The translations under genes and the position numbers were made by a program. From a bacterium (lineage in GTDB: Bacteria; UBA8248; JACPRG01; G963555815): a stretch of 64,000 nucleotides of DNA. The notes under the pieces were generated by a model. That model was not told the origin of the DNA, did not search any database, and saw nothing but the letters and a program-made list of their open reading frames with translations. How positions within the stretch are numbered: the first letter of the stretch is position 1; every line of letters begins with the position of its first letter. The DNA lies in assembly GCA_965261595.1 (NCBI GenBank), contig CBDHDG010000007.1, positions 192,001 to 256,000 on the forward strand, given 5' to 3'. Positions 1-64,000 of this stretch are shown one piece after another.

Positions 1-5
1 AGGCA

Positions 6-803
6 TTGGCGGATCGGGCCCGGGCGATCCGCAGAGAGATCCTTCAGATGATCGTGGCCGCCGGCTCAGGCCATCCGGGCGGCTCGTTTTCCATGGTCGA
101 GCTCCTGCTCGTTCTCTACGATTCCTTTCTCCGTCATCGAACGCCCGAGGACCCGGACTGGGAGGACCGAGACCGGTTCATCCTCAGCAAGGGACACGGG
201 GCGCCGGCCCTGTACGCGATTCTGGCCGAGTTCGGGTACGTCTCCAAGGACGAGCTTGGCGACCTTCGAAAGCTGGGAAGCCGCCTACAGGGACATCCCG
301 ACAAAAGGTTTCTGCCCATCCTGGAGACCTCGACCGGCTCCTTGGGCCAGGGGCTTTCCTTCGGCGCCGGAACGGCGCTGGCGGCGCGAATCGACAAGAA
401 ACCGTACCGGACCTACGTCCTGATCGGGGACGGGGAATCCGAAGAGGGGCAGATCTGGGAGGCGGCCATGTTCGCCGCCCACCACAAGCTGGAGAACCTG
501 ACCGCGATCGTGGACGTGAACCGCATTCAGTTGGACGGATTCACCCGGGACATCGTGGACCTGGAACCCCTGACTGAAAAATGGAACTCGTTCGGATGGT
601 TTGTCCAGGATATCAACGGGCACGACCTCCGCCAGGTTTACGACGCCTTCGCGGCCTGCGCGTCCCACCGGGGGCGACCCGGCGTGATCATCGCGCGCAC
701 CGTGAAAGGCAAGGGGGCTTCCGAGATGGAGGATAACCCCGCCTTTCACGGCCGGGCGCCGAATCCCGAGGAAGCGGCGCGGGCCTTCGCGGACCTCGCC
801 TAG
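6..803 (+). CDS. Transketolase, N-terminal (ThDP-binding) subunit
   Basis: GSGHPGG, DRDRFILSKGH, LQGHP, TGSLGQG and GDGE motifs; true start may lie upstream of the window edge. Confidence 0.93.
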   Translation: MADRARAIRREILQMIVAAGSGHPGGSFSMVELLLVLYDSFLRHRTPEDPDWEDRDRFILSKGHGAPALYAILAEFGYVSKDELGDLRKLGSRLQGHPDKRFLPILETSTGSLGQGLSFGAGTALAARIDKKPYRTYVLIGDGESEEGQIWEAAMFAAHHKLENLTAIVDVNRIQLDGFTRDIVDLEPLTEKWNSFGWFVQDINGHDLRQVYDAFAACASHRGRPGVIIARTVKGKGASEMEDNPAFHGRAPNPEEAARAFADLA

Positions 804-814
804 GAGAAAGCCGG

Positions 815-1789
815 ATGCGACAGTTTGAGGTGGGCGGGGCGACGCGCGACGCCTACGGAAAGGCCCTGGTCGAGCTGGGCGAGGAAAACCCCGACATCGT
901 GGTCCTGGACGCCGACCTGAGTGAATCGACCCGGACGAAGAAGTTCAGCGAAAAGTTTCCGGACCGGTTCTTCAACGTCGGCATCGCCGAGGCCAACATG
1001 GTCTCCATGGCCGCCGGATTGGCGTCCTGTGGAAAGATCCCCTTCATCAGCAGTTTCGCCGTGTTCCTGATGTGCAAGGGATTCGACCAACTTCGGATGT
1101 GCGTGTCCTATCCGGGGATGAACGTGAAGGTGATCGCTTCGCACGGAGGGATCTCCATCGGAGAGGACGGGCCTTCCCAGCAGAGCGTGGAAGATCTGGC
1201 CCTGGCCTGTTCGCTGCCCGGCTTTCGGGTGGCCGTGCCGGCCGATGCCCGGGCCGCGCGTTGTCTTGTCCGGCAGGCGGCGGAACTGTCGGGTCCCGTT
1301 TACCTTCGGATGGGAAGACCCCGCGCGCCGATCATCTACTCGGAGAAGGACAAGATCGAATTTGGCCGGGCGGCGGTCCACCATCTCGGAAAAGACGTCA
1401 ACATCCTGACGAACGGCCTGCTTGTGGCGGAAGCCCTGAAGGCCAGCGACCTCGCCGGGGAAGAGAACCTGGATGTCGGCGTTGTGGATGTGCACACCTT
1501 GAAGCCGCTGGATGTCGAGACCGTGATCCAGGCGGCGCGGATGTCCGGGGCCTTGGTGGTCGCCGAAGAACACCTTCTGGTGGGGGGACTCTCCAATCAG
1601 GTGAGCCTGGCCGTGGCGCAATCCCATCCCGTCCCCATCGAGTTCGTGGGGCTGGACACCTACGCCGAATCGGGCAAGCCGTTCGAGCTGCTTGAGAAAT
1701 ATGGATTGACCGCTCCCTTCCTCCTGCGCGCTGTCGAAAAGGTTTTGCGGAAGAAAGAAGCTGGGCGCTCCGCCGTCTCCACCGCCTGA
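815..1789 (+). CDS. Transketolase, C-terminal subunit
   Basis: DADL..ST, FFNVGIAEANM, GEDGPSQQ, LKPLD and EEH motifs; directly follows the N-terminal subunit. Confidence 0.93.
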   Translation: MRQFEVGGATRDAYGKALVELGEENPDIVVLDADLSESTRTKKFSEKFPDRFFNVGIAEANMVSMAAGLASCGKIPFISSFAVFLMCKGFDQLRMCVSYPGMNVKVIASHGGISIGEDGPSQQSVEDLALACSLPGFRVAVPADARAARCLVRQAAELSGPVYLRMGRPRAPIIYSEKDKIEFGRAAVHHLGKDVNILTNGLLVAEALKASDLAGEENLDVGVVDVHTLKPLDVETVIQAARMSGALVVAEEHLLVGGLSNQVSLAVAQSHPVPIEFVGLDTYAESGKPFELLEKYGLTAPFLLRAVEKVLRKKEAGRSAVSTA

Positions 1790-1890
1790 GTTGCGGATCC
1801 CGGATCACCGGAGAACGCGGCTCCGCCCAACGCACACATTCCCTTCAGTGAATACCAGAGTCCCGGAATATCGCCCTCCATGCTTCTTCC

Positions 1891-1920
1891 TTGACAATCC
1901 GGGGAAGCCGCTCCCATACT
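1891..1920 (+). promoter_or_regulatory. Putative sigma70 promoter
   Basis: TTGACA-18 bp-CATACT upstream of the 1948 ORF. Confidence 0.5.
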
Positions 1921-1947
1921 GAGCCCTAGAGAGAATTCGACGCACCG

Positions 1948-3741
1948 GTGCGCATGCCGGAGGCGATAAAGCGTATCTTTTTCGGTCTGGATATGACGAA
2001 GCGATCCGGGAAGCGACGCACGAGGTCCGCCCCGGCGGCCACAAGCTCAAAGCGAAGACAACTCAACGAGTTTCTCGAAAAAATCCTTGATGCCCTGAAA
2101 CGGAAAAACGGCTTCCAGGAGGCTGAGGAACTTGTCGCTGAGTTGGAGATTCACACCGGGGCTTTCCTGCCGGCTTTCGTGCGCAGAATCGAGGAAGCCG
2201 GCCGAGAAGAGCGCCTGGCGCTTCTGGATTTAATCTCCCACCTGGAAAACCCCGAAGCCGTCCCCCATTTGGAGTACCTGATCTTTGAAGCCGCTGTGGA
2301 TGTCTCGGCCAAGCGGCGGTCGGCGGAAATCCTGGAGCAAATGGGCAGGCCGCTTGAAGTGGGGATGGCGGAATCGCTGAAAAACGCCGCCCAGATCATC
2401 GAAGGGGTTCCAGCGCTCAAGCCGGAGTCCATCCACGGGTCGAATCCCTTATTCGTAAAGTTTGTTCGGCTTCCCCCCACGCTCCGAAAGGCCGCGCTCA
2501 CCGAGCTGGCCTCCGTGGCGCCCGGGACGGCCCTTGAATTTATCGAGCTGCTGCGCAGCCGTGAAAACCTTCCGCCCCCTGAAACCGTGGAAGCCCTGGT
2601 CATTCTCGAAGACCCCCGGGCCGTCAAGATCCTCCGCGAGTATCTCAATGGGACAACGGACAAAGAAACGGGGCGCGTCGTACGCCGCGCTTTGTATCGA
2701 CTGAAAGCCCGCGGGCTGCCGGTTGAGGAGGGAAACGCCGGGATAAAGCCGGCCGGCCAGGGGATTTTCCGCCCTGTTGTCACGCCCTCTCAAGGGTTCA
2801 TGAGTGTTGTCGATGGATCGGGATCGAGGGTCGTCTGGCTTGCGAAACCTCTCCAAGGGGGCGGTCGTCTTCTGTTCCAGGCCGTCGTCAGTGATGACGA
2901 AGGACTGATGGACTTCAACGCCTACGAGCTGAATCTCTCCCCCTTCCGATCCTATATCAAGGAGATCACCGGCCGGGCGCTCGAATTTCCGGTGATCGAG
3001 GTTCCGCCCGGATACGCCTCTTTCCTGATCGATGAAGCCTACCGGCTGAGACTGTCTCGGAACGAGGAGATCCCTCAAGAATATCCGATCCACCAGCGTC
3101 AGATCAGGGATGGGGCCGAGGAAAACCGGCCCAGCTTGAAGGAGGCGCTGGATGAAGCGCGTATGGACCCCGTGGGAGCGGTGTCCGCCGAAGAGATGAA
3201 AACGCTCCTCGGCCAACCAATGTTTTCCAACTGGGTTTTGAGCAAGAAAGAAACCTCTCCCTATGTGGAGGAGGTGAAGGCGCTCCTGGAAAGTCAGCTC
3301 ATCGTCAGTCATGAAGCGCGTCGAGAGCAGTTGACGGTGGCCTGCCGGAAAGCCACGGCCGCCCTCTTTCCGGCGGAGCGCGTGGAGCGGTGCGCCAAGC
3401 GGCTCGAAGATACGGCCTATGTGCTCCTGAAATCGGAGCACCGGGATCTTGCCCGTTCGGTTGCGGGTGTTGCAAAAAGCCTGCGGGAGCTCGACGGAGA
3501 TCCGGCCGAGCATCCTTTCCTGTACGGCATGGTCTTCCGCTCGGTTGTGGCCCTCTTGTCAAGGGAGATCCCGGTGGAAAAGGCTGGGGGGGATCCCCAA
3601 CCCCAGGACAGTGATCGGACGCGGCGCGAGGAACCCTCTTTGATCCTCACCCCAAGCGAGCTCCGCCAAACGGCCGCGAAAAGACCGACCGAAGATCCGT
3701 CCAGGGCGGGGGGCGGTCCAGCGCTCATCATCCCGGGCTGA
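1948..3741 (+). CDS. Hypothetical alpha-helical (HEAT-repeat-like) protein
   Basis: 597-aa ORF with HEAT-like segments (e.g. VVRRALYRLKARG); start uncertain. Confidence 0.7.
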   Translation: MRMPEAIKRIFFGLDMTKRSGKRRTRSAPAATSSKRRQLNEFLEKILDALKRKNGFQEAEELVAELEIHTGAFLPAFVRRIEEAGREERLALLDLISHLENPEAVPHLEYLIFEAAVDVSAKRRSAEILEQMGRPLEVGMAESLKNAAQIIEGVPALKPESIHGSNPLFVKFVRLPPTLRKAALTELASVAPGTALEFIELLRSRENLPPPETVEALVILEDPRAVKILREYLNGTTDKETGRVVRRALYRLKARGLPVEEGNAGIKPAGQGIFRPVVTPSQGFMSVVDGSGSRVVWLAKPLQGGGRLLFQAVVSDDEGLMDFNAYELNLSPFRSYIKEITGRALEFPVIEVPPGYASFLIDEAYRLRLSRNEEIPQEYPIHQRQIRDGAEENRPSLKEALDEARMDPVGAVSAEEMKTLLGQPMFSNWVLSKKETSPYVEEVKALLESQLIVSHEARREQLTVACRKATAALFPAERVERCAKRLEDTAYVLLKSEHRDLARSVAGVAKSLRELDGDPAEHPFLYGMVFRSVVALLSREIPVEKAGGDPQPQDSDRTRREEPSLILTPSELRQTAAKRPTEDPSRAGGGPALIIPG

Positions 3742-3978
3742 AAGCCGACTTTCGGCCCGGGGGATCCTTGCGGACACCTCTCGCAATAATCTCCCGGCGG
3801 TATTGATCGGCCGGCGGCTCCCGGAATTCGTGCGGGTCCTTTCACAACGGAAAAGCGTGGGAAGCTCTATGCGCCCGTTCGCGAAAGGCCTCCGATTGAG
3901 CGACTGCATGGCTTTCACAATGGCCCGTCGAGGCAAACACGAAATTCCCCCGCGGAGGCGGATGTCAAGGAATCCGAT

Positions 3979-4758
3979 TTGACCGATACGGGCGCGGGGA
4001 GGACTGGAAGAACGCCGGCGAAGAAGGCCGTCATACTCGCGGCCGGCTCGGGGACCCGGCTGCGGGTCGGCGGGCGGGCGTCACCCAAACCACTGGTCGA
4101 GGTCTTGGGCGTCAGTTTGCTGGAGAGGCAGCTTCAGTGTCTGACCCGACTCATCCATCTAGATGAAGTGATTGTCGTGCTCGGATGCGAAGCGGACGCG
4201 GTGCGCGAGCGGATCGAACACAGCGGACCCTGGCCCTTTATCGTCCGCGCCGTTGACAACGCCGACTGGGCCCGTGGAAACGGGACTTCCCTTTATTCCG
4301 CGAAGGACTGGGTCGAGGGGGAGGGAGAGGGTTTCTTTGTCTTGATGGCGGATCACATGTTCGAGCCCGAAACCCTGGAGCGTTTCGCCGCAAAGGCCGG
4401 CGGAGAACCGGCGCTCTCGGTTTCGAACGGGAGCGGTCCGACAATCGACCTGGACGACGCGACCAAAGTCAGCGTCGACGAGCAGGGGCGGATACGGAAG
4501 ATCAGCAAGACCCTTTCTGAATTCACCGCTGTGGAGATGGGCCTCTTCTATTTAGACGGCCAGATCTTCCCGGCTCTGGAGCGGGCGTTCCGTGAGGGGG
4601 AACACAGCCTGACCTCCGGCGTTCAGCGCTTGATTGCGGAGACTCCCCTGCTGGCCGTACCGTCGTCTGATGCCTGGTTTGACATCGATACGATCGACGA
4701 TTTGCGCCATGCGGAGCGCCACCTCCTCCGAAAAATACAATCCCCAAGCGACGCCTGA
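3979..4758 (+). CDS. NTP transferase family cytidylyltransferase (IPCT/LicC-like)
   Basis: AVILAAGSGTRL...PKPL, GNGTSL, MADH, DDATKV and WFDIDT motifs. Confidence 0.85.
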   Translation: MTDTGAGRTGRTPAKKAVILAAGSGTRLRVGGRASPKPLVEVLGVSLLERQLQCLTRLIHLDEVIVVLGCEADAVRERIEHSGPWPFIVRAVDNADWARGNGTSLYSAKDWVEGEGEGFFVLMADHMFEPETLERFAAKAGGEPALSVSNGSGPTIDLDDATKVSVDEQGRIRKISKTLSEFTAVEMGLFYLDGQIFPALERAFREGEHSLTSGVQRLIAETPLLAVPSSDAWFDIDTIDDLRHAERHLLRKIQSPSDA

Positions 4759-4800
4759 TCGCGAGGCCGCGCCCCGGCCGACCCTGGGCGAGAAATCGGG

Positions 4801-5646
4801 TCAATCTCCGGACTTCCAGCCGGGGACCCGGCCCGAAAAGAGTTTGGGCAGCTCTTCCGGGTCGAACCGGAGGCCGATGCAGAACGGCCCAAACTCCGCG
4901 TATAACGCACTGGCCTCGTCGAACCGCATTTCGTAGATCAGCTTCTTGTACACCAGCGGGTCCGGCGCAAACAGGTACACGCCCCATTCCCAATCATCGA
5001 AGCCGATGCTGCCGGTGATGATCTGCGAGACGCGCCCGGCGTACTTCCTTCCGATCATGCCGTGATCGCGCATCATGTGCTGGCGCTTATCCATCGGAAC
5101 TTGGTACCAGTTCACCACCTCGCCCCGCCGCTTCTCCATGGGATAGAAGCACAAATATCGGTCACGGGGCATAGGCAGATACAGGCGGGCGCGCACGCGC
5201 TCCTTTTGCGCGGCCATCTCGGATTTCCACCTTTCCTTCCATTCCTCGCTGTCCGGCTCGAGGCCGTCGGCCAGAAATTGCTCGTGGAGCTTTGCTGTCA
5301 GCTCGTACAAACCAAGCTCGACATACGAGAGGTAGGAATCCGACGCCGTCAGGTGTTCCGCCAGGGCGAGTTGCGCGAAACCCAATTCCACCTGATTCAG
5401 CTCATCGAAGGTGGGTCGGAAATGAAGCAGGAGAAGGTCGCCCTTGTGCCCCAGTAAGCTGAAGACCCCGCTTTCGCCGCGGGGCGGGCCGGAGACGCGC
5501 TCCAGAAAATTTACAGCCTCCAGGGTCGCCTGGCTCCTTTCCCGTTCCGAAAGGCGGTTCCAGGAAGCCCGGTTGATGCGGAAGACCTGGTGCAAGACGG
5601 CCCACCCCTCCAACGTTTCGGGAACAACGGCTTGATTTTCAGTCAC
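4801..5646 (-). CDS. chdC: Coproheme decarboxylase (HemQ/ChdC, chlorite dismutase family)
   Basis: PETLEGW, FYPMEKRR..NWY, DHG..GR.YAG, QIITGSIGFDDWEWGV and YEMRFDE motifs. Confidence 0.85.
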   Translation of the reverse strand: MTENQAVVPETLEGWAVLHQVFRINRASWNRLSERERSQATLEAVNFLERVSGPPRGESGVFSLLGHKGDLLLLHFRPTFDELNQVELGFAQLALAEHLTASDSYLSYVELGLYELTAKLHEQFLADGLEPDSEEWKERWKSEMAAQKERVRARLYLPMPRDRYLCFYPMEKRRGEVVNWYQVPMDKRQHMMRDHGMIGRKYAGRVSQIITGSIGFDDWEWGVYLFAPDPLVYKKLIYEMRFDEASALYAEFGPFCIGLRFDPEELPKLFSGRVPGWKSGD

Positions 5647-5658
5647 GAAGGGTGCTCC

Positions 5659-6720
5659 TTAAGTCATCCGGCCATGGCGGGGTCGGTCCCCCTCCCCTTC
5701 GGGCGCGCCGGGCGGGTTACCGGCCTTGGGGATCTCTCGCAAAACATAGGAGGGTTTGTTCATGGCCCTGTAATAAACACGGGCGAGAAGCTCGCCGAGG
5801 AGTCCCATCAAGAGAAGCTGGAGGCCGACGACGATCAGCAAAACGCCCAGGATCAACAGGGGGCGGCCGCCGATGTCCGCGCCCGTGCTCAGCTTGAGGA
5901 TTGTCAGGTAGAGGGAGATCCCCATGCCCGCCGCCCCGGAAATCATCCCTATGCCTCCAAAAAATCGAATGGGACTGGTTGAATAGCTCAGAAAGAACTT
6001 GACGACCAGGAGGTCCATCAGGACCCGAAAGATTCGGGTGGATGAATATTTCGATGCCCCGCGGACACGGGGACGGTGATTCACTTCAATCTCGGATACC
6101 CGGATGCCCATCCAGGAAGCCACGGCGGGAGTAAACCGATGGTGGTCGCCCCACAATTCCAGGTTCTCCACCACTTCTCTGCGATACGCCTTGAGCGTGC
6201 ATCCATAATCCCGGAGGTGGACCCCCGTGATCCACGAGATCAGCCGGTTGGCTATCCGTGAAGGAAGTCGGCGGGTCCAGAAGGCGTCCTTGCGGTCTTT
6301 CCGCCAGCCGCTGACAATGTCATGGTCTTTGAGCGACTCCAACAGCCTGGGAATATCGGCCGGGTCGTTTTGAAGGTCCGCGTCCATGGTGACAACGACT
6401 TCGCCCCCGGCCCGATCGAAGCCGGCCGACATCGCCGCCGTCTGGCCGAAGTTCCGTCTCAGATGGAGAACGGCCGTGACCGGGCTCCCTGCTTGAATAT
6501 CTTGCAGAATCTCCTCACTGCCGTCCGTGCTGCCGTCGTTCACGTAGATAATTTCGTACGGGACGCCGATAGTCTCCAGAGCGGAGATCAACTGGTCATG
6601 CAGGGGGAGGAGGTTGTCTTTTTCGTTGTAAACAGGGATGACGACGGACACGCCAAGAGAGGTTTCTTTCATTTCTATGTCAATGTCCTGGGCCGGTTCG
6701 GTCAGCTTGGCCAAGCCCAT
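5659..6720 (-). CDS. GT2 polyprenol-phosphate glycosyltransferase (ArnC-like)
   Basis: SVVIPVYNE, NDGSTD, RNFGQTAA, MDADLQNDP, DYGCTLKAY; two C-terminal TM helices. Confidence 0.9.
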   Translation of the reverse strand: MGLAKLTEPAQDIDIEMKETSLGVSVVIPVYNEKDNLLPLHDQLISALETIGVPYEIIYVNDGSTDGSEEILQDIQAGSPVTAVLHLRRNFGQTAAMSAGFDRAGGEVVVTMDADLQNDPADIPRLLESLKDHDIVSGWRKDRKDAFWTRRLPSRIANRLISWITGVHLRDYGCTLKAYRREVVENLELWGDHHRFTPAVASWMGIRVSEIEVNHRPRVRGASKYSSTRIFRVLMDLLVVKFFLSYSTSPIRFFGGIGMISGAAGMGISLYLTILKLSTGADIGGRPLLILGVLLIVVGLQLLLMGLLGELLARVYYRAMNKPSYVLREIPKAGNPPGAPEGEGDRPRHGRMT

Positions 6721-6745
6721 TGTGACCTCTTCCAATTCCCCGCCG

Positions 6746-8815
6746 CTATTTCGGGGAACCCGTGTACCCCAGAAGCCGAAAGAGGGTGACCGACCGGATG
6801 ACTTCGGATTTCCCCCGTTTCACATGAAAGAAGGCTTCGCGACTCCAGGTGTTGAACGCACGCCGGACAGATGAGGGCGGCTCAACCCACTCCCCCACCA
6901 TGACCAGCAGCGCCCTCCAGCCCTCCGGGCCATTGGGATAGCCCAGGGTCCGGACCCGGCGAACGCCCGGCTTCTGAAGGGGAACTCCATCGGGCCTCGT
7001 GTAGAAGGAAATCGCCGCCGCCGTTCCGGAATCGGCCGCCAGGAGCACCGTTTCCTCCCCCATTTCTTTGAGGCTTCGGCTCACCCGTTCTCCCAATTGC
7101 CTCCAACCGGTGACCTGATTTGCGAAAACGCTTTCGGGAAGCCATTGGAACTCCAACTTCCGCAGAAGTCCTCCGTTCAGCAGGATCGCAGTGTGGAACA
7201 ACCCCGTCAGTAAAACAAGGGCCAGGATTTTCAAAAGGTGCAGACTTTGATCATTTCGTCGCCGGAGGATCTCAGTGGTTGCGCCAACGGCCGTCATCCA
7301 GGCCGGGAGCCAGATGGGGGCCGCCCATTCGGCGCGCGCGCCACCCGCTTTGCTCCACACCAGGAAACATCCGATCAAGACCGGGAAGAACCACGCAAGA
7401 TGAAGGTATTCCTTGTTCCGCTCCCGCAACCCCTTACAAAAAACCCAAGCCCCCCCCCACAGAATGAAGATCACCAAAGGGGCCGATAATTGAACCAAGG
7501 GCCAAAGCAGGAACGCCCCGAATTCCTCGGGCGGCCCACCGGCCGAAGGCCGCGACCCGGTCTCCGCCCCCAGCGCCCAGGGGGTGAACGTAACGGCGAC
7601 CGCAAAGGCCAGCCCCAAGTAAGGAGCGGCCCGGGTCAGTTGTCGGCGTCCGGCCCGGGTCAGAACCACTCGAAAGACGGCCAGGGGAACGAGGAGAACG
7701 GAAAACGGGTGAGTCCGAACGGCCAGAGCGACACACAGGCCCCAGACCCACCAGCCCCACGGGGGGAGGGCCTCGTCCTCCCGGCCGATGGACCACTCGG
7801 CGGCCGCCAGCGCTCCTGCCCAGAACAGGAAGGAGAGCGTCGTCTCCGTCAGACTCGCGCCGCCGATCCCGAAAACGGGAGCTGCGAGGAGACCGAGTCC
7901 CGCTATCGGACCCGCCCACCTGGACCAGGGAAAAGCGCGCCGAGCCCACGCGTAGAGGATGATGCTCGTCAGGATGGAAGCCGCAATGGAAAAAATCCTC
8001 ACGCCCCATTCCGAATCGCCGAGCAGGCTCACACCCGCCGCGGCCAAAGCCTCGGCGGGCGAAGCGCTGAGCCAACCCCACCCACCGATGTCTCGGGCCT
8101 GATCCCACAAGGCCGCTTCACCGGGCGCCAGATCCGTCCAGCCCGCCCACCCCAGACGAACCAACGCGGCGACACCGAGACAGCACCAGAAAACGACGGA
8201 TGGATTGACGAACACCGGAATCCGGGATCTCGAGATCCGGCCTTGCGGAAAGAACCACCCAACCATGCGCCGGTCAACGGCTTCCAGCCGAAAACGGAAC
8301 ACACGGACGATCAGAAGAGCGACCCCGAGACCCAGGAGCACCCCTGCCAGGACGTCGCCGGGATAGTGTTTTCCGTGCACCACCCTGGACAGGCCGACCA
8401 ATCCCGCGACGGGCAAGGAGATGAAAAACGCCCGTCCATAGAACAAACCGAGAACGACCGCCTGGGCGGCCACGTTCGAGGCATGTCCGGACGGCATGGC
8501 GAAGCTCCGGGTGCAGCCCCCCAGCAGGCGGATCTCCTGCAAAACATGACAAGGCCTCAGCCGGGCGACCAGAGGCTTGATGACATCCGACACCAGGAAC
8601 TCCGTCAGCAGAAGGGCCAACAGCGCCGTCACAACATAAACCCGCGCGCGTGGGCCGCCCAGTATCACCAGGCTCAGGACGGCCAGCGCGATGGGGGCGA
8701 TCCAAAGATTCGCCTGCCCCAACGCCGACAGAAGGACGGAAAACCACTCCGGCCAATTCATTGTGTTGACGAAGTGAAAGAGGTTCAGGTCAAGTGTTTG
8801 TAGTCGGGAGAGCAT
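6746..8815 (-). CDS. PAP2 phosphatase fused to an ArnT/GT39-like membrane glycosyltransferase
   Basis: N-terminal KxxxxRxRP, PSGH and SRxxxGxHYPxDV motifs, followed by a multi-TM ArnT-like region. Confidence 0.75.
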   Translation of the reverse strand: MLSRLQTLDLNLFHFVNTMNWPEWFSVLLSALGQANLWIAPIALAVLSLVILGGPRARVYVVTALLALLLTEFLVSDVIKPLVARLRPCHVLQEIRLLGGCTRSFAMPSGHASNVAAQAVVLGLFYGRAFFISLPVAGLVGLSRVVHGKHYPGDVLAGVLLGLGVALLIVRVFRFRLEAVDRRMVGWFFPQGRISRSRIPVFVNPSVVFWCCLGVAALVRLGWAGWTDLAPGEAALWDQARDIGGWGWLSASPAEALAAAGVSLLGDSEWGVRIFSIAASILTSIILYAWARRAFPWSRWAGPIAGLGLLAAPVFGIGGASLTETTLSFLFWAGALAAAEWSIGREDEALPPWGWWVWGLCVALAVRTHPFSVLLVPLAVFRVVLTRAGRRQLTRAAPYLGLAFAVAVTFTPWALGAETGSRPSAGGPPEEFGAFLLWPLVQLSAPLVIFILWGGAWVFCKGLRERNKEYLHLAWFFPVLIGCFLVWSKAGGARAEWAAPIWLPAWMTAVGATTEILRRRNDQSLHLLKILALVLLTGLFHTAILLNGGLLRKLEFQWLPESVFANQVTGWRQLGERVSRSLKEMGEETVLLAADSGTAAAISFYTRPDGVPLQKPGVRRVRTLGYPNGPEGWRALLVMVGEWVEPPSSVRRAFNTWSREAFFHVKRGKSEVIRSVTLFRLLGYTGSPK

Positions 8816-8895
8816 GTCCGGCCGAATCTAACGTCCAATGGAGAAGGATTGGACTCCGGGAGATGCGCAGGGGTCAGGGCGGCTTCTCTTCAGGC

Positions 8896-9903
8896 CTACG
8901 CAAATTCTCCGCGGAGTTCTCGATTCATCAATTCTTCCAGCGCCGTCTGGGGGCTTTGCCCTTCGAAGAGGATACGATGGGTTTGCTCAATGATCGGAAG
9001 CTCGACCCCTTCCCGCTCGCCGAGATGTTTGGCGGCCTTTGTCGTCTCGACCCCCTCGGCGACCATCTTCATTCCATCCAGGATTTCCGAAAGCTTCTCT
9101 CCACCCCCCAGGCGGAGTCCGACGGTCCGGTTGCGGCTCAACTCTCCCGTCCCGGTGAGGACCAGATCGCCAAACCCTGTGAGACCGGAGAATGTCTTCG
9201 CGTCCGCCCCCATCGCCTCCCCAAGGCGGGTGATTTCGGCCATCCCCCGGACGAGCAGGGCCGCGCGGGCGCTGTATCCGAGGCCCAGGCCGTCGGAGAC
9301 GCCCGCCGTGAGGGCGATAACGTTCTTGAGAGCGCCCCCAAGCTCCACGCCGATCACGTCGTCTCCCGTGTACACCCTGAACGCGGGGCCGGAAAACAGA
9401 TCCTGCACCCAATGGGCGGCTTCGGAATCGTTCGACGCAACCACGGCCGCCGCCGGAAGTCCGATGCTGACCTCCCCGGCGAATGTCGGACCCGACAGGG
9501 CGCACAGCCGGAGTCGGCGCCCCGGGCCGGCGGCTTCCTGAATCGTTCGGGTCATGGTTCGGAGGGATTCTGTTTCGATCCCCTTTGACACACTGATCAC
9601 AATCGCGTTTTCCGGAACCGCGGGAGCGAGCGCTTCCCAGAGCTTCCCGACAATGTGCGAAGGCGCGGCGGATACGATGGCGGCCGCGCCCGCCACCGAG
9701 GCTCTCAGATCATTGGTCGGTGTGATGCGGCGGCTCAAGCGGACGCCGGGAAGAAACACCGGATTCTCGCGTCGCCGCTCGATGGCCTCCCGGACATCGG
9801 GTTCATAGACCCAGAGGCTGACGTCGTTTCCCTGTTGAGCCAGGTGGTGGGCCAGGGTGGTCCCCCAACTCCCGGCGCCGACCACCGCAATTCGTTCGGT
9901 CAT
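8896..9903 (-). CDS. gpsA: NAD(P)H-dependent glycerol-3-phosphate dehydrogenase
   Basis: GAGSWGT, SKGIE, LSGPTFA, GVELGGALKN, GDLVLT and SRN motifs. Confidence 0.96.
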   Translation of the reverse strand: MTERIAVVGAGSWGTTLAHHLAQQGNDVSLWVYEPDVREAIERRRENPVFLPGVRLSRRITPTNDLRASVAGAAAIVSAAPSHIVGKLWEALAPAVPENAIVISVSKGIETESLRTMTRTIQEAAGPGRRLRLCALSGPTFAGEVSIGLPAAAVVASNDSEAAHWVQDLFSGPAFRVYTGDDVIGVELGGALKNVIALTAGVSDGLGLGYSARAALLVRGMAEITRLGEAMGADAKTFSGLTGFGDLVLTGTGELSRNRTVGLRLGGGEKLSEILDGMKMVAEGVETTKAAKHLGEREGVELPIIEQTHRILFEGQSPQTALEELMNRELRGEFA

Positions 9904-9964
9904 GAGATTTCCTAAGAAACCGCTCAGTTCGTCGAGTTTCCGATCCACTCGCCGGGTCGGCTCG

Positions 9965-11413
9965 TTAACCTTTGATGCATCCGATGGGCTTCAGCCGGGC
10001 GACCTTTTTGGCGATGCCCGCCGCATGGACCACGTCCACCACGTCCACCACGTCTTTGTAGGCTTCCGGCATCTCCTCGGCCATCGTAGCCCGGCCGGCC
10101 GTCATGACGAAGACGCCGCGGTCTTCCATCTCGCGGTGAAGCGCCCGTCCTCTCGCGGATTTTTTCGCCGCGTGCCGGCTCAACCGGCGGCCCGCTCCGT
10201 GACAGGTGCTGCCGAAGCACTCGCCCATGGCGCCGACCGTTCCCGCCAGGACGAAAGAGTGGCGTCCCATGTCGCCGGGAATCAGGACCGGCTGGCCGAC
10301 CTTCCGGTAATCAGCGGGAACCTCTTCATGGCCGGGCGGAAACGCCCGGGTGGCGCCCTTGCGATGGACGGCCACCTTTTGTTTTTTCCCGTTCACCGCA
10401 TGATCTTCCAGTTTTACGATGTTGTGGGCGAAGTCGTACAAGGTCGTCATCCCCAGTTCCCGGGGCGAGATGCCGAGGACGCGGAGAAAGGCCTCCTCGA
10501 CTTTGCCGTGGATGCATTGGCGGTTCGCCCACGCGAAGTTGGCGGCGGCCCGCATGGCGCCCAGATAGGCCCTCCCCTCGGGAGAATCCAGCGGGGCGCA
10601 GGCCAACTGGCGGTCCGGAAGCCGGATGCCGTAGCGGACCATCGCCTTTTCCATCACCCCCAGAAAGTCCGTGCACACTTGGTGACCCAGGCCGCGGGAG
10701 CCGGTGTGAATCATCACGGTGATCTCCCCGGGGAACAAGCCGAAGGCGTCGGCGATTCGGGAATCGAAGATTTCCCGCACGACCTGGATCTCGACGAAGT
10801 GGTTGCCGGAACCGAGGGTGCCGAGCTGCCGGCGGCCGCGCTCGAAGGCCTTATCGCTCACCTCGTCCGGAACCGCGCCGGCCAGCGCCCCGCCGGACTC
10901 CACGTGCGGGAGGTCGGATGACGAGCCGAATCCCCGTCCGACGGCCCATCGGGCGCCCTGCGTGAGCAGGGGGGCTTTGTCTCCGTCGGCGAGGCGAAGG
11001 TCGCCGCGGGAGCCGACACCGGAGGGAATCCCCTGAAAAAGGGCCGTGACCAGCGGCCGGATCTTGTCTTCGACATCTTCGATGCGGAGATGGGTCCGCA
11101 GAAGACGGACACCGCAATTGATGTCGAACCCCACGCCGCCGGGACTGACCACTCCATCCCGTTGGGGATCGGTGGCGACAACGCCTCCGATGGGCAATCC
11201 GTAGCCGAAGTGGATGTCCGGCATGGCGATGGAGGCCTTGACGATTCCGGGCAACGTGGCGCCGTTGGCGACTTGATCGAGGCAATCATCCTTGAGAATT
11301 TCCTGAAGCAAACGTCCACTCGCGTAAACGAGTCCCGGCGCCCTCATGCCGGGCTTGTATTCTTTGGGAATCTCGTAGCGGTGCTCGTCAATCTTGACGA
11401 GGGACACGGCCAT
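9965..11413 (-). CDS. rtcB: RNA ligase RtcB
   Basis: MPDIH.GYG, GFDINCGVR, GTLGSGNHF, HTGSRG, HRKGAT and STCHGAGR motifs; GAGGAGG RBS before ATG 11413. Confidence 0.96.
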   Translation of the reverse strand: MAVSLVKIDEHRYEIPKEYKPGMRAPGLVYASGRLLQEILKDDCLDQVANGATLPGIVKASIAMPDIHFGYGLPIGGVVATDPQRDGVVSPGGVGFDINCGVRLLRTHLRIEDVEDKIRPLVTALFQGIPSGVGSRGDLRLADGDKAPLLTQGARWAVGRGFGSSSDLPHVESGGALAGAVPDEVSDKAFERGRRQLGTLGSGNHFVEIQVVREIFDSRIADAFGLFPGEITVMIHTGSRGLGHQVCTDFLGVMEKAMVRYGIRLPDRQLACAPLDSPEGRAYLGAMRAAANFAWANRQCIHGKVEEAFLRVLGISPRELGMTTLYDFAHNIVKLEDHAVNGKKQKVAVHRKGATRAFPPGHEEVPADYRKVGQPVLIPGDMGRHSFVLAGTVGAMGECFGSTCHGAGRRLSRHAAKKSARGRALHREMEDRGVFVMTAGRATMAEEMPEAYKDVVDVVDVVHAAGIAKKVARLKPIGCIKG

Positions 11414-11444
11414 GGGCTTCTGAACCTCCTCTTGAGACCCGAGG

Positions 11445-11873
11445 CTAGACATCCACTATGACATACGCCCGCCACCCGCCCGGCTCGTGGACCACCTTCA
11501 GCCGGTGCAGGGTCACGGCCTTGACCTCCAGGCCGAGGGCGTGGCGCTCGGGGTCCACCGCCTCCCCAATCAACAGCCCCTCCACCTGGGTGTTCGTCCA
11601 TCGGGAGATCCGGACATCGCAAGCGAGAAATCCGTGAATCTCATGAAGGTAAATGGCCTCGTTCAACCAGCGGAAAAAGAGGTCTTCAACGTTTTCCCCG
11701 CTGACCCGGCAGGGGATCGGTCGCCGGGGCTCGACGGTCCCCGGGTCGCACATCACGCTGAACAGTCCCCGGATCGCTTCCCGGAAGATGTCCTCCGCTT
11801 CGGGACCCCAGGTCTCGATGGCCACATCCGCCGTCGTCGGACTCAGTCGAAACCCCGCGCTTGCTTCATCCAT
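11445..11873 (-). CDS. Archease
   Basis: TAD near N-terminus, EVKAVT.H and C-terminal VDV; adjacent to rtcB. Confidence 0.9.
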   Translation of the reverse strand: MDEASAGFRLSPTTADVAIETWGPEAEDIFREAIRGLFSVMCDPGTVEPRRPIPCRVSGENVEDLFFRWLNEAIYLHEIHGFLACDVRISRWTNTQVEGLLIGEAVDPERHALGLEVKAVTLHRLKVVHEPGGWRAYVIVDV

Positions 11874-11888
11874 GAAGAATCGATGGTC

Positions 11889-13328
11889 TCAAGGTTCATA
11901 CAGGATCTCGCTTTTGATGGCGAGCCGGTTCAGCTTGATGGTGGGTGGAAATTTCGGAAACGGAGCGGACTTCCGGATGGCCATCATGGCCTCTTCGTCA
12001 AAGAGCGGAAAACCGGAGCTGCGGAGGAGCTTAAGCGTCGCCAGCCGGCCGTCGCGGGTCACTTCGAACCGGACGACGACCTTCCCGCGGACTTTCCCCG
12101 TGGCGGCGGCCTCCGGGAAGTAGAGGCGCTCATCGATTTTCTTCCAAATCGCGTATCGATACCCCCTGTATCGAACGTCCTGAGTCAGAAGAGGCGCAAG
12201 CCGGGCTTTTTTCCTGGAACGGGGATGTTTCTTTCTCGGGGAGGCGGCGGCGTCGAAAGGACGCGAGCGGACCGAGCTCAGGAGCCCCCTAAGGGTCTTC
12301 GGCTTCGACCTCCGAATCTTGGGCTTGGGGGAAAGACGAACGAAGTTATCGACCTTGACAGAGGCCACAATCTCTCGGGGGGGAGGGTCCGGTCTTTTGA
12401 TCGGGCGCCGGAGTCTCGTAGGCGCGACAGCGGATCGAGCCTGGATTTTGGCGGGAGCCCGCCTCGATCGCGCCTGCTTCGGCCGGATCCGGACCGCTTT
12501 CTTGCGTCGGGGGGTTGCAGCTTTATTGGGTGCAAGCCGCCGGCCGCTCCTTGCGTGACCGCCCCTTTTTCGAACGGCCGCCACGCGCTTTCGTGGGACC
12601 GCCCGTCCGGACCGCTTGGATTTGGAAGTGGCAAGGGCCGGGGATTTCCGCGGGGGGGGAGGCGCTTTGACCGGACTTTCCACCTTGGGAATTCCGGACC
12701 CCGCGATCCGGTCTAATTTTTCTGAATTCTTCCCGACGATCGGCCGGACCGGCGGGTCCGCCTTTTCCAAAAGCGGAGGCGGAGGCGTCCGCAAAGCCGG
12801 CCGCGTGATTTTTTCGGGCCTCGTTCCCGGGAGAGGATTTGGGGCCGACGGAAGGCTTGCAAGGTCCGGCCGGGCGGCCGGTCCGGCCGGAGGGAGCCCC
12901 GGGTTCGTTTCACCGGGGTGCGCGCCGCCGACGGAAGGCGGCGTTTCAATCGAAATTTTCTTCTCAAAGACCCGTCGGGTTTCGGCCCTGGCGCTCAGTT
13001 TCACGGGGGGGGGGGGGGGCCGGACAATCGAAATGGTTTCGACGGATGGTGATTTTTTTTCCGTGGCAGGGACGCCGGCGGACCGGGAGACGGACGGTTG
13101 AAGCGGAGGAGATTTCTGATCCTCCGATTCCTTGACGGCCGCCGATTTGACGGCGGAGGGCGGGGCGGGGACGGAGGTTTGAATGCGCACGCGCACCGGT
13201 TTTCGTTTGTTCAGGCCGCTTCCGGCCGGCAAAGACGAAGGGGCGGGCAGCAGGACGGCGGCAAGCGCCCCCACCACATGGATGAAGGTGGACAGCAGAA
13301 TAAACGGGAAGAAACCGGTTCTGGACAT
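11889..13328 (-). CDS. TonB family protein
   Basis: N-terminal TM with SxxxH, long Pro-rich linker, C-terminal YFPEAA...G.V.V.F...SSG...FDEEA. Confidence 0.8.
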   Translation of the reverse strand: MSRTGFFPFILLSTFIHVVGALAAVLLPAPSSLPAGSGLNKRKPVRVRIQTSVPAPPSAVKSAAVKESEDQKSPPLQPSVSRSAGVPATEKKSPSVETISIVRPPPPPVKLSARAETRRVFEKKISIETPPSVGGAHPGETNPGLPPAGPAARPDLASLPSAPNPLPGTRPEKITRPALRTPPPPLLEKADPPVRPIVGKNSEKLDRIAGSGIPKVESPVKAPPPPRKSPALATSKSKRSGRAVPRKRVAAVRKRGGHARSGRRLAPNKAATPRRKKAVRIRPKQARSRRAPAKIQARSAVAPTRLRRPIKRPDPPPREIVASVKVDNFVRLSPKPKIRRSKPKTLRGLLSSVRSRPFDAAASPRKKHPRSRKKARLAPLLTQDVRYRGYRYAIWKKIDERLYFPEAAATGKVRGKVVVRFEVTRDGRLATLKLLRSSGFPLFDEEAMMAIRKSAPFPKFPPTIKLNRLAIKSEILYEP

Positions 13329-13492
13329 CGCTTGGACAAACTTTCCGGGCCTGACCGGCCGCCATCAAGGTTACACCAAAAGCCGGAACCCCTTGTATTT
13401 ATGAAATATAGCGCGGATCGGGCTCGGGGTCCAACGCTTGAGCCGATCGGATAAGGGGAACGTCGAATCGCGCGAGGCGAATCGCGCGGGCC

Positions 13493-13528
13493 AAAAAAAA
13501 AGCCCGCGCCCCCGAAAGGGCGCGGGCT
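13493..13528 (-). terminator. Rho-independent terminator after groEL
   Basis: GCCCGCGCCC/GGGCGCGGGC stem followed by a T-run on the minus strand. Confidence 0.85.
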
Positions 13529-13555
13529 CTGTGCAACTGAGCCTTTACGGCCGGT

Positions 13556-15184
<1,629 letters not shown>

Positions 15185-15247
15185 CTAGGTTTCCTCCTGT
15201 ATCCTGAAACCTTCCGTGTTCTTTTCGGGTTCCTCAGCGGCTCGCTG

Positions 15248-15535
15248 CTATACGATGACCGCGAGGACATCATCCTCTCGCATGATGAGCAACTCTTCGC
15301 CGTCCATCTTCACTTCCGTCCCGGCGTATTTGGCGAAGAGCACACGATCTCCCTTTTTGACCTCAAGGGCCTGCTTGCCGCCATCCTTGAGTATCCGGCC
15401 CGAGCCGACCGCTACAATCTCCCCCTCCTGGGGCTTTTCCTTGGCGGTGTCAGGGATGATGATCCCCCCCTGTTTTTTTTCTTCCTCTTCCAGGGGCCGC
15501 ACCAGGATGCGATCTTGGAGTGGCCTAACCTTCAT
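15248..15535 (-). CDS. groS: Co-chaperonin GroES
   Basis: [21 protein letters not shown] and KYAGTE motifs. Confidence 0.99.
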
Positions 15536-15694
15536 GGGTTCTCTCTCCTTCGCGGTGATGGTTCAGAACGCCACAATCGAAAACACGAAACCTCGCGTTC
15601 CGAGGGCGCGCCATTGAGGACAGTTCCCGGTATTTCAATTTACACGGGACCCAGCTTCACGAAAATGATGAAAACTCAAGCACCCTTGCAAAAT

Positions 15695-15721
15695 TTAGCA
15701 CTCTATCTGCCCGAGTGCTAG
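15695..15721. promoter_or_regulatory. CIRCE element (HrcA operator) of groESL
   Basis: TTAGCACTC-TATCTGCCC-GAGTGCTAG, one mismatch to the TTAGCACTC-N9-GAGTGCTAA consensus; hrcA is in the window. Confidence 0.93.
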
Positions 15722-15722
15722 T

Positions 15723-15751
15723 AATATACTCAAGTTGTGTTGAGGTGGCAA
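15723..15751 (-). promoter_or_regulatory. sigma70 promoter of groESL
   Basis: TTGCCA-17 bp-TATATT on the minus strand immediately upstream of CIRCE. Confidence 0.75.
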
Positions 15752-15927
15752 GAAAAAAATCGAATTTCTCCGTGAATTTTTCGCTTTCATTCAATTCGAC
15801 GCGGTGTTTTGGCGGCGGCAGGTCAACCAACCCGCGCTTTACGGCTTTCGCGAATGGGTGAACCCGAGATTGGATTTCGCCCCCGCACTCTTCGTTTCAA
15901 CAGGCGGGAGAGAAATCCAGGCTGAAA

Positions 15928-16791
15928 TCAGGGCCGAGTTTTCCCAATCTGATACATGATGTTTTCGTCTTGCCACTCGATATATCGGGGGTCGTTGAAA
16001 TCACGCGAGATGTTTTCGCGGAAGGTCTCGATGGCCGCTTCCAACGCCTTTTCGCCATAAAGCGAGAAGGTTGAGTAATGCTTGTTGCGCACCTGTCCCA
16101 ACAGGCGGTTCAAATCGGAGGTCCGGGAATAAAAAAATCTTTCGGCGGCCATCAGATGAAGGCCGTCCGCTTCTTCGATGCGTCTTTCCATGTTGGTGGA
16201 TTCGAGCAGCCGTGTCTCTATTTTCAGGAAATCCGGGAAATGCCGCCCCCAGATCGACCGCGCGTTCTGAGCGGGGGTCCGGGTGTAGATGAAGATCCGG
16301 CCGTTCTCCTTGATGGCGCGGCCGACCTTGGCAATAAACCTCGCGACGTCGAAATGATGCACCGCGTTGAAGGAAAATACACCGTCCAGGGATTCATCCT
16401 CGAGCCTCAGATCCTCGGCCCGACTTAAGAGGGTTTCGTAATTGGAGATTCCATGATCCTTCAGGTTTTGAGAGAGCTCGGCAAGCATCCCCGAATTTAC
16501 ATCGACGCACGTGAGCGTCAGATTGGGGATGTTTTGAAACAGTAAAAAGGTGTATCGGCCGGTGCCGCAGCCGATTTCCATCCCCTTCGTGGCGTCGCGA
16601 TCCCCCAGTCCGTTCCGGATGCGGCGGATGGGCTCCTCGTCCGTTGTCCGCACATCACGATACACTTTGGCGATCTTCGTGAAATGGTCGTTCATTTCCC
16701 TTTGCGTTTTCAAAGAAGCGTCGATTTTCAATGATCTCCCAACATGCCCCCCCGTCAAACGAACCCCTTCTACCGCTGGGGATCCGACCAA
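15928..16791 (-). CDS. Class I SAM-dependent methyltransferase
   Basis: EIGCGTG motif I, VDVNSGML and FNAVHHF; start probably further downstream; AT-richer than its neighbours. Confidence 0.85.
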   Translation of the reverse strand: MVGSPAVEGVRLTGGHVGRSLKIDASLKTQREMNDHFTKIAKVYRDVRTTDEEPIRRIRNGLGDRDATKGMEIGCGTGRYTFLLFQNIPNLTLTCVDVNSGMLAELSQNLKDHGISNYETLLSRAEDLRLEDESLDGVFSFNAVHHFDVARFIAKVGRAIKENGRIFIYTRTPAQNARSIWGRHFPDFLKIETRLLESTNMERRIEEADGLHLMAAERFFYSRTSDLNRLLGQVRNKHYSTFSLYGEKALEAAIETFRENISRDFNDPRYIEWQDENIMYQIGKTRP

Positions 16792-16880
16792 GCGAGCGTC
16801 CGTTAGAAAAGTAGAATGGTCGCATTCTCGGGAGTCCGACCAAGCGAGCGCCCGTTAGAAAAGTAGAATGGTCGCATTCT
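16783..16880. repeat. Tandem 46-bp direct repeat (period 52) containing the palindrome AGAATG-N4-CATTCT
   Basis: Copies at 16783-16828 and 16835-16880 differ at one base. Confidence 0.9.
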
Positions 16881-17060
16881 ATGGAATTTCAGGAGAATGT
16901 CAATCCGGGTTTCACCGGATTGGAGTTGACCACATTTCAAGGACACCTGATACTCTGGGAGACGAAAGCGGGGGGCCGCCACGTCCAAGCCGCATCCACG
17001 GCATCCGACAGAGCCGAACCCCAATCGTTTGGCACGGATTTTTCCCCATCCTCGACAACC

Positions 17061-17867
17061 GTGAAACCGCACTTGATAGAACCTCCCCGGGTTCACATTT
17101 TGGGCGCCTCATCCGCCCGGCCGTCGCCGAACCGGGACCATTCGTCCATGGTTGTGGATTTCGGGGGAGACCTGACACTCGTCGACTGCTCGGCCAATCC
17201 GATCGGAAAGATTCTACGCCTGGGCCTCGACCCCTTCGAGGTGGGGCGGGTGCTGGTCACACACGCCCATCCGGACCACACCTATGGGTTTCCATCCGTC
17301 ATTTATTCTCTAAAGACGCACCCCCCGATTCGTACAAAACCCCTCGCTGTCCATGCACCAAAGCGTTCCCTGGACCTGCTTTCGGATTTATGGCGCGCCT
17401 ACGGATTCGGTGACCCCGATAAGCCTCTCCCCTTCGATGTGGCGTTTCACGAGATCCCGCTACGGGAATGCCATCTCATTGTAGAGGGCGGGAATTACGG
17501 GATCCGCTCGACCCCGGTCGTTCACAAGGATCAGGAGGTTGTCGCCTTCCAGTTCGACGATGAGCAAACGGGAAAATCCCTGACGGTTTCCGCCGACACC
17601 GAACCTTGTCCGGCGCTGGATCGTCTGGCCGCCGAGACGGACCTGTTGATCATGGAGGCCGGACGCCAGGGCGGAGAAGATCTACCCGGCCATTCAACCG
17701 GCGAAGAAGCCGGAGAGACGGCCGCCCGAGCCGGTGCGGGGCGGCTCCTTCTGATTCACGTCGTGGCGACGAATCCCGCCATGGAGGCGGAGCTGACTTC
17801 AGCGGCGGCCAAAGCCTTCGGCGGCCGGGTCGAGATCGCCGAAGACATGAAAACCGATGCTTTCTAG
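17061..17867 (+). CDS. MBL-fold metallohydrolase, RNase Z-like
   Basis: ILGASSA.P, THAHPDH, SADT, GHST and LLLIH motifs; GTG 17061 preferred over ATG 16881. Confidence 0.8.
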   Translation: MKPHLIEPPRVHILGASSARPSPNRDHSSMVVDFGGDLTLVDCSANPIGKILRLGLDPFEVGRVLVTHAHPDHTYGFPSVIYSLKTHPPIRTKPLAVHAPKRSLDLLSDLWRAYGFGDPDKPLPFDVAFHEIPLRECHLIVEGGNYGIRSTPVVHKDQEVVAFQFDDEQTGKSLTVSADTEPCPALDRLAAETDLLIMEAGRQGGEDLPGHSTGEEAGETAARAGAGRLLLIHVVATNPAMEAELTSAAAKAFGGRVEIAEDMKTDAF

Positions 17868-17938
17868 CGAGCCGGCGCGGCGTTGACTCGAAAGAGCAAT
17901 CCTCGGCCCGGGACAAACCTTGAAAACCGCCCACCGAA

Positions 17939-19216
17939 TTACGCGATGAGCGCTTTCCGGCCGATGTCCCGACGATAGTAGGCGCCTTCCCAGCGGACCT
18001 TCGCAACCGCCTCGTAGGCGCGGTCGATGGCCGCCGGGAGGTCTTTCCCCGTGGCGGTGACTCCCAAGACCCTGCCGCCCGCGGTGGTCACGCGCCCGCC
18101 CACCGATGCGGTCCCGGCGTGAAAGACCTGGATTCCATCCATCTCCGATGCGGCTTCCAGCCCGGTGATCTCTTTTCCCTTGTCGTACCTTCCCGGATAC
18201 CCCGAGGAAGCCATCACAACGCACACGGCGGCCTCAGGACGAAGGCGAACCGTCTTTCCATCCTCCAGGCGGCCTTCAGCCACGTCCATGAGCCAGGGGA
18301 CAATGTCTTCGTCCATTCTCGCCATGAGCGGCTGGGTTTCCGGGTCTCCGAACCGGGCGTTGAATTCCAGGATTCGAGGTCCGGAATCCGTGATCATCAG
18401 GCCCCCGTACAGCATCCCTTGGAAAGGAACCCCGGCGGCATCGAGCGCGGCCGCGGCAGGGCGGTGGCATCGGTCGAGGACGTCCCGGATCAACTCATCG
18501 CCGCACAAGGGAACGGGCGAGTAGGCCCCCATCCCGCCGGTATTGGGTCCGGTGTCTCCCTCGCCGATGGGCTTGTGGTCCTGGGCGGAGGCAAGATAGG
18601 CGATGTTCGGACCTTCGCAAAACGCAAAGATGGACAACTCGGGGCCGATCAGCTTTTCCTCGATAACCACTGTCCTGCCCGCGTCCCCCAACGAACCCTC
18701 GTTCATGAACCGCTGAACGGCACGTTCCGCTTCACGCTTGGAACCGCAGACGATGACGCCTTTGCCGGCCGCCAGACCGTCGGCCTTCACAACAACCGGG
18801 CCCTCGGAGAGGGCGCCCACGTGTTCCAAGGCTTCGGCTGAATCCGAAAAGGAGCGGTGGGCCGCGGACGGAATTCCGGCCTCGTCGAACAGGGCCTTCG
18901 AGAATGCCTTCGAGCCTTCGATGCGCGCCGCCGCACGGCGCGGGCCGAAGATCCGCCTGCCGGATAATTCAAACCGATCGGCCACGCCCCCCGTCAAGGG
19001 CCCCTCCGGACCGGCGACCGTCAGATCGATGTCCTCCCGCTCGGCAAAGCGGAGAAGAGATTCGATGTCCTCGGCGGAGATGTCGACGTTCCGTCCTTCC
19101 AGCGCCGTGCCCGCGTTTCCCGGAGCGATGAACAGCCCGTCCACCCGCGGGCTTCGGCGGATCTTCCAAGCCAGGGCGTGCTCCCGGCCTCCGCTTCCGA
19201 TAAGCAGAACTTTCAT
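17939..19216 (-). CDS. purD: Phosphoribosylamine-glycine ligase
   Basis: MKVLLIGSGGREHALAW, KADGLAAGKGV, GPNTGGMGAYSP and EFNARFGDPE. Confidence 0.98.
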   Translation of the reverse strand: MKVLLIGSGGREHALAWKIRRSPRVDGLFIAPGNAGTALEGRNVDISAEDIESLLRFAEREDIDLTVAGPEGPLTGGVADRFELSGRRIFGPRRAAARIEGSKAFSKALFDEAGIPSAAHRSFSDSAEALEHVGALSEGPVVVKADGLAAGKGVIVCGSKREAERAVQRFMNEGSLGDAGRTVVIEEKLIGPELSIFAFCEGPNIAYLASAQDHKPIGEGDTGPNTGGMGAYSPVPLCGDELIRDVLDRCHRPAAAALDAAGVPFQGMLYGGLMITDSGPRILEFNARFGDPETQPLMARMDEDIVPWLMDVAEGRLEDGKTVRLRPEAAVCVVMASSGYPGRYDKGKEITGLEAASEMDGIQVFHAGTASVGGRVTTAGGRVLGVTATGKDLPAAIDRAYEAVAKVRWEGAYYRRDIGRKALIA

Positions 19217-20004
19217 AACCCGGCCGGGCCTTCCCTTCCCGGACCTCCGGCCGATTCGATCCCCGGCTCGCCCAGGTCCCCCAAGACATATCCCAGGATT
19301 GCGATGGCGGCGATGGGGGCCGTCTCGGTCCGCAGAATCCTTGTTCCCATTCCGCAAGGGATGAATCCCTCGGTCCGCGCGGTCTGAACCTCGGTCTCCG
19401 AGAATCCACCCTCAGGACCCACCAGCAAGGCGACCGAACGAATGTCGCGGGCGTCGGAGAGAATCTTTCTCAGCCCGACGGTTGACCGTTCGTGCAGAAC
19501 CACCTTGAGATCCGCGTCTTCCGATTCATCCAGAAATGACAAGAGAGAGCCGGGGGCCGCGACCTCCATCGGCCTCACGCGCCCGCACTGCTTCCTTGCG
19601 GCTTCGGCCACCCGCATCCATCGCTTCAACCGGTCCGCCGCCCGCCTCTCGTCCAACCGGGGCACGCTCCGTTCCGCGAGGATCGGGTGGATAAAATGAA
19701 CACCCAATTCGACGGCCTTTTGTACGACCCCGTCCAGTTTTTCACCCTTGGGGACAGCCTGTCCCAGGCGGATGACCACACGGTCCTCCGGGGTCTCCTT
19801 CCGGCCGCGGATCCTGCCGGCCGCGCCTCGATGAGTGAGCTCCGTCAATTCGACCTCGTACTCGGTGAACTCGCCGTCGGAGACGCGGATGACATCACCC
19901 CTTTGGCGCCGCATGGCCCGGATGTGTCCGGCTTCCTCGGCTGTGAAGCGAATTTGTCCGGCCCGGACGTTTCCGGGGTCGACCCGAAAGACAGGCATGG
20001 TCAC
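19213..20004 (-). CDS. rsmE: 16S rRNA m3U1498 methyltransferase RsmE
   Basis: QKAVELGV, QCGR, VGPEGG and RILRTETA motifs. Confidence 0.95.
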   Translation of the reverse strand: MTMPVFRVDPGNVRAGQIRFTAEEAGHIRAMRRQRGDVIRVSDGEFTEYEVELTELTHRGAAGRIRGRKETPEDRVVIRLGQAVPKGEKLDGVVQKAVELGVHFIHPILAERSVPRLDERRAADRLKRWMRVAEAARKQCGRVRPMEVAAPGSLLSFLDESEDADLKVVLHERSTVGLRKILSDARDIRSVALLVGPEGGFSETEVQTARTEGFIPCGMGTRILRTETAPIAAIAILGYVLGDLGEPGIESAGGPGREGPAGL

Positions 20005-21095
20005 CGTTTCAATGGTTGTTTCCCAACCGCAATGGACGCGATCCGCGCCGGGTCCAGAGCGGTTTCGGGTTTTGGAGGAGGTGTTCGGCCGTTTCTTCCG
20101 GCCGTCAGACAGATCCAGCCCGCCTCGCTCAATGTCCTGACGACGCCGAGGCCGACATCGCCGAGGGCCTTTGTCAGCGCGTCCGCCTGCGAAACCAAAA
20201 TCCCGGACAAAACGGCCCGCCCCTCTTTTTCCAACCGGCGCGCCATCATGCCGGCCAGATCGCGCAGGGGCTCGAGGTAAAGATTGGCCAGGATCAGGCC
20301 GAACTTCCCGCGCGTCCGTTCCAAAGACCCTTCACGAACGGTCATCCGGGCGGCGACCCGGTTCTTCCGGGCATTGTCGCGCGTCGCGTGATAGGCGCCC
20401 GGGTCGATATCAATCGACGTAACGCGGCGCCGCGGAAACCACTTGGCGGCCGCGATGCCCAAGATGCCCGAGCCGCAGCCGATGTCGAGCACCCTGCCGG
20501 GGAGGAGCCCGCCGCCGAATTCCCCCAGCGTCCTCAGGCAAAGGCGGGTCGTCGGATGCTCCCCGGTCCCGAAGGCCATGGCGGGCGTGAGAATGATTTC
20601 AGCGGCCCTCCCGCCGCGGTTCCGAGCGGCGGAGCGGCTCCCCGGACCCGTCGCATGAAAATCCGGAACGATTCGGAAGGGACCCACCTCACGCGGAACG
20701 CACCGCTCCTGGAAATCGCGGACCCAATCGATGGGGGGAACCGGCCGGGTGGACACATCGGCGGGGACACCCAAACGCCGTAGGGAATCCACGAAACGCC
20801 GGATATCGGCCAGGGCGTTTCCCAGCGTTTCGTCATCCGGCAGACAGCCCCGAACGGTTTCCTCCCGCTCACCGGTGAATACGACACCCGGAGAACCCAA
20901 TTCGATCAACCGGGAAGAGAGGGCGTCCATGCTCCGCAAATCCGCCGTCAGGTTGATTTCCACCCACCGCTGAGAAGCCGGAGGTTGATATGGAGGGCCT
21001 GCGCTCAATTGTTCTTCCGCCCGGATTTCCAGCGGGTGGGAGACCGGCCCGCATTTCTCATCAGGCATTGCCCATCTCGACCCGCCGGGCCCCAA
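20001..21095 (-). CDS. prmA: Ribosomal protein L11 methyltransferase PrmA
   Basis: PAMAFGTGEHPTT, LDIGCGSGIL and LSGIL motifs; lies between dnaJ and rsmE; start uncertain. Confidence 0.9.
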   Translation of the reverse strand: MGPGGSRWAMPDEKCGPVSHPLEIRAEEQLSAGPPYQPPASQRWVEINLTADLRSMDALSSRLIELGSPGVVFTGEREETVRGCLPDDETLGNALADIRRFVDSLRRLGVPADVSTRPVPPIDWVRDFQERCVPREVGPFRIVPDFHATGPGSRSAARNRGGRAAEIILTPAMAFGTGEHPTTRLCLRTLGEFGGGLLPGRVLDIGCGSGILGIAAAKWFPRRRVTSIDIDPGAYHATRDNARKNRVAARMTVREGSLERTRGKFGLILANLYLEPLRDLAGMMARRLEKEGRAVLSGILVSQADALTKALGDVGLGVVRTLSEAGWICLTAGRNGRTPPPKPETALDPARIASIAVGKQPLKR

Positions 21096-21144
21096 GCGTC
21101 AACCCGGCTGCCAGGCGAAAAGACGCGGTCATTTTCTCCAATCT

Positions 21145-22221
21145 TCAATGGGGCTTCGATCGGGGATTCCCACCCATCAGGTTGAACTGCTCCAACAGCC
21201 GACGCTGCTTTCGGGTCAACCGGGTGGGTGTTTCCACATGAACCCGGATGATCTGATCCCCCCTGGCGCCGGGGCTCGTTCCGGGCAGACCCTTGCCTTG
21301 AAGGCGGAACGTGCTTCCGGACTGGGTCCCCGCCGGAATTTTCAGGGGGATCGAACCGGCAAGCGTGGGGACGTCGATCTCCGCGCCCAGGGCCGCGTCT
21401 GAGATGCTCACGGTCACCGAGGAATGGATGTCCGAACCCTCGCGCCGGAATGTCTCATGGGGAATCACCCCGATGGTCAAAAGGAGGTCCTCCGGCCTTC
21501 CGCCCCGAATCCCCGCATGCCCTTCCCGATTCACCTTGAGCTTCATCCCGTCCTCGGCGCCGGCGGGGATCCGGATGTTCAGCACCCTTTCCTTTTGAAT
21601 CCTTCCGGTTCCGCCGCACCCCCCACAGGCATCCACGATGATTTCGCCCGTCCCGCCGCAAGGACGACACGGGGTCTTTATGACGAGCAAACCGTGTTGC
21701 CACTGAGCATATCCCGATCCGCCGCAGACCACGCAGGCCTGCGGCCGGCTCCGGGCGCCGGTCCCTTTTCCCCGGCATGGATCGCAAGCCTCCAGCCGGC
21801 CGACCTGGATCGGGAGCGTGGTCCCCACAGCCACTTCTTCGAGCGTAATGGTCAGGTGATACTTCAGATCCCTCCCGATTTCGGCATGCGGATCGGATTC
21901 CGGCGGCTTCCCTTGCATGAGGTCGGAGAAAAGGTCCTTGAAAACGCCTGACAGCTCGCCGCCGGGTCCGAACGGCGAGGGGCCGGCGGTATGCGTCGGA
22001 GACGGCCGGAAACCCCGGCGGTCGAAGTCATCCCGTTTCCTCGGGTTCCGGAGAATCTCGTAGGCGCCGCTGATCATTTTAAACTTTTCCGCCGAGTGCC
22101 GGTCTCCGGGATTGCGATCCGGATGACACTCCATGGCCAGGCGGCGGTAGGCCCGCTTGATTTCTTCCTCGTCCGCGGTGGGAAGGATTCCCAGGACCTG
22201 ATAAGGGTTGTCGGAAGCCAT
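21145..22221 (-). CDS. dnaJ: Chaperone DnaJ
   Basis: J domain with HPD, four CxxCxGxG repeats and C-terminal domain. Confidence 0.95.
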
Positions 22222-22251
22222 GTGAGGGGGTGACCGCAACCACCGGTCTTT

Positions 22252-22866
22252 TTAATCTTCTTCCTCGGGGAGGGCCTTCGCCACGACCACCCGGCTCGGC
22301 CGGATCACCCGGTCTCCGATGGCGTAACCCTTTTGAATTTCCTCGATCACCGTGTCCGGAGGATGGTCTTCCGTCTCGACCGTCATGACGGCCTCATGAA
22401 GCTTGGGATCGAACGGCTGAGCCAGGGCTTCGAGCCGCTGAAGATCATGGCGGCCGAGACTCTCCACCAGGGACTTCAGGACCAGATCGATGCCTTCCTT
22501 CAGAGCGGGACCGTTTTCATTTTCCATCGCGATGGATTCTCCGGCACGCTCCAGACCATCAATCACCGGCAACAGGTCCTTGATCACATGCTCGTTTGCG
22601 CGTTCCCGGATTTGCCGCTGCTCACGAGCGGTCCGCTTTCGGAAATTGTCGAATTCAGCGCGAAGTCGCAAGTGCTGATCCCGGGCTTCCTGGAGATCCC
22701 GCTTCAGCTCCTCGATGGGCGTCGTCTCCCGCGGCGGGGGAGCCTCGGCATCGGGTTCAAGCGCCGGTGCTTCTTCGTCGCCCGGAGTCGCGGGCGAATC
22801 TCCATCATCTGATTTTTCAATGGAGACGGGGACTTCCCGTCCATCATCCTCGTGATCCTGGCTCAC
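22252..22866 (-). CDS. grpE: Nucleotide exchange factor GrpE
   Basis: AEFDNFRKR, FDPKLHEA and GY...RVIRP motifs. Confidence 0.96.
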   Translation of the reverse strand: MSQDHEDDGREVPVSIEKSDDGDSPATPGDEEAPALEPDAEAPPPRETTPIEELKRDLQEARDQHLRLRAEFDNFRKRTAREQRQIRERANEHVIKDLLPVIDGLERAGESIAMENENGPALKEGIDLVLKSLVESLGRHDLQRLEALAQPFDPKLHEAVMTVETEDHPPDTVIEEIQKGYAIGDRVIRPSRVVVAKALPEEED

Positions 22867-23048
22867 GGCCTTCCTTTCGAATTCTTGGTCATCCCGGGCT
22901 TTTTCAATTCACAAACCCGCCCGCCATTCGGCGCGATTTCGAGGCCGTCAAGCCGGAGCCGATTCGCATTCGGTTCATTGCAACCCAAGCCCTTTGGCTT
23001 GATCAGCCGCCGGGGATCGACGACCGACTGAAACAGGAAGGGATGTTG

Positions 23049-24113
23049 CTATGAACTGGATTCCGCCGCGATAAACCGACTGAGCGTAGAAGCCGTCATG
23101 TCCACCAGGGCCATGATGCGCGGGTATCGCATCCGTTTCGGGCCGATGATCGCCAGGGTCCCCAAATTTCTTGAGCCGTCGCTGTAGGTCTTCATGACGA
23201 ACGCGCAATCGTTCATGGCCTCGACTTCGGTCTCCGGCCCGATGCTGACGGAAATCCCCTCCGCCTCCACGAACCGGTCCAGGATCTCAACGAGCTTTTC
23301 CTTCTCCTGGAAGGCTTCGAACAGCATGCGCATTTTCTCGACGTCCGTCTGGAACTCCGGCTGATCGAAGATGTGGTGGGTTCCCCAAATGTAGAATTCG
23401 TCGGTTTCTTCAGGTGATTCCAGAAACGCCTTTTTGCTCAATTTCAGCGATTCACGGTACAGGATATCGAACTCTTTTTTGTGTTCGAGCATCTGAAGAG
23501 AGATCCGCCGGCGAACCTCCTGGAGTGTCAGGTCTTTATACTCTTCGTTCAAATACCGGCTCATCCTATCGAGGAACTCCTGGGAGAGGTCTTCCTCCAT
23601 CTCGATGGACCGGTTTTGGGTCCTCCCATTCTTGGTCACCACGATCACGTGCGCGAGATTCGGCCGGAGCCGGACAAGGCGGATCTGGCTCAAGACCGTC
23701 CTGGAGAGATTTGGAATCAGGACCAGGCTGGCTTGTTGCGTCAACGAAGAGAGCAGCTTGGAGGTCTGCTCCAGTAAACCCTCCAACCCCGAAGACCGCG
23801 TTTCGCCATAACCGATTCGGATCCTTTCCACCTCCATCTCGGAGAGGGCGGGCAATTTTTTGACCTGATTCACATAGAACCGGTATGCCTTGTCGGTGGG
23901 GACGCGTCCGGCGGAGGTGTGGGGTTGACACAGAAATCCCAATTCCGTGAGTTCGGCGAGCTCGTTCCGGATGGTCGCCGAGCTCAGGTTTCTGACATAC
24001 TTTTTAGCGAGCGTCTTGGAGCCGATCGGCTCATTCGTCTCGACGAAGCTGGAGAGCACCCCTTGCAGGATGTCCTGCTGACGAACCGTCAGGTTTGTCG
24101 CGCCGGATAACAT
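23049..24113 (-). CDS. hrcA: Heat-inducible repressor HrcA
   Basis: PIGSK.L, SSATIRNE, QPHTSAGRVPT and IGPKRM.Y motifs. Confidence 0.96.
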   Translation of the reverse strand: MLSGATNLTVRQQDILQGVLSSFVETNEPIGSKTLAKKYVRNLSSATIRNELAELTELGFLCQPHTSAGRVPTDKAYRFYVNQVKKLPALSEMEVERIRIGYGETRSSGLEGLLEQTSKLLSSLTQQASLVLIPNLSRTVLSQIRLVRLRPNLAHVIVVTKNGRTQNRSIEMEEDLSQEFLDRMSRYLNEEYKDLTLQEVRRRISLQMLEHKKEFDILYRESLKLSKKAFLESPEETDEFYIWGTHHIFDQPEFQTDVEKMRMLFEAFQEKEKLVEILDRFVEAEGISVSIGPETEVEAMNDCAFVMKTYSDGSRNLGTLAIIGPKRMRYPRIMALVDMTASTLSRFIAAESSS

Positions 24114-24182
24114 TGCGGACCTTGCTCCCGAGAATACTCTCGCCTGGGGAGCGACCACGCTAAAATTGAGCCGCTATCCCAA

Positions 24183-24211
24183 AAACTAGCAACCCCGCCC
24201 AAACTTGTCAA
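24183..24211 (-). promoter_or_regulatory. Putative sigma70 promoter of the hrcA operon
   Basis: TTGACA-17 bp-TAGTTT. Confidence 0.6.
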
Positions 24212-24400
24212 TCGGAAACCCGCACCGCTTGACAGCCCTTGACCGACCTGAGAGACTTCCGGTGGCAGTTTTACACCTTACATTTCCGATGGTTCTGAAG
24301 GATTAATCCGTGATTATGCCTTTGACGCAGTAAGACACAAGATATAGGTGCGATTTTGAGACACTACATGTTGTGGTTATCCAACAGGAGGGGGTCACTT

Positions 24401-24616
24401 TTAGGGACCCGTGGAACCACATATCCTCCCATTGATGATGGCTGGTGGCCCGACGTAAGAGCCCCGAATTTCGAGTGGGATGCGTTTCTTCGGCGGTTTC
24501 TTATTCCTTATCCCCATCAAGTAGAAACCCGCATAGAAGAGAAGATCAATAACCCTAGAGGCTGCTTCGGAGATGAACCATCCAAAAACGTCAAATCCTT
24601 CATATCTAAATTCCAT
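24401..24616 (-). CDS. E1 cargo gene 3, small hypothetical protein
   Basis: 71 aa with a hydrophobic N-terminal half; GGAGAG RBS; preceded by the same leader module as cargo gene 2. Confidence 0.5.
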   Translation of the reverse strand: MEFRYEGFDVFGWFISEAASRVIDLLFYAGFYLMGIRNKKPPKKRIPLEIRGSYVGPPAIINGRICGSTGP

Positions 24617-24685
24617 TGCCTGGGCTCTCCAAGCTGCGGGTTAATGGAACGCCACGGCTGGGGCCGTATACCCCAGCCGTGGCAC

Positions 24686-24973
24686 TTATTCACACGCGAT
24701 GTCCTGTTGCGCCGATGCAATCCTCACTTCAAATTCACCGGCAAACCTGAATATCACCTTCTCAAGTTTGGGACTATTGAGATACCTATGTTGGGGCGGG
24801 TGTTTCCTGACAAAAAATACACGCCTCCGCTTTTTGTTGAATCTTCCTCCAAGTCTCTCTACGGCCAAGTAGTCTCTGTCCTGAAGAACCTGCACCAGCA
24901 GTTTAAGTTTTCTCGGGGAGACATAGGCGGGTCGGCTAAAAGCCTTTTCCTTAAGAAAGCATTTTGCTTCCAT
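24686..24973 (-). CDS. E1 cargo gene 2, hypothetical protein (paralog of cargo gene 1)
   Basis: AAGGAGG RBS; aligns along its length with the mature part of 25067-25417. Confidence 0.75.
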   Translation of the reverse strand: MEAKCFLKEKAFSRPAYVSPRKLKLLVQVLQDRDYLAVERLGGRFNKKRRRVFFVRKHPPQHRYLNSPKLEKVIFRFAGEFEVRIASAQQDIACE

Positions 24974-25066
24974 TGCCCCAGTCCTCCTTCAAGGTTGGGT
25001 GGTGATGGAACCGCAGCGCCAGGGGCGGGATCCCCTGGCGCTGCACTTGTAAATCTTATTTTCCAC

Positions 25067-25417
25067 CTATTTGCACGAGATGAACTCGCACAACGTCTCA
25101 AAAACCTTGAATTCCCCTTCAAAACGGAAAGTCGTAGAGCCAGGGATGCTCTTCAGGTATTGGAATCCTTTTGGATGCTCACTCACCATGAAAATACGCC
25201 ATTTCTCCTTTGCGTTTCGGTATCCAAGTTTATACAAAGCTACCAAATCGCGATCGTCCAACATGCGAAGTATGAGTTTTCTTCGTTCCAAATCCACATA
25301 AGCGGGGCTGTACACCGCACCTTTTCCGATAAAACAGGCCTTGTTGGATTCTCCAGCCATGACGGCGGAAGATGCGATGAGGGCAGTTGTAAGTATGCAA
25401 CCGCCGATAGTACGCAT
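25067..25417 (-). CDS. E1 cargo gene 1, putative exported hypothetical protein
   Basis: ATG 25417 gives a signal-peptide-like MRTIGGCILTTALIASSAVMA; paralogous to cargo gene 2. Confidence 0.75.
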   Translation of the reverse strand: MRTIGGCILTTALIASSAVMAGESNKACFIGKGAVYSPAYVDLERRKLILRMLDDRDLVALYKLGYRNAKEKWRIFMVSEHPKGFQYLKSIPGSTTFRFEGEFKVFETLCEFISCK

Positions 25418-25687
25418 GGGCAGACCCCCAGAAAATCGAGGTTGACACGGGCTTGGGGATTTGCTACAAGGAGGGTCTGTGAGGTCCTCTCTTGTAGCAA
25501 CGCCCCGGGGTTCCCTCGGGGCTTCCACCCTTTGAAGTTCCATATACCACATGTAGTGGGTCGGATTCAATTTTCGAGGGACCACCATATCTTGTGTCTT
25601 ACTGCGTCAAGGGCATAATCACGGATTAATCTGCAAGATTCAAGCCTATTTCACCCCATGCGCGCAAATATCCGACGGAACCGAAAA

Positions 25688-26431
25688 ATGACGCGGAATT
25701 TGTTGTTGGATATCTATGAGCGCCTGCTTCACCACTTCGGGCCGCGCGGATGGTGGCCGGGAGAGACTCCCTTTGAGGTCTGCATCGGGGCCGTTCTGGT
25801 CCAGAACACCTCGTGGACGAACGCCTCCCGGGCCATCGCCAACCTCAAGGCGCGAAAGCTACTCTCCCCGGAGGGATTGCGGCGAATCCCGAAATCCCGG
25901 CTGGCGCACCTCATTCGCCCCGCCAGGTTTTTTAACCTCAAGGCAGACCGCCTCAAGGCGTTCGTCCGATTCCTCTGGGTCGAACACCAAGGAAATTTGA
26001 ATCTGTTGTTCGACATCCCGGCGGAGAAACTCCGGAAAAACCTGCTGGAGCTGAAGGGGATCGGCCCCGAGACGGCCGATTCCATCCTGCTTTATGCGGC
26101 GGAATTTCCGGTCTTTGTCGTTGATGCCTACACCCACCGAATCTTTTCACGCCTCGGCCTCTACCAAGGCCCATCATCGGGCCGAAAGGGGTATGAAGCG
26201 CTTCAAGAGGGGTTTCACCGATTCCTCTCGCGCGACGCTCCTCTCTACAACGAGTACCACGCCCTTCTGGTCGAGCTTGGAAAAGAATATTGCCGTCCAA
26301 GACCCAAATGCGAATCCTGTCCGCTGTCCTCTATCTGCGCCTACCCGAGCGCCGCTCCGGAAGCATCGGTTCCAGCGGGTGTCAAAGGGAGCATCACAGC
26401 CAAATGCGAGGCAAAGGCAGAGAAGATTTGA
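25688..26431 (+). CDS. HhH-GPD endonuclease III-like DNA glycosylase
   Basis: WWPGETPFEV, QNTSW, GIGPETADSILLY, VVDAY and C-terminal C-X6-C-X2-C-X5-C FeS motif. Confidence 0.9.
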   Translation: MTRNLLLDIYERLLHHFGPRGWWPGETPFEVCIGAVLVQNTSWTNASRAIANLKARKLLSPEGLRRIPKSRLAHLIRPARFFNLKADRLKAFVRFLWVEHQGNLNLLFDIPAEKLRKNLLELKGIGPETADSILLYAAEFPVFVVDAYTHRIFSRLGLYQGPSSGRKGYEALQEGFHRFLSRDAPLYNEYHALLVELGKEYCRPRPKCESCPLSSICAYPSAAPEASVPAGVKGSITAKCEAKAEKI

Positions 26432-26448
26432 GATTTCCCGCGGGCGAG

Positions 26449-26955
26449 ATGCGCTTTGTGGCGGACATCACCGTAGGAAAGACCGCCAAGTGGCTCCGGA
26501 TCTTGGGATTCGACGCACTCTTCATGCGCAGTCTGGATATGGAATTTCTGGCCGCCCGCCTCGCGGAGGGACGCATCCTCGTCACGCGGGACAGCCGCCT
26601 CGCCAACAGGCCCGGCATGTCGAATACGATCCTCCTGGAGGCGAACGACCCCGCCGGACAGGTTGCGGATATCTTTGTCCGCCTGGGGCTGGCGAAGACG
26701 GTCATGGAAGCGGTTGGGCGGATGGAGTCCAAAGAGGAGGTGACCCGGTGGCCGAAACCCCTGTCCCGATGTATTCGATGCAACGCGCCCCTGAAGGAGG
26801 TTCCCCGGTCGGATGTCGTACTGGAAGTGCCTGATTTCACATGGGCGACCCAACCACGATTTCACCGGTGCCCCCTCTGCCGCCGCGTCTATTGGCCGGG
26901 AACACACCGCGAGAGGATCCTTTCAGCAATCGATGCCCTGAATCTGGGAAACTAA
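26449..26955 (+). CDS. Mut7-C RNase domain protein (PIN-like with Zn ribbon)
   Basis: MRFVAD..GK.AKWLRILGFD, RILVTRD, RC..CN and C..C.RVYW.GTH. Confidence 0.88.
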   Translation: MRFVADITVGKTAKWLRILGFDALFMRSLDMEFLAARLAEGRILVTRDSRLANRPGMSNTILLEANDPAGQVADIFVRLGLAKTVMEAVGRMESKEEVTRWPKPLSRCIRCNAPLKEVPRSDVVLEVPDFTWATQPRFHRCPLCRRVYWPGTHRERILSAIDALNLGN

Positions 26956-27329
26956 GCAGACTTTCCGCACTGGCCCCCGGTTTCCGAATGCGGATATGCG
27001 GGCCGTTTGACGCTTATCCTCCGCCGTTTTCCCAAAATCGGACTCGCCTCCCCCCTCCGGCCCCCCATTTACAACGAATGACAGGTGAAAATACGGGTTG
27101 GATTTGAACCCCGACCTCCCAGTCATTCGAACCTTGCCCGCTCTTGGGGCAAACCTGCTCTCAGTCTTGGAGCTTTTGGGACAAATATGAGACGATTTTC
27201 GTCGAAATTGTAAAGAACGTTATCTGAGCTGAATTGGCCTCCATTGACGAATTCTATTGATCCGCTAATAATCGGTTTAAATTCAAATGGTTGTGGAAAT
27301 CTGAAAAATAATAAATTTTTTGAACCTTT

Positions 27330-27345
27330 TGGTACAATATTTGCT
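27330..27345 (+). promoter_or_regulatory. Putative sigma54 (-24/-12) promoter
   Basis: TGGTACAATATTTGCT (GG-N10-GC) in an AT-rich region upstream of ORF 27404. Confidence 0.6.
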
Positions 27346-27403
27346 CTAATCCTATAACAACGCGAAATTCAAATCTCCCAAATTTCTTCTGGAGGGAAGA
27401 TTC

Positions 27404-27637
27404 ATGTTGGCTACGGAGCAGAAAACGGAGCAGAAAACGGAAATCACCGCTGTCACGCTGGCGGACGCGGGAAAGGCATTCAGAGAAGAGGCGGAAGAGA
27501 TCGCCGAATCGCCCCAGGAAGCTGAAATCCTGGCAACCGCCGCGCTCCTGAACTATCTGGCCACCGAAAGACCCAAACTGCTTGAGCGGCCGCTGGAAAA
27601 TATCCGAAAGGGCGCCATCGTTTCAAGCCTTTCTTAA
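27404..27637 (+). CDS. Small hypothetical protein
   Basis: 77 aa; GGAGGG RBS; 12-bp tandem repeat encoding TEQK-TEQK. Confidence 0.6.
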   Translation: MLATEQKTEQKTEITAVTLADAGKAFREEAEEIAESPQEAEILATAALLNYLATERPKLLERPLENIRKGAIVSSLS

Positions 27638-27748
27638 GATTTCTCAGATCGGAATCCAAGACCACCGGCGTCTCCACCCGGGCGAATTTCCCTCCCTCCC
27701 TCTCGCCCGCTGGAGACGCCGGAAATAATTATCCCTTTCCATTTCAAT

Positions 27749-28656
27749 CGTATTTATATACTTGACACAGACGACCACAACATGTAGGTCGCGCCCGCGT
27801 CTCGGCTGACCACAAGATGTAGGGGCATGCTTCCATCGATCCGTTTCCAGAAGATGCGCTCTATCAGATCGTTCGGTTTCATTGATCGATAAAATCCACG
27901 CGCTGAATATCGCCCTTTTCATTGAAGTGTAAAAACAACTTTTTGTTTATATGCAATGTGTTGTTGGTTTTTCCTTTTCTTCCGTACTTAAACTCAAATT
28001 CAAGACCGCCCTCAAAAACGCCGCTTCTCTTCTGCTCTATAGGATATGTAGTGATCGTCAAACCACCCCATCCCTCCTGCAGGGATGGTATAGCTATTCT
28101 TGGCATATGGCTCTTTTGTCGGGTACAACTTATCAAATGTTGAGACGACATTTACAACCTCAAATGTCACCGGGAAAAGAGCTTTGTTGTTAAACGTAGC
28201 ACCAATCCGCAGTGATTTTACTACACCAGCTTTGTCGATTATTCTGTCAGTTCTCACACTATGAAAGTTAAGCATATCCGCAACTCTATTACGATACCGC
28301 CATTCGCTGAATCGCAACAATCCCATAGAGGAAACTGAAAACAGAATGACCGCTCCAACATATAGGTTGAACAACTGGATATGTTGCGCAAAACCGATCA
28401 TGACGCCAGCCGCCGTGACCGCAATGGGCCATATCCAGCTCCGCAGTAATTCACCCGCCAAAAAGAGGGCGACTTTGCGAAGCCAATTGAGCATGATTCA
28501 GTCATTGTATGATCCCTCTTCGGTTGAGTCAAGCGCATAATTGCGAATCCAACTCCACCATGACTTGAGTTGAAGCATGCCCCTACATCTTGTGGTCAGC
28601 CGAGACGCGGGGACGATCTACATGTTGTGGTCGTCTGCGTCAAGTACATAATTCCG
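27749..28656. mobile_element. Element E2 copy a (908 bp): transposase-free cargo element
   Basis: 85-bp TIRs (27749-27833 and 28572-28656, 7 mismatches); 8-bp DR ATTTCAAT at 27741-27748 and 28657-28664; near-identical to 42873-43779. Confidence 0.9.
27879..28494 (-). pseudogene. E2a cargo gene, frameshifted copy of the 204-aa 2TM protein
   Basis: Extra A near 28044 (ATAGGATATG vs ATAGGTATG in copy b) splits the ORF. Confidence 0.8.
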
Positions 28657-28816
28657 ATTTCAATCCCAATCTCCCTCAACCCCCGGTATTTATCTCTGGA
28701 ATGCCCCGCACGCCTCTGCTACACTCTTTTTCTTGTTGGTCAGTGATCGACGGGCGCCGGGGTTTGCTCATGCCCCAATCTCCAGGCTCTGAAAACCCTC
28801 GGGGCGGCTTCAGCCA

Positions 28817-29494
28817 ATGGCCGGCATTTTGATCACCTTTGAGGGCATTGAAGGCTCGGGGAAAACAACCCAGGCGTCGCTGCTCGCCGATCGATTGCGG
28901 GAACAGGGACTTTCGGTTTTCCGCACCCGCGAGCCCGGGGGGACGCATTTGGGAGAGGGAATCCGGCGGCTCGTTCTCGATCCCGGACAGGAAGAGATTG
29001 ATCCCGTCGCCGAGTTGTTCCTCATGGAAGCCGCCCGCGCCCAACATGTGGCCGCGAAAATTCGCCCGGCGCTGGAAGCCGGAAAGGTGGTTCTGTGTGA
29101 CCGGTTCACCGATTCCACGCTGGTGTACCAGGGCCTCGCCCGAGGCCTGGAATGGAAGACGATCGAGGACGTGAACCTCCTGGCGGCGAAAGGCATTCGG
29201 CCACACACAACCATTGTCCTGGATCTGGACATCTCCGCCGGCCTGGCGCGGACGCGGACGCGGGCGGACGGTGCGGTTCAAGCCGATGGCTCTATTGATA
29301 CCGGCGAAACAAACCGATTCGATCTGGAAGACCGGAAATTTCACGAGATCATCCGGTCGGGGTTCCTGCGGTTGGCCAAAGAAGATCCCGGCCGGGTGAA
29401 AGTGGTCCGCGCCGCCGGTTCCGCGGAGGAAGTCCATGAAGAAGTCTGGAGGGCATTGGAGAAGACCCTCGAATCGGCGGCGCCATGCGGTTAG
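28817..29494 (+). CDS. tmk: Thymidylate kinase
   Basis: FEGIEGSGKTTQ, TREPGGT and CDRFTDST.VYQG. Confidence 0.97.
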   Translation: MAGILITFEGIEGSGKTTQASLLADRLREQGLSVFRTREPGGTHLGEGIRRLVLDPGQEEIDPVAELFLMEAARAQHVAAKIRPALEAGKVVLCDRFTDSTLVYQGLARGLEWKTIEDVNLLAAKGIRPHTTIVLDLDISAGLARTRTRADGAVQADGSIDTGETNRFDLEDRKFHEIIRSGFLRLAKEDPGRVKVVRAAGSAEEVHEEVWRALEKTLESAAPCG

Positions 29495-30531
29495 CCGAGA
29501 TCAAGGGGCAGGACCGGGCGGTGTCCGCCTTGCGGCGGGATTTCTCAACCGGCCGGATGGCGCCCTCTTACCTGTTTGTCGGACCTGAGGGCGTAGGCAA
29601 AACCACCACGGCCATCGCCTTCGCGGGTCTCCTCCTTTGCAAGGAGGGCGCTCGGGGCGGTGAATCCGAAGACGCCTGCGGCGTATGCGACGCATGCCGG
29701 AAGGTGCGGGCCGAGAGCCATCCCGACCTGATGGTCGTCCGAAGAGACGGCCGATTCATCAAGGTCGGAGAGTATGAGAAGGATCGGAAGCGGGGCGAGC
29801 CGCCTCAGATTCGGCAACTCATCGCCGCGGCGCAGCGCAAACCCTACGAGGGGCCGGTGAAGGTCCTCGTGGTGGATGAGGCCCACCGGATGAACGCCTC
29901 GGCGGCCAACGCGCTGCTGAAAACGCTGGAGGAGCCGCCGCCCGGCACGGTCATCATTCTGACCGCCGCAATGCTTGGGGCGCTGCCGCAAACGGTGGTT
30001 TCCCGATGCCGGGTGATCCGCTTCCGGAAGCTGGAGCGCTCCTGGCTGGCATCGGAGGTCGAGCGGCTTCGAGGCCGATCGGCCGAAGAGGCCCGTTTGG
30101 TGGCAAGTTTCGCCGATGGCCGCATGGACCACGCGCTTGAAGCCGACCCGGAAGAGGTCTTCGCGAGAAGAACCAAGGCCCTTGACCTCCTGGACGCGGC
30201 GCTGGAGGGCCGGACGGCCGCGGCGCTGAAAAACGTTTCCGGCGTAGGCCGGCCCGCCGAAGAGGCGGAAGCGCTCCTCGACGTGTTCATGTCCATCGTT
30301 CGCGACGTTCGCGCGGTCCGGGGAGGAGCGGAACCCGAATTTCTGGTGCACGAGGACTTGGCCAATAAGCTTGCCCGTTGCGGGTCAGCGTACACAAATA
30401 AAGCCCTGGAGGATTTGTTCGACCGCGCACGGTCGTTGCGCGCGGACATTCGCTTAAAAAACGCCAACCCGCAGCTTGGGTGGGAGTCCCTTCTGCTTAC
30501 TCCCAAGAAGCCAGCGGCGGTCGGAGGATAG
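29485..30531 (+). CDS. holB: DNA polymerase III delta-prime subunit
   Basis: YLFVGPEGVGK, CGVCDAC, HPD, AANALLKTLEEPP and SRC; follows tmk. Confidence 0.93.
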   Translation: MRLAEIKGQDRAVSALRRDFSTGRMAPSYLFVGPEGVGKTTTAIAFAGLLLCKEGARGGESEDACGVCDACRKVRAESHPDLMVVRRDGRFIKVGEYEKDRKRGEPPQIRQLIAAAQRKPYEGPVKVLVVDEAHRMNASAANALLKTLEEPPPGTVIILTAAMLGALPQTVVSRCRVIRFRKLERSWLASEVERLRGRSAEEARLVASFADGRMDHALEADPEEVFARRTKALDLLDAALEGRTAAALKNVSGVGRPAEEAEALLDVFMSIVRDVRAVRGGAEPEFLVHEDLANKLARCGSAYTNKALEDLFDRARSLRADIRLKNANPQLGWESLLLTPKKPAAVGG

Positions 30532-30535
30532 GTTC

Positions 30536-31354
30536 ATGAAGGTCCGGGTTGTGGGGCTCAATTTTCGAAGACAGAAGCGGGGCGCCCGCTATGATGCCGG
30601 GGACTTGTCCCTGCGTCTGGGAGATTACTGTGTTGTGAACACCGACCACGGCACGGAAGTCGCCCGCGTGGCCGTCAATCCCATGATCCTCCCGCGAGAG
30701 CGGATCAAAGGGAATCTTCCAAAGATCCTGAGACAGGCGACGGAGGAGGACATCGGACGATTCCGGGAGTTGGAAGCCGAGGAGGTGCGGGCGCGGCGAA
30801 CCGCCCTGAAGTGGATTCGCGGCATGAGGCTGCCGATGAAGATCTTCCAGGTGGCATACCACTTCGAAGAGGATTTCGCCACCTTCTATTTCACGGCCAA
30901 GGAGCGGGTGGATTTCCGCCAGTTGGTGCGGGAGCTCTCGGGTGAGCTGGGCATGCGGGTGGAGATGAGACAAATCGGGGCGCGGGACGAAGCCCGATTG
31001 ATGAACGGATGCGGCTCCTGCGGGCGGGATCTGTGCATCTCGAGTTGGCTGCCTGAATTCCGCCTGATCTCCATCCGGATGGCCAAGCTTCAAGACCTTG
31101 CCCTAAACCCTTCCAAGCTGTCGGGGATGTGCGGAAAACTGAAGTGCTGCCTTTCGTACGAGTTCAGGGAGTATGAAGGCGTTGCCAAAAAGATGCCCAA
31201 GATCGGAAAGCGCGTCAGCGGCTGCGCCGGATGCAGCGGGTGCGTGGTGAAACGAAACATCCTGGAGGAAACCTTCGTTATCCGCACCGAGGAAGGGGAT
31301 AGGGTGACCGCGACGCTCGATGACTACCAGGAGAGCAGGCGGCAGGCGAAATGA
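30536..31354 (+). CDS. ricT: RicT/YaaT (PSP1 domain) protein
   Basis: RVDFRQLV, RQIGARDEA, CGRDLC and KLSGMCGKLKCCL motifs. Confidence 0.9.
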   Translation: MKVRVVGLNFRRQKRGARYDAGDLSLRLGDYCVVNTDHGTEVARVAVNPMILPRERIKGNLPKILRQATEEDIGRFRELEAEEVRARRTALKWIRGMRLPMKIFQVAYHFEEDFATFYFTAKERVDFRQLVRELSGELGMRVEMRQIGARDEARLMNGCGSCGRDLCISSWLPEFRLISIRMAKLQDLALNPSKLSGMCGKLKCCLSYEFREYEGVAKKMPKIGKRVSGCAGCSGCVVKRNILEETFVIRTEEGDRVTATLDDYQESRRQAK

Positions 31355-31503
31355 TGCCGGCCGCGTGAAACCGTTCACCCCCCTGAGCGAAACGGCTGAA
31401 ACAGGGAACCGGCCGTCCAACTGAATGGACTCATCCCGGACGTTGTATCGCCGGCGATGTCGACGCTTCCTTCCCGAACCCGATCCATCGAACCCGAGAT
31501 CCC

Positions 31504-33501
31504 ATGAACGAGACGTTTTACGTAACCACCCCTATTTATTACGTGAACGACTATCCCCACATCGGTCACGCCTACACCACGATCGCGGCGGACGTCCTTG
31601 CCCGATTCCACCGCCTGGCCGGAACCCGGGTCTTCCTCCTCACCGGAACCGACGAGCACGGCCAGAAAGTGGAGCGAGCGGCCCGGGACCAGGGCTTGAC
31701 CCCGCAAGGGCTGGCCGACCGGGTGGTGGGCCGCTACCACCAGCTGTGGGACCGCCTCCGGATCGAGCCGGACGACTTCATCCGCACGACCGAAGCCCGG
31801 CACCGCAAAGGCGTAGAGGACCTGTTCCGCCGCGTGCAGGAGAAAGGCGATATTTACCTGGGCGAGTACGAGGGATGGTACTGCACGCCCGATGAATCGT
31901 TCTGGACGGAAACCCAGGTGGTGGATGGGAAATGCCCCGAATGCGGCAGACCGGTGGAACGCGTCCGGGAGGAAAGCTACTTCTTCCGGATGTCGAAATA
32001 CCAGGACCGGCTCCTGCGCCATCTGGAGGAGCATCCCGACTTCATTCTGCCGGAAAGCCGGCGCAATGAAGTCATCCGTTTCGTTGAAGGGGGTCTGCGG
32101 GACCTCAGCATCAGCCGGACGACTTTTCAGTGGGGCATCCCCGTTCCCGGGGGAGAGGGACACGTCCTCTACGTCTGGTTCGACGCGCTGACCAATTACA
32201 TCTCCGCGCTGGGATTCGGCGAGAAGGACGGCGGAGAGGACTACGAGACTTTCTGGCCCGCCGATGTTCATCTCATCGGGAAAGACATCCTGCGGTTTCA
32301 CGCCGTCTACTGGCCAACGTTCCTCATGTCGGCGGAGCTCCCCCTTCCCCGGCGCGTATTCGCCCATGGGTGGTGGACGGTGGAAGGACAAAAGATGTCC
32401 AAATCCCTCCGAAATGTCGTGGAGCCTAACCGTCTCCTCGACCACTACGGGGCGGACGCGGTGCGTTACTTTCTGTTGCGGGAAGTGCCTTTCGGTCAAG
32501 ACGGAAATTTTTCCCATGAGGCCTTGATCGAGCGAATCAACAGCGACCTGGCGAACGACTTGGGCAATCTCTTACACAGAACGATCGGCATGGTCGAACA
32601 GTTCTGCGGAGGGAAACTGCCGCGGGCCGCGGACGTCGGAGACCTCGAGCGCGGCCTTCAGCAGGCGGCCGGCGCCACCACCACGGTCCTCTGGGAAGAA
32701 TTGGAATCCTTGGAATTTCAGCGGGTCCTGAAAAGAGTTTGGGACTTTATCCACCAAGTCAATAAATACTTGGATACACGCGCACCATGGTCCATGTCCA
32801 AATCGGGAGACGAGGCGGGCGTTCGGACTACGCTCTACACGGCGGCGGAGGCGATTCGGGTCCTTTCCGTCTGGCTCTGGCCGTTCATGCCGGACGCCGC
32901 CCTGAAAATCCGCTCCCGTTTGGGGCTGGCCGCAGAAGACCCCCCGCGTTCTTTGGAAGAAGCCAGGACTTGGGGAGTCCTCGAGGCGGGCCAGGAGGTC
33001 CAACCCGGCCCGCCGCTCTTCCCCCGCATCGATGAGGAGGAAGCGGAGGAGATCAAACAGGCCGTGGGAAGAGAGGTCGAGAACGGGCAGGGGGCTCCCT
33101 TGTCGGAAGACGGAGGGTCTGCCGGGACGCCTCGACGGGAAGGGTCTTCAAGTCACGCGGACGAAGCGGCCGCGCGGATCGATTATGAGGCCTTCTCAAA
33201 GGTTTCATTGCGGGTCGCGCGTGTTGTTTCCGCCAAACCGGTCGAGAAATCAAGGAACCTGCTGAGCCTGAGGCTGGATTTGGGGGATGGGGGGGGGGAG
33301 CGAACCGTTGTCGCGGGCATCGCCGGCAGCTACTCCCCGGAAGAGTTGACGGGAAAGTCCGTGGTCATCGTCGCCAACCTCGAGCCGCGGACCCTCATGG
33401 GCGTCGAGTCGCAAGGGATGGTCCTGGCGGCCCAGGAGGGAGAGGGTCTGGCCTTGGTGACGCTGGACAAGCCGGTTCCCCCGGGAACTCCCATCCGTTG
33501 A
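31504..33501 (+). CDS. metG: Methionyl-tRNA synthetase
   Basis: TTPIYYVN..HIGH, GTDEHG, KMSKS and C-terminal tRNA-binding OB domain. Confidence 0.98.
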   Translation: MNETFYVTTPIYYVNDYPHIGHAYTTIAADVLARFHRLAGTRVFLLTGTDEHGQKVERAARDQGLTPQGLADRVVGRYHQLWDRLRIEPDDFIRTTEARHRKGVEDLFRRVQEKGDIYLGEYEGWYCTPDESFWTETQVVDGKCPECGRPVERVREESYFFRMSKYQDRLLRHLEEHPDFILPESRRNEVIRFVEGGLRDLSISRTTFQWGIPVPGGEGHVLYVWFDALTNYISALGFGEKDGGEDYETFWPADVHLIGKDILRFHAVYWPTFLMSAELPLPRRVFAHGWWTVEGQKMSKSLRNVVEPNRLLDHYGADAVRYFLLREVPFGQDGNFSHEALIERINSDLANDLGNLLHRTIGMVEQFCGGKLPRAADVGDLERGLQQAAGATTTVLWEELESLEFQRVLKRVWDFIHQVNKYLDTRAPWSMSKSGDEAGVRTTLYTAAEAIRVLSVWLWPFMPDAALKIRSRLGLAAEDPPRSLEEARTWGVLEAGQEVQPGPPLFPRIDEEEAEEIKQAVGREVENGQGAPLSEDGGSAGTPRREGSSSHADEAAARIDYEAFSKVSLRVARVVSAKPVEKSRNLLSLRLDLGDGGGERTVVAGIAGSYSPEELTGKSVVIVANLEPRTLMGVESQGMVLAAQEGEGLALVTLDKPVPPGTPIR

Positions 33502-33524
33502 GGAATCCATGAAAGGGTCGTCGG

Positions 33525-34973
33525 GTGTCCGGACCGGAGAATGATGTGACGACAAATCGAGAAGGACTTCCGAAAGGGGAGCCGGAGCTTTCCTGGGTCG
33601 ATTCTCATTGTCATCTGGAAGACGCCCAATTTGACGATGATCGGCCGGGGGTTCTGGAGCGCGCGAGACAAGCGGGCGTCCGATTCATGATGACCCTGGG
33701 CTCCGACATTCTCACCAGCAGGAAGGCCGTCGAACTTGCCGAGTCGCTGGATCCCGTTTTCGCGGGGATCGGCATCCATCCCCATGAAGCCAAGAAGGCG
33801 GGCCGGCGGACTTTCTCAACCCTCACGAAGCTGGCCGGAAAACCGAAGGTGGTGGCCATCGGCGAGGTGGGGCTGGATTATTACCGGACACATTCTCCGC
33901 CCGAGCAGCAAAGAGAGGTGCTCAAAAACCAGATCCGCATCGCCAAGAAGGTGAACCGGCCGTTGGTCCTGCATGAACGCGAAGCCCATGAGGATCTCAT
34001 CCAGATTCTTCGGGAAGAGAACGCCTGGGAAGCCCGTGGGGTGATTCATTGCTTCACCGGAGGCCCGCGCGAGGTTGAGGATTATCTGGACCTGGACTTC
34101 TACTTTTCCCTGGCCGGTCCGGTCACGTTCGCCAAGTCCACCGAGCTTCAGGAGACCGTTCGGGAGATCCCTTTGGAACGCCTTCTGATCGAGACCGACG
34201 CCCCCTACCTCACTCCCGCGCCCTTTCGAGGGCAAAGACCGAATGAACCGGCGATGGTCGTTCACGTCGGGGAGAAAATCGCCGAGTTGTTGGGCGTGCC
34301 AACTGAGGACCTGGCCAGGATCACCAGCTACAACGCACATGCGCTTTTCGGCATCCCGTCGGTGAACCCGGTTCCCCAAATGGTGTACAAGATTCACGGC
34401 GCTCTGCACCTGAATCTGACTTACACCTGCACCAACAATTGCTTCTACTGCCCGCGCTTTTCATCCGACTACCATTTCGGACACAACTTGAAGCTGGACA
34501 GGGACCCGGATCCGGATGAAATCTGGGAAGCGCTCAAGGCTTTCGGCGATATCCGGCAACAGGTGACGTTCAGCGGTTATGGAGAGCCTTTGGTGCGGCT
34601 GGACGTCCTGAAGGAGATTGCGGGCAGAATCAAAAAAGCGGGGGGAACGGTTCGGGTGCTGACCAATGGCCAGGGGAACCTGATCCATGGCCGAAATGTC
34701 CTGCCCGAGCTTCAGGGTTTGGTCGATCAACTCCGGATCTCACTCCACGCCGGGTCGGCGGAGAACTACATGAAGGTGGCGGCGCCCGCGTCGGGCGATG
34801 AAACCTTCGAGAGCGTCCTGTGGTTTATCCGAGAATCGAAGAACTTCGTACCGGATGTCTCGGTGATCATTCCCGACAAGCCGCTGATGTGGGATGTAGA
34901 TAAGCTGGAGAAGATGGTCACGGATGATCTGGGCGTGAAAGTCGTCCGGCGCAAGTTCGCGGTTTATGCCTGA
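33525..34973 (+). CDS. TatD family nuclease fused to a radical SAM domain
   Basis: DSHCH, GIHPH, IGEVGLD, HCF and ETDAP motifs, then CTNNCFYC (CxxxCxxC) and GYGEP. Confidence 0.9.
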   Translation: MSGPENDVTTNREGLPKGEPELSWVDSHCHLEDAQFDDDRPGVLERARQAGVRFMMTLGSDILTSRKAVELAESLDPVFAGIGIHPHEAKKAGRRTFSTLTKLAGKPKVVAIGEVGLDYYRTHSPPEQQREVLKNQIRIAKKVNRPLVLHEREAHEDLIQILREENAWEARGVIHCFTGGPREVEDYLDLDFYFSLAGPVTFAKSTELQETVREIPLERLLIETDAPYLTPAPFRGQRPNEPAMVVHVGEKIAELLGVPTEDLARITSYNAHALFGIPSVNPVPQMVYKIHGALHLNLTYTCTNNCFYCPRFSSDYHFGHNLKLDRDPDPDEIWEALKAFGDIRQQVTFSGYGEPLVRLDVLKEIAGRIKKAGGTVRVLTNGQGNLIHGRNVLPELQGLVDQLRISLHAGSAENYMKVAAPASGDETFESVLWFIRESKNFVPDVSVIIPDKPLMWDVDKLEKMVTDDLGVKVVRRKFAVYA

Positions 34974-35023
34974 GGCCCTCCGCTGATTGGAGGGTCGGCC
35001 GGTCCGGAGAGAAGAGGCCCGCG

Positions 35024-35842
35024 CTACCCCTCCTGCGCGGGCTCTTCGATGCGGACGCGCTCGATCGTCAAGGCCTTGCCCGAAGCGCTATCGACCGTCA
35101 AGAAGACGGCGTTGAGCTGAGCCGGTCCGGAGGCGGGTTCAAACCGCTTCGGAAGTCCGGTCAGAAATCGTTCGATCACTGGCTCCCGCCTTACGCCGAT
35201 GACAGAGACCCAGGGCCCTGTCATTCCCACGTCCGAGAGGTAAGCCGTTCCGCCGGGAAGGATCCGCTCGTCAGCGGTCTGGACATGGGTATGGGTCCCC
35301 AGGACCGCCGACACCTGGCCGTCCAAAAACCACCCCATCGCAATTTTTTCCGAAGTGGCTTCCGCATGCATATCCACAAGGATGACCGACGTCTCCCGGC
35401 GGAGTTTATTCAGGTGTTCCGAAGCGATGCGAAACGGACAGTCCAGACTGAAGGGGATGAACACACGGCCCATCAGGTTCAAAACACCGACCCGAACCCG
35501 GCTCGACGTTTCAAAGATTTCAGCGCCTCGCCCGGGGGCCCCTGACGGATAATTGGCCGGACGCAGGATGCGGGGCTCATGGGGGATGAGGTCAAAGATC
35601 TCCCGCTTATTCCAGATGTGGTTTCCTGAAGTCAGAACGTGGACGCCGAGGCCGAAAAACTCCTCCGCCACTTCCGCGGTCAACCCCAACCCCCCGGCGG
35701 CGTTCTCCGCGTTGACCACGCAGAAGTCCACTTGGAAATCCGTCAGGAGGCCCGAAAGGCGCTCTTTCAGGATTCGGCGCCCCGGTTTCCCGACGACGTC
35801 CGAGACGAACAATATCCTTACGATTTGTGGCGTTTCGGTCAA
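35024..35842 (-). CDS. ymdB: YmdB-family metallophosphoesterase
   Basis: DVVG.PGR, NAEN, SGNH, HAEATSEK, GTHTHVQTAD and DVGMTG; downstream of rny. Confidence 0.93.
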   Translation of the reverse strand: MTETPQIVRILFVSDVVGKPGRRILKERLSGLLTDFQVDFCVVNAENAAGGLGLTAEVAEEFFGLGVHVLTSGNHIWNKREIFDLIPHEPRILRPANYPSGAPGRGAEIFETSSRVRVGVLNLMGRVFIPFSLDCPFRIASEHLNKLRRETSVILVDMHAEATSEKIAMGWFLDGQVSAVLGTHTHVQTADERILPGGTAYLSDVGMTGPWVSVIGVRREPVIERFLTGLPKRFEPASGPAQLNAVFLTVDSASGKALTIERVRIEEPAQEG

Positions 35843-35852
35843 TCGGAACGCC

Positions 35853-37436
35853 TCATTGGGCGACTTCCTCCGAACGGGTCTCGCGAATCACCGTCACCTT
35901 GATCTCGCCGGGATAGGTGAGCTCTTCCTCGATCCGACGTGCGATGTCTTTGGCCAGAAACACTGCCTCGGATTCGTTCACGTTGGTCGGTTGGACAATG
36001 ACCCGGATCTCCCGGCCCGCCTGGATGGCGTAAGACTTCTCCACGCCCTGAAAAGAGTCGCCGATTTTCTCAAGCTGCTGGAGCCGCTTGATATGGGATT
36101 CCAGCGTCTCCCGCCGGGCCCCCGGACGCGCGGCGGACAGCGAGTCGGCCGCGCAAACGGCCATCGACTCGATGCTGTTGGGTTCTTCTTCTTCGTGATG
36201 GGCCGCGATGGCGTTGAGGACGACTGGCGGTTCGCGGTATCGGCGAGCCACATCGATGCCGATCTGGATGTGGGAGCCTTCCATTTCGTGGTCGAGGGCC
36301 TTGCCGATGTCGTGAAGCAAGCCGGCCCGCTTGGCCAGCTTCACGTCACCCCCCAATTCCGCGGCCACGAGACCGCTCAGGTGAGCCACCTCCTTGGAGT
36401 GCATCAGTACGTTTTGGCTGTAACTCGTGCGATAGTTCAGTCTTCCGAGCAGACGGAGGATTTCGGGATGGATTCCGTCCACCCCGACCTCGATGGCCGC
36501 CTCCGCTCCGATCTCCCGGACGTTCTTCTCCATATCGCTCTTGACCTTGGCCACGACATCTTCGATGCGCCGCGGGTGGATGCGGCCGTCTGAGACCAGG
36601 CGCTCCAGCGCCCTGCGGGCGATCTCCCGCTTGATGGGATCAAATCCCGAGATGATCACCGCTTCCGGGGTGTCGTCGATGATGAGGTCCACGCCGGTCG
36701 CCATCTCCATCGCCCGGATGTTCCGCCCCTCGCGGCCGATAATCCGCCCCTTCATCTCATCGTTGGGCAGGCTAACGACGGACAGGGTGTTTTCCGCTAC
36801 GTGGTCCGCCGCGTATCGCTGAATCGCGATGGCGATGATTCGATTGGCTTCCCGCTCGGCCTGTTCCCGCGCTTCCTCCTCAATCTTGCGCACCAGGTTC
36901 GCGCTGTCGTGCCGGGCCTCCTCCACGACCTGATCCATGATCACCTTCTTGGCTTCCGCCGCCGTTAACCCCGATACGCGCTCGAGGGCCCGGGTTCGCT
37001 CTTGAAGAACGCGATCGGTTTCTTTTCTCAGCTCCTCGAGTTTGTCCTCCCGCTCGGTGAGAAGGAGACCCTTCTTTTCAAAATTCCGCTCTTTCGTCTC
37101 CGCCGCTTCCAGCTTCTTTTCCAGGTTCCCCTCCCGTTGGAGACTGCGGCGTTCCTGCGTTTGAAGCTCCTGTCTCCTCTCCTTGATTTCCTGATCCAAT
37201 TCCCGGCTGACGCGCAGGGTTTCTTCCTTGGCCTCTAATTCGGCTTGACGGCGAATGGTCTCCGCCTCCCGCTTGGCCTCGGCCTGAAGCTTATCAGCCT
37301 CTTCCTGGGCCTGCTGGATCTTGGACCGGACTGAAACCCGGCGCAGCAAAAATCCAACCACGCCCCCCAACACAATGAGCAACGCGCCCAGCGCCCAACC
37401 CTCCGGATTCATCCAGTTGGCCATGAGCTCAGACAC
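35853..37436 (-). CDS. rny: Ribonuclease Y
   Basis: N-terminal TM, coiled coil, KH ([12 protein letters not shown]) and HD (LLHDIGK) domains. Confidence 0.97.
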
Positions 37437-38172
37437 AGTGGATCACCTCCTCCGGTGATTCGTTCGTTGTTGTTGGAATCGAGTATCGATGAACATGAGC
37501 ATCGCAACGTATGACACCAACTTCCGTCACCACCCGGTGCATTGGAATATCCCACTCATCCCGGGAGATTCGGTCCTCCATCTGGCATGAAAAGGCCAGC
37601 CCAATCCGCTGGGCGTCGGCGCGGGCGGACGCCAGAAGCCCGTCGTAATACCCCTTGCCGAATCCCAGCCGGATCCCTTTGCCGTCGAAAGCCAGGCCCG
37701 GAACGACGAAGAAGTCAATGTTCTCGGTTTCTACAGGGCGGGGATGACGAGGCTCCAAGACCCCAAAAGCCGTTCGGACCCAACTCATCGGACCGGAATC
37801 CCGCCCGCCGGGCAGGTCTTTGATCTCCGAGAGGAACAGTTTCGCGCCCCGCCCCGCCGGAACCACGGGGACCGCCACTCGATATCCACGCGCCAAGGCC
37901 TTGCGAAGCAGGGCGCGCGTCCTGACCTCCAGACCGAAATCCACATAACAGGACAGCCACACGGGACTCCCGCTCCGAAGACGCTTTTGCAGATTCCGGA
38001 CCGCCTGGAGGCGCCAGAACCGTTGCACGATAGCTTGGCTATGGGTCTCGGCGGCCTCCGGGCGGAGCGCCTCCCGCCGGCTCAGGAACTTCCGGCGCAA
38101 CCGGGCCTTATCCGCAAGAATACGGGGCTTGGAAAGGTGATGAAGGGGACCGCTTTGAAGGTGAACCGCCAC
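37429..38172 (-). CDS. ygfA: 5-formyltetrahydrofolate cyclo-ligase
   Basis: [24 protein letters not shown] and WDIPM. Confidence 0.92.
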
Positions 38173-38540
38173 GCCAATGCTCCCATTGCGCGACGGAGTG
38201 AGGATCTCAGGGGGCCGGTTTCCGTTGGTTCCGAGCAGGCCGATGAACCCCGCGGATTCTTTTCATGCTTTCAAAGGCGCCGAGGGGAACTTCACCGTTT
38301 CCGCCCCTGGAAAGGGGGCGGGCAGATGGACAGCCGGGGCGTCCGGGCGGCTTGCTTCCTGCCGCACCCTCCCCGGATTATTTTCGAACCACGATGAATT
38401 TGACCAGCCGATAACCGACGTCATTTCCGCCTGGAGAATCCTTCCACTCCTTGTAGGTTGACCCATCCGCCTAAGGATGAAAGCACCGCCGTCCCTTCTC
38501 GTCGCGTCGCGCCTTCGCCTCAGGCTGGACAGTTGAATCT

Positions 38541-38725
38541 AAAGTCCCCTGCCGCAATGCCGTGTGGGTATACTTTTTGAACCTGGCAGCACCAGGTGGG
38601 CGCCTCGGAGGACATTTCAGGCTCACTCCCGGGGGAGGTGCACACCACGCCCTTCTCCCGGCTCCCTTTCTTTGTCTGTTGGCTCAAAAATTTTTACGTC
38701 CATCACGCACATGGCAGGGGAATTC
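38541..38725 (-). ncRNA. ssrS: 6S RNA
   Basis: About 185 nt closed by a TCCCCTGCC/GGCAGGGGA stem with internal TTGAGCC...AGGTTCAA pairing; classic zapA-ssrS-ygfA position. Confidence 0.85.
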
Positions 38726-38736
38726 GGCTCTCCTCT

Positions 38737-39030
38737 TTATCCCGCTTTTTCCACCATCTGAAGGAGCGCGAACGTGCGTTGGTCCAAATTCGATTCCTTT
38801 TCCCGCTCCACTTTCTCAGCATGGAAGAGATCACTCGCGATATTGAGCGCTGTCAGAACGGCGATTTTTTGCGTATCGACGGCCTTGGATTGCGCGGCCA
38901 CTTTGCGCATCTGATCTTCGACGTACCGAGCCACCGTCCGCATGTACTCCTGGTCCGCGCCCGCGCGGACGACATAGGATTTTCCGTAGATCTCCACGGA
39001 GACGGTGTTTCGATCCGCCACCAGCGCCAC
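38737..39030 (-). CDS. zapA: Cell division protein ZapA
   Basis: V.VEIYGKSY and AVLTALNIA motifs. Confidence 0.9.
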   Translation of the reverse strand: MALVADRNTVSVEIYGKSYVVRAGADQEYMRTVARYVEDQMRKVAAQSKAVDTQKIAVLTALNIASDLFHAEKVEREKESNLDQRTFALLQMVEKAG

Positions 39031-39039
39031 CTCCGATGC

Positions 39040-39279
39040 TTAACTCGCTTGATGTACCCGGGAAATGCCCGCCAACATGGACTCGACGCGGCTTCGCAGA
39101 TCGCTCCGTTCGCGCGTCAACAAGTCCTTCACTCGTTGAAATTCCCCGAGGTCTTTATCCCGGTTCTTCGCGGGAGCGTCGGCTTCGAGTTGATCCAAAC
39201 GCGACTTCAACTGCTTCCGTTCAGAGAGCAACGCCCGAAGCTGGTGCTCCAACTGTTCAAGATTTTCCAAACTCGACAT
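39040..39279 (-). CDS. Coiled-coil protein, ZapB-like
   Basis: 79-aa heptad pattern directly upstream of zapA. Confidence 0.65.
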   Translation of the reverse strand: MSSLENLEQLEHQLRALLSERKQLKSRLDQLEADAPAKNRDKDLGEFQRVKDLLTRERSDLRSRVESMLAGISRVHQAS

Positions 39280-39375
39280 GATTCAAGCCTTTTCAGAGTT
39301 TTCCGCCATCCCTCTCTTTATATTCTTATTCCACCAACGCGTCAAACCCGCCGGTCCTTTTCACCTCCCGAGAAC

Positions 39376-41808
39376 TCACCGCAGCTGAGCCTGAAACTCC
39401 CTTGAAAGTCGGGACACGATTCGCTCGTGCACCTCGTTGACCTCCTCCCCCGTCAGGGTTCTCTCGGCAGACCGGTAAACCAGGGCGAACGCAACGCTCT
39501 TCCGGCCTTTCGGGACCGGGTCTCCGACATGCACGTCAAACACCACGGCCTCTTGGGCCAAGGGGGCGCCTTCTTCCAGGATTGCACGCTGGATGGAATC
39601 CACCATCACTTCCGCCGGAATCACAACCGCCAAGTCACGGCCGGTCGGTGGAAAACTCGCCAATGAACGGAAGCGGGGCGTGTCCGCCATCGCACGCTGG
39701 AGAGGATTGGACGAAACCTCGAAAATCATCGCCGGTTGCGGGAGATCGAAGGCCCTTTGCGCGTCCGGATGAATCTCTCCCAGCTCGCCCCAGATTTCCT
39801 CCTCATTCGAGGACGCCTGACGGAGCCAGACCGTTGCCGAGCGGCTTGGATGATATGGATATCCGCATCCGGGCTTGAATCGGGCATGTTCTACGCCAAA
39901 AGCGGAGAGCAAGTGTTCCACTACTCCCTTGATATCGTAAAAGTCCCGCTTCCGGCCGCTTTCGGTCCAGACGCTCCGCTCAGAGGCCTGACTCAGGACA
40001 CCCGCGATGTGCAACGATTCGTCCGGAAGGGAATCCGACGGCGAAGATCCCGGACGAAACACATGCCCCACCTCGAACAAACGGATTTCCCCGACACTGT
40101 GGTTCCTGTTGGCCGCCGTGTTTCTCAAAAGAGCGGGCCACAAGCACGAGCGCAACATCGCTCCTTCCCGGCTCAGAGGATTCAATAACGCCAAAGACGG
40201 GCCGCCGTCATAGGAATCCGCCGTCCCGTTGTCCTTCAACGCGGGCACAAAACTCAGATTGATGGCCTCCAGCAAGCCGGCGCCGCACAGGACCGTGCGA
40301 ACCCGATTCAGAAAATCCCATTCGGAGGCGAGACCGAGGCGAGCATTCCCACCCAAAGGAAGGATTGTGGGGAACCGATCATAACCGTAGATACGCGCCA
40401 CTTCCTCGATGATGTCAATCTCCCGGGAGAGGTCCAGGCGGTGATCCGGGATCCGAATGGACATGTTTTCCTTGCTCTCCACCGCGGTCACCTCCATGCC
40501 CAGGGCGAGGAGAATGTCGGACACCTCGCGAATCGGTATATCCATCCCCAGAACCCTCTTAAGCTGGCCGGTTCGAAGGGTCACCATTTTTTTCTCCAGA
40601 AGCGCGCTCTGGGATACGTCGGCCATCCCCCGAGCCACCTCTCCCCCCGTCCCCCGGCGGATGAGCTCAGCCGCCCGGTCCAAGGCCTGCGGAACACCCA
40701 CCGGATTCACCCCTCGTTCAAATCGGAAGGACGCCTCGGTGGCGAGTCCCATCACCCGAGCGGTTCGTCGGACGCTCCGCGGTTGGAACAAAGCGCTCTC
40801 CAGAAGAACGGCGCTCGTGCCGGGACCCACCTCCGAGTCCAAGCCGCCGATCACCCCTCCGATGGCCACCGGACCCGCTCCATCACAGATCATGCAGGCC
40901 CCTTCGGGAGGGGTGCGCCGGGTCTTGTCGAGGGTGGTGAAGGTCGACTCATCTTCAGCGGTCTGCGCGCGAACCACGATTTCGCCCCCCCGGATCTTTT
41001 CCAGGTCGAAGGCGTGCAAAGGCTGGCCTCTTTCCAGCATGACGTAATTGGTCACATCGACCACATTGTTAATGGGCCGAATACCGGCTGTTTGAAGGCG
41101 CCACTGCATCCAGATGGGGGACGGCCCTATTTTTATTTTCTGCACGACCCGGGCGGTGTACCTCGGACACAAGTCGGGACAATCCACAGAGACGTTGACA
41201 AAACCTTTCACGGGACCGCCATGTTCGAGAACCCGCGGTTTCGGCGGGTGAAGAGGGGTTCTCTGATAACAGGCGACCTCGCGCGCGATTCCCAGAACGC
41301 TCAGGCAATCCCCGCGATTCGGCGTCACTTCCACTTCCAAGACGGTGTCCGAAAAACCCACCGCTTCGGAAAGCGGGGCGCCGACCTCGCAATCCGTATC
41401 CAGGACCCAGATGCCGTCGGTCGCGTCGGCAAACCCAAGCTCAGCGGCGGAGCAGATCATCCCCTCGGAGTCTTCCCCGCGAATCCGCACCGCTTCGATG
41501 GTCCTGCCGTCCGGGAGCCGGGCGCCCGGTGGAATCACAGGGACCCGTTGCCCAACGGCGACGTTGGGCGCCCCACAAACGATGCGTCTGTCGCCGCCGC
41601 CGGTTGAGACGCGGCACAAGTTCAGTTTGTCGGCGCCTGGATGCGGCTGAACATCCAGAATCTCCCCTACGAGGACCGGCTCGAACTCTCCGCCCACACG
41701 CTCCACGTTGACCGTTTCGATGCCGTTCATCGTGAGGACGCGAGCCAGCTCCTCCGGGGTCCCCTCATATTCAACGAACTCTTTTAACCAACTGCAAATC
41801 ACACGCAA
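39376..41808 (-). CDS. pheT: Phenylalanyl-tRNA synthetase beta subunit
   Basis: HPGADKL, IVCGAPN, TPNRGD, RFERG and EEVARIYGYD; TTG start at 41808. Confidence 0.98.
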   Translation of the reverse strand: MRVICSWLKEFVEYEGTPEELARVLTMNGIETVNVERVGGEFEPVLVGEILDVQPHPGADKLNLCRVSTGGGDRRIVCGAPNVAVGQRVPVIPPGARLPDGRTIEAVRIRGEDSEGMICSAAELGFADATDGIWVLDTDCEVGAPLSEAVGFSDTVLEVEVTPNRGDCLSVLGIAREVACYQRTPLHPPKPRVLEHGGPVKGFVNVSVDCPDLCPRYTARVVQKIKIGPSPIWMQWRLQTAGIRPINNVVDVTNYVMLERGQPLHAFDLEKIRGGEIVVRAQTAEDESTFTTLDKTRRTPPEGACMICDGAGPVAIGGVIGGLDSEVGPGTSAVLLESALFQPRSVRRTARVMGLATEASFRFERGVNPVGVPQALDRAAELIRRGTGGEVARGMADVSQSALLEKKMVTLRTGQLKRVLGMDIPIREVSDILLALGMEVTAVESKENMSIRIPDHRLDLSREIDIIEEVARIYGYDRFPTILPLGGNARLGLASEWDFLNRVRTVLCGAGLLEAINLSFVPALKDNGTADSYDGGPSLALLNPLSREGAMLRSCLWPALLRNTAANRNHSVGEIRLFEVGHVFRPGSSPSDSLPDESLHIAGVLSQASERSVWTESGRKRDFYDIKGVVEHLLSAFGVEHARFKPGCGYPYHPSRSATVWLRQASSNEEEIWGELGEIHPDAQRAFDLPQPAMIFEVSSNPLQRAMADTPRFRSLASFPPTGRDLAVVIPAEVMVDSIQRAILEEGAPLAQEAVVFDVHVGDPVPKGRKSVAFALVYRSAERTLTGEEVNEVHERIVSRLSREFQAQLR

Positions 41809-41845
41809 GGATTCAACCTTTTCCCGCCAACCCAACCGGATTCAT

Positions 41846-42856
41846 TCAGAACTGGGAAAGAAATCGGACATCGTTTTCAAAGAATAGGCGGATGTCATCG
41901 ATTCCGTATTTGAGCATGGCCACGCGCTCCACGCCGAGGCCGAACGCGAATCCCGTCACCTCCTCGGGGTCGTAGCCGACGAATCCATAAACCGCGGGGT
42001 CCACCATTCCGGCGCCGAGGATCTCCAGCCATCCAGTCCTTCTACAAACCCGGCAGCCCCGCCCTTGGCAGATGACGCACTGGATGTCCACCTCCGCGCT
42101 GGGTTCGGTAAAGGGGAAAAAGCTTGGGCGGAAGCGGACGCCCACATCGGGCCCGAACATCTCGTGCACAAAAATGGACAGCGTGCCGCGCAGATCCGCG
42201 AACGTCACGTCCCGGTCGACCAGGAGCCCTTCCACCTGGTGAAACATGGGGGCATGAGACACGTCCGCGTCACAGCGGTACACCTTGCCGGGAGCGACAA
42301 TCTGGACCGGAGGCTCCTGCTTTTCCATCACCCGGATCTGGACCGGCGAGGTGTGGGTCCGCATGAGCGTTTTTTCCGTGAGATAGAAGGTGTCGTGCAT
42401 GTCCCGGGCCGGATGATCCGGCGGGATGTTGAGGGCCTCGAAATTATAATAATCGAGCTCGACCTCGGGTCCCTCGGCAATCCCAAACCCCAGACCTTGG
42501 AAGATTCTCAGGACCTCTCCCGTCACCTGGGTGACCGGATGTATGCGCCCGGGGGGTTGGCCTCGGCCGGGAAGGGTGACGTCGAAGGAGGGCGCGGCTT
42601 TCCGTAACTCGGCGTGGCGTAGGGCTTCGAGCCGGCGCTCGAAAACGCCCTCGATTTCGGCCTCCACGGCGTGGACCGCCTTCCCGAATGTTGGGCGGTC
42701 CTCGGGGGGGAGCTTCCCCATACGCTTGAGTTGTTGGGTCAGGATGCCCTTGCGGCCCAGATATCGGGTCTTGACGGTTTGCAGATCTTCTTCCGAGTCG
42801 GCGGCTTCAGCCTCTTCGGCCACCAAGCGCGGGAGGTCTTCGAGGTCGTCACTCAT
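41846..42856 (-). CDS. pheS: Phenylalanyl-tRNA synthetase alpha subunit
   Basis: HPARDMHDTFY, RTHTSPVQ, FPFTEPSAE and GFAFGLG. Confidence 0.98.
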   Translation of the reverse strand: MSDDLEDLPRLVAEEAEAADSEEDLQTVKTRYLGRKGILTQQLKRMGKLPPEDRPTFGKAVHAVEAEIEGVFERRLEALRHAELRKAAPSFDVTLPGRGQPPGRIHPVTQVTGEVLRIFQGLGFGIAEGPEVELDYYNFEALNIPPDHPARDMHDTFYLTEKTLMRTHTSPVQIRVMEKQEPPVQIVAPGKVYRCDADVSHAPMFHQVEGLLVDRDVTFADLRGTLSIFVHEMFGPDVGVRFRPSFFPFTEPSAEVDIQCVICQGRGCRVCRRTGWLEILGAGMVDPAVYGFVGYDPEEVTGFAFGLGVERVAMLKYGIDDIRLFFENDVRFLSQF

Positions 42857-43002
42857 CGAGGCCCATTTCAATCGTATTTATATACTTGACACAGACGACC
42901 ACAACATGTAGGTCGCGCCCGCGTCTCGGCTGACCACAAGATGTAGGGGCATGCTTCCATCGATCCGTTTCCAGAAGATGCGCTCTATCAGATCGTTCGG
43001 TT

Positions 43003-43617
43003 TCATTGATCGATAAAATCCACGCGCTGAATATCGCCCTTTTCATTGAAGTGTAAAAACAACTTTTTGTTTATATGCAATGTGTTGTTGGTTTTTCCTT
43101 TTCTTCCGTACTTAAACTCAAATTCAAGACCGCCCTCAAAAACGCCGCTTCTCTTCTGCTCTATAGGTATGTAGTGATCGTCAAACCACCCCATCCCTCC
43201 TGCAGGGATGGTATAGCTATTCTTGGCATATGGCTCTTTTGTCGGGTACAACTTATCAAATGTTGAGACGACATTTACAACCTCAAATGTCACCGGGAAA
43301 AGAGCTTTGTTGTTAAACGTAGCACCAATCCGCAGTGATTTTACTACACCAGCTTTGTCGATTATTCTGTCAGTTCTCACACTATGAAAGTTAAGCATAT
43401 CCGCAACTCTATTACGATACCGCCATTCGCTGAATCGCAACAATCCCATAGAGGAAACTGAAAACAGAATGACCGCTCCAACATATAGGTTGAACAACTG
43501 GATATGTTGCGCAAAACCGATCATGACGCCAGCCGCCGTGACCGCAATGGGCCATATCCAGCTCCGCAGTAATTCACCCGCCAAAAAGAGGGCGACTTTA
43601 CGAAGCCAATTGAGCAT
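43003..43617 (-). CDS. E2b cargo: 204-aa hypothetical protein with two N-terminal TM helices and a beta-rich domain
   Basis: Intact ORF with AT-rich codons and its own promoter. Confidence 0.8.
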   Translation of the reverse strand: MLNWLRKVALFLAGELLRSWIWPIAVTAAGVMIGFAQHIQLFNLYVGAVILFSVSSMGLLRFSEWRYRNRVADMLNFHSVRTDRIIDKAGVVKSLRIGATFNNKALFPVTFEVVNVVSTFDKLYPTKEPYAKNSYTIPAGGMGWFDDHYIPIEQKRSGVFEGGLEFEFKYGRKGKTNNTLHINKKLFLHFNEKGDIQRVDFIDQ

Positions 43618-43626
43618 GATTCAGTC

Positions 43627-43655
43627 ATTGTATGATCCCTCTTCGGTTGAGTCAA
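43627..43655 (-). promoter_or_regulatory. sigma70 promoter of the E2 cargo gene (also at 28504-28532)
   Basis: TTGACT-17 bp-TACAAT ending 9 nt before the ATG, implying a near-leaderless mRNA. Confidence 0.7.
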
Positions 43656-43895
43656 GCGCATAATTGCGAATCCAACTCCACCATGACTTGAGTTGAAGCA
43701 TGCCCCTACATCTTGTGGTCAGCCGAGACGCGGGGACGATCTACATGTTGTGGTCGTCTGCGTCAAGTACATAATTCCGATTTCAATCCCGCAAAGCCCC
43801 TTCCGGGGCGGACAAGACCGCATCCGGCGACCGGGGCGCGACCCCCCCCGTCGGCCGGCGCGCCTTCCTGGCGGAAGGGCTTTGGCTGGTTTCAA

Positions 43896-44249
43896 TTAGG
43901 CGTGCTCTTTGGCGAGGGCCGCCAGTTTGGCAAAAGCCTCGGCGTCATTGACGGCCAAGTCGGCGAGGACCTTACGGTCCAACGTCACCTCCGCTTGGCC
44001 GAGTCCATGAATCAACCGGCTGTATGAAAGCCCGTGTTCGCGTGAAGCCGCGTTGATGCGGGTGATCCATAACCGGCGGAATTCCCGCTTTCGAAGACGG
44101 CGGTGCCGGTATGCGTATGCCAGACCCCGCTCCACCGTTTCACGGGCGATACGGTAGTTATTCTTTCGCCGCCCCCAGTAGCCACTGGCCTGTTTGAGGA
44201 TTTTCTTGTGCCTGCGCCTGCTGGCGGGCGAATGTGTTGCCCTCGGCAT
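43896..44249 (-). CDS. rplT: 50S ribosomal protein L20
   Basis: [15 protein letters not shown] and [10 protein letters not shown]. Confidence 0.98.
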
Positions 44250-44259
44250 GATTTGGCCC

Positions 44260-44457
44260 CTATTTTTTTCCGAGGAGGATCCGTATCCGTTTAGCGTCGC
44301 CCGGCGCGGCCAAGCTGGATTTCCTCAAGGAACGTTTTCGCTTCCTCGTTTTGTGGGTCAAGAGATGGCTCTTGTGGGCGCTGTCCCGGCGGACCTTGCC
44401 CTTTGCAGTGAGCCGAAAGCGCTTGGCCGCGCCTCGATTCGTCTTCATTTTCGGCAT
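44260..44457 (-). CDS. rpmI: 50S ribosomal protein L35
   Basis: [14 protein letters not shown]. Confidence 0.98.
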
Positions 44458-44471
44458 CGGAGCGGACTCCC

Positions 44472-45029
44472 TTATTGTGATTGGGTCTTCGTGGAGCTCG
44501 GGATGAGAATCATCGACATGTTCCGCCCTTCCTGAATCGGCTGCTGCTCCACCTTGGCCACGTCTTCGAGTTCATCGATCATTCGCGTCATGAGGCGCAA
44601 CCCCAAATGCCGGTGCGCCATCTCCCGGCCCCGGAACATGACGGTGACTTTGACCTTGTTTCCCTCGCCCAAAAACCGCCGGATGTGGCGCCCCTTGAAT
44701 TGAAAATCGTGTTCCTCCGTTTTCGGGCGCATTTTGACTTCCTTGACGTGAATGACCTTCTGCCGCTTTTTGGCATCATGCGTGCGCTTGCTTTGCTGAT
44801 ATTTAAAGCGGCCGTAATCCATGATCCGGCAAACGGGCGGTTCACTGTTCGGGGCCACTTCCACCAAATCGAGATCCCGGTCCTCCGCAGCGATCAAGGC
44901 ATTCTCGATGGGCAAGATACCGAGCTGTTCACCATCGCTGTCCACCACGCGGACTTCCCTCACACGGATGTCCCGGTTGATGCGCTGAGAAGGCTTGGGT
45001 GTGCTCCTGTCAAAATCCCGTCTTACTAT
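44472..45029 (-). CDS. infC: Translation initiation factor IF-3 (probable ATA start)
   Basis: [19 protein letters not shown] and FRGRE; frame open to an ATA at 45029 with a GAGGGAG RBS. Confidence 0.95.
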
Positions 45030-45059
45030 AACCCGGTCTCCCTCTTGATGGGGGGCTGT

Positions 45060-46943
45060 CTATGCCGGCGTCCTGGGCGCCATCTCCGGCCGGACCCTAT
45101 CGAGAAACGCGTCGAGACCCATTGTCCCCAGGTCCCCTTCGGTTCGGTCGCGAACCGCAACTTGTTGCGACTCCTCTTCCCGATCTCCAATCACCAACAG
45201 ATACGGCGTTCGCTCAAGTCGTCCTTGTCTGATCTTGTACCCCAACTTTTCATTTCGGTCATCCACCTCGACCCGAAGACCGCTTTCCTTGAGGGAGGCG
45301 GCCACGCGCCGCGCATGGTCATGATTGCGCTCCGTTATGGGTAACACCTTGACCTGGACAGGCGACAGCCACAATGGGAACGCCCCGGCCGTGTGCTCTA
45401 TCAGGGTGCCCACGAACCGCTCCAGCGACCCCAACAGCGCCCGGTGCACCATGTACGGCGTGTGAAAGTCCCCATCGGCTCCCACATACTTTAGATCAAA
45501 CCGCCTCGGAAGGTTGAAGTCAAATTGAATGGTCGAGGCCTGCCACCCCCTGCCCAGTGCGTCCACAATCTTGACATCGATCTTCGGGCCGTAGAACACC
45601 GCCTCTCCTTCGCACCGGCGGTACGGAAGGGACCGCTCATCCAGGGCCTGGACAAGAGACGCCTCGGCGGCCTTCCATTCATCATCGCTTCCCGCATATT
45701 TTTCCGGGTGGGCCGGATCCCGAACGCTCAACTCGATCTCGAACCGCTCAAAACCGAACGTCGCGAGCATGAACACCGTCATGTCCAGAACGCCCAGAAT
45801 TTCCCCGGGAAGCTGCTCGGGCGTACAGAAAATATGGGCGTCATCCTGCGTGAAGCCGCGGACGCGAAGCATTCCGTGCAATACACCCGATCGCTCATTC
45901 CGGTAGACGGTTCCCAATTCCGCATATCGAATCGGCAGATCCCGGTAGCTCCTCCGCTCGTTTTCGTAGATCAAAATATGCCCCGGACAGTTCATAGGCT
46001 TCGCGACATATTCTTCACCGTCCACCTCGAGGGTGAACATGTTTTCTTTGTAGAAATCGTAGTGACCCGAAGTCCGGAACAGACGCGAATGCACCAAATG
46101 GGGGATGACCACCAACTCGTAGCCGCGTCTCTGATGCTCGTCCTCCCAGAACCGCTCGATCACCTTCCGGAGGACGGTGCCGTGCGGAAGCCAGTAAACC
46201 AAGCCGCTTCCCGCCTGTTCGTGAATCATGAACAGGCCGAGCTCCTTTCCGAGAACGCGGTGATCACGGCGGCGGGCTTCCTCGAGGAGCGCAAGATGCT
46301 CGTCCAAGGCCTCCTGAGTCGGGAAGGAGGTGCCATAGATGCGCTGGAGCATCTTGTTTCGCTCATCCCCGCGCCAATACGCCCCGGCCACCGAAAGCAG
46401 CTTGACAGCCTCGATGAAGCCCGTTGAAGGGACATGCGGCCCCCGACAGAGATCGAGCCATTCGCCCTGGCGGTAAATGGACACCGTCTCGTCGGTGATT
46501 CCATCGAGCAGTTCCAGCTTGTAAGGCTCATCCCTTTCCTGGAACAGCTTCCGGGCCTCCTCCTTCGAGACGGGCTCACGGACAAACGGGCGGTCTTCCG
46601 CCCGGATTTCCCGCATACGCGTCTCGATACGCTCCAGATCGTCCGGCGTGAAGCGCTCGTCCCGGTCAAAGTCGTAGTAAAAACCGTTCTCGATCGGCGG
46701 ACCGATGGTGACCTTCGTGCCGGGAAACAGGTCCTGAACCGCTTCGGCCATGATGTGGGCGGTGCTGTGATGATAGACTTGGCGGCCCTCGGGGTCATCG
46801 AAGGTGATTTCGCGGGCCTCCGCTTTGTCGTCCTTGGCCGCCAGGTCGACCAATTGGTCGCCCACCTTCCAGACCAGGGGACCGGAGGAGGTCATTTTAC
46901 GCGTCGCTGCGCGGGTGTCGGTCGGAACCTCTGGCGCGGTCAT
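45060..46943 (-). CDS. thrS: Threonyl-tRNA synthetase
   Basis: HSTAH, DLCRGPH, RDHR, KPMNCPGH, RVRGFTQDDAH and FYGPKID. Confidence 0.98.
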   Translation of the reverse strand: MTAPEVPTDTRAATRKMTSSGPLVWKVGDQLVDLAAKDDKAEAREITFDDPEGRQVYHHSTAHIMAEAVQDLFPGTKVTIGPPIENGFYYDFDRDERFTPDDLERIETRMREIRAEDRPFVREPVSKEEARKLFQERDEPYKLELLDGITDETVSIYRQGEWLDLCRGPHVPSTGFIEAVKLLSVAGAYWRGDERNKMLQRIYGTSFPTQEALDEHLALLEEARRRDHRVLGKELGLFMIHEQAGSGLVYWLPHGTVLRKVIERFWEDEHQRRGYELVVIPHLVHSRLFRTSGHYDFYKENMFTLEVDGEEYVAKPMNCPGHILIYENERRSYRDLPIRYAELGTVYRNERSGVLHGMLRVRGFTQDDAHIFCTPEQLPGEILGVLDMTVFMLATFGFERFEIELSVRDPAHPEKYAGSDDEWKAAEASLVQALDERSLPYRRCEGEAVFYGPKIDVKIVDALGRGWQASTIQFDFNLPRRFDLKYVGADGDFHTPYMVHRALLGSLERFVGTLIEHTAGAFPLWLSPVQVKVLPITERNHDHARRVAASLKESGLRVEVDDRNEKLGYKIRQGRLERTPYLLVIGDREEESQQVAVRDRTEGDLGTMGLDAFLDRVRPEMAPRTPA

Positions 46944-47102
46944 TGCCACTCCCTGGCGCAAGGACGAAAAAAGGCACCCGGGAAGCCACGCCGGGTTCCC
47001 ACGGTGCCTTCAAACAACACGATTTTCCCCACAATCGGAAAAATATTTCTCTTTCGATGAATTTTGCGATGTCACCTGGTCTTGTGATGATCCCTCAGAC
47101 GA

Positions 47103-47177
47103 TGGTAGGCACGGGCGGTTTCGAACCGCCGACCTCTTGCGTGTCAAGCAAGCACTCTACCCCTGAGCTACGTGCCT
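47103..47177 (-). tRNA. tRNA-Val(GAC)
   Basis: Cloverleaf; anticodon arm CTTGC-TTGACAC-GCAAG; encoded CCA. Confidence 0.95.
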
Positions 47178-47273
47178 AAGTCGCCAAAAATCACGGTTGT
47201 ATAGATTCTTGAACCGGAGGGGTCCGTTGTCAAGAGAAATTGTCCGCTCTCTTGGTGAACGCGCCCCTCAGAC

Positions 47274-58156: not shown

Positions 58157-58994
58157 TCATATCCTCAGGCACTGTGATCAGAAATTTCGAATCGAGCTTT
58201 CCACCCCGCACGAGCATCCGCTTGCCTTTACCCAAATCGATGCGTTCCCGCTTGATTTTGGACAGCCATCGGAATCCATGCCGCTCGGCGAACCACAGAA
58301 ACAGGCGCTTCACCTTGACGCTTCGGCAATCTTCCAGGAGTCTCTGCAACCGGCTCGGACGAAGCGTTCGCAGGCCCCCCATCAGCATCTCGGCCTGATG
58401 GAACGTCTCTTTCTGAGGGACTTCGTCCAGAAGCTCCAGAATGGCGCGCTCCGGAGTGGACAAGACCAAAAGCCAATCCCAGTGCCCCCATGCTTGGCGG
58501 GTCAAGCTGCCTTGTATGGATGCGTTGCTCGGGATGCTTTGAGCTTGAATGTTCCTATTCCCGCTACCCAGCGCCCAGCCAATCCGCTCCTCGCGGAACA
58601 GCTTTCGGGCGTTGTGGAAGACGAAGCGGATATCCAGCTTCAGCTTGTGCACCCAACTCGGCAGTGACCCATCGCCGTACAGGTGAACCTCTTGCATACC
58701 GCCAAGTGGCAAATAGTGAGCGAACCCCTGAAGTTCCAAAGCCGTGCGGCCACCGGCGATAACCGGCATTTTCAGAAGGGTTTGCACGGAAATGAGCACT
58801 TGCTGCCATTGCAACTTTCCGCTGGGCCGCCGGTATACCCCTCTGGCGGGCTGATCAAGCCAACCGGCGGAAACGTACTGGCTGCGGAGCGCGCTGGAAT
58901 AGCCTCTTTCCTTTAGCCAGGCGGCATCGGCCAACAGCCCTTCCGGGAGACTCTGCTGAAGCTGGTTTAGCTTTTGTCTGCGTTGCTCAGTCAT
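58143..58994 (-). CDS. abiEi: Type IV toxin-antitoxin antitoxin AbiEi
   Basis: KLNQL...LPEG, GGRTALELQG, STPERAILE, KVKRLFL and LGKGKR; overlaps the toxin start. Confidence 0.9.
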   Translation of the reverse strand: MTEQRRQKLNQLQQSLPEGLLADAAWLKERGYSSALRSQYVSAGWLDQPARGVYRRPSGKLQWQQVLISVQTLLKMPVIAGGRTALELQGFAHYLPLGGMQEVHLYGDGSLPSWVHKLKLDIRFVFHNARKLFREERIGWALGSGNRNIQAQSIPSNASIQGSLTRQAWGHWDWLLVLSTPERAILELLDEVPQKETFHQAEMLMGGLRTLRPSRLQRLLEDCRSVKVKRLFLWFAERHGFRWLSKIKRERIDLGKGKRMLVRGGKLDSKFLITVPEDMNDRG

Positions 58995-59001
58995 GCTAAG
59001 T

Positions 59002-59049
59002 AAAATAGCGCTTTTTCAAACCAAAGCAAGTTTGAAAATCGGCTATTTT
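59002..59049. promoter_or_regulatory. Inverted repeat, probable AbiEi autoregulatory operator
   Basis: AAAATAGC-N3-TTTTCAAAC-N8-GTTTGAAAA-N3-GCTATTTT immediately upstream of abiEi. Confidence 0.65.
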
Positions 59050-59246
59050 GACAAGCTAAGCTGTGCAAAACAGGGCGAGTTTAAACCAAATCTTGGGCAA
59101 CCCCTTCCTTCCCCAACACACCGGGGATATTTTGGATTGCCCCCCAACTGGTGAACAAGGACATAGGGGAATCACGGGGACACCTGATAATTTGAGTAAG
59201 GATCTCAGGGCAAAAAGGGCCGGCCACCGCCGGCCCCTTGGATTTA

Positions 59247-59324
<78 letters not shown>

Positions 59325-59750
59325 TGAATGCCGGACCGAGCCGCGCTCCGGCCCTCTCAATCTAAGCCGCCCGGCGCATGGGGGCAACTTCGACGATGGA
59401 TAACGGACACGGCTCGACAGCGGGACGCCATCCGGCAAGGTGCGCCGCGAACAGAGGATCCGACGTCCCGAAGAAAGCGGCCTTTCCTGAAAGACAAACA
59501 AATCCACCCCTGATCCCCTGAGATGAAATTCTCCCGGAGCCACATCGCCATTGAACCCAGCGGCCGGGTCATGTTGTGTTCCGCAATCGTTTCTGATATC
59601 TGTGTCCTTCAGAGGGTTTGCGATCCCCCACTTTTGAATTCACAACCGAAGATCTCACTGAAAAGTCGGGGGCGTGATGCCGGCGGCCCCGGGGTAGATC
59701 GCGCACGAGACCGGCCAAGTGGGTTCTTTTGCCGATGGAGGAGGTAAAAA

Positions 59751-60797
59751 ATGAAAAGAAGCCTGAACTGGAAATTCGCCGCCGCATTCTGCGCGTTCTT
59801 GATGCTCGGAGCGCTCTCCTCAGCGTCCCTTGCGGGCGCGGCCAAGTACGTGATCAAGTTCTCTCATGGCATGCCCATGAAGATGGCATCGGACCAGCAT
59901 GCCCTGGCGGTGGTGTTCAAGAACATCGTCGAGGCCGGCTCCAACGGCGAGATCGAGGTCCGCATCCTGGGCGCCAACACCGGCGGGAACGAGCGACAGC
60001 AGATAGAGCGCGTCCAGAACGGCATCAACCAGATGGCCAACGTGAGCGAGGGCACGCAGCCTTCGTTCTTCAAGCCCGCCCTGGTATTGGGGATGCCCTT
60101 CCTGTTCAGTTCCTCCGCGGTGGCGTGGGAGGTCCTGGACGGCCCCTTCGGGAAGAAGTACAACGAGGCGTTCCTCAAGGCCACCGGCATCCGAATCCTC
60201 GGTCACACCGAGAGCGGGTTTCGAAGCCTGTTCAACAGCAAGCGGCTCGTGAAGATGCCGGCGGACTTGAAGGGGCTCAAGATCCGCACCATGCAGAACC
60301 CCGCCCACATGGCCATGATGAAGGGCCTCGGGGCCAATCCCACTCCCATCGCCTGGACGGAGGTGTACACCTCTTTGCAGCAACGCGTCGTGGACGGGAT
60401 GGAGAACCCGCCGGGGTTGTTCTACTTGATGAAGTTCTATGAGCACCAAAAGTACCTCACGGTCGACCGGCACCTCTACAGCCTTCACACCACGATCATC
60501 AACGAGCGGTTCTTCCAGTCCCTGCCCAAGAAATATCAGGACTTGGTCACGGGGGCCGCCCGCACCGGGACGGTCGTCGGACGGGGGGTCGGCTACATCG
60601 CCGAGATGAGCGCCATCGGCAAGCTGAAGAAGAAGGGCATTCAGGTGTACGTTCCCAATGCCGAGGAGTACGAGCAGTTCCGCAAGCTGGGCCGTCCGCC
60701 CGCGGAGAAGTACATCAGGAGCAAGATTGGAGATGATTGGGTGGACGCAGCCTTAAAGGCCGTGGCGGAGGTGGAGGCCAAGGTCAGCGGCCGGTAA
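59751..60797 (+). CDS. dctP: TRAP transporter substrate-binding protein
   Basis: Signal peptide; GFR, DLKGLKIRT and EVYTSLQ..VVDGMEN. Confidence 0.93.
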   Translation: MKRSLNWKFAAAFCAFLMLGALSSASLAGAAKYVIKFSHGMPMKMASDQHALAVVFKNIVEAGSNGEIEVRILGANTGGNERQQIERVQNGINQMANVSEGTQPSFFKPALVLGMPFLFSSSAVAWEVLDGPFGKKYNEAFLKATGIRILGHTESGFRSLFNSKRLVKMPADLKGLKIRTMQNPAHMAMMKGLGANPTPIAWTEVYTSLQQRVVDGMENPPGLFYLMKFYEHQKYLTVDRHLYSLHTTIINERFFQSLPKKYQDLVTGAARTGTVVGRGVGYIAEMSAIGKLKKKGIQVYVPNAEEYEQFRKLGRPPAEKYIRSKIGDDWVDAALKAVAEVEAKVSGR

Positions 60798-60926
60798 ATC
60801 AGGTCGGTTTCTCGGACGGGAGAGGGGCCTGCGGCGTCGGGCCCCTCTTCTTGTCTCTTCGCCGACGGCGCCTCGCCCGTCGGGGTCGCGGATGGATCGA
60901 TCGCCGGGCCGGAGAGGCCTCGAGCC

Positions 60927-61421
60927 ATGTTCGAAAATATCGACTCGGCCATCTGCCGAATCACCGGCTTCCTCGTCATCATGTTGCTGGCCGCGATGAC
61001 GTTTTCCACGCTGCTCGGGGTCTTTTACCGTTACGTATTGAGCGATGCGCTGACGTGGCCGGAGGAGTTGGCGCGTTACGCCATGGTCTGGGTGACGGGC
61101 CTGGGTTCCAGCCTGGCCCTGCGCTACGGCGATCACGTCGCGGTCGAATTCTTCGTCCAGCGGCTGCCCGCCGCGTGGGGGCGCCGGGTCATCCTGGGGG
61201 GACGTCTCCTCGTTCTCCTTTTCCTGTTTCTGATGGTTTTTTTCGGTGCGGACATGACGGGACGGGTCTCTCACCAGGAGTCCGCGGCGATGGAGATATC
61301 CATGTCCATCCCCAACCTGGCGATCCCCGTGGGGGGCGCGCTGATGATTTACCACTTGCTGGTGCTGATGCTCGGACGCGGAGGCGGAACGTCGGATCGG
61401 CCTGAATTTCCGACGGCCTGA
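60927..61421 (+). CDS. dctQ: TRAP transporter small permease
   Basis: RY...W.EELARY and HVAV; four TM segments. Confidence 0.92.
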   Translation: MFENIDSAICRITGFLVIMLLAAMTFSTLLGVFYRYVLSDALTWPEELARYAMVWVTGLGSSLALRYGDHVAVEFFVQRLPAAWGRRVILGGRLLVLLFLFLMVFFGADMTGRVSHQESAAMEISMSIPNLAIPVGGALMIYHLLVLMLGRGGGTSDRPEFPTA

Positions 61422-61479
61422 GCCTCCGTGATGTCGTGCGGTGGACCCCATTGACACCCGGCGGAGAGGAGAACCCTGG

Positions 61480-62772
61480 ATGGTCGGCGGCGTCATGTTG
61501 CTCGTGATGTTGATCCTGCTGGCGGCCGGCGTGCCCGTTGTCTTCAGCATCGGTCTGGCGGCGGTCGGCGGGATCCTGGTCATCGGTCCGGGCGCCCCCT
61601 GGATCATGATCCCCAACAGCATGTTCAACGGGATGGACTCATTCCCGCTAATGGCGGTTCCGTTCTTCGTCCTGGCCGGCGAGCTCATGAATCGCGGGGG
61701 GATCACCCTGCGCCTGGTCCGGTTCGCCGGCGCGATCGTCGGCCGCATCCGGGGCGGGCTCGCCCATGCCAACATTGTCTCCAGCATGCTCTTCGCCGGG
61801 ATCACGGGCTCCGCCCTGGCCGACACGGCGGCCATCGGGTCCATCCTCATCCCCGCCATGAAAGAAGAGGGCTACGAGGCCGACTTCAGCGCGGCCGTGA
61901 CGGCCTCCTCCTCGCTCATCGGACCCATCATCCCCCCCAGCATCACGATGGTGATCTTGGGGGTCACCGCGGGCGTCTCCATCGGCGGGCTCTTCCTGGC
62001 GGGTGTCCTTCCCGGCATTCTCATCGGGTTCGGTTTGATGGGCGTGGCCTACTTCATCTCGCGGCGGCGCGGCTATGGGGGCCGGACGGAACGAATCACG
62101 GGGAGAGAGTTCCTGACGCGGCTGAAGGAGGCCCTGCTGGCGCTTTTGATGCCGGTGATCATTCTGGGCGGGATCTTCGGCGGGATCATGACGCCCACCG
62201 AGTCGGCGGCGGTGGCGGCGCTTTACGCCTTGCTCGTGGGAATGTTCGTCTTTCGGGAGCTGAAGGTCCAGGACTTGGGGGGAATTTTCCTTCGAAGCGG
62301 TCTCGTGACCGCCTTCATCATGCTCATCGTCGGCGTGGCCAGGATATTTTCCGACCTGTTGGCGTCCGAGCAGATCCCGCAGCAGCTCTCTCAGTCTCTC
62401 CTGTCCTTGACGCAAAGCCCGTGGCTGATCCTGCTTCTGATCAACGTCTTCCTGCTGTTCGTGGGCGCTGTCATGGACACGAGCGCGGCCATCATCATCC
62501 TGGTCCCCGTCCTGTTTCCCGTCGCCGTGAGTATCGGCGTGGATCCCCTGACTTTCGGGATCATCATGAGCATCAACCTGATCATCGGATTGGCGACGCC
62601 CCCGTTGGGGGTCTGTCTGTTCGTCGCGGCAGGGATTGCGAAGATCAGCGTGGAGCGGCTCGTTCTGGCCATCTGGCCGTTTCTCCTGGTCGAGATCGGC
62701 GTCCTCATTCTGATTACGTACGTTCCCGGCTTGGCGATGGCCGTGCCGAGGTTCTTCGGCTATGTCCCGTGA
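61480..62772 (+). CDS. dctM: TRAP transporter large permease
   Basis: AVPFFVLAG, GSALAD, IIPPSI, TPTES and TPPLG. Confidence 0.94.
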   Translation: MVGGVMLLVMLILLAAGVPVVFSIGLAAVGGILVIGPGAPWIMIPNSMFNGMDSFPLMAVPFFVLAGELMNRGGITLRLVRFAGAIVGRIRGGLAHANIVSSMLFAGITGSALADTAAIGSILIPAMKEEGYEADFSAAVTASSSLIGPIIPPSITMVILGVTAGVSIGGLFLAGVLPGILIGFGLMGVAYFISRRRGYGGRTERITGREFLTRLKEALLALLMPVIILGGIFGGIMTPTESAAVAALYALLVGMFVFRELKVQDLGGIFLRSGLVTAFIMLIVGVARIFSDLLASEQIPQQLSQSLLSLTQSPWLILLLINVFLLFVGAVMDTSAAIIILVPVLFPVAVSIGVDPLTFGIIMSINLIIGLATPPLGVCLFVAAGIAKISVERLVLAIWPFLLVEIGVLILITYVPGLAMAVPRFFGYVP

Positions 62773-62812
62773 CCGCCCAAGATAAAACCCCGCAATCCGG
62801 GAGCCCCTGAAC

Positions 62813-63973
62813 ATGACGCAAGCATTTGAGCTGCCGTTCCCGCTGGAAGAGTATCGGAACCGTCTCGGGAGGGTTCAGTCCGAGATGGCGTCCCGAGGCC
62901 TGGATCTGATGATGGTCCATACGCTGGAGAACACGTATTACCTGTCCGGGTATCGGACCATCGGTTACTACTCCTACATGGCCTTTCTCGTGCCGCCCGA
63001 GGGCGATCCCGTCCATCTGTCGCGCCTGATCGAAAAAAGCCCGCTTCAGGGAAGCTCCTGGGTTCCGCACTTGGAGTTCTATCCCGACACCGAGCATTAT
63101 CTCGACGCCACCCTCCGGGTGCTTCGCGAGCGGGGTTGGGACCGCGGGCGCATCGGGATCGACAAAAGCGCTTGGTATCTGACGATTGCCGATTACGAGG
63201 CCTTGAAGGACCGGCTGCCCGACGTGGAGTGGGTGGACACCTCGCTGCTGATCGAGGACATGCGCCTCATCAAGTCCCCGGCCGAACAGGAATACAGCCG
63301 GCGGGCGGGCCGGGCCGCTTCCACCGGCATGCGGCACGCCCTGGCCGCGCTCCGGGGCGGCGTGACGGAGGACGACCTGATGGCGGCGGCCTACCAGGGC
63401 CTCTTCAGCAAAGGGAGCGAATACCCGGGCCTCCCGCCCCTCATCAACGCGGGCGTCCGCCACACCATGGCGCACGCCATGGCCGAAGGGAACCCCGTGA
63501 GAGCGGGCAACGCGGTGTACTTCGAGGTGGGGGCCAGCATCAAGCGGTATCACGCCGCCACGATGCGCATCGGGTTCATCGGGAACCCGCCGAAACTCTT
63601 CTACGACCTGTTCGACTTGTGCCGCCGCTCGCTGGACGCGGGGCTGGCCAAGATGAAGCCCGGCGTTCCGGCCGAGGAGGTGGACCACGCGGCCCGCAAG
63701 GTCATCGACGACGCCGGGTACGGCGACAAGTTCAGGCACAAGGCAGGCTATTCCATCGGGATCGCGCTTCCGCCGGACTGGAGCGAGGCGCGGACGATGA
63801 TGCTCCGCGGCGGCGAGAAGCGCACCCTCCAGCCGGGAATGGTTTTTCATCTCCTCCCGGCGGTCTTCGAGTACAAAGAGTACGGTGTGGGCCTCAGCGA
63901 GACCGTCTTGATCACGGATGACGGACACGAAATCCTGACCGATTGCGTGCCGGAACTTCACGTCGTGAAGTGA
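62813..63973 (+). CDS. M24-fold hydrolase, EutD/DoeA (ectoine hydrolase) or creatinase-like
   Basis: EEY..RL...M, R.IKS.AE, FE.G...RYH and GYSIG...PPDW; canonical metal ligands are partly replaced. Confidence 0.75.
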   Translation: MTQAFELPFPLEEYRNRLGRVQSEMASRGLDLMMVHTLENTYYLSGYRTIGYYSYMAFLVPPEGDPVHLSRLIEKSPLQGSSWVPHLEFYPDTEHYLDATLRVLRERGWDRGRIGIDKSAWYLTIADYEALKDRLPDVEWVDTSLLIEDMRLIKSPAEQEYSRRAGRAASTGMRHALAALRGGVTEDDLMAAAYQGLFSKGSEYPGLPPLINAGVRHTMAHAMAEGNPVRAGNAVYFEVGASIKRYHAATMRIGFIGNPPKLFYDLFDLCRRSLDAGLAKMKPGVPAEEVDHAARKVIDDAGYGDKFRHKAGYSIGIALPPDWSEARTMMLRGGEKRTLQPGMVFHLLPAVFEYKEYGVGLSETVLITDDGHEILTDCVPELHVVK

Positions 63974-64000
63974 AAGCCATTTTGCCTATCACTCAAATCG

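Follow-up and report, generated by a model that had tools for sequence, protein, structure and literature searches.

The window analysed here, a 64-kb stretch of bacterial chromosome, carries three elements (E1, E2a, and E2b) that our data support as inserted, bounded by terminal inverted repeats (TIRs), loaded with cargo genes but not with a transposase, members of one family, and recently moved. We consider it likely that they are non-autonomous DNA transposons of the class known as mobile insertion cassettes, moved in trans by a DDE-type enzyme.

Boundaries, ends, and composition of the elements

E1 occupies positions 24309-25623 (1315 bp), with its TIRs and a flanking 8-bp repeat as the basis for calling it a non-autonomous element, E2a positions 27749-28656 (908 bp), and E2b positions 42873-43779 (907 bp). 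As the original prediction had it, each island is bounded at these positions by inverted repeats and an 8-bp direct repeat, which is perfect in all three cases: GATTAATC, itself a perfect palindrome, flanks E1 (24301-24308 on the left and 25624-25631 on the right), and ATTTCAAT flanks both E2a (27741-27748 and 28657-28664) and E2b (42865-42872 and 43780-43787). The elements stand out by composition, with a G+C content of 0.497 in E1 and 0.458 in E2 versus 0.607 in the remaining window (46-50% versus 61% in the surroundings, in keeping with their description as AT-rich islands), and with a cargo GC3 of approximately 0.5 versus 0.69-0.76 in four neighboring genes. All three insertions are intergenic; E2b lies between rplT and pheS, 16 bp 5' of the pheS ATG, and its cargo has the same orientation as the rplT/pheS operon. 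Comparison of E2a with E2b reveals only 2 differences over 907 positions, one a synonymous base and the other a frameshifting 1-bp indel, and this near-identity indicates that the last move was recent, as had been proposed. The interiors of E1 and E2, in turn, give no significant blastn or tblastx match to each other, so that the claim of unrelated cargo stands.

The ends of the elements are long and internally structured. The two ends of E1 are identical at 37 of their 39 terminal bases, and those of E2 at 78 of 85, which confirms the 85-bp TIR reported earlier for E2; with the target duplications counted in, the inverted-repeat arms reach 45 nt at 98% identity (E1) and 93 nt at 90% (E2). The E1 left end (24309-24376, plus strand) comprises a terminal repeat, whose right partner lies at 25585-25623, and two subterminal 10-mers of the form CnAnATnTnG (24338-24347 and 24364-24373, with right-hand counterparts at 25585-25594 and 25547-25556). 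In E2b the 85-bp TIR extends over 42873-42957 (plus strand) with its partner arm at 43695-43779, and the same repeat is found in E2a at 27749-27833 and 28572-28656; every E2 arm contains two direct 13-mers, CCACAA(C/G)ATGTAG, 35 bp apart. Despite their different interiors, the ends of E1 and E2 align without gaps, as predicted from two end strings that were both confirmed, with 27 of 39 positions identical in a fixed register (binomial p ~5e-8). A degenerate pattern built on this TIR core matches exactly the six element ends in the 64 kb and nothing else, with 0 matches expected in shuffled sequence (100 shuffles). The ends start with CGTGATT, CGGAATT, and CGTATTT, terminal bases that may fit the 7-base end consensus given for IS1595 subgroups in the original prediction; a text search for that consensus in print matched the short string inside unrelated sequences only.

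Cargo genes and variants

The cargo of both element types falls outside known families, as originally described. The intact copy of the E2 cargo gene is found in E2b (43003-43617, minus strand) and encodes a 204-aa protein with two N-terminal membrane helices followed by an eight-strand beta-sandwich, for which no assignment to a known protein family was found. In the E2a copy an additional A at 28044 splits the gene into pieces at 28012-28494 and 27879-28151 (both minus strand). Just 5' of the cargo start in E2a is a promoter-like site, TTGACT-17-TACAAT (28504-28532, minus strand), recognized by its consensus match (10 of 12 positions); its equivalent in E2b lies at 43627-43655.

E1 carries a different set of genes, all on the minus strand. 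ORF1 (25067-25417) encodes 116 aa from an ATG preceded by GGGGG, in a frame that stays open to 25588, and has a hydrophobic, signal-like segment at its N-terminus; no assignment to a known protein family was found for it. ORF2 (24686-24973; 95 aa, with AGGAGG 9 nt upstream) has no signal segment and is paralogous to the mature portion of ORF1 (33 of 79 residues identical, E 1e-19). ORF3 (24401-24616; 71 aa) begins with a remnant of the C-terminal motif of ORF1 and ORF2. A G+C-rich hairpin with a perfect 13-bp stem follows ORF1 (25013-25044, minus strand; -33.2 kcal/mol, z -6.0), and a sister hairpin follows ORF2 (24651-24683; -33.1 kcal/mol, z -6.4). Direct reading of the two sequences shows that they differ at 4 stem pairs, with both sides of the pair changed each time.

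On the opposite strand, E1 contains an open frame of 420 codons (24356-25618, plus strand) that starts 48 bp inside the left end and ends 5 bp before the right end. When E1 was shuffled 2000 times, no stop-free run of the length seen here (430 codons) arose (mean 108, maximum 258). The frame has no match in Pfam, NCBIfam, PHROG, or PDB, and a search among 1.84 billion protein representatives returned only its own variants. The duplicated part of E1 provides a comparison of the two strands: over 77 codon pairs the minus frame preserves 33 identical residues versus 14 for the plus frame, and 40, 25, and 54 differences affect the first, second, and third minus-strand codon positions, respectively. 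Both the residue identities and the codon-position pattern thus point to the minus strand as the frame under protein selection in this part, and the 420-codon plus-strand frame is probably not a gene.

Variants of the elements are apparent in other sequences, through their proteins. P0010, from the protein databases, equals the E1 plus frame minus 119 residues, that is, one 357-bp unit, and the length of its longest contig (1,817,418) is the same as for the long form P0018. In P0011 the E1 backbone is represented by stretches equivalent to about 85 N-terminal and 56 C-terminal residues on either side of a different middle; this nearly empty backbone appears to retain the ORF3 region. Among relatives of the E2 cargo there are likewise frameshifted copies (P0006 and P0017/P0015), and P0019 is an ORF with a different interior that continues across an E2-type end into another flanking sequence. 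Read back from its residues, the 8 bases after that end are GTnATHTT and not ATTTCAAT, which argues that the flanking repeat is supplied by the target site and does not represent a fixed core, an argument made from one protein back-read to DNA and not from DNA itself. Variants with other interiors, seen as proteins, thus occur elsewhere. When 185,579 species genomes were scanned for exact copies of the TIR core, only 2 single matches were returned, neither with an inverted partner; one precedes an nrdR gene, and the second is a lone match. The family is rare and previously undescribed.

Mobilization and relation to known mobile elements

No transposase, integrase, or recombinase Pfam domain occurs in any element ORF or in the longest ORF of each locus in the window, and for the element ORFs Pfam, NCBIfam, PADLOC, and PHROGs all failed to reveal a transposase or recombinase domain. 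The prediction that none would be recognizable in the elements or the window accordingly holds for the Pfam scan, which covered 77 of 138 ORFs of at least 130 aa (the remainder being mostly alternative-frame overlaps), with the caveat that the E1 plus-strand frame is laid out like an IS transposase gene.

Under the mechanism that we favor, the passenger genes sit between homologous TIRs and would undergo cut-or-copy movement by a DDE-type transposase whose gene would lie in a part of the genome beyond the window. This enzyme would bind the repeated subterminal 13-mers together with the conserved terminal 22 bases and insert the element by a staggered cut into short, AT-rich targets of two-fold symmetry, repair of which would leave the 8-bp duplication. 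The cargo (in E1 two paralogous small proteins, one of them signal-like at its N-terminus, and in E2 the two-helix membrane protein with its beta-sandwich domain) was presumably acquired horizontally, along with its own expression signals. Counting against mobilization in trans, the cognate transposase was not found in the window, and the TIR-core scan of species genomes yielded no autonomous relative.

As to the family of the enzyme, an IS1595-like one is our best guess, and a tentative one. That family is defined in PMC8101967 by a transposase with an N-terminal Zn ribbon and a DDE_Tnp_IS1595 domain, and its members are described as making AT-rich 8-bp repeats (PMC8101967; for ISApl4, PMC12561309). 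GATTAATC and ATTTCAAT are of this type, with 6 and 7 of their 8 bases, respectively, being A or T against a background of 61% G+C; but the outer three positions of both 8-mers are palindromic, and GATTAATC is so throughout, such that duplications of 8, 6, 4, or 2 bp, with correspondingly longer TIRs, are equally valid readings. The 8-bp length, which would be the main link to IS1595, is therefore not uniquely determined by the sequence. The only IS1595-family end compared in print, the 14-bp inverted repeat GGGGCTGTACTAGA given for ISApl4 (PMC12561309), bears no resemblance to the element ends. The family does carry passenger genes, as in transporter IS such as ISNha5 (PMC11891212, PMC8101967), but its members have their own transposase, whereas E1 and E2 contain no gene with a Zn ribbon or DDE_Tnp_IS1595 domain, and such a gene is absent from the whole window.

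At the level of overall design, the elements fit the definition of a mobile insertion cassette published in PMC4337579, namely passenger genes between IS-type repeats with no transposase, and the novelty originally claimed for them was to that extent overstated. Their TIRs (at least 39 bp in E1 and 85 bp in E2) surround ORFs with no role in transposition, none of the element ORFs shows a transposase domain, all three target duplications are perfect, and a parent IS is suggested by the anatomy. Like the cassettes described there from Bacillus cereus and the TnXax1-derived ones from Xanthomonas, they place passengers within inverted repeats, generate target duplications, and combine several cargo types with one kind of end; some Xanthomonas copies also share a direct repeat, TACTC(G), as E2a and E2b share theirs (PMC4337579). 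In contrast to those cassettes, the present family has TIRs of up to 85 bp with two internal repeats per arm, carries one to three small genes outside known families, and resides in a core housekeeping region of the chromosome instead of on plasmids or in plasticity zones. It likewise resembles MITEs in being non-autonomous, in having TIRs and a target duplication, and in its presumed movement in trans, and the nearly empty backbone P0011 is MITE-like, but E1 and E2 differ from MITEs in that their genes look expressed and come with ribosome-binding sites and a promoter-like site of their own. We regard them as a new family within a known class, carrying three orphan genes. Gene-sized cargo here moves around a core housekeeping region with no resident transposase, and one insertion even separates rplT from pheS in an essential operon; pipelines that look for transposase genes easily overlook such mobility.

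Alternative readings

A hint of a different mechanism comes from the target of E2, as the identity between the E2a and E2b sites extends beyond the 8-mer to all 13 bp of ccATTTCAATccc and ends there, the sequences further out being unrelated. A DDE enzyme would not usually produce this pattern, whereas site-specific recombination would fit it. In that case, the abutted ends of a circular form would present inverted binding sites around an 8-bp overlap that pairs with an identical chromosomal 8-mer, each element type being tied to its own core; the inverted repeats do adjoin the 8-mers, and the 8-mer of E1 differs from that of E2. The different flank of P0019 (thin evidence, as a single protein-derived flank), chromosomal flanks that resemble the element ends by no more than one or two C, and the lack of a recombinase in the window all speak against it. 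Long TIRs with repeated subterminal sites are moreover typical of transposase ends, and overall we judge site-specific recombination unlikely. Equally concerned with this target is a reading that we hold to be quite unlikely, in which a new, lineage-restricted transposon family not derived from IS1595 uses a nearly site-specific 13-bp target and an unrecognized enzyme, possibly the E1 plus-strand frame. A related and highly improbable proposal would make E1 autonomous, its plus frame encoding an unrecognized transposase that also moves E2, with P0010 and P0011 as internal-deletion derivatives. The frame does span the element as in a classical IS, its stop-free length was never attained by shuffling, and it is retained in both variants; but variants with a broken frame are hard to detect by protein search, and its retention is thus partly a matter of ascertainment. 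Against the proposal, the frame has no family, structure, or homologue other than those variants, P0010 and P0011 remove or replace its middle and so leave no conserved core, and it is the minus frame that is under protein selection in the duplicated part. Least probable of all, and already disfavored, is that the islands merely look like transposons and are in truth ancient remnants that no longer move, or regulatory repeats. The lack of an enzyme and of an inverted partner for the TIR core in species-representative genomes would suit this view; against it, E2a and E2b occupy two unrelated loci, each with a perfect duplication, and are still 99.8% identical, the islands are foreign in composition, and variants occur in other contigs and sites. 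Mobile insertion cassettes moved in trans thus remain our preferred reading, and if a partner enzyme is found, the long structured ends and the repeated use of a single 13-bp site would offer a compact model in which to study target choice.

One further proposal is compatible with such cassettes and would add to them, namely that the subterminal repeats are NrdR operators through which the dNTP state would influence cargo expression or end usage, a proposal that we consider very unlikely. The NrdR box has six highly conserved positions (C4, A6, A8, T9, T11, and G13; PMC13584703), all of which are present in 12 of 12 subterminal sites. These sites make up 12 of the 22 matches to the pattern in the window (2 more lie inside the E2 copies and 8 elsewhere), compared with a mean of 11.3 in the shuffled window, and one of the only two TIR-core matches among the 185,579 genomes is directly upstream of nrdR. 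As in the operators described in PMC13584703, the boxes (27775-27790 and 27810-27825 in E2; 24335-24350 and 24361-24376 in E1) are paired, partially palindromic, and located beside a TTGAC -35-like hexamer. However, binding is reported there to need two boxes 15-16 or 26-27 bp apart, whereas the linkers between the 16-bp boxes here are 19 bp (E2) and 10 bp (E1), a wrong spacing that puts them out of phase, and the boxes lie in transposon ends and not upstream of ribonucleotide reductase genes. Six fixed positions also make a weak pattern, the 12 sites amount to copies of just two homologous ones, and a palindromic repeat is to be expected for any dimeric end-binding protein.

Termini and flanking repeats of three intergenic islands

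The window covers an unremarkable piece of bacterial chromosome with a housekeeping gene content (transketolase, groEL, hrcA-grpE-dnaJ, tmk-holB, metG, pheST, thrS-infC-rplT, lon, clpXP and tig). Its mean G+C is 60%, against 46-50% for three islands that all lie within intergenic spacers: E1 (24309-25623, 1315 bp), between hrcA and an endonuclease-III-like gene; E2a (27749-28656, 908 bp), upstream of tmk in the Mut7-C-tmk spacer; and E2b (42873-43779, 907 bp), between rplT and pheS and 16 bp upstream of the pheS ATG. As the original prediction held, each island is bounded by terminal inverted repeats (TIRs) and flanked by an exact 8-bp direct repeat, GATTAATC at E1 and ATTTCAAT at both E2a and E2b, and the end strings that it quoted are correct when checked against the sequence. 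The two arms of an element agree at 37/39 bases in E1 and 78/85 bases in E2. The proposed homology between the ends of E1 and E2 is likewise upheld, with agreement at 27 of 39 positions, numbered from the terminus (p about 5e-8), while their cargo is indeed unrelated, nothing significant being common to the interiors by blastn or tblastx.

Alignment of the E1 and E2 ends reveals a common core consisting of CG, TTAT, TTGAC(G/A)CAG and then a 10-mer, CnAnATnTnG; a degenerate pattern of this TIR core matches exactly the six ends within the window (0 expected). A second CnAnATnTnG 10-mer lies further inward, giving two per end. In E2 these subterminal repeats are direct 13-mers, CCACAA(C/G)ATGTAG, 35 bp apart, and in E1 the 10-mers are 26 bp apart; at the six ends they occupy 24338-24373, 25547-25594, 27778-27822, 28583-28627, 42902-42946 and 43706-43750, next to the TTGAC hexamer. 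In both 8-mers the outer three bases are palindromic, which allows the TIRs to be read on into the repeats; the duplication length could accordingly be 8, 6, 4 or 2 bp.

Cargo genes and coding strand

The coding strand of E1 is the minus strand, although gene callers chose a frame on the plus strand. The minus strand has three open reading frames: ORF1 (25417 to 25067), which has a hydrophobic signal-like N-terminus; ORF2 (24973 to 24686), which does not; and ORF3 (24616 to 24401). ORF1 and ORF2 are paralogues, sharing 33/79 residues (E 1e-19), as against 22% identity (E 0.002) when the same DNA is read on the plus strand. Across 77 aligned codon pairs, the first, second and third minus-strand codon positions differ 40, 25 and 54 times, a pattern that we read as the coding signature of that strand, and 33 of the pairs encode identical residues (14 in the antisense reading). 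Shine-Dalgarno-like motifs can be read about 9 nt upstream of all three ORFs. A perfect 13-bp G+C hairpin follows both ORF2 (24651-24683) and ORF1 (25013-25044), with a folding energy of -33 kcal/mol and a z-score of about -6; the two differ at four stem pairs, with both sides changed each time, and neither has a U-tract. These paired changes likewise suggest that gene and hairpin form a conserved module. Upstream of ORF1, a third stretch (25455-25506; -32 kcal/mol, z -4.9) is also structured, and P0011, a database variant of E1, conserves it.

None of the three ORFs has a known relative in Pfam, NCBIfam, PADLOC or PHROGs, nor does ORF1 in the Atlas, where it falls in unnamed clusters only (top score 0.86). 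A homologue search with ORF1 passed 0 of 7 candidates, and its single-sequence fold is unusable (pLDDT 35).

The frame chosen by the gene callers, which databases carry as the deposited protein of E1, comprises 420 codons (24356-25618, plus strand), is antisense to the cargo and meets no stop from one end of the element to the other. It belongs to a run of 430 codons free of stops; in 2000 shuffled E1 sequences the longest such run averaged 108 codons and was never above 258. The matching minus-strand register contains no stop-generating TTA, CTA or TCA except the terminal one. An exhaustive profile-free search with this frame recovered two relatives among 1.84 billion representatives, P0010 and P0011, in both of which the frame is also open; beyond these variants there was no homologue in that set, no Pfam domain and no sequence match in the PDB. 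We think that the plus-strand frame is not a gene.

In E2b the cargo gene is intact (204 aa, minus strand, 43003-43617) and is preceded by a promoter-like site rated as good (TTGACT-17-TACAAT). A single additional A at 28044 disrupts the E2a copy, and the sole other difference between the two is a synonymous G/A at 28477/43600. The E2 protein matches nothing in Pfam, NCBIfam, PADLOC or PHROGs, and nothing meaningful by sequence in the PDB. Its structure, predicted with moderate confidence (mean pLDDT 64.6), combines two helices at the N-terminus with a beta-sandwich of eight strands; because the structural matches in the PDB are generic beta-sandwiches only, none with a query TM-score above 0.32, we assign it no function. 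In the Atlas it falls in unnamed clusters only (top score 0.93), and a search of 5.8 billion clusters yielded 9 relatives among 84 candidates, all unnamed. Frameshifted copies of the E2 cargo recur among these relatives and cluster members (P0006, and P0017/P0015). The P0006 copy, on an ENA contig, is extended at its N-terminus by 31 residues, and the first dozen of these may resemble the start of an IS3-type transposase OrfA, a very short resemblance.

Mobility, target sites and classification

The islands are real mobile features, and the recent activity claimed in the original prediction is borne out, in that the E2a and E2b sequences, although inserted at unrelated loci, show 99.8% identity. 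Database proteins add further variants. P0010 is identical to the E1 plus-strand frame minus 119 residues; the missing stretch amounts to precisely a single 357-bp unit and lies between two copies of TTCCATTGCC. The longest contig recorded for P0010 has the same length (1,817,418) as that recorded for the long form of the frame. P0011 keeps E1 backbone equivalent to about 85 residues on the left and 56 on the right around a different short middle. P0019 came from a search with an ORF that leaves E2 across its left end. Its E2-type end peptide extends as far as the final codon of the element and is followed by a different flank, V-I-F (GTnATHTT); its interior also differs. The same ends thus occur around at least four interiors, and the P0019 flank implies at least one further site whose flank is different and still AT-rich.

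An identical 13-bp site, ccATTTCAATccc, holds both E2a (27739-27751/28655-28667) and E2b (42863-42875/43778-43790), and the DNA beyond it is unrelated. The window contains no unoccupied copy: 24 matches with at most 3 mismatches were found against 26.8 expected, the best being the occupied sites themselves. Use of one site by both copies points to a strong preference for this target or, alternatively, to site-specific recombination. The flank of P0019, a single protein-derived datum, argues for the former, and a direct repeat that similarly recurs is described for the Xanthomonas cassettes (PMC4337579). Three other readings were rejected: segmental duplication of E2 plus its flanks, as these diverge 2-3 bp past the 8-mer; a TA-duplicating (IS630-type) element, as the centre of the E2 8-mer is TC; and a Xer/dif-type element, as the direct repeat is not in register with any convincing arm-spacer-arm arrangement.

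Repeated subterminal sites are transposase binding sites in many elements. In the simplest account that we propose, a DDE-type transposase acting in trans would recognise both the termini and the subterminal repeats of the element, and insertion would target AT-rich, roughly two-fold-symmetric 8-mers. The same repeats might also be read as operators for NrdR, since the six highly conserved positions of the NrdR box (PMC13584703) are present in 12/12 subterminal 10-mers, and one of two stray matches to the TIR core elsewhere lies directly upstream of an nrdR gene. That match (Poribacteria MAG OZ242351.1, positions 4985-5035 of locus L002) precedes a gene encoding Zn_ribbon_NrdR and ATP-cone domains; by eye, a second box-like sequence can be seen about 31 bp upstream of it. 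However, NrdR requires two boxes 15-16 or 26-27 bp apart (PMC13584703), and the linkers of 19 bp in E2 and 10 bp in E1 are out of phase with this requirement. Because of these linkers we rank the operator reading as a curiosity, and a very improbable one.

A point that counts against transposition in trans, or that it leaves unexplained, is the lack of a counterpart for the TIR core: a scan of 185,579 species genomes matched 2 loci, the Poribacteria site and a lone match in an Arthrobacter contig, neither with an inverted partner. Plasmid sequences gave 5 and 1 short interior matches (blastn, E up to 10; best E 0.07), none at the ends; a phage collection gave no match to the elements, and Rfam (23800-29000, E up to 1) one chance-level match outside them.

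The first bases of the E1 and E2 ends fit the putative IS1595 subgroup consensus strings given in the original prediction. A text search for those strings, in pursuit of a printed consensus, returned unrelated primer matches only, and the first 100 kb of the 295-kb Nitrobacter hamburgensis plasmid 1, where ISNha5 was sought, contained no IS1595-family gene. The IS1595 family is described as having AT-rich 8-bp duplications and passenger-carrying members (PMC8101967, PMC11891212, PMC12561309), both of which fit E1 and E2, but the one printed IS1595-family end that was compared is unlike theirs (PMC12561309). The family is defined by its transposase (PMC8101967), and IS1595 membership of the trans-acting enzyme is a candidate assignment only. 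Passenger genes between IS-type repeats lacking a transposase correspond to mobile insertion cassettes as defined in the literature (PMC4337579), and we consider it probable that E1 and E2 are such cassettes, moved in trans by a DDE-type transposase. Within the literature covered (IS1595, mobile insertion cassettes and NrdR boxes), they are a new family of this known kind.

Neighbouring features of the window

E2b interrupts an essential operon in the spacer between rplT and pheS (42856-43896), and its cargo lies on the operon strand. With E2b present, expression of pheS must come from read-through or from the AT-rich left end of E2b. An outward-reading TATAAA-like hexamer is visible by eye in that end; the identical E2a end was not flagged by the promoter scan. 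Adjoining E2a is an AT-rich (46% G+C) non-coding stretch (26956-27400) with a promoter-like site at 27244-27272 and no TIR-core or Rfam match; a 77-aa orphan ORF (27404-27637) lies near it. Elsewhere, two tandem 52-bp units that are 92% identical (16778-16881) lie between methyltransferase and metallo-beta-lactamase-fold genes, within a lower-G+C stretch (15.5-17 kb). The window also contains an AbiEii/AbiEi type IV toxin-antitoxin pair (57455-58994) adjoining tRNA-Pro (59248-59324), and a five-gene tRNA cluster at 53162-53648.
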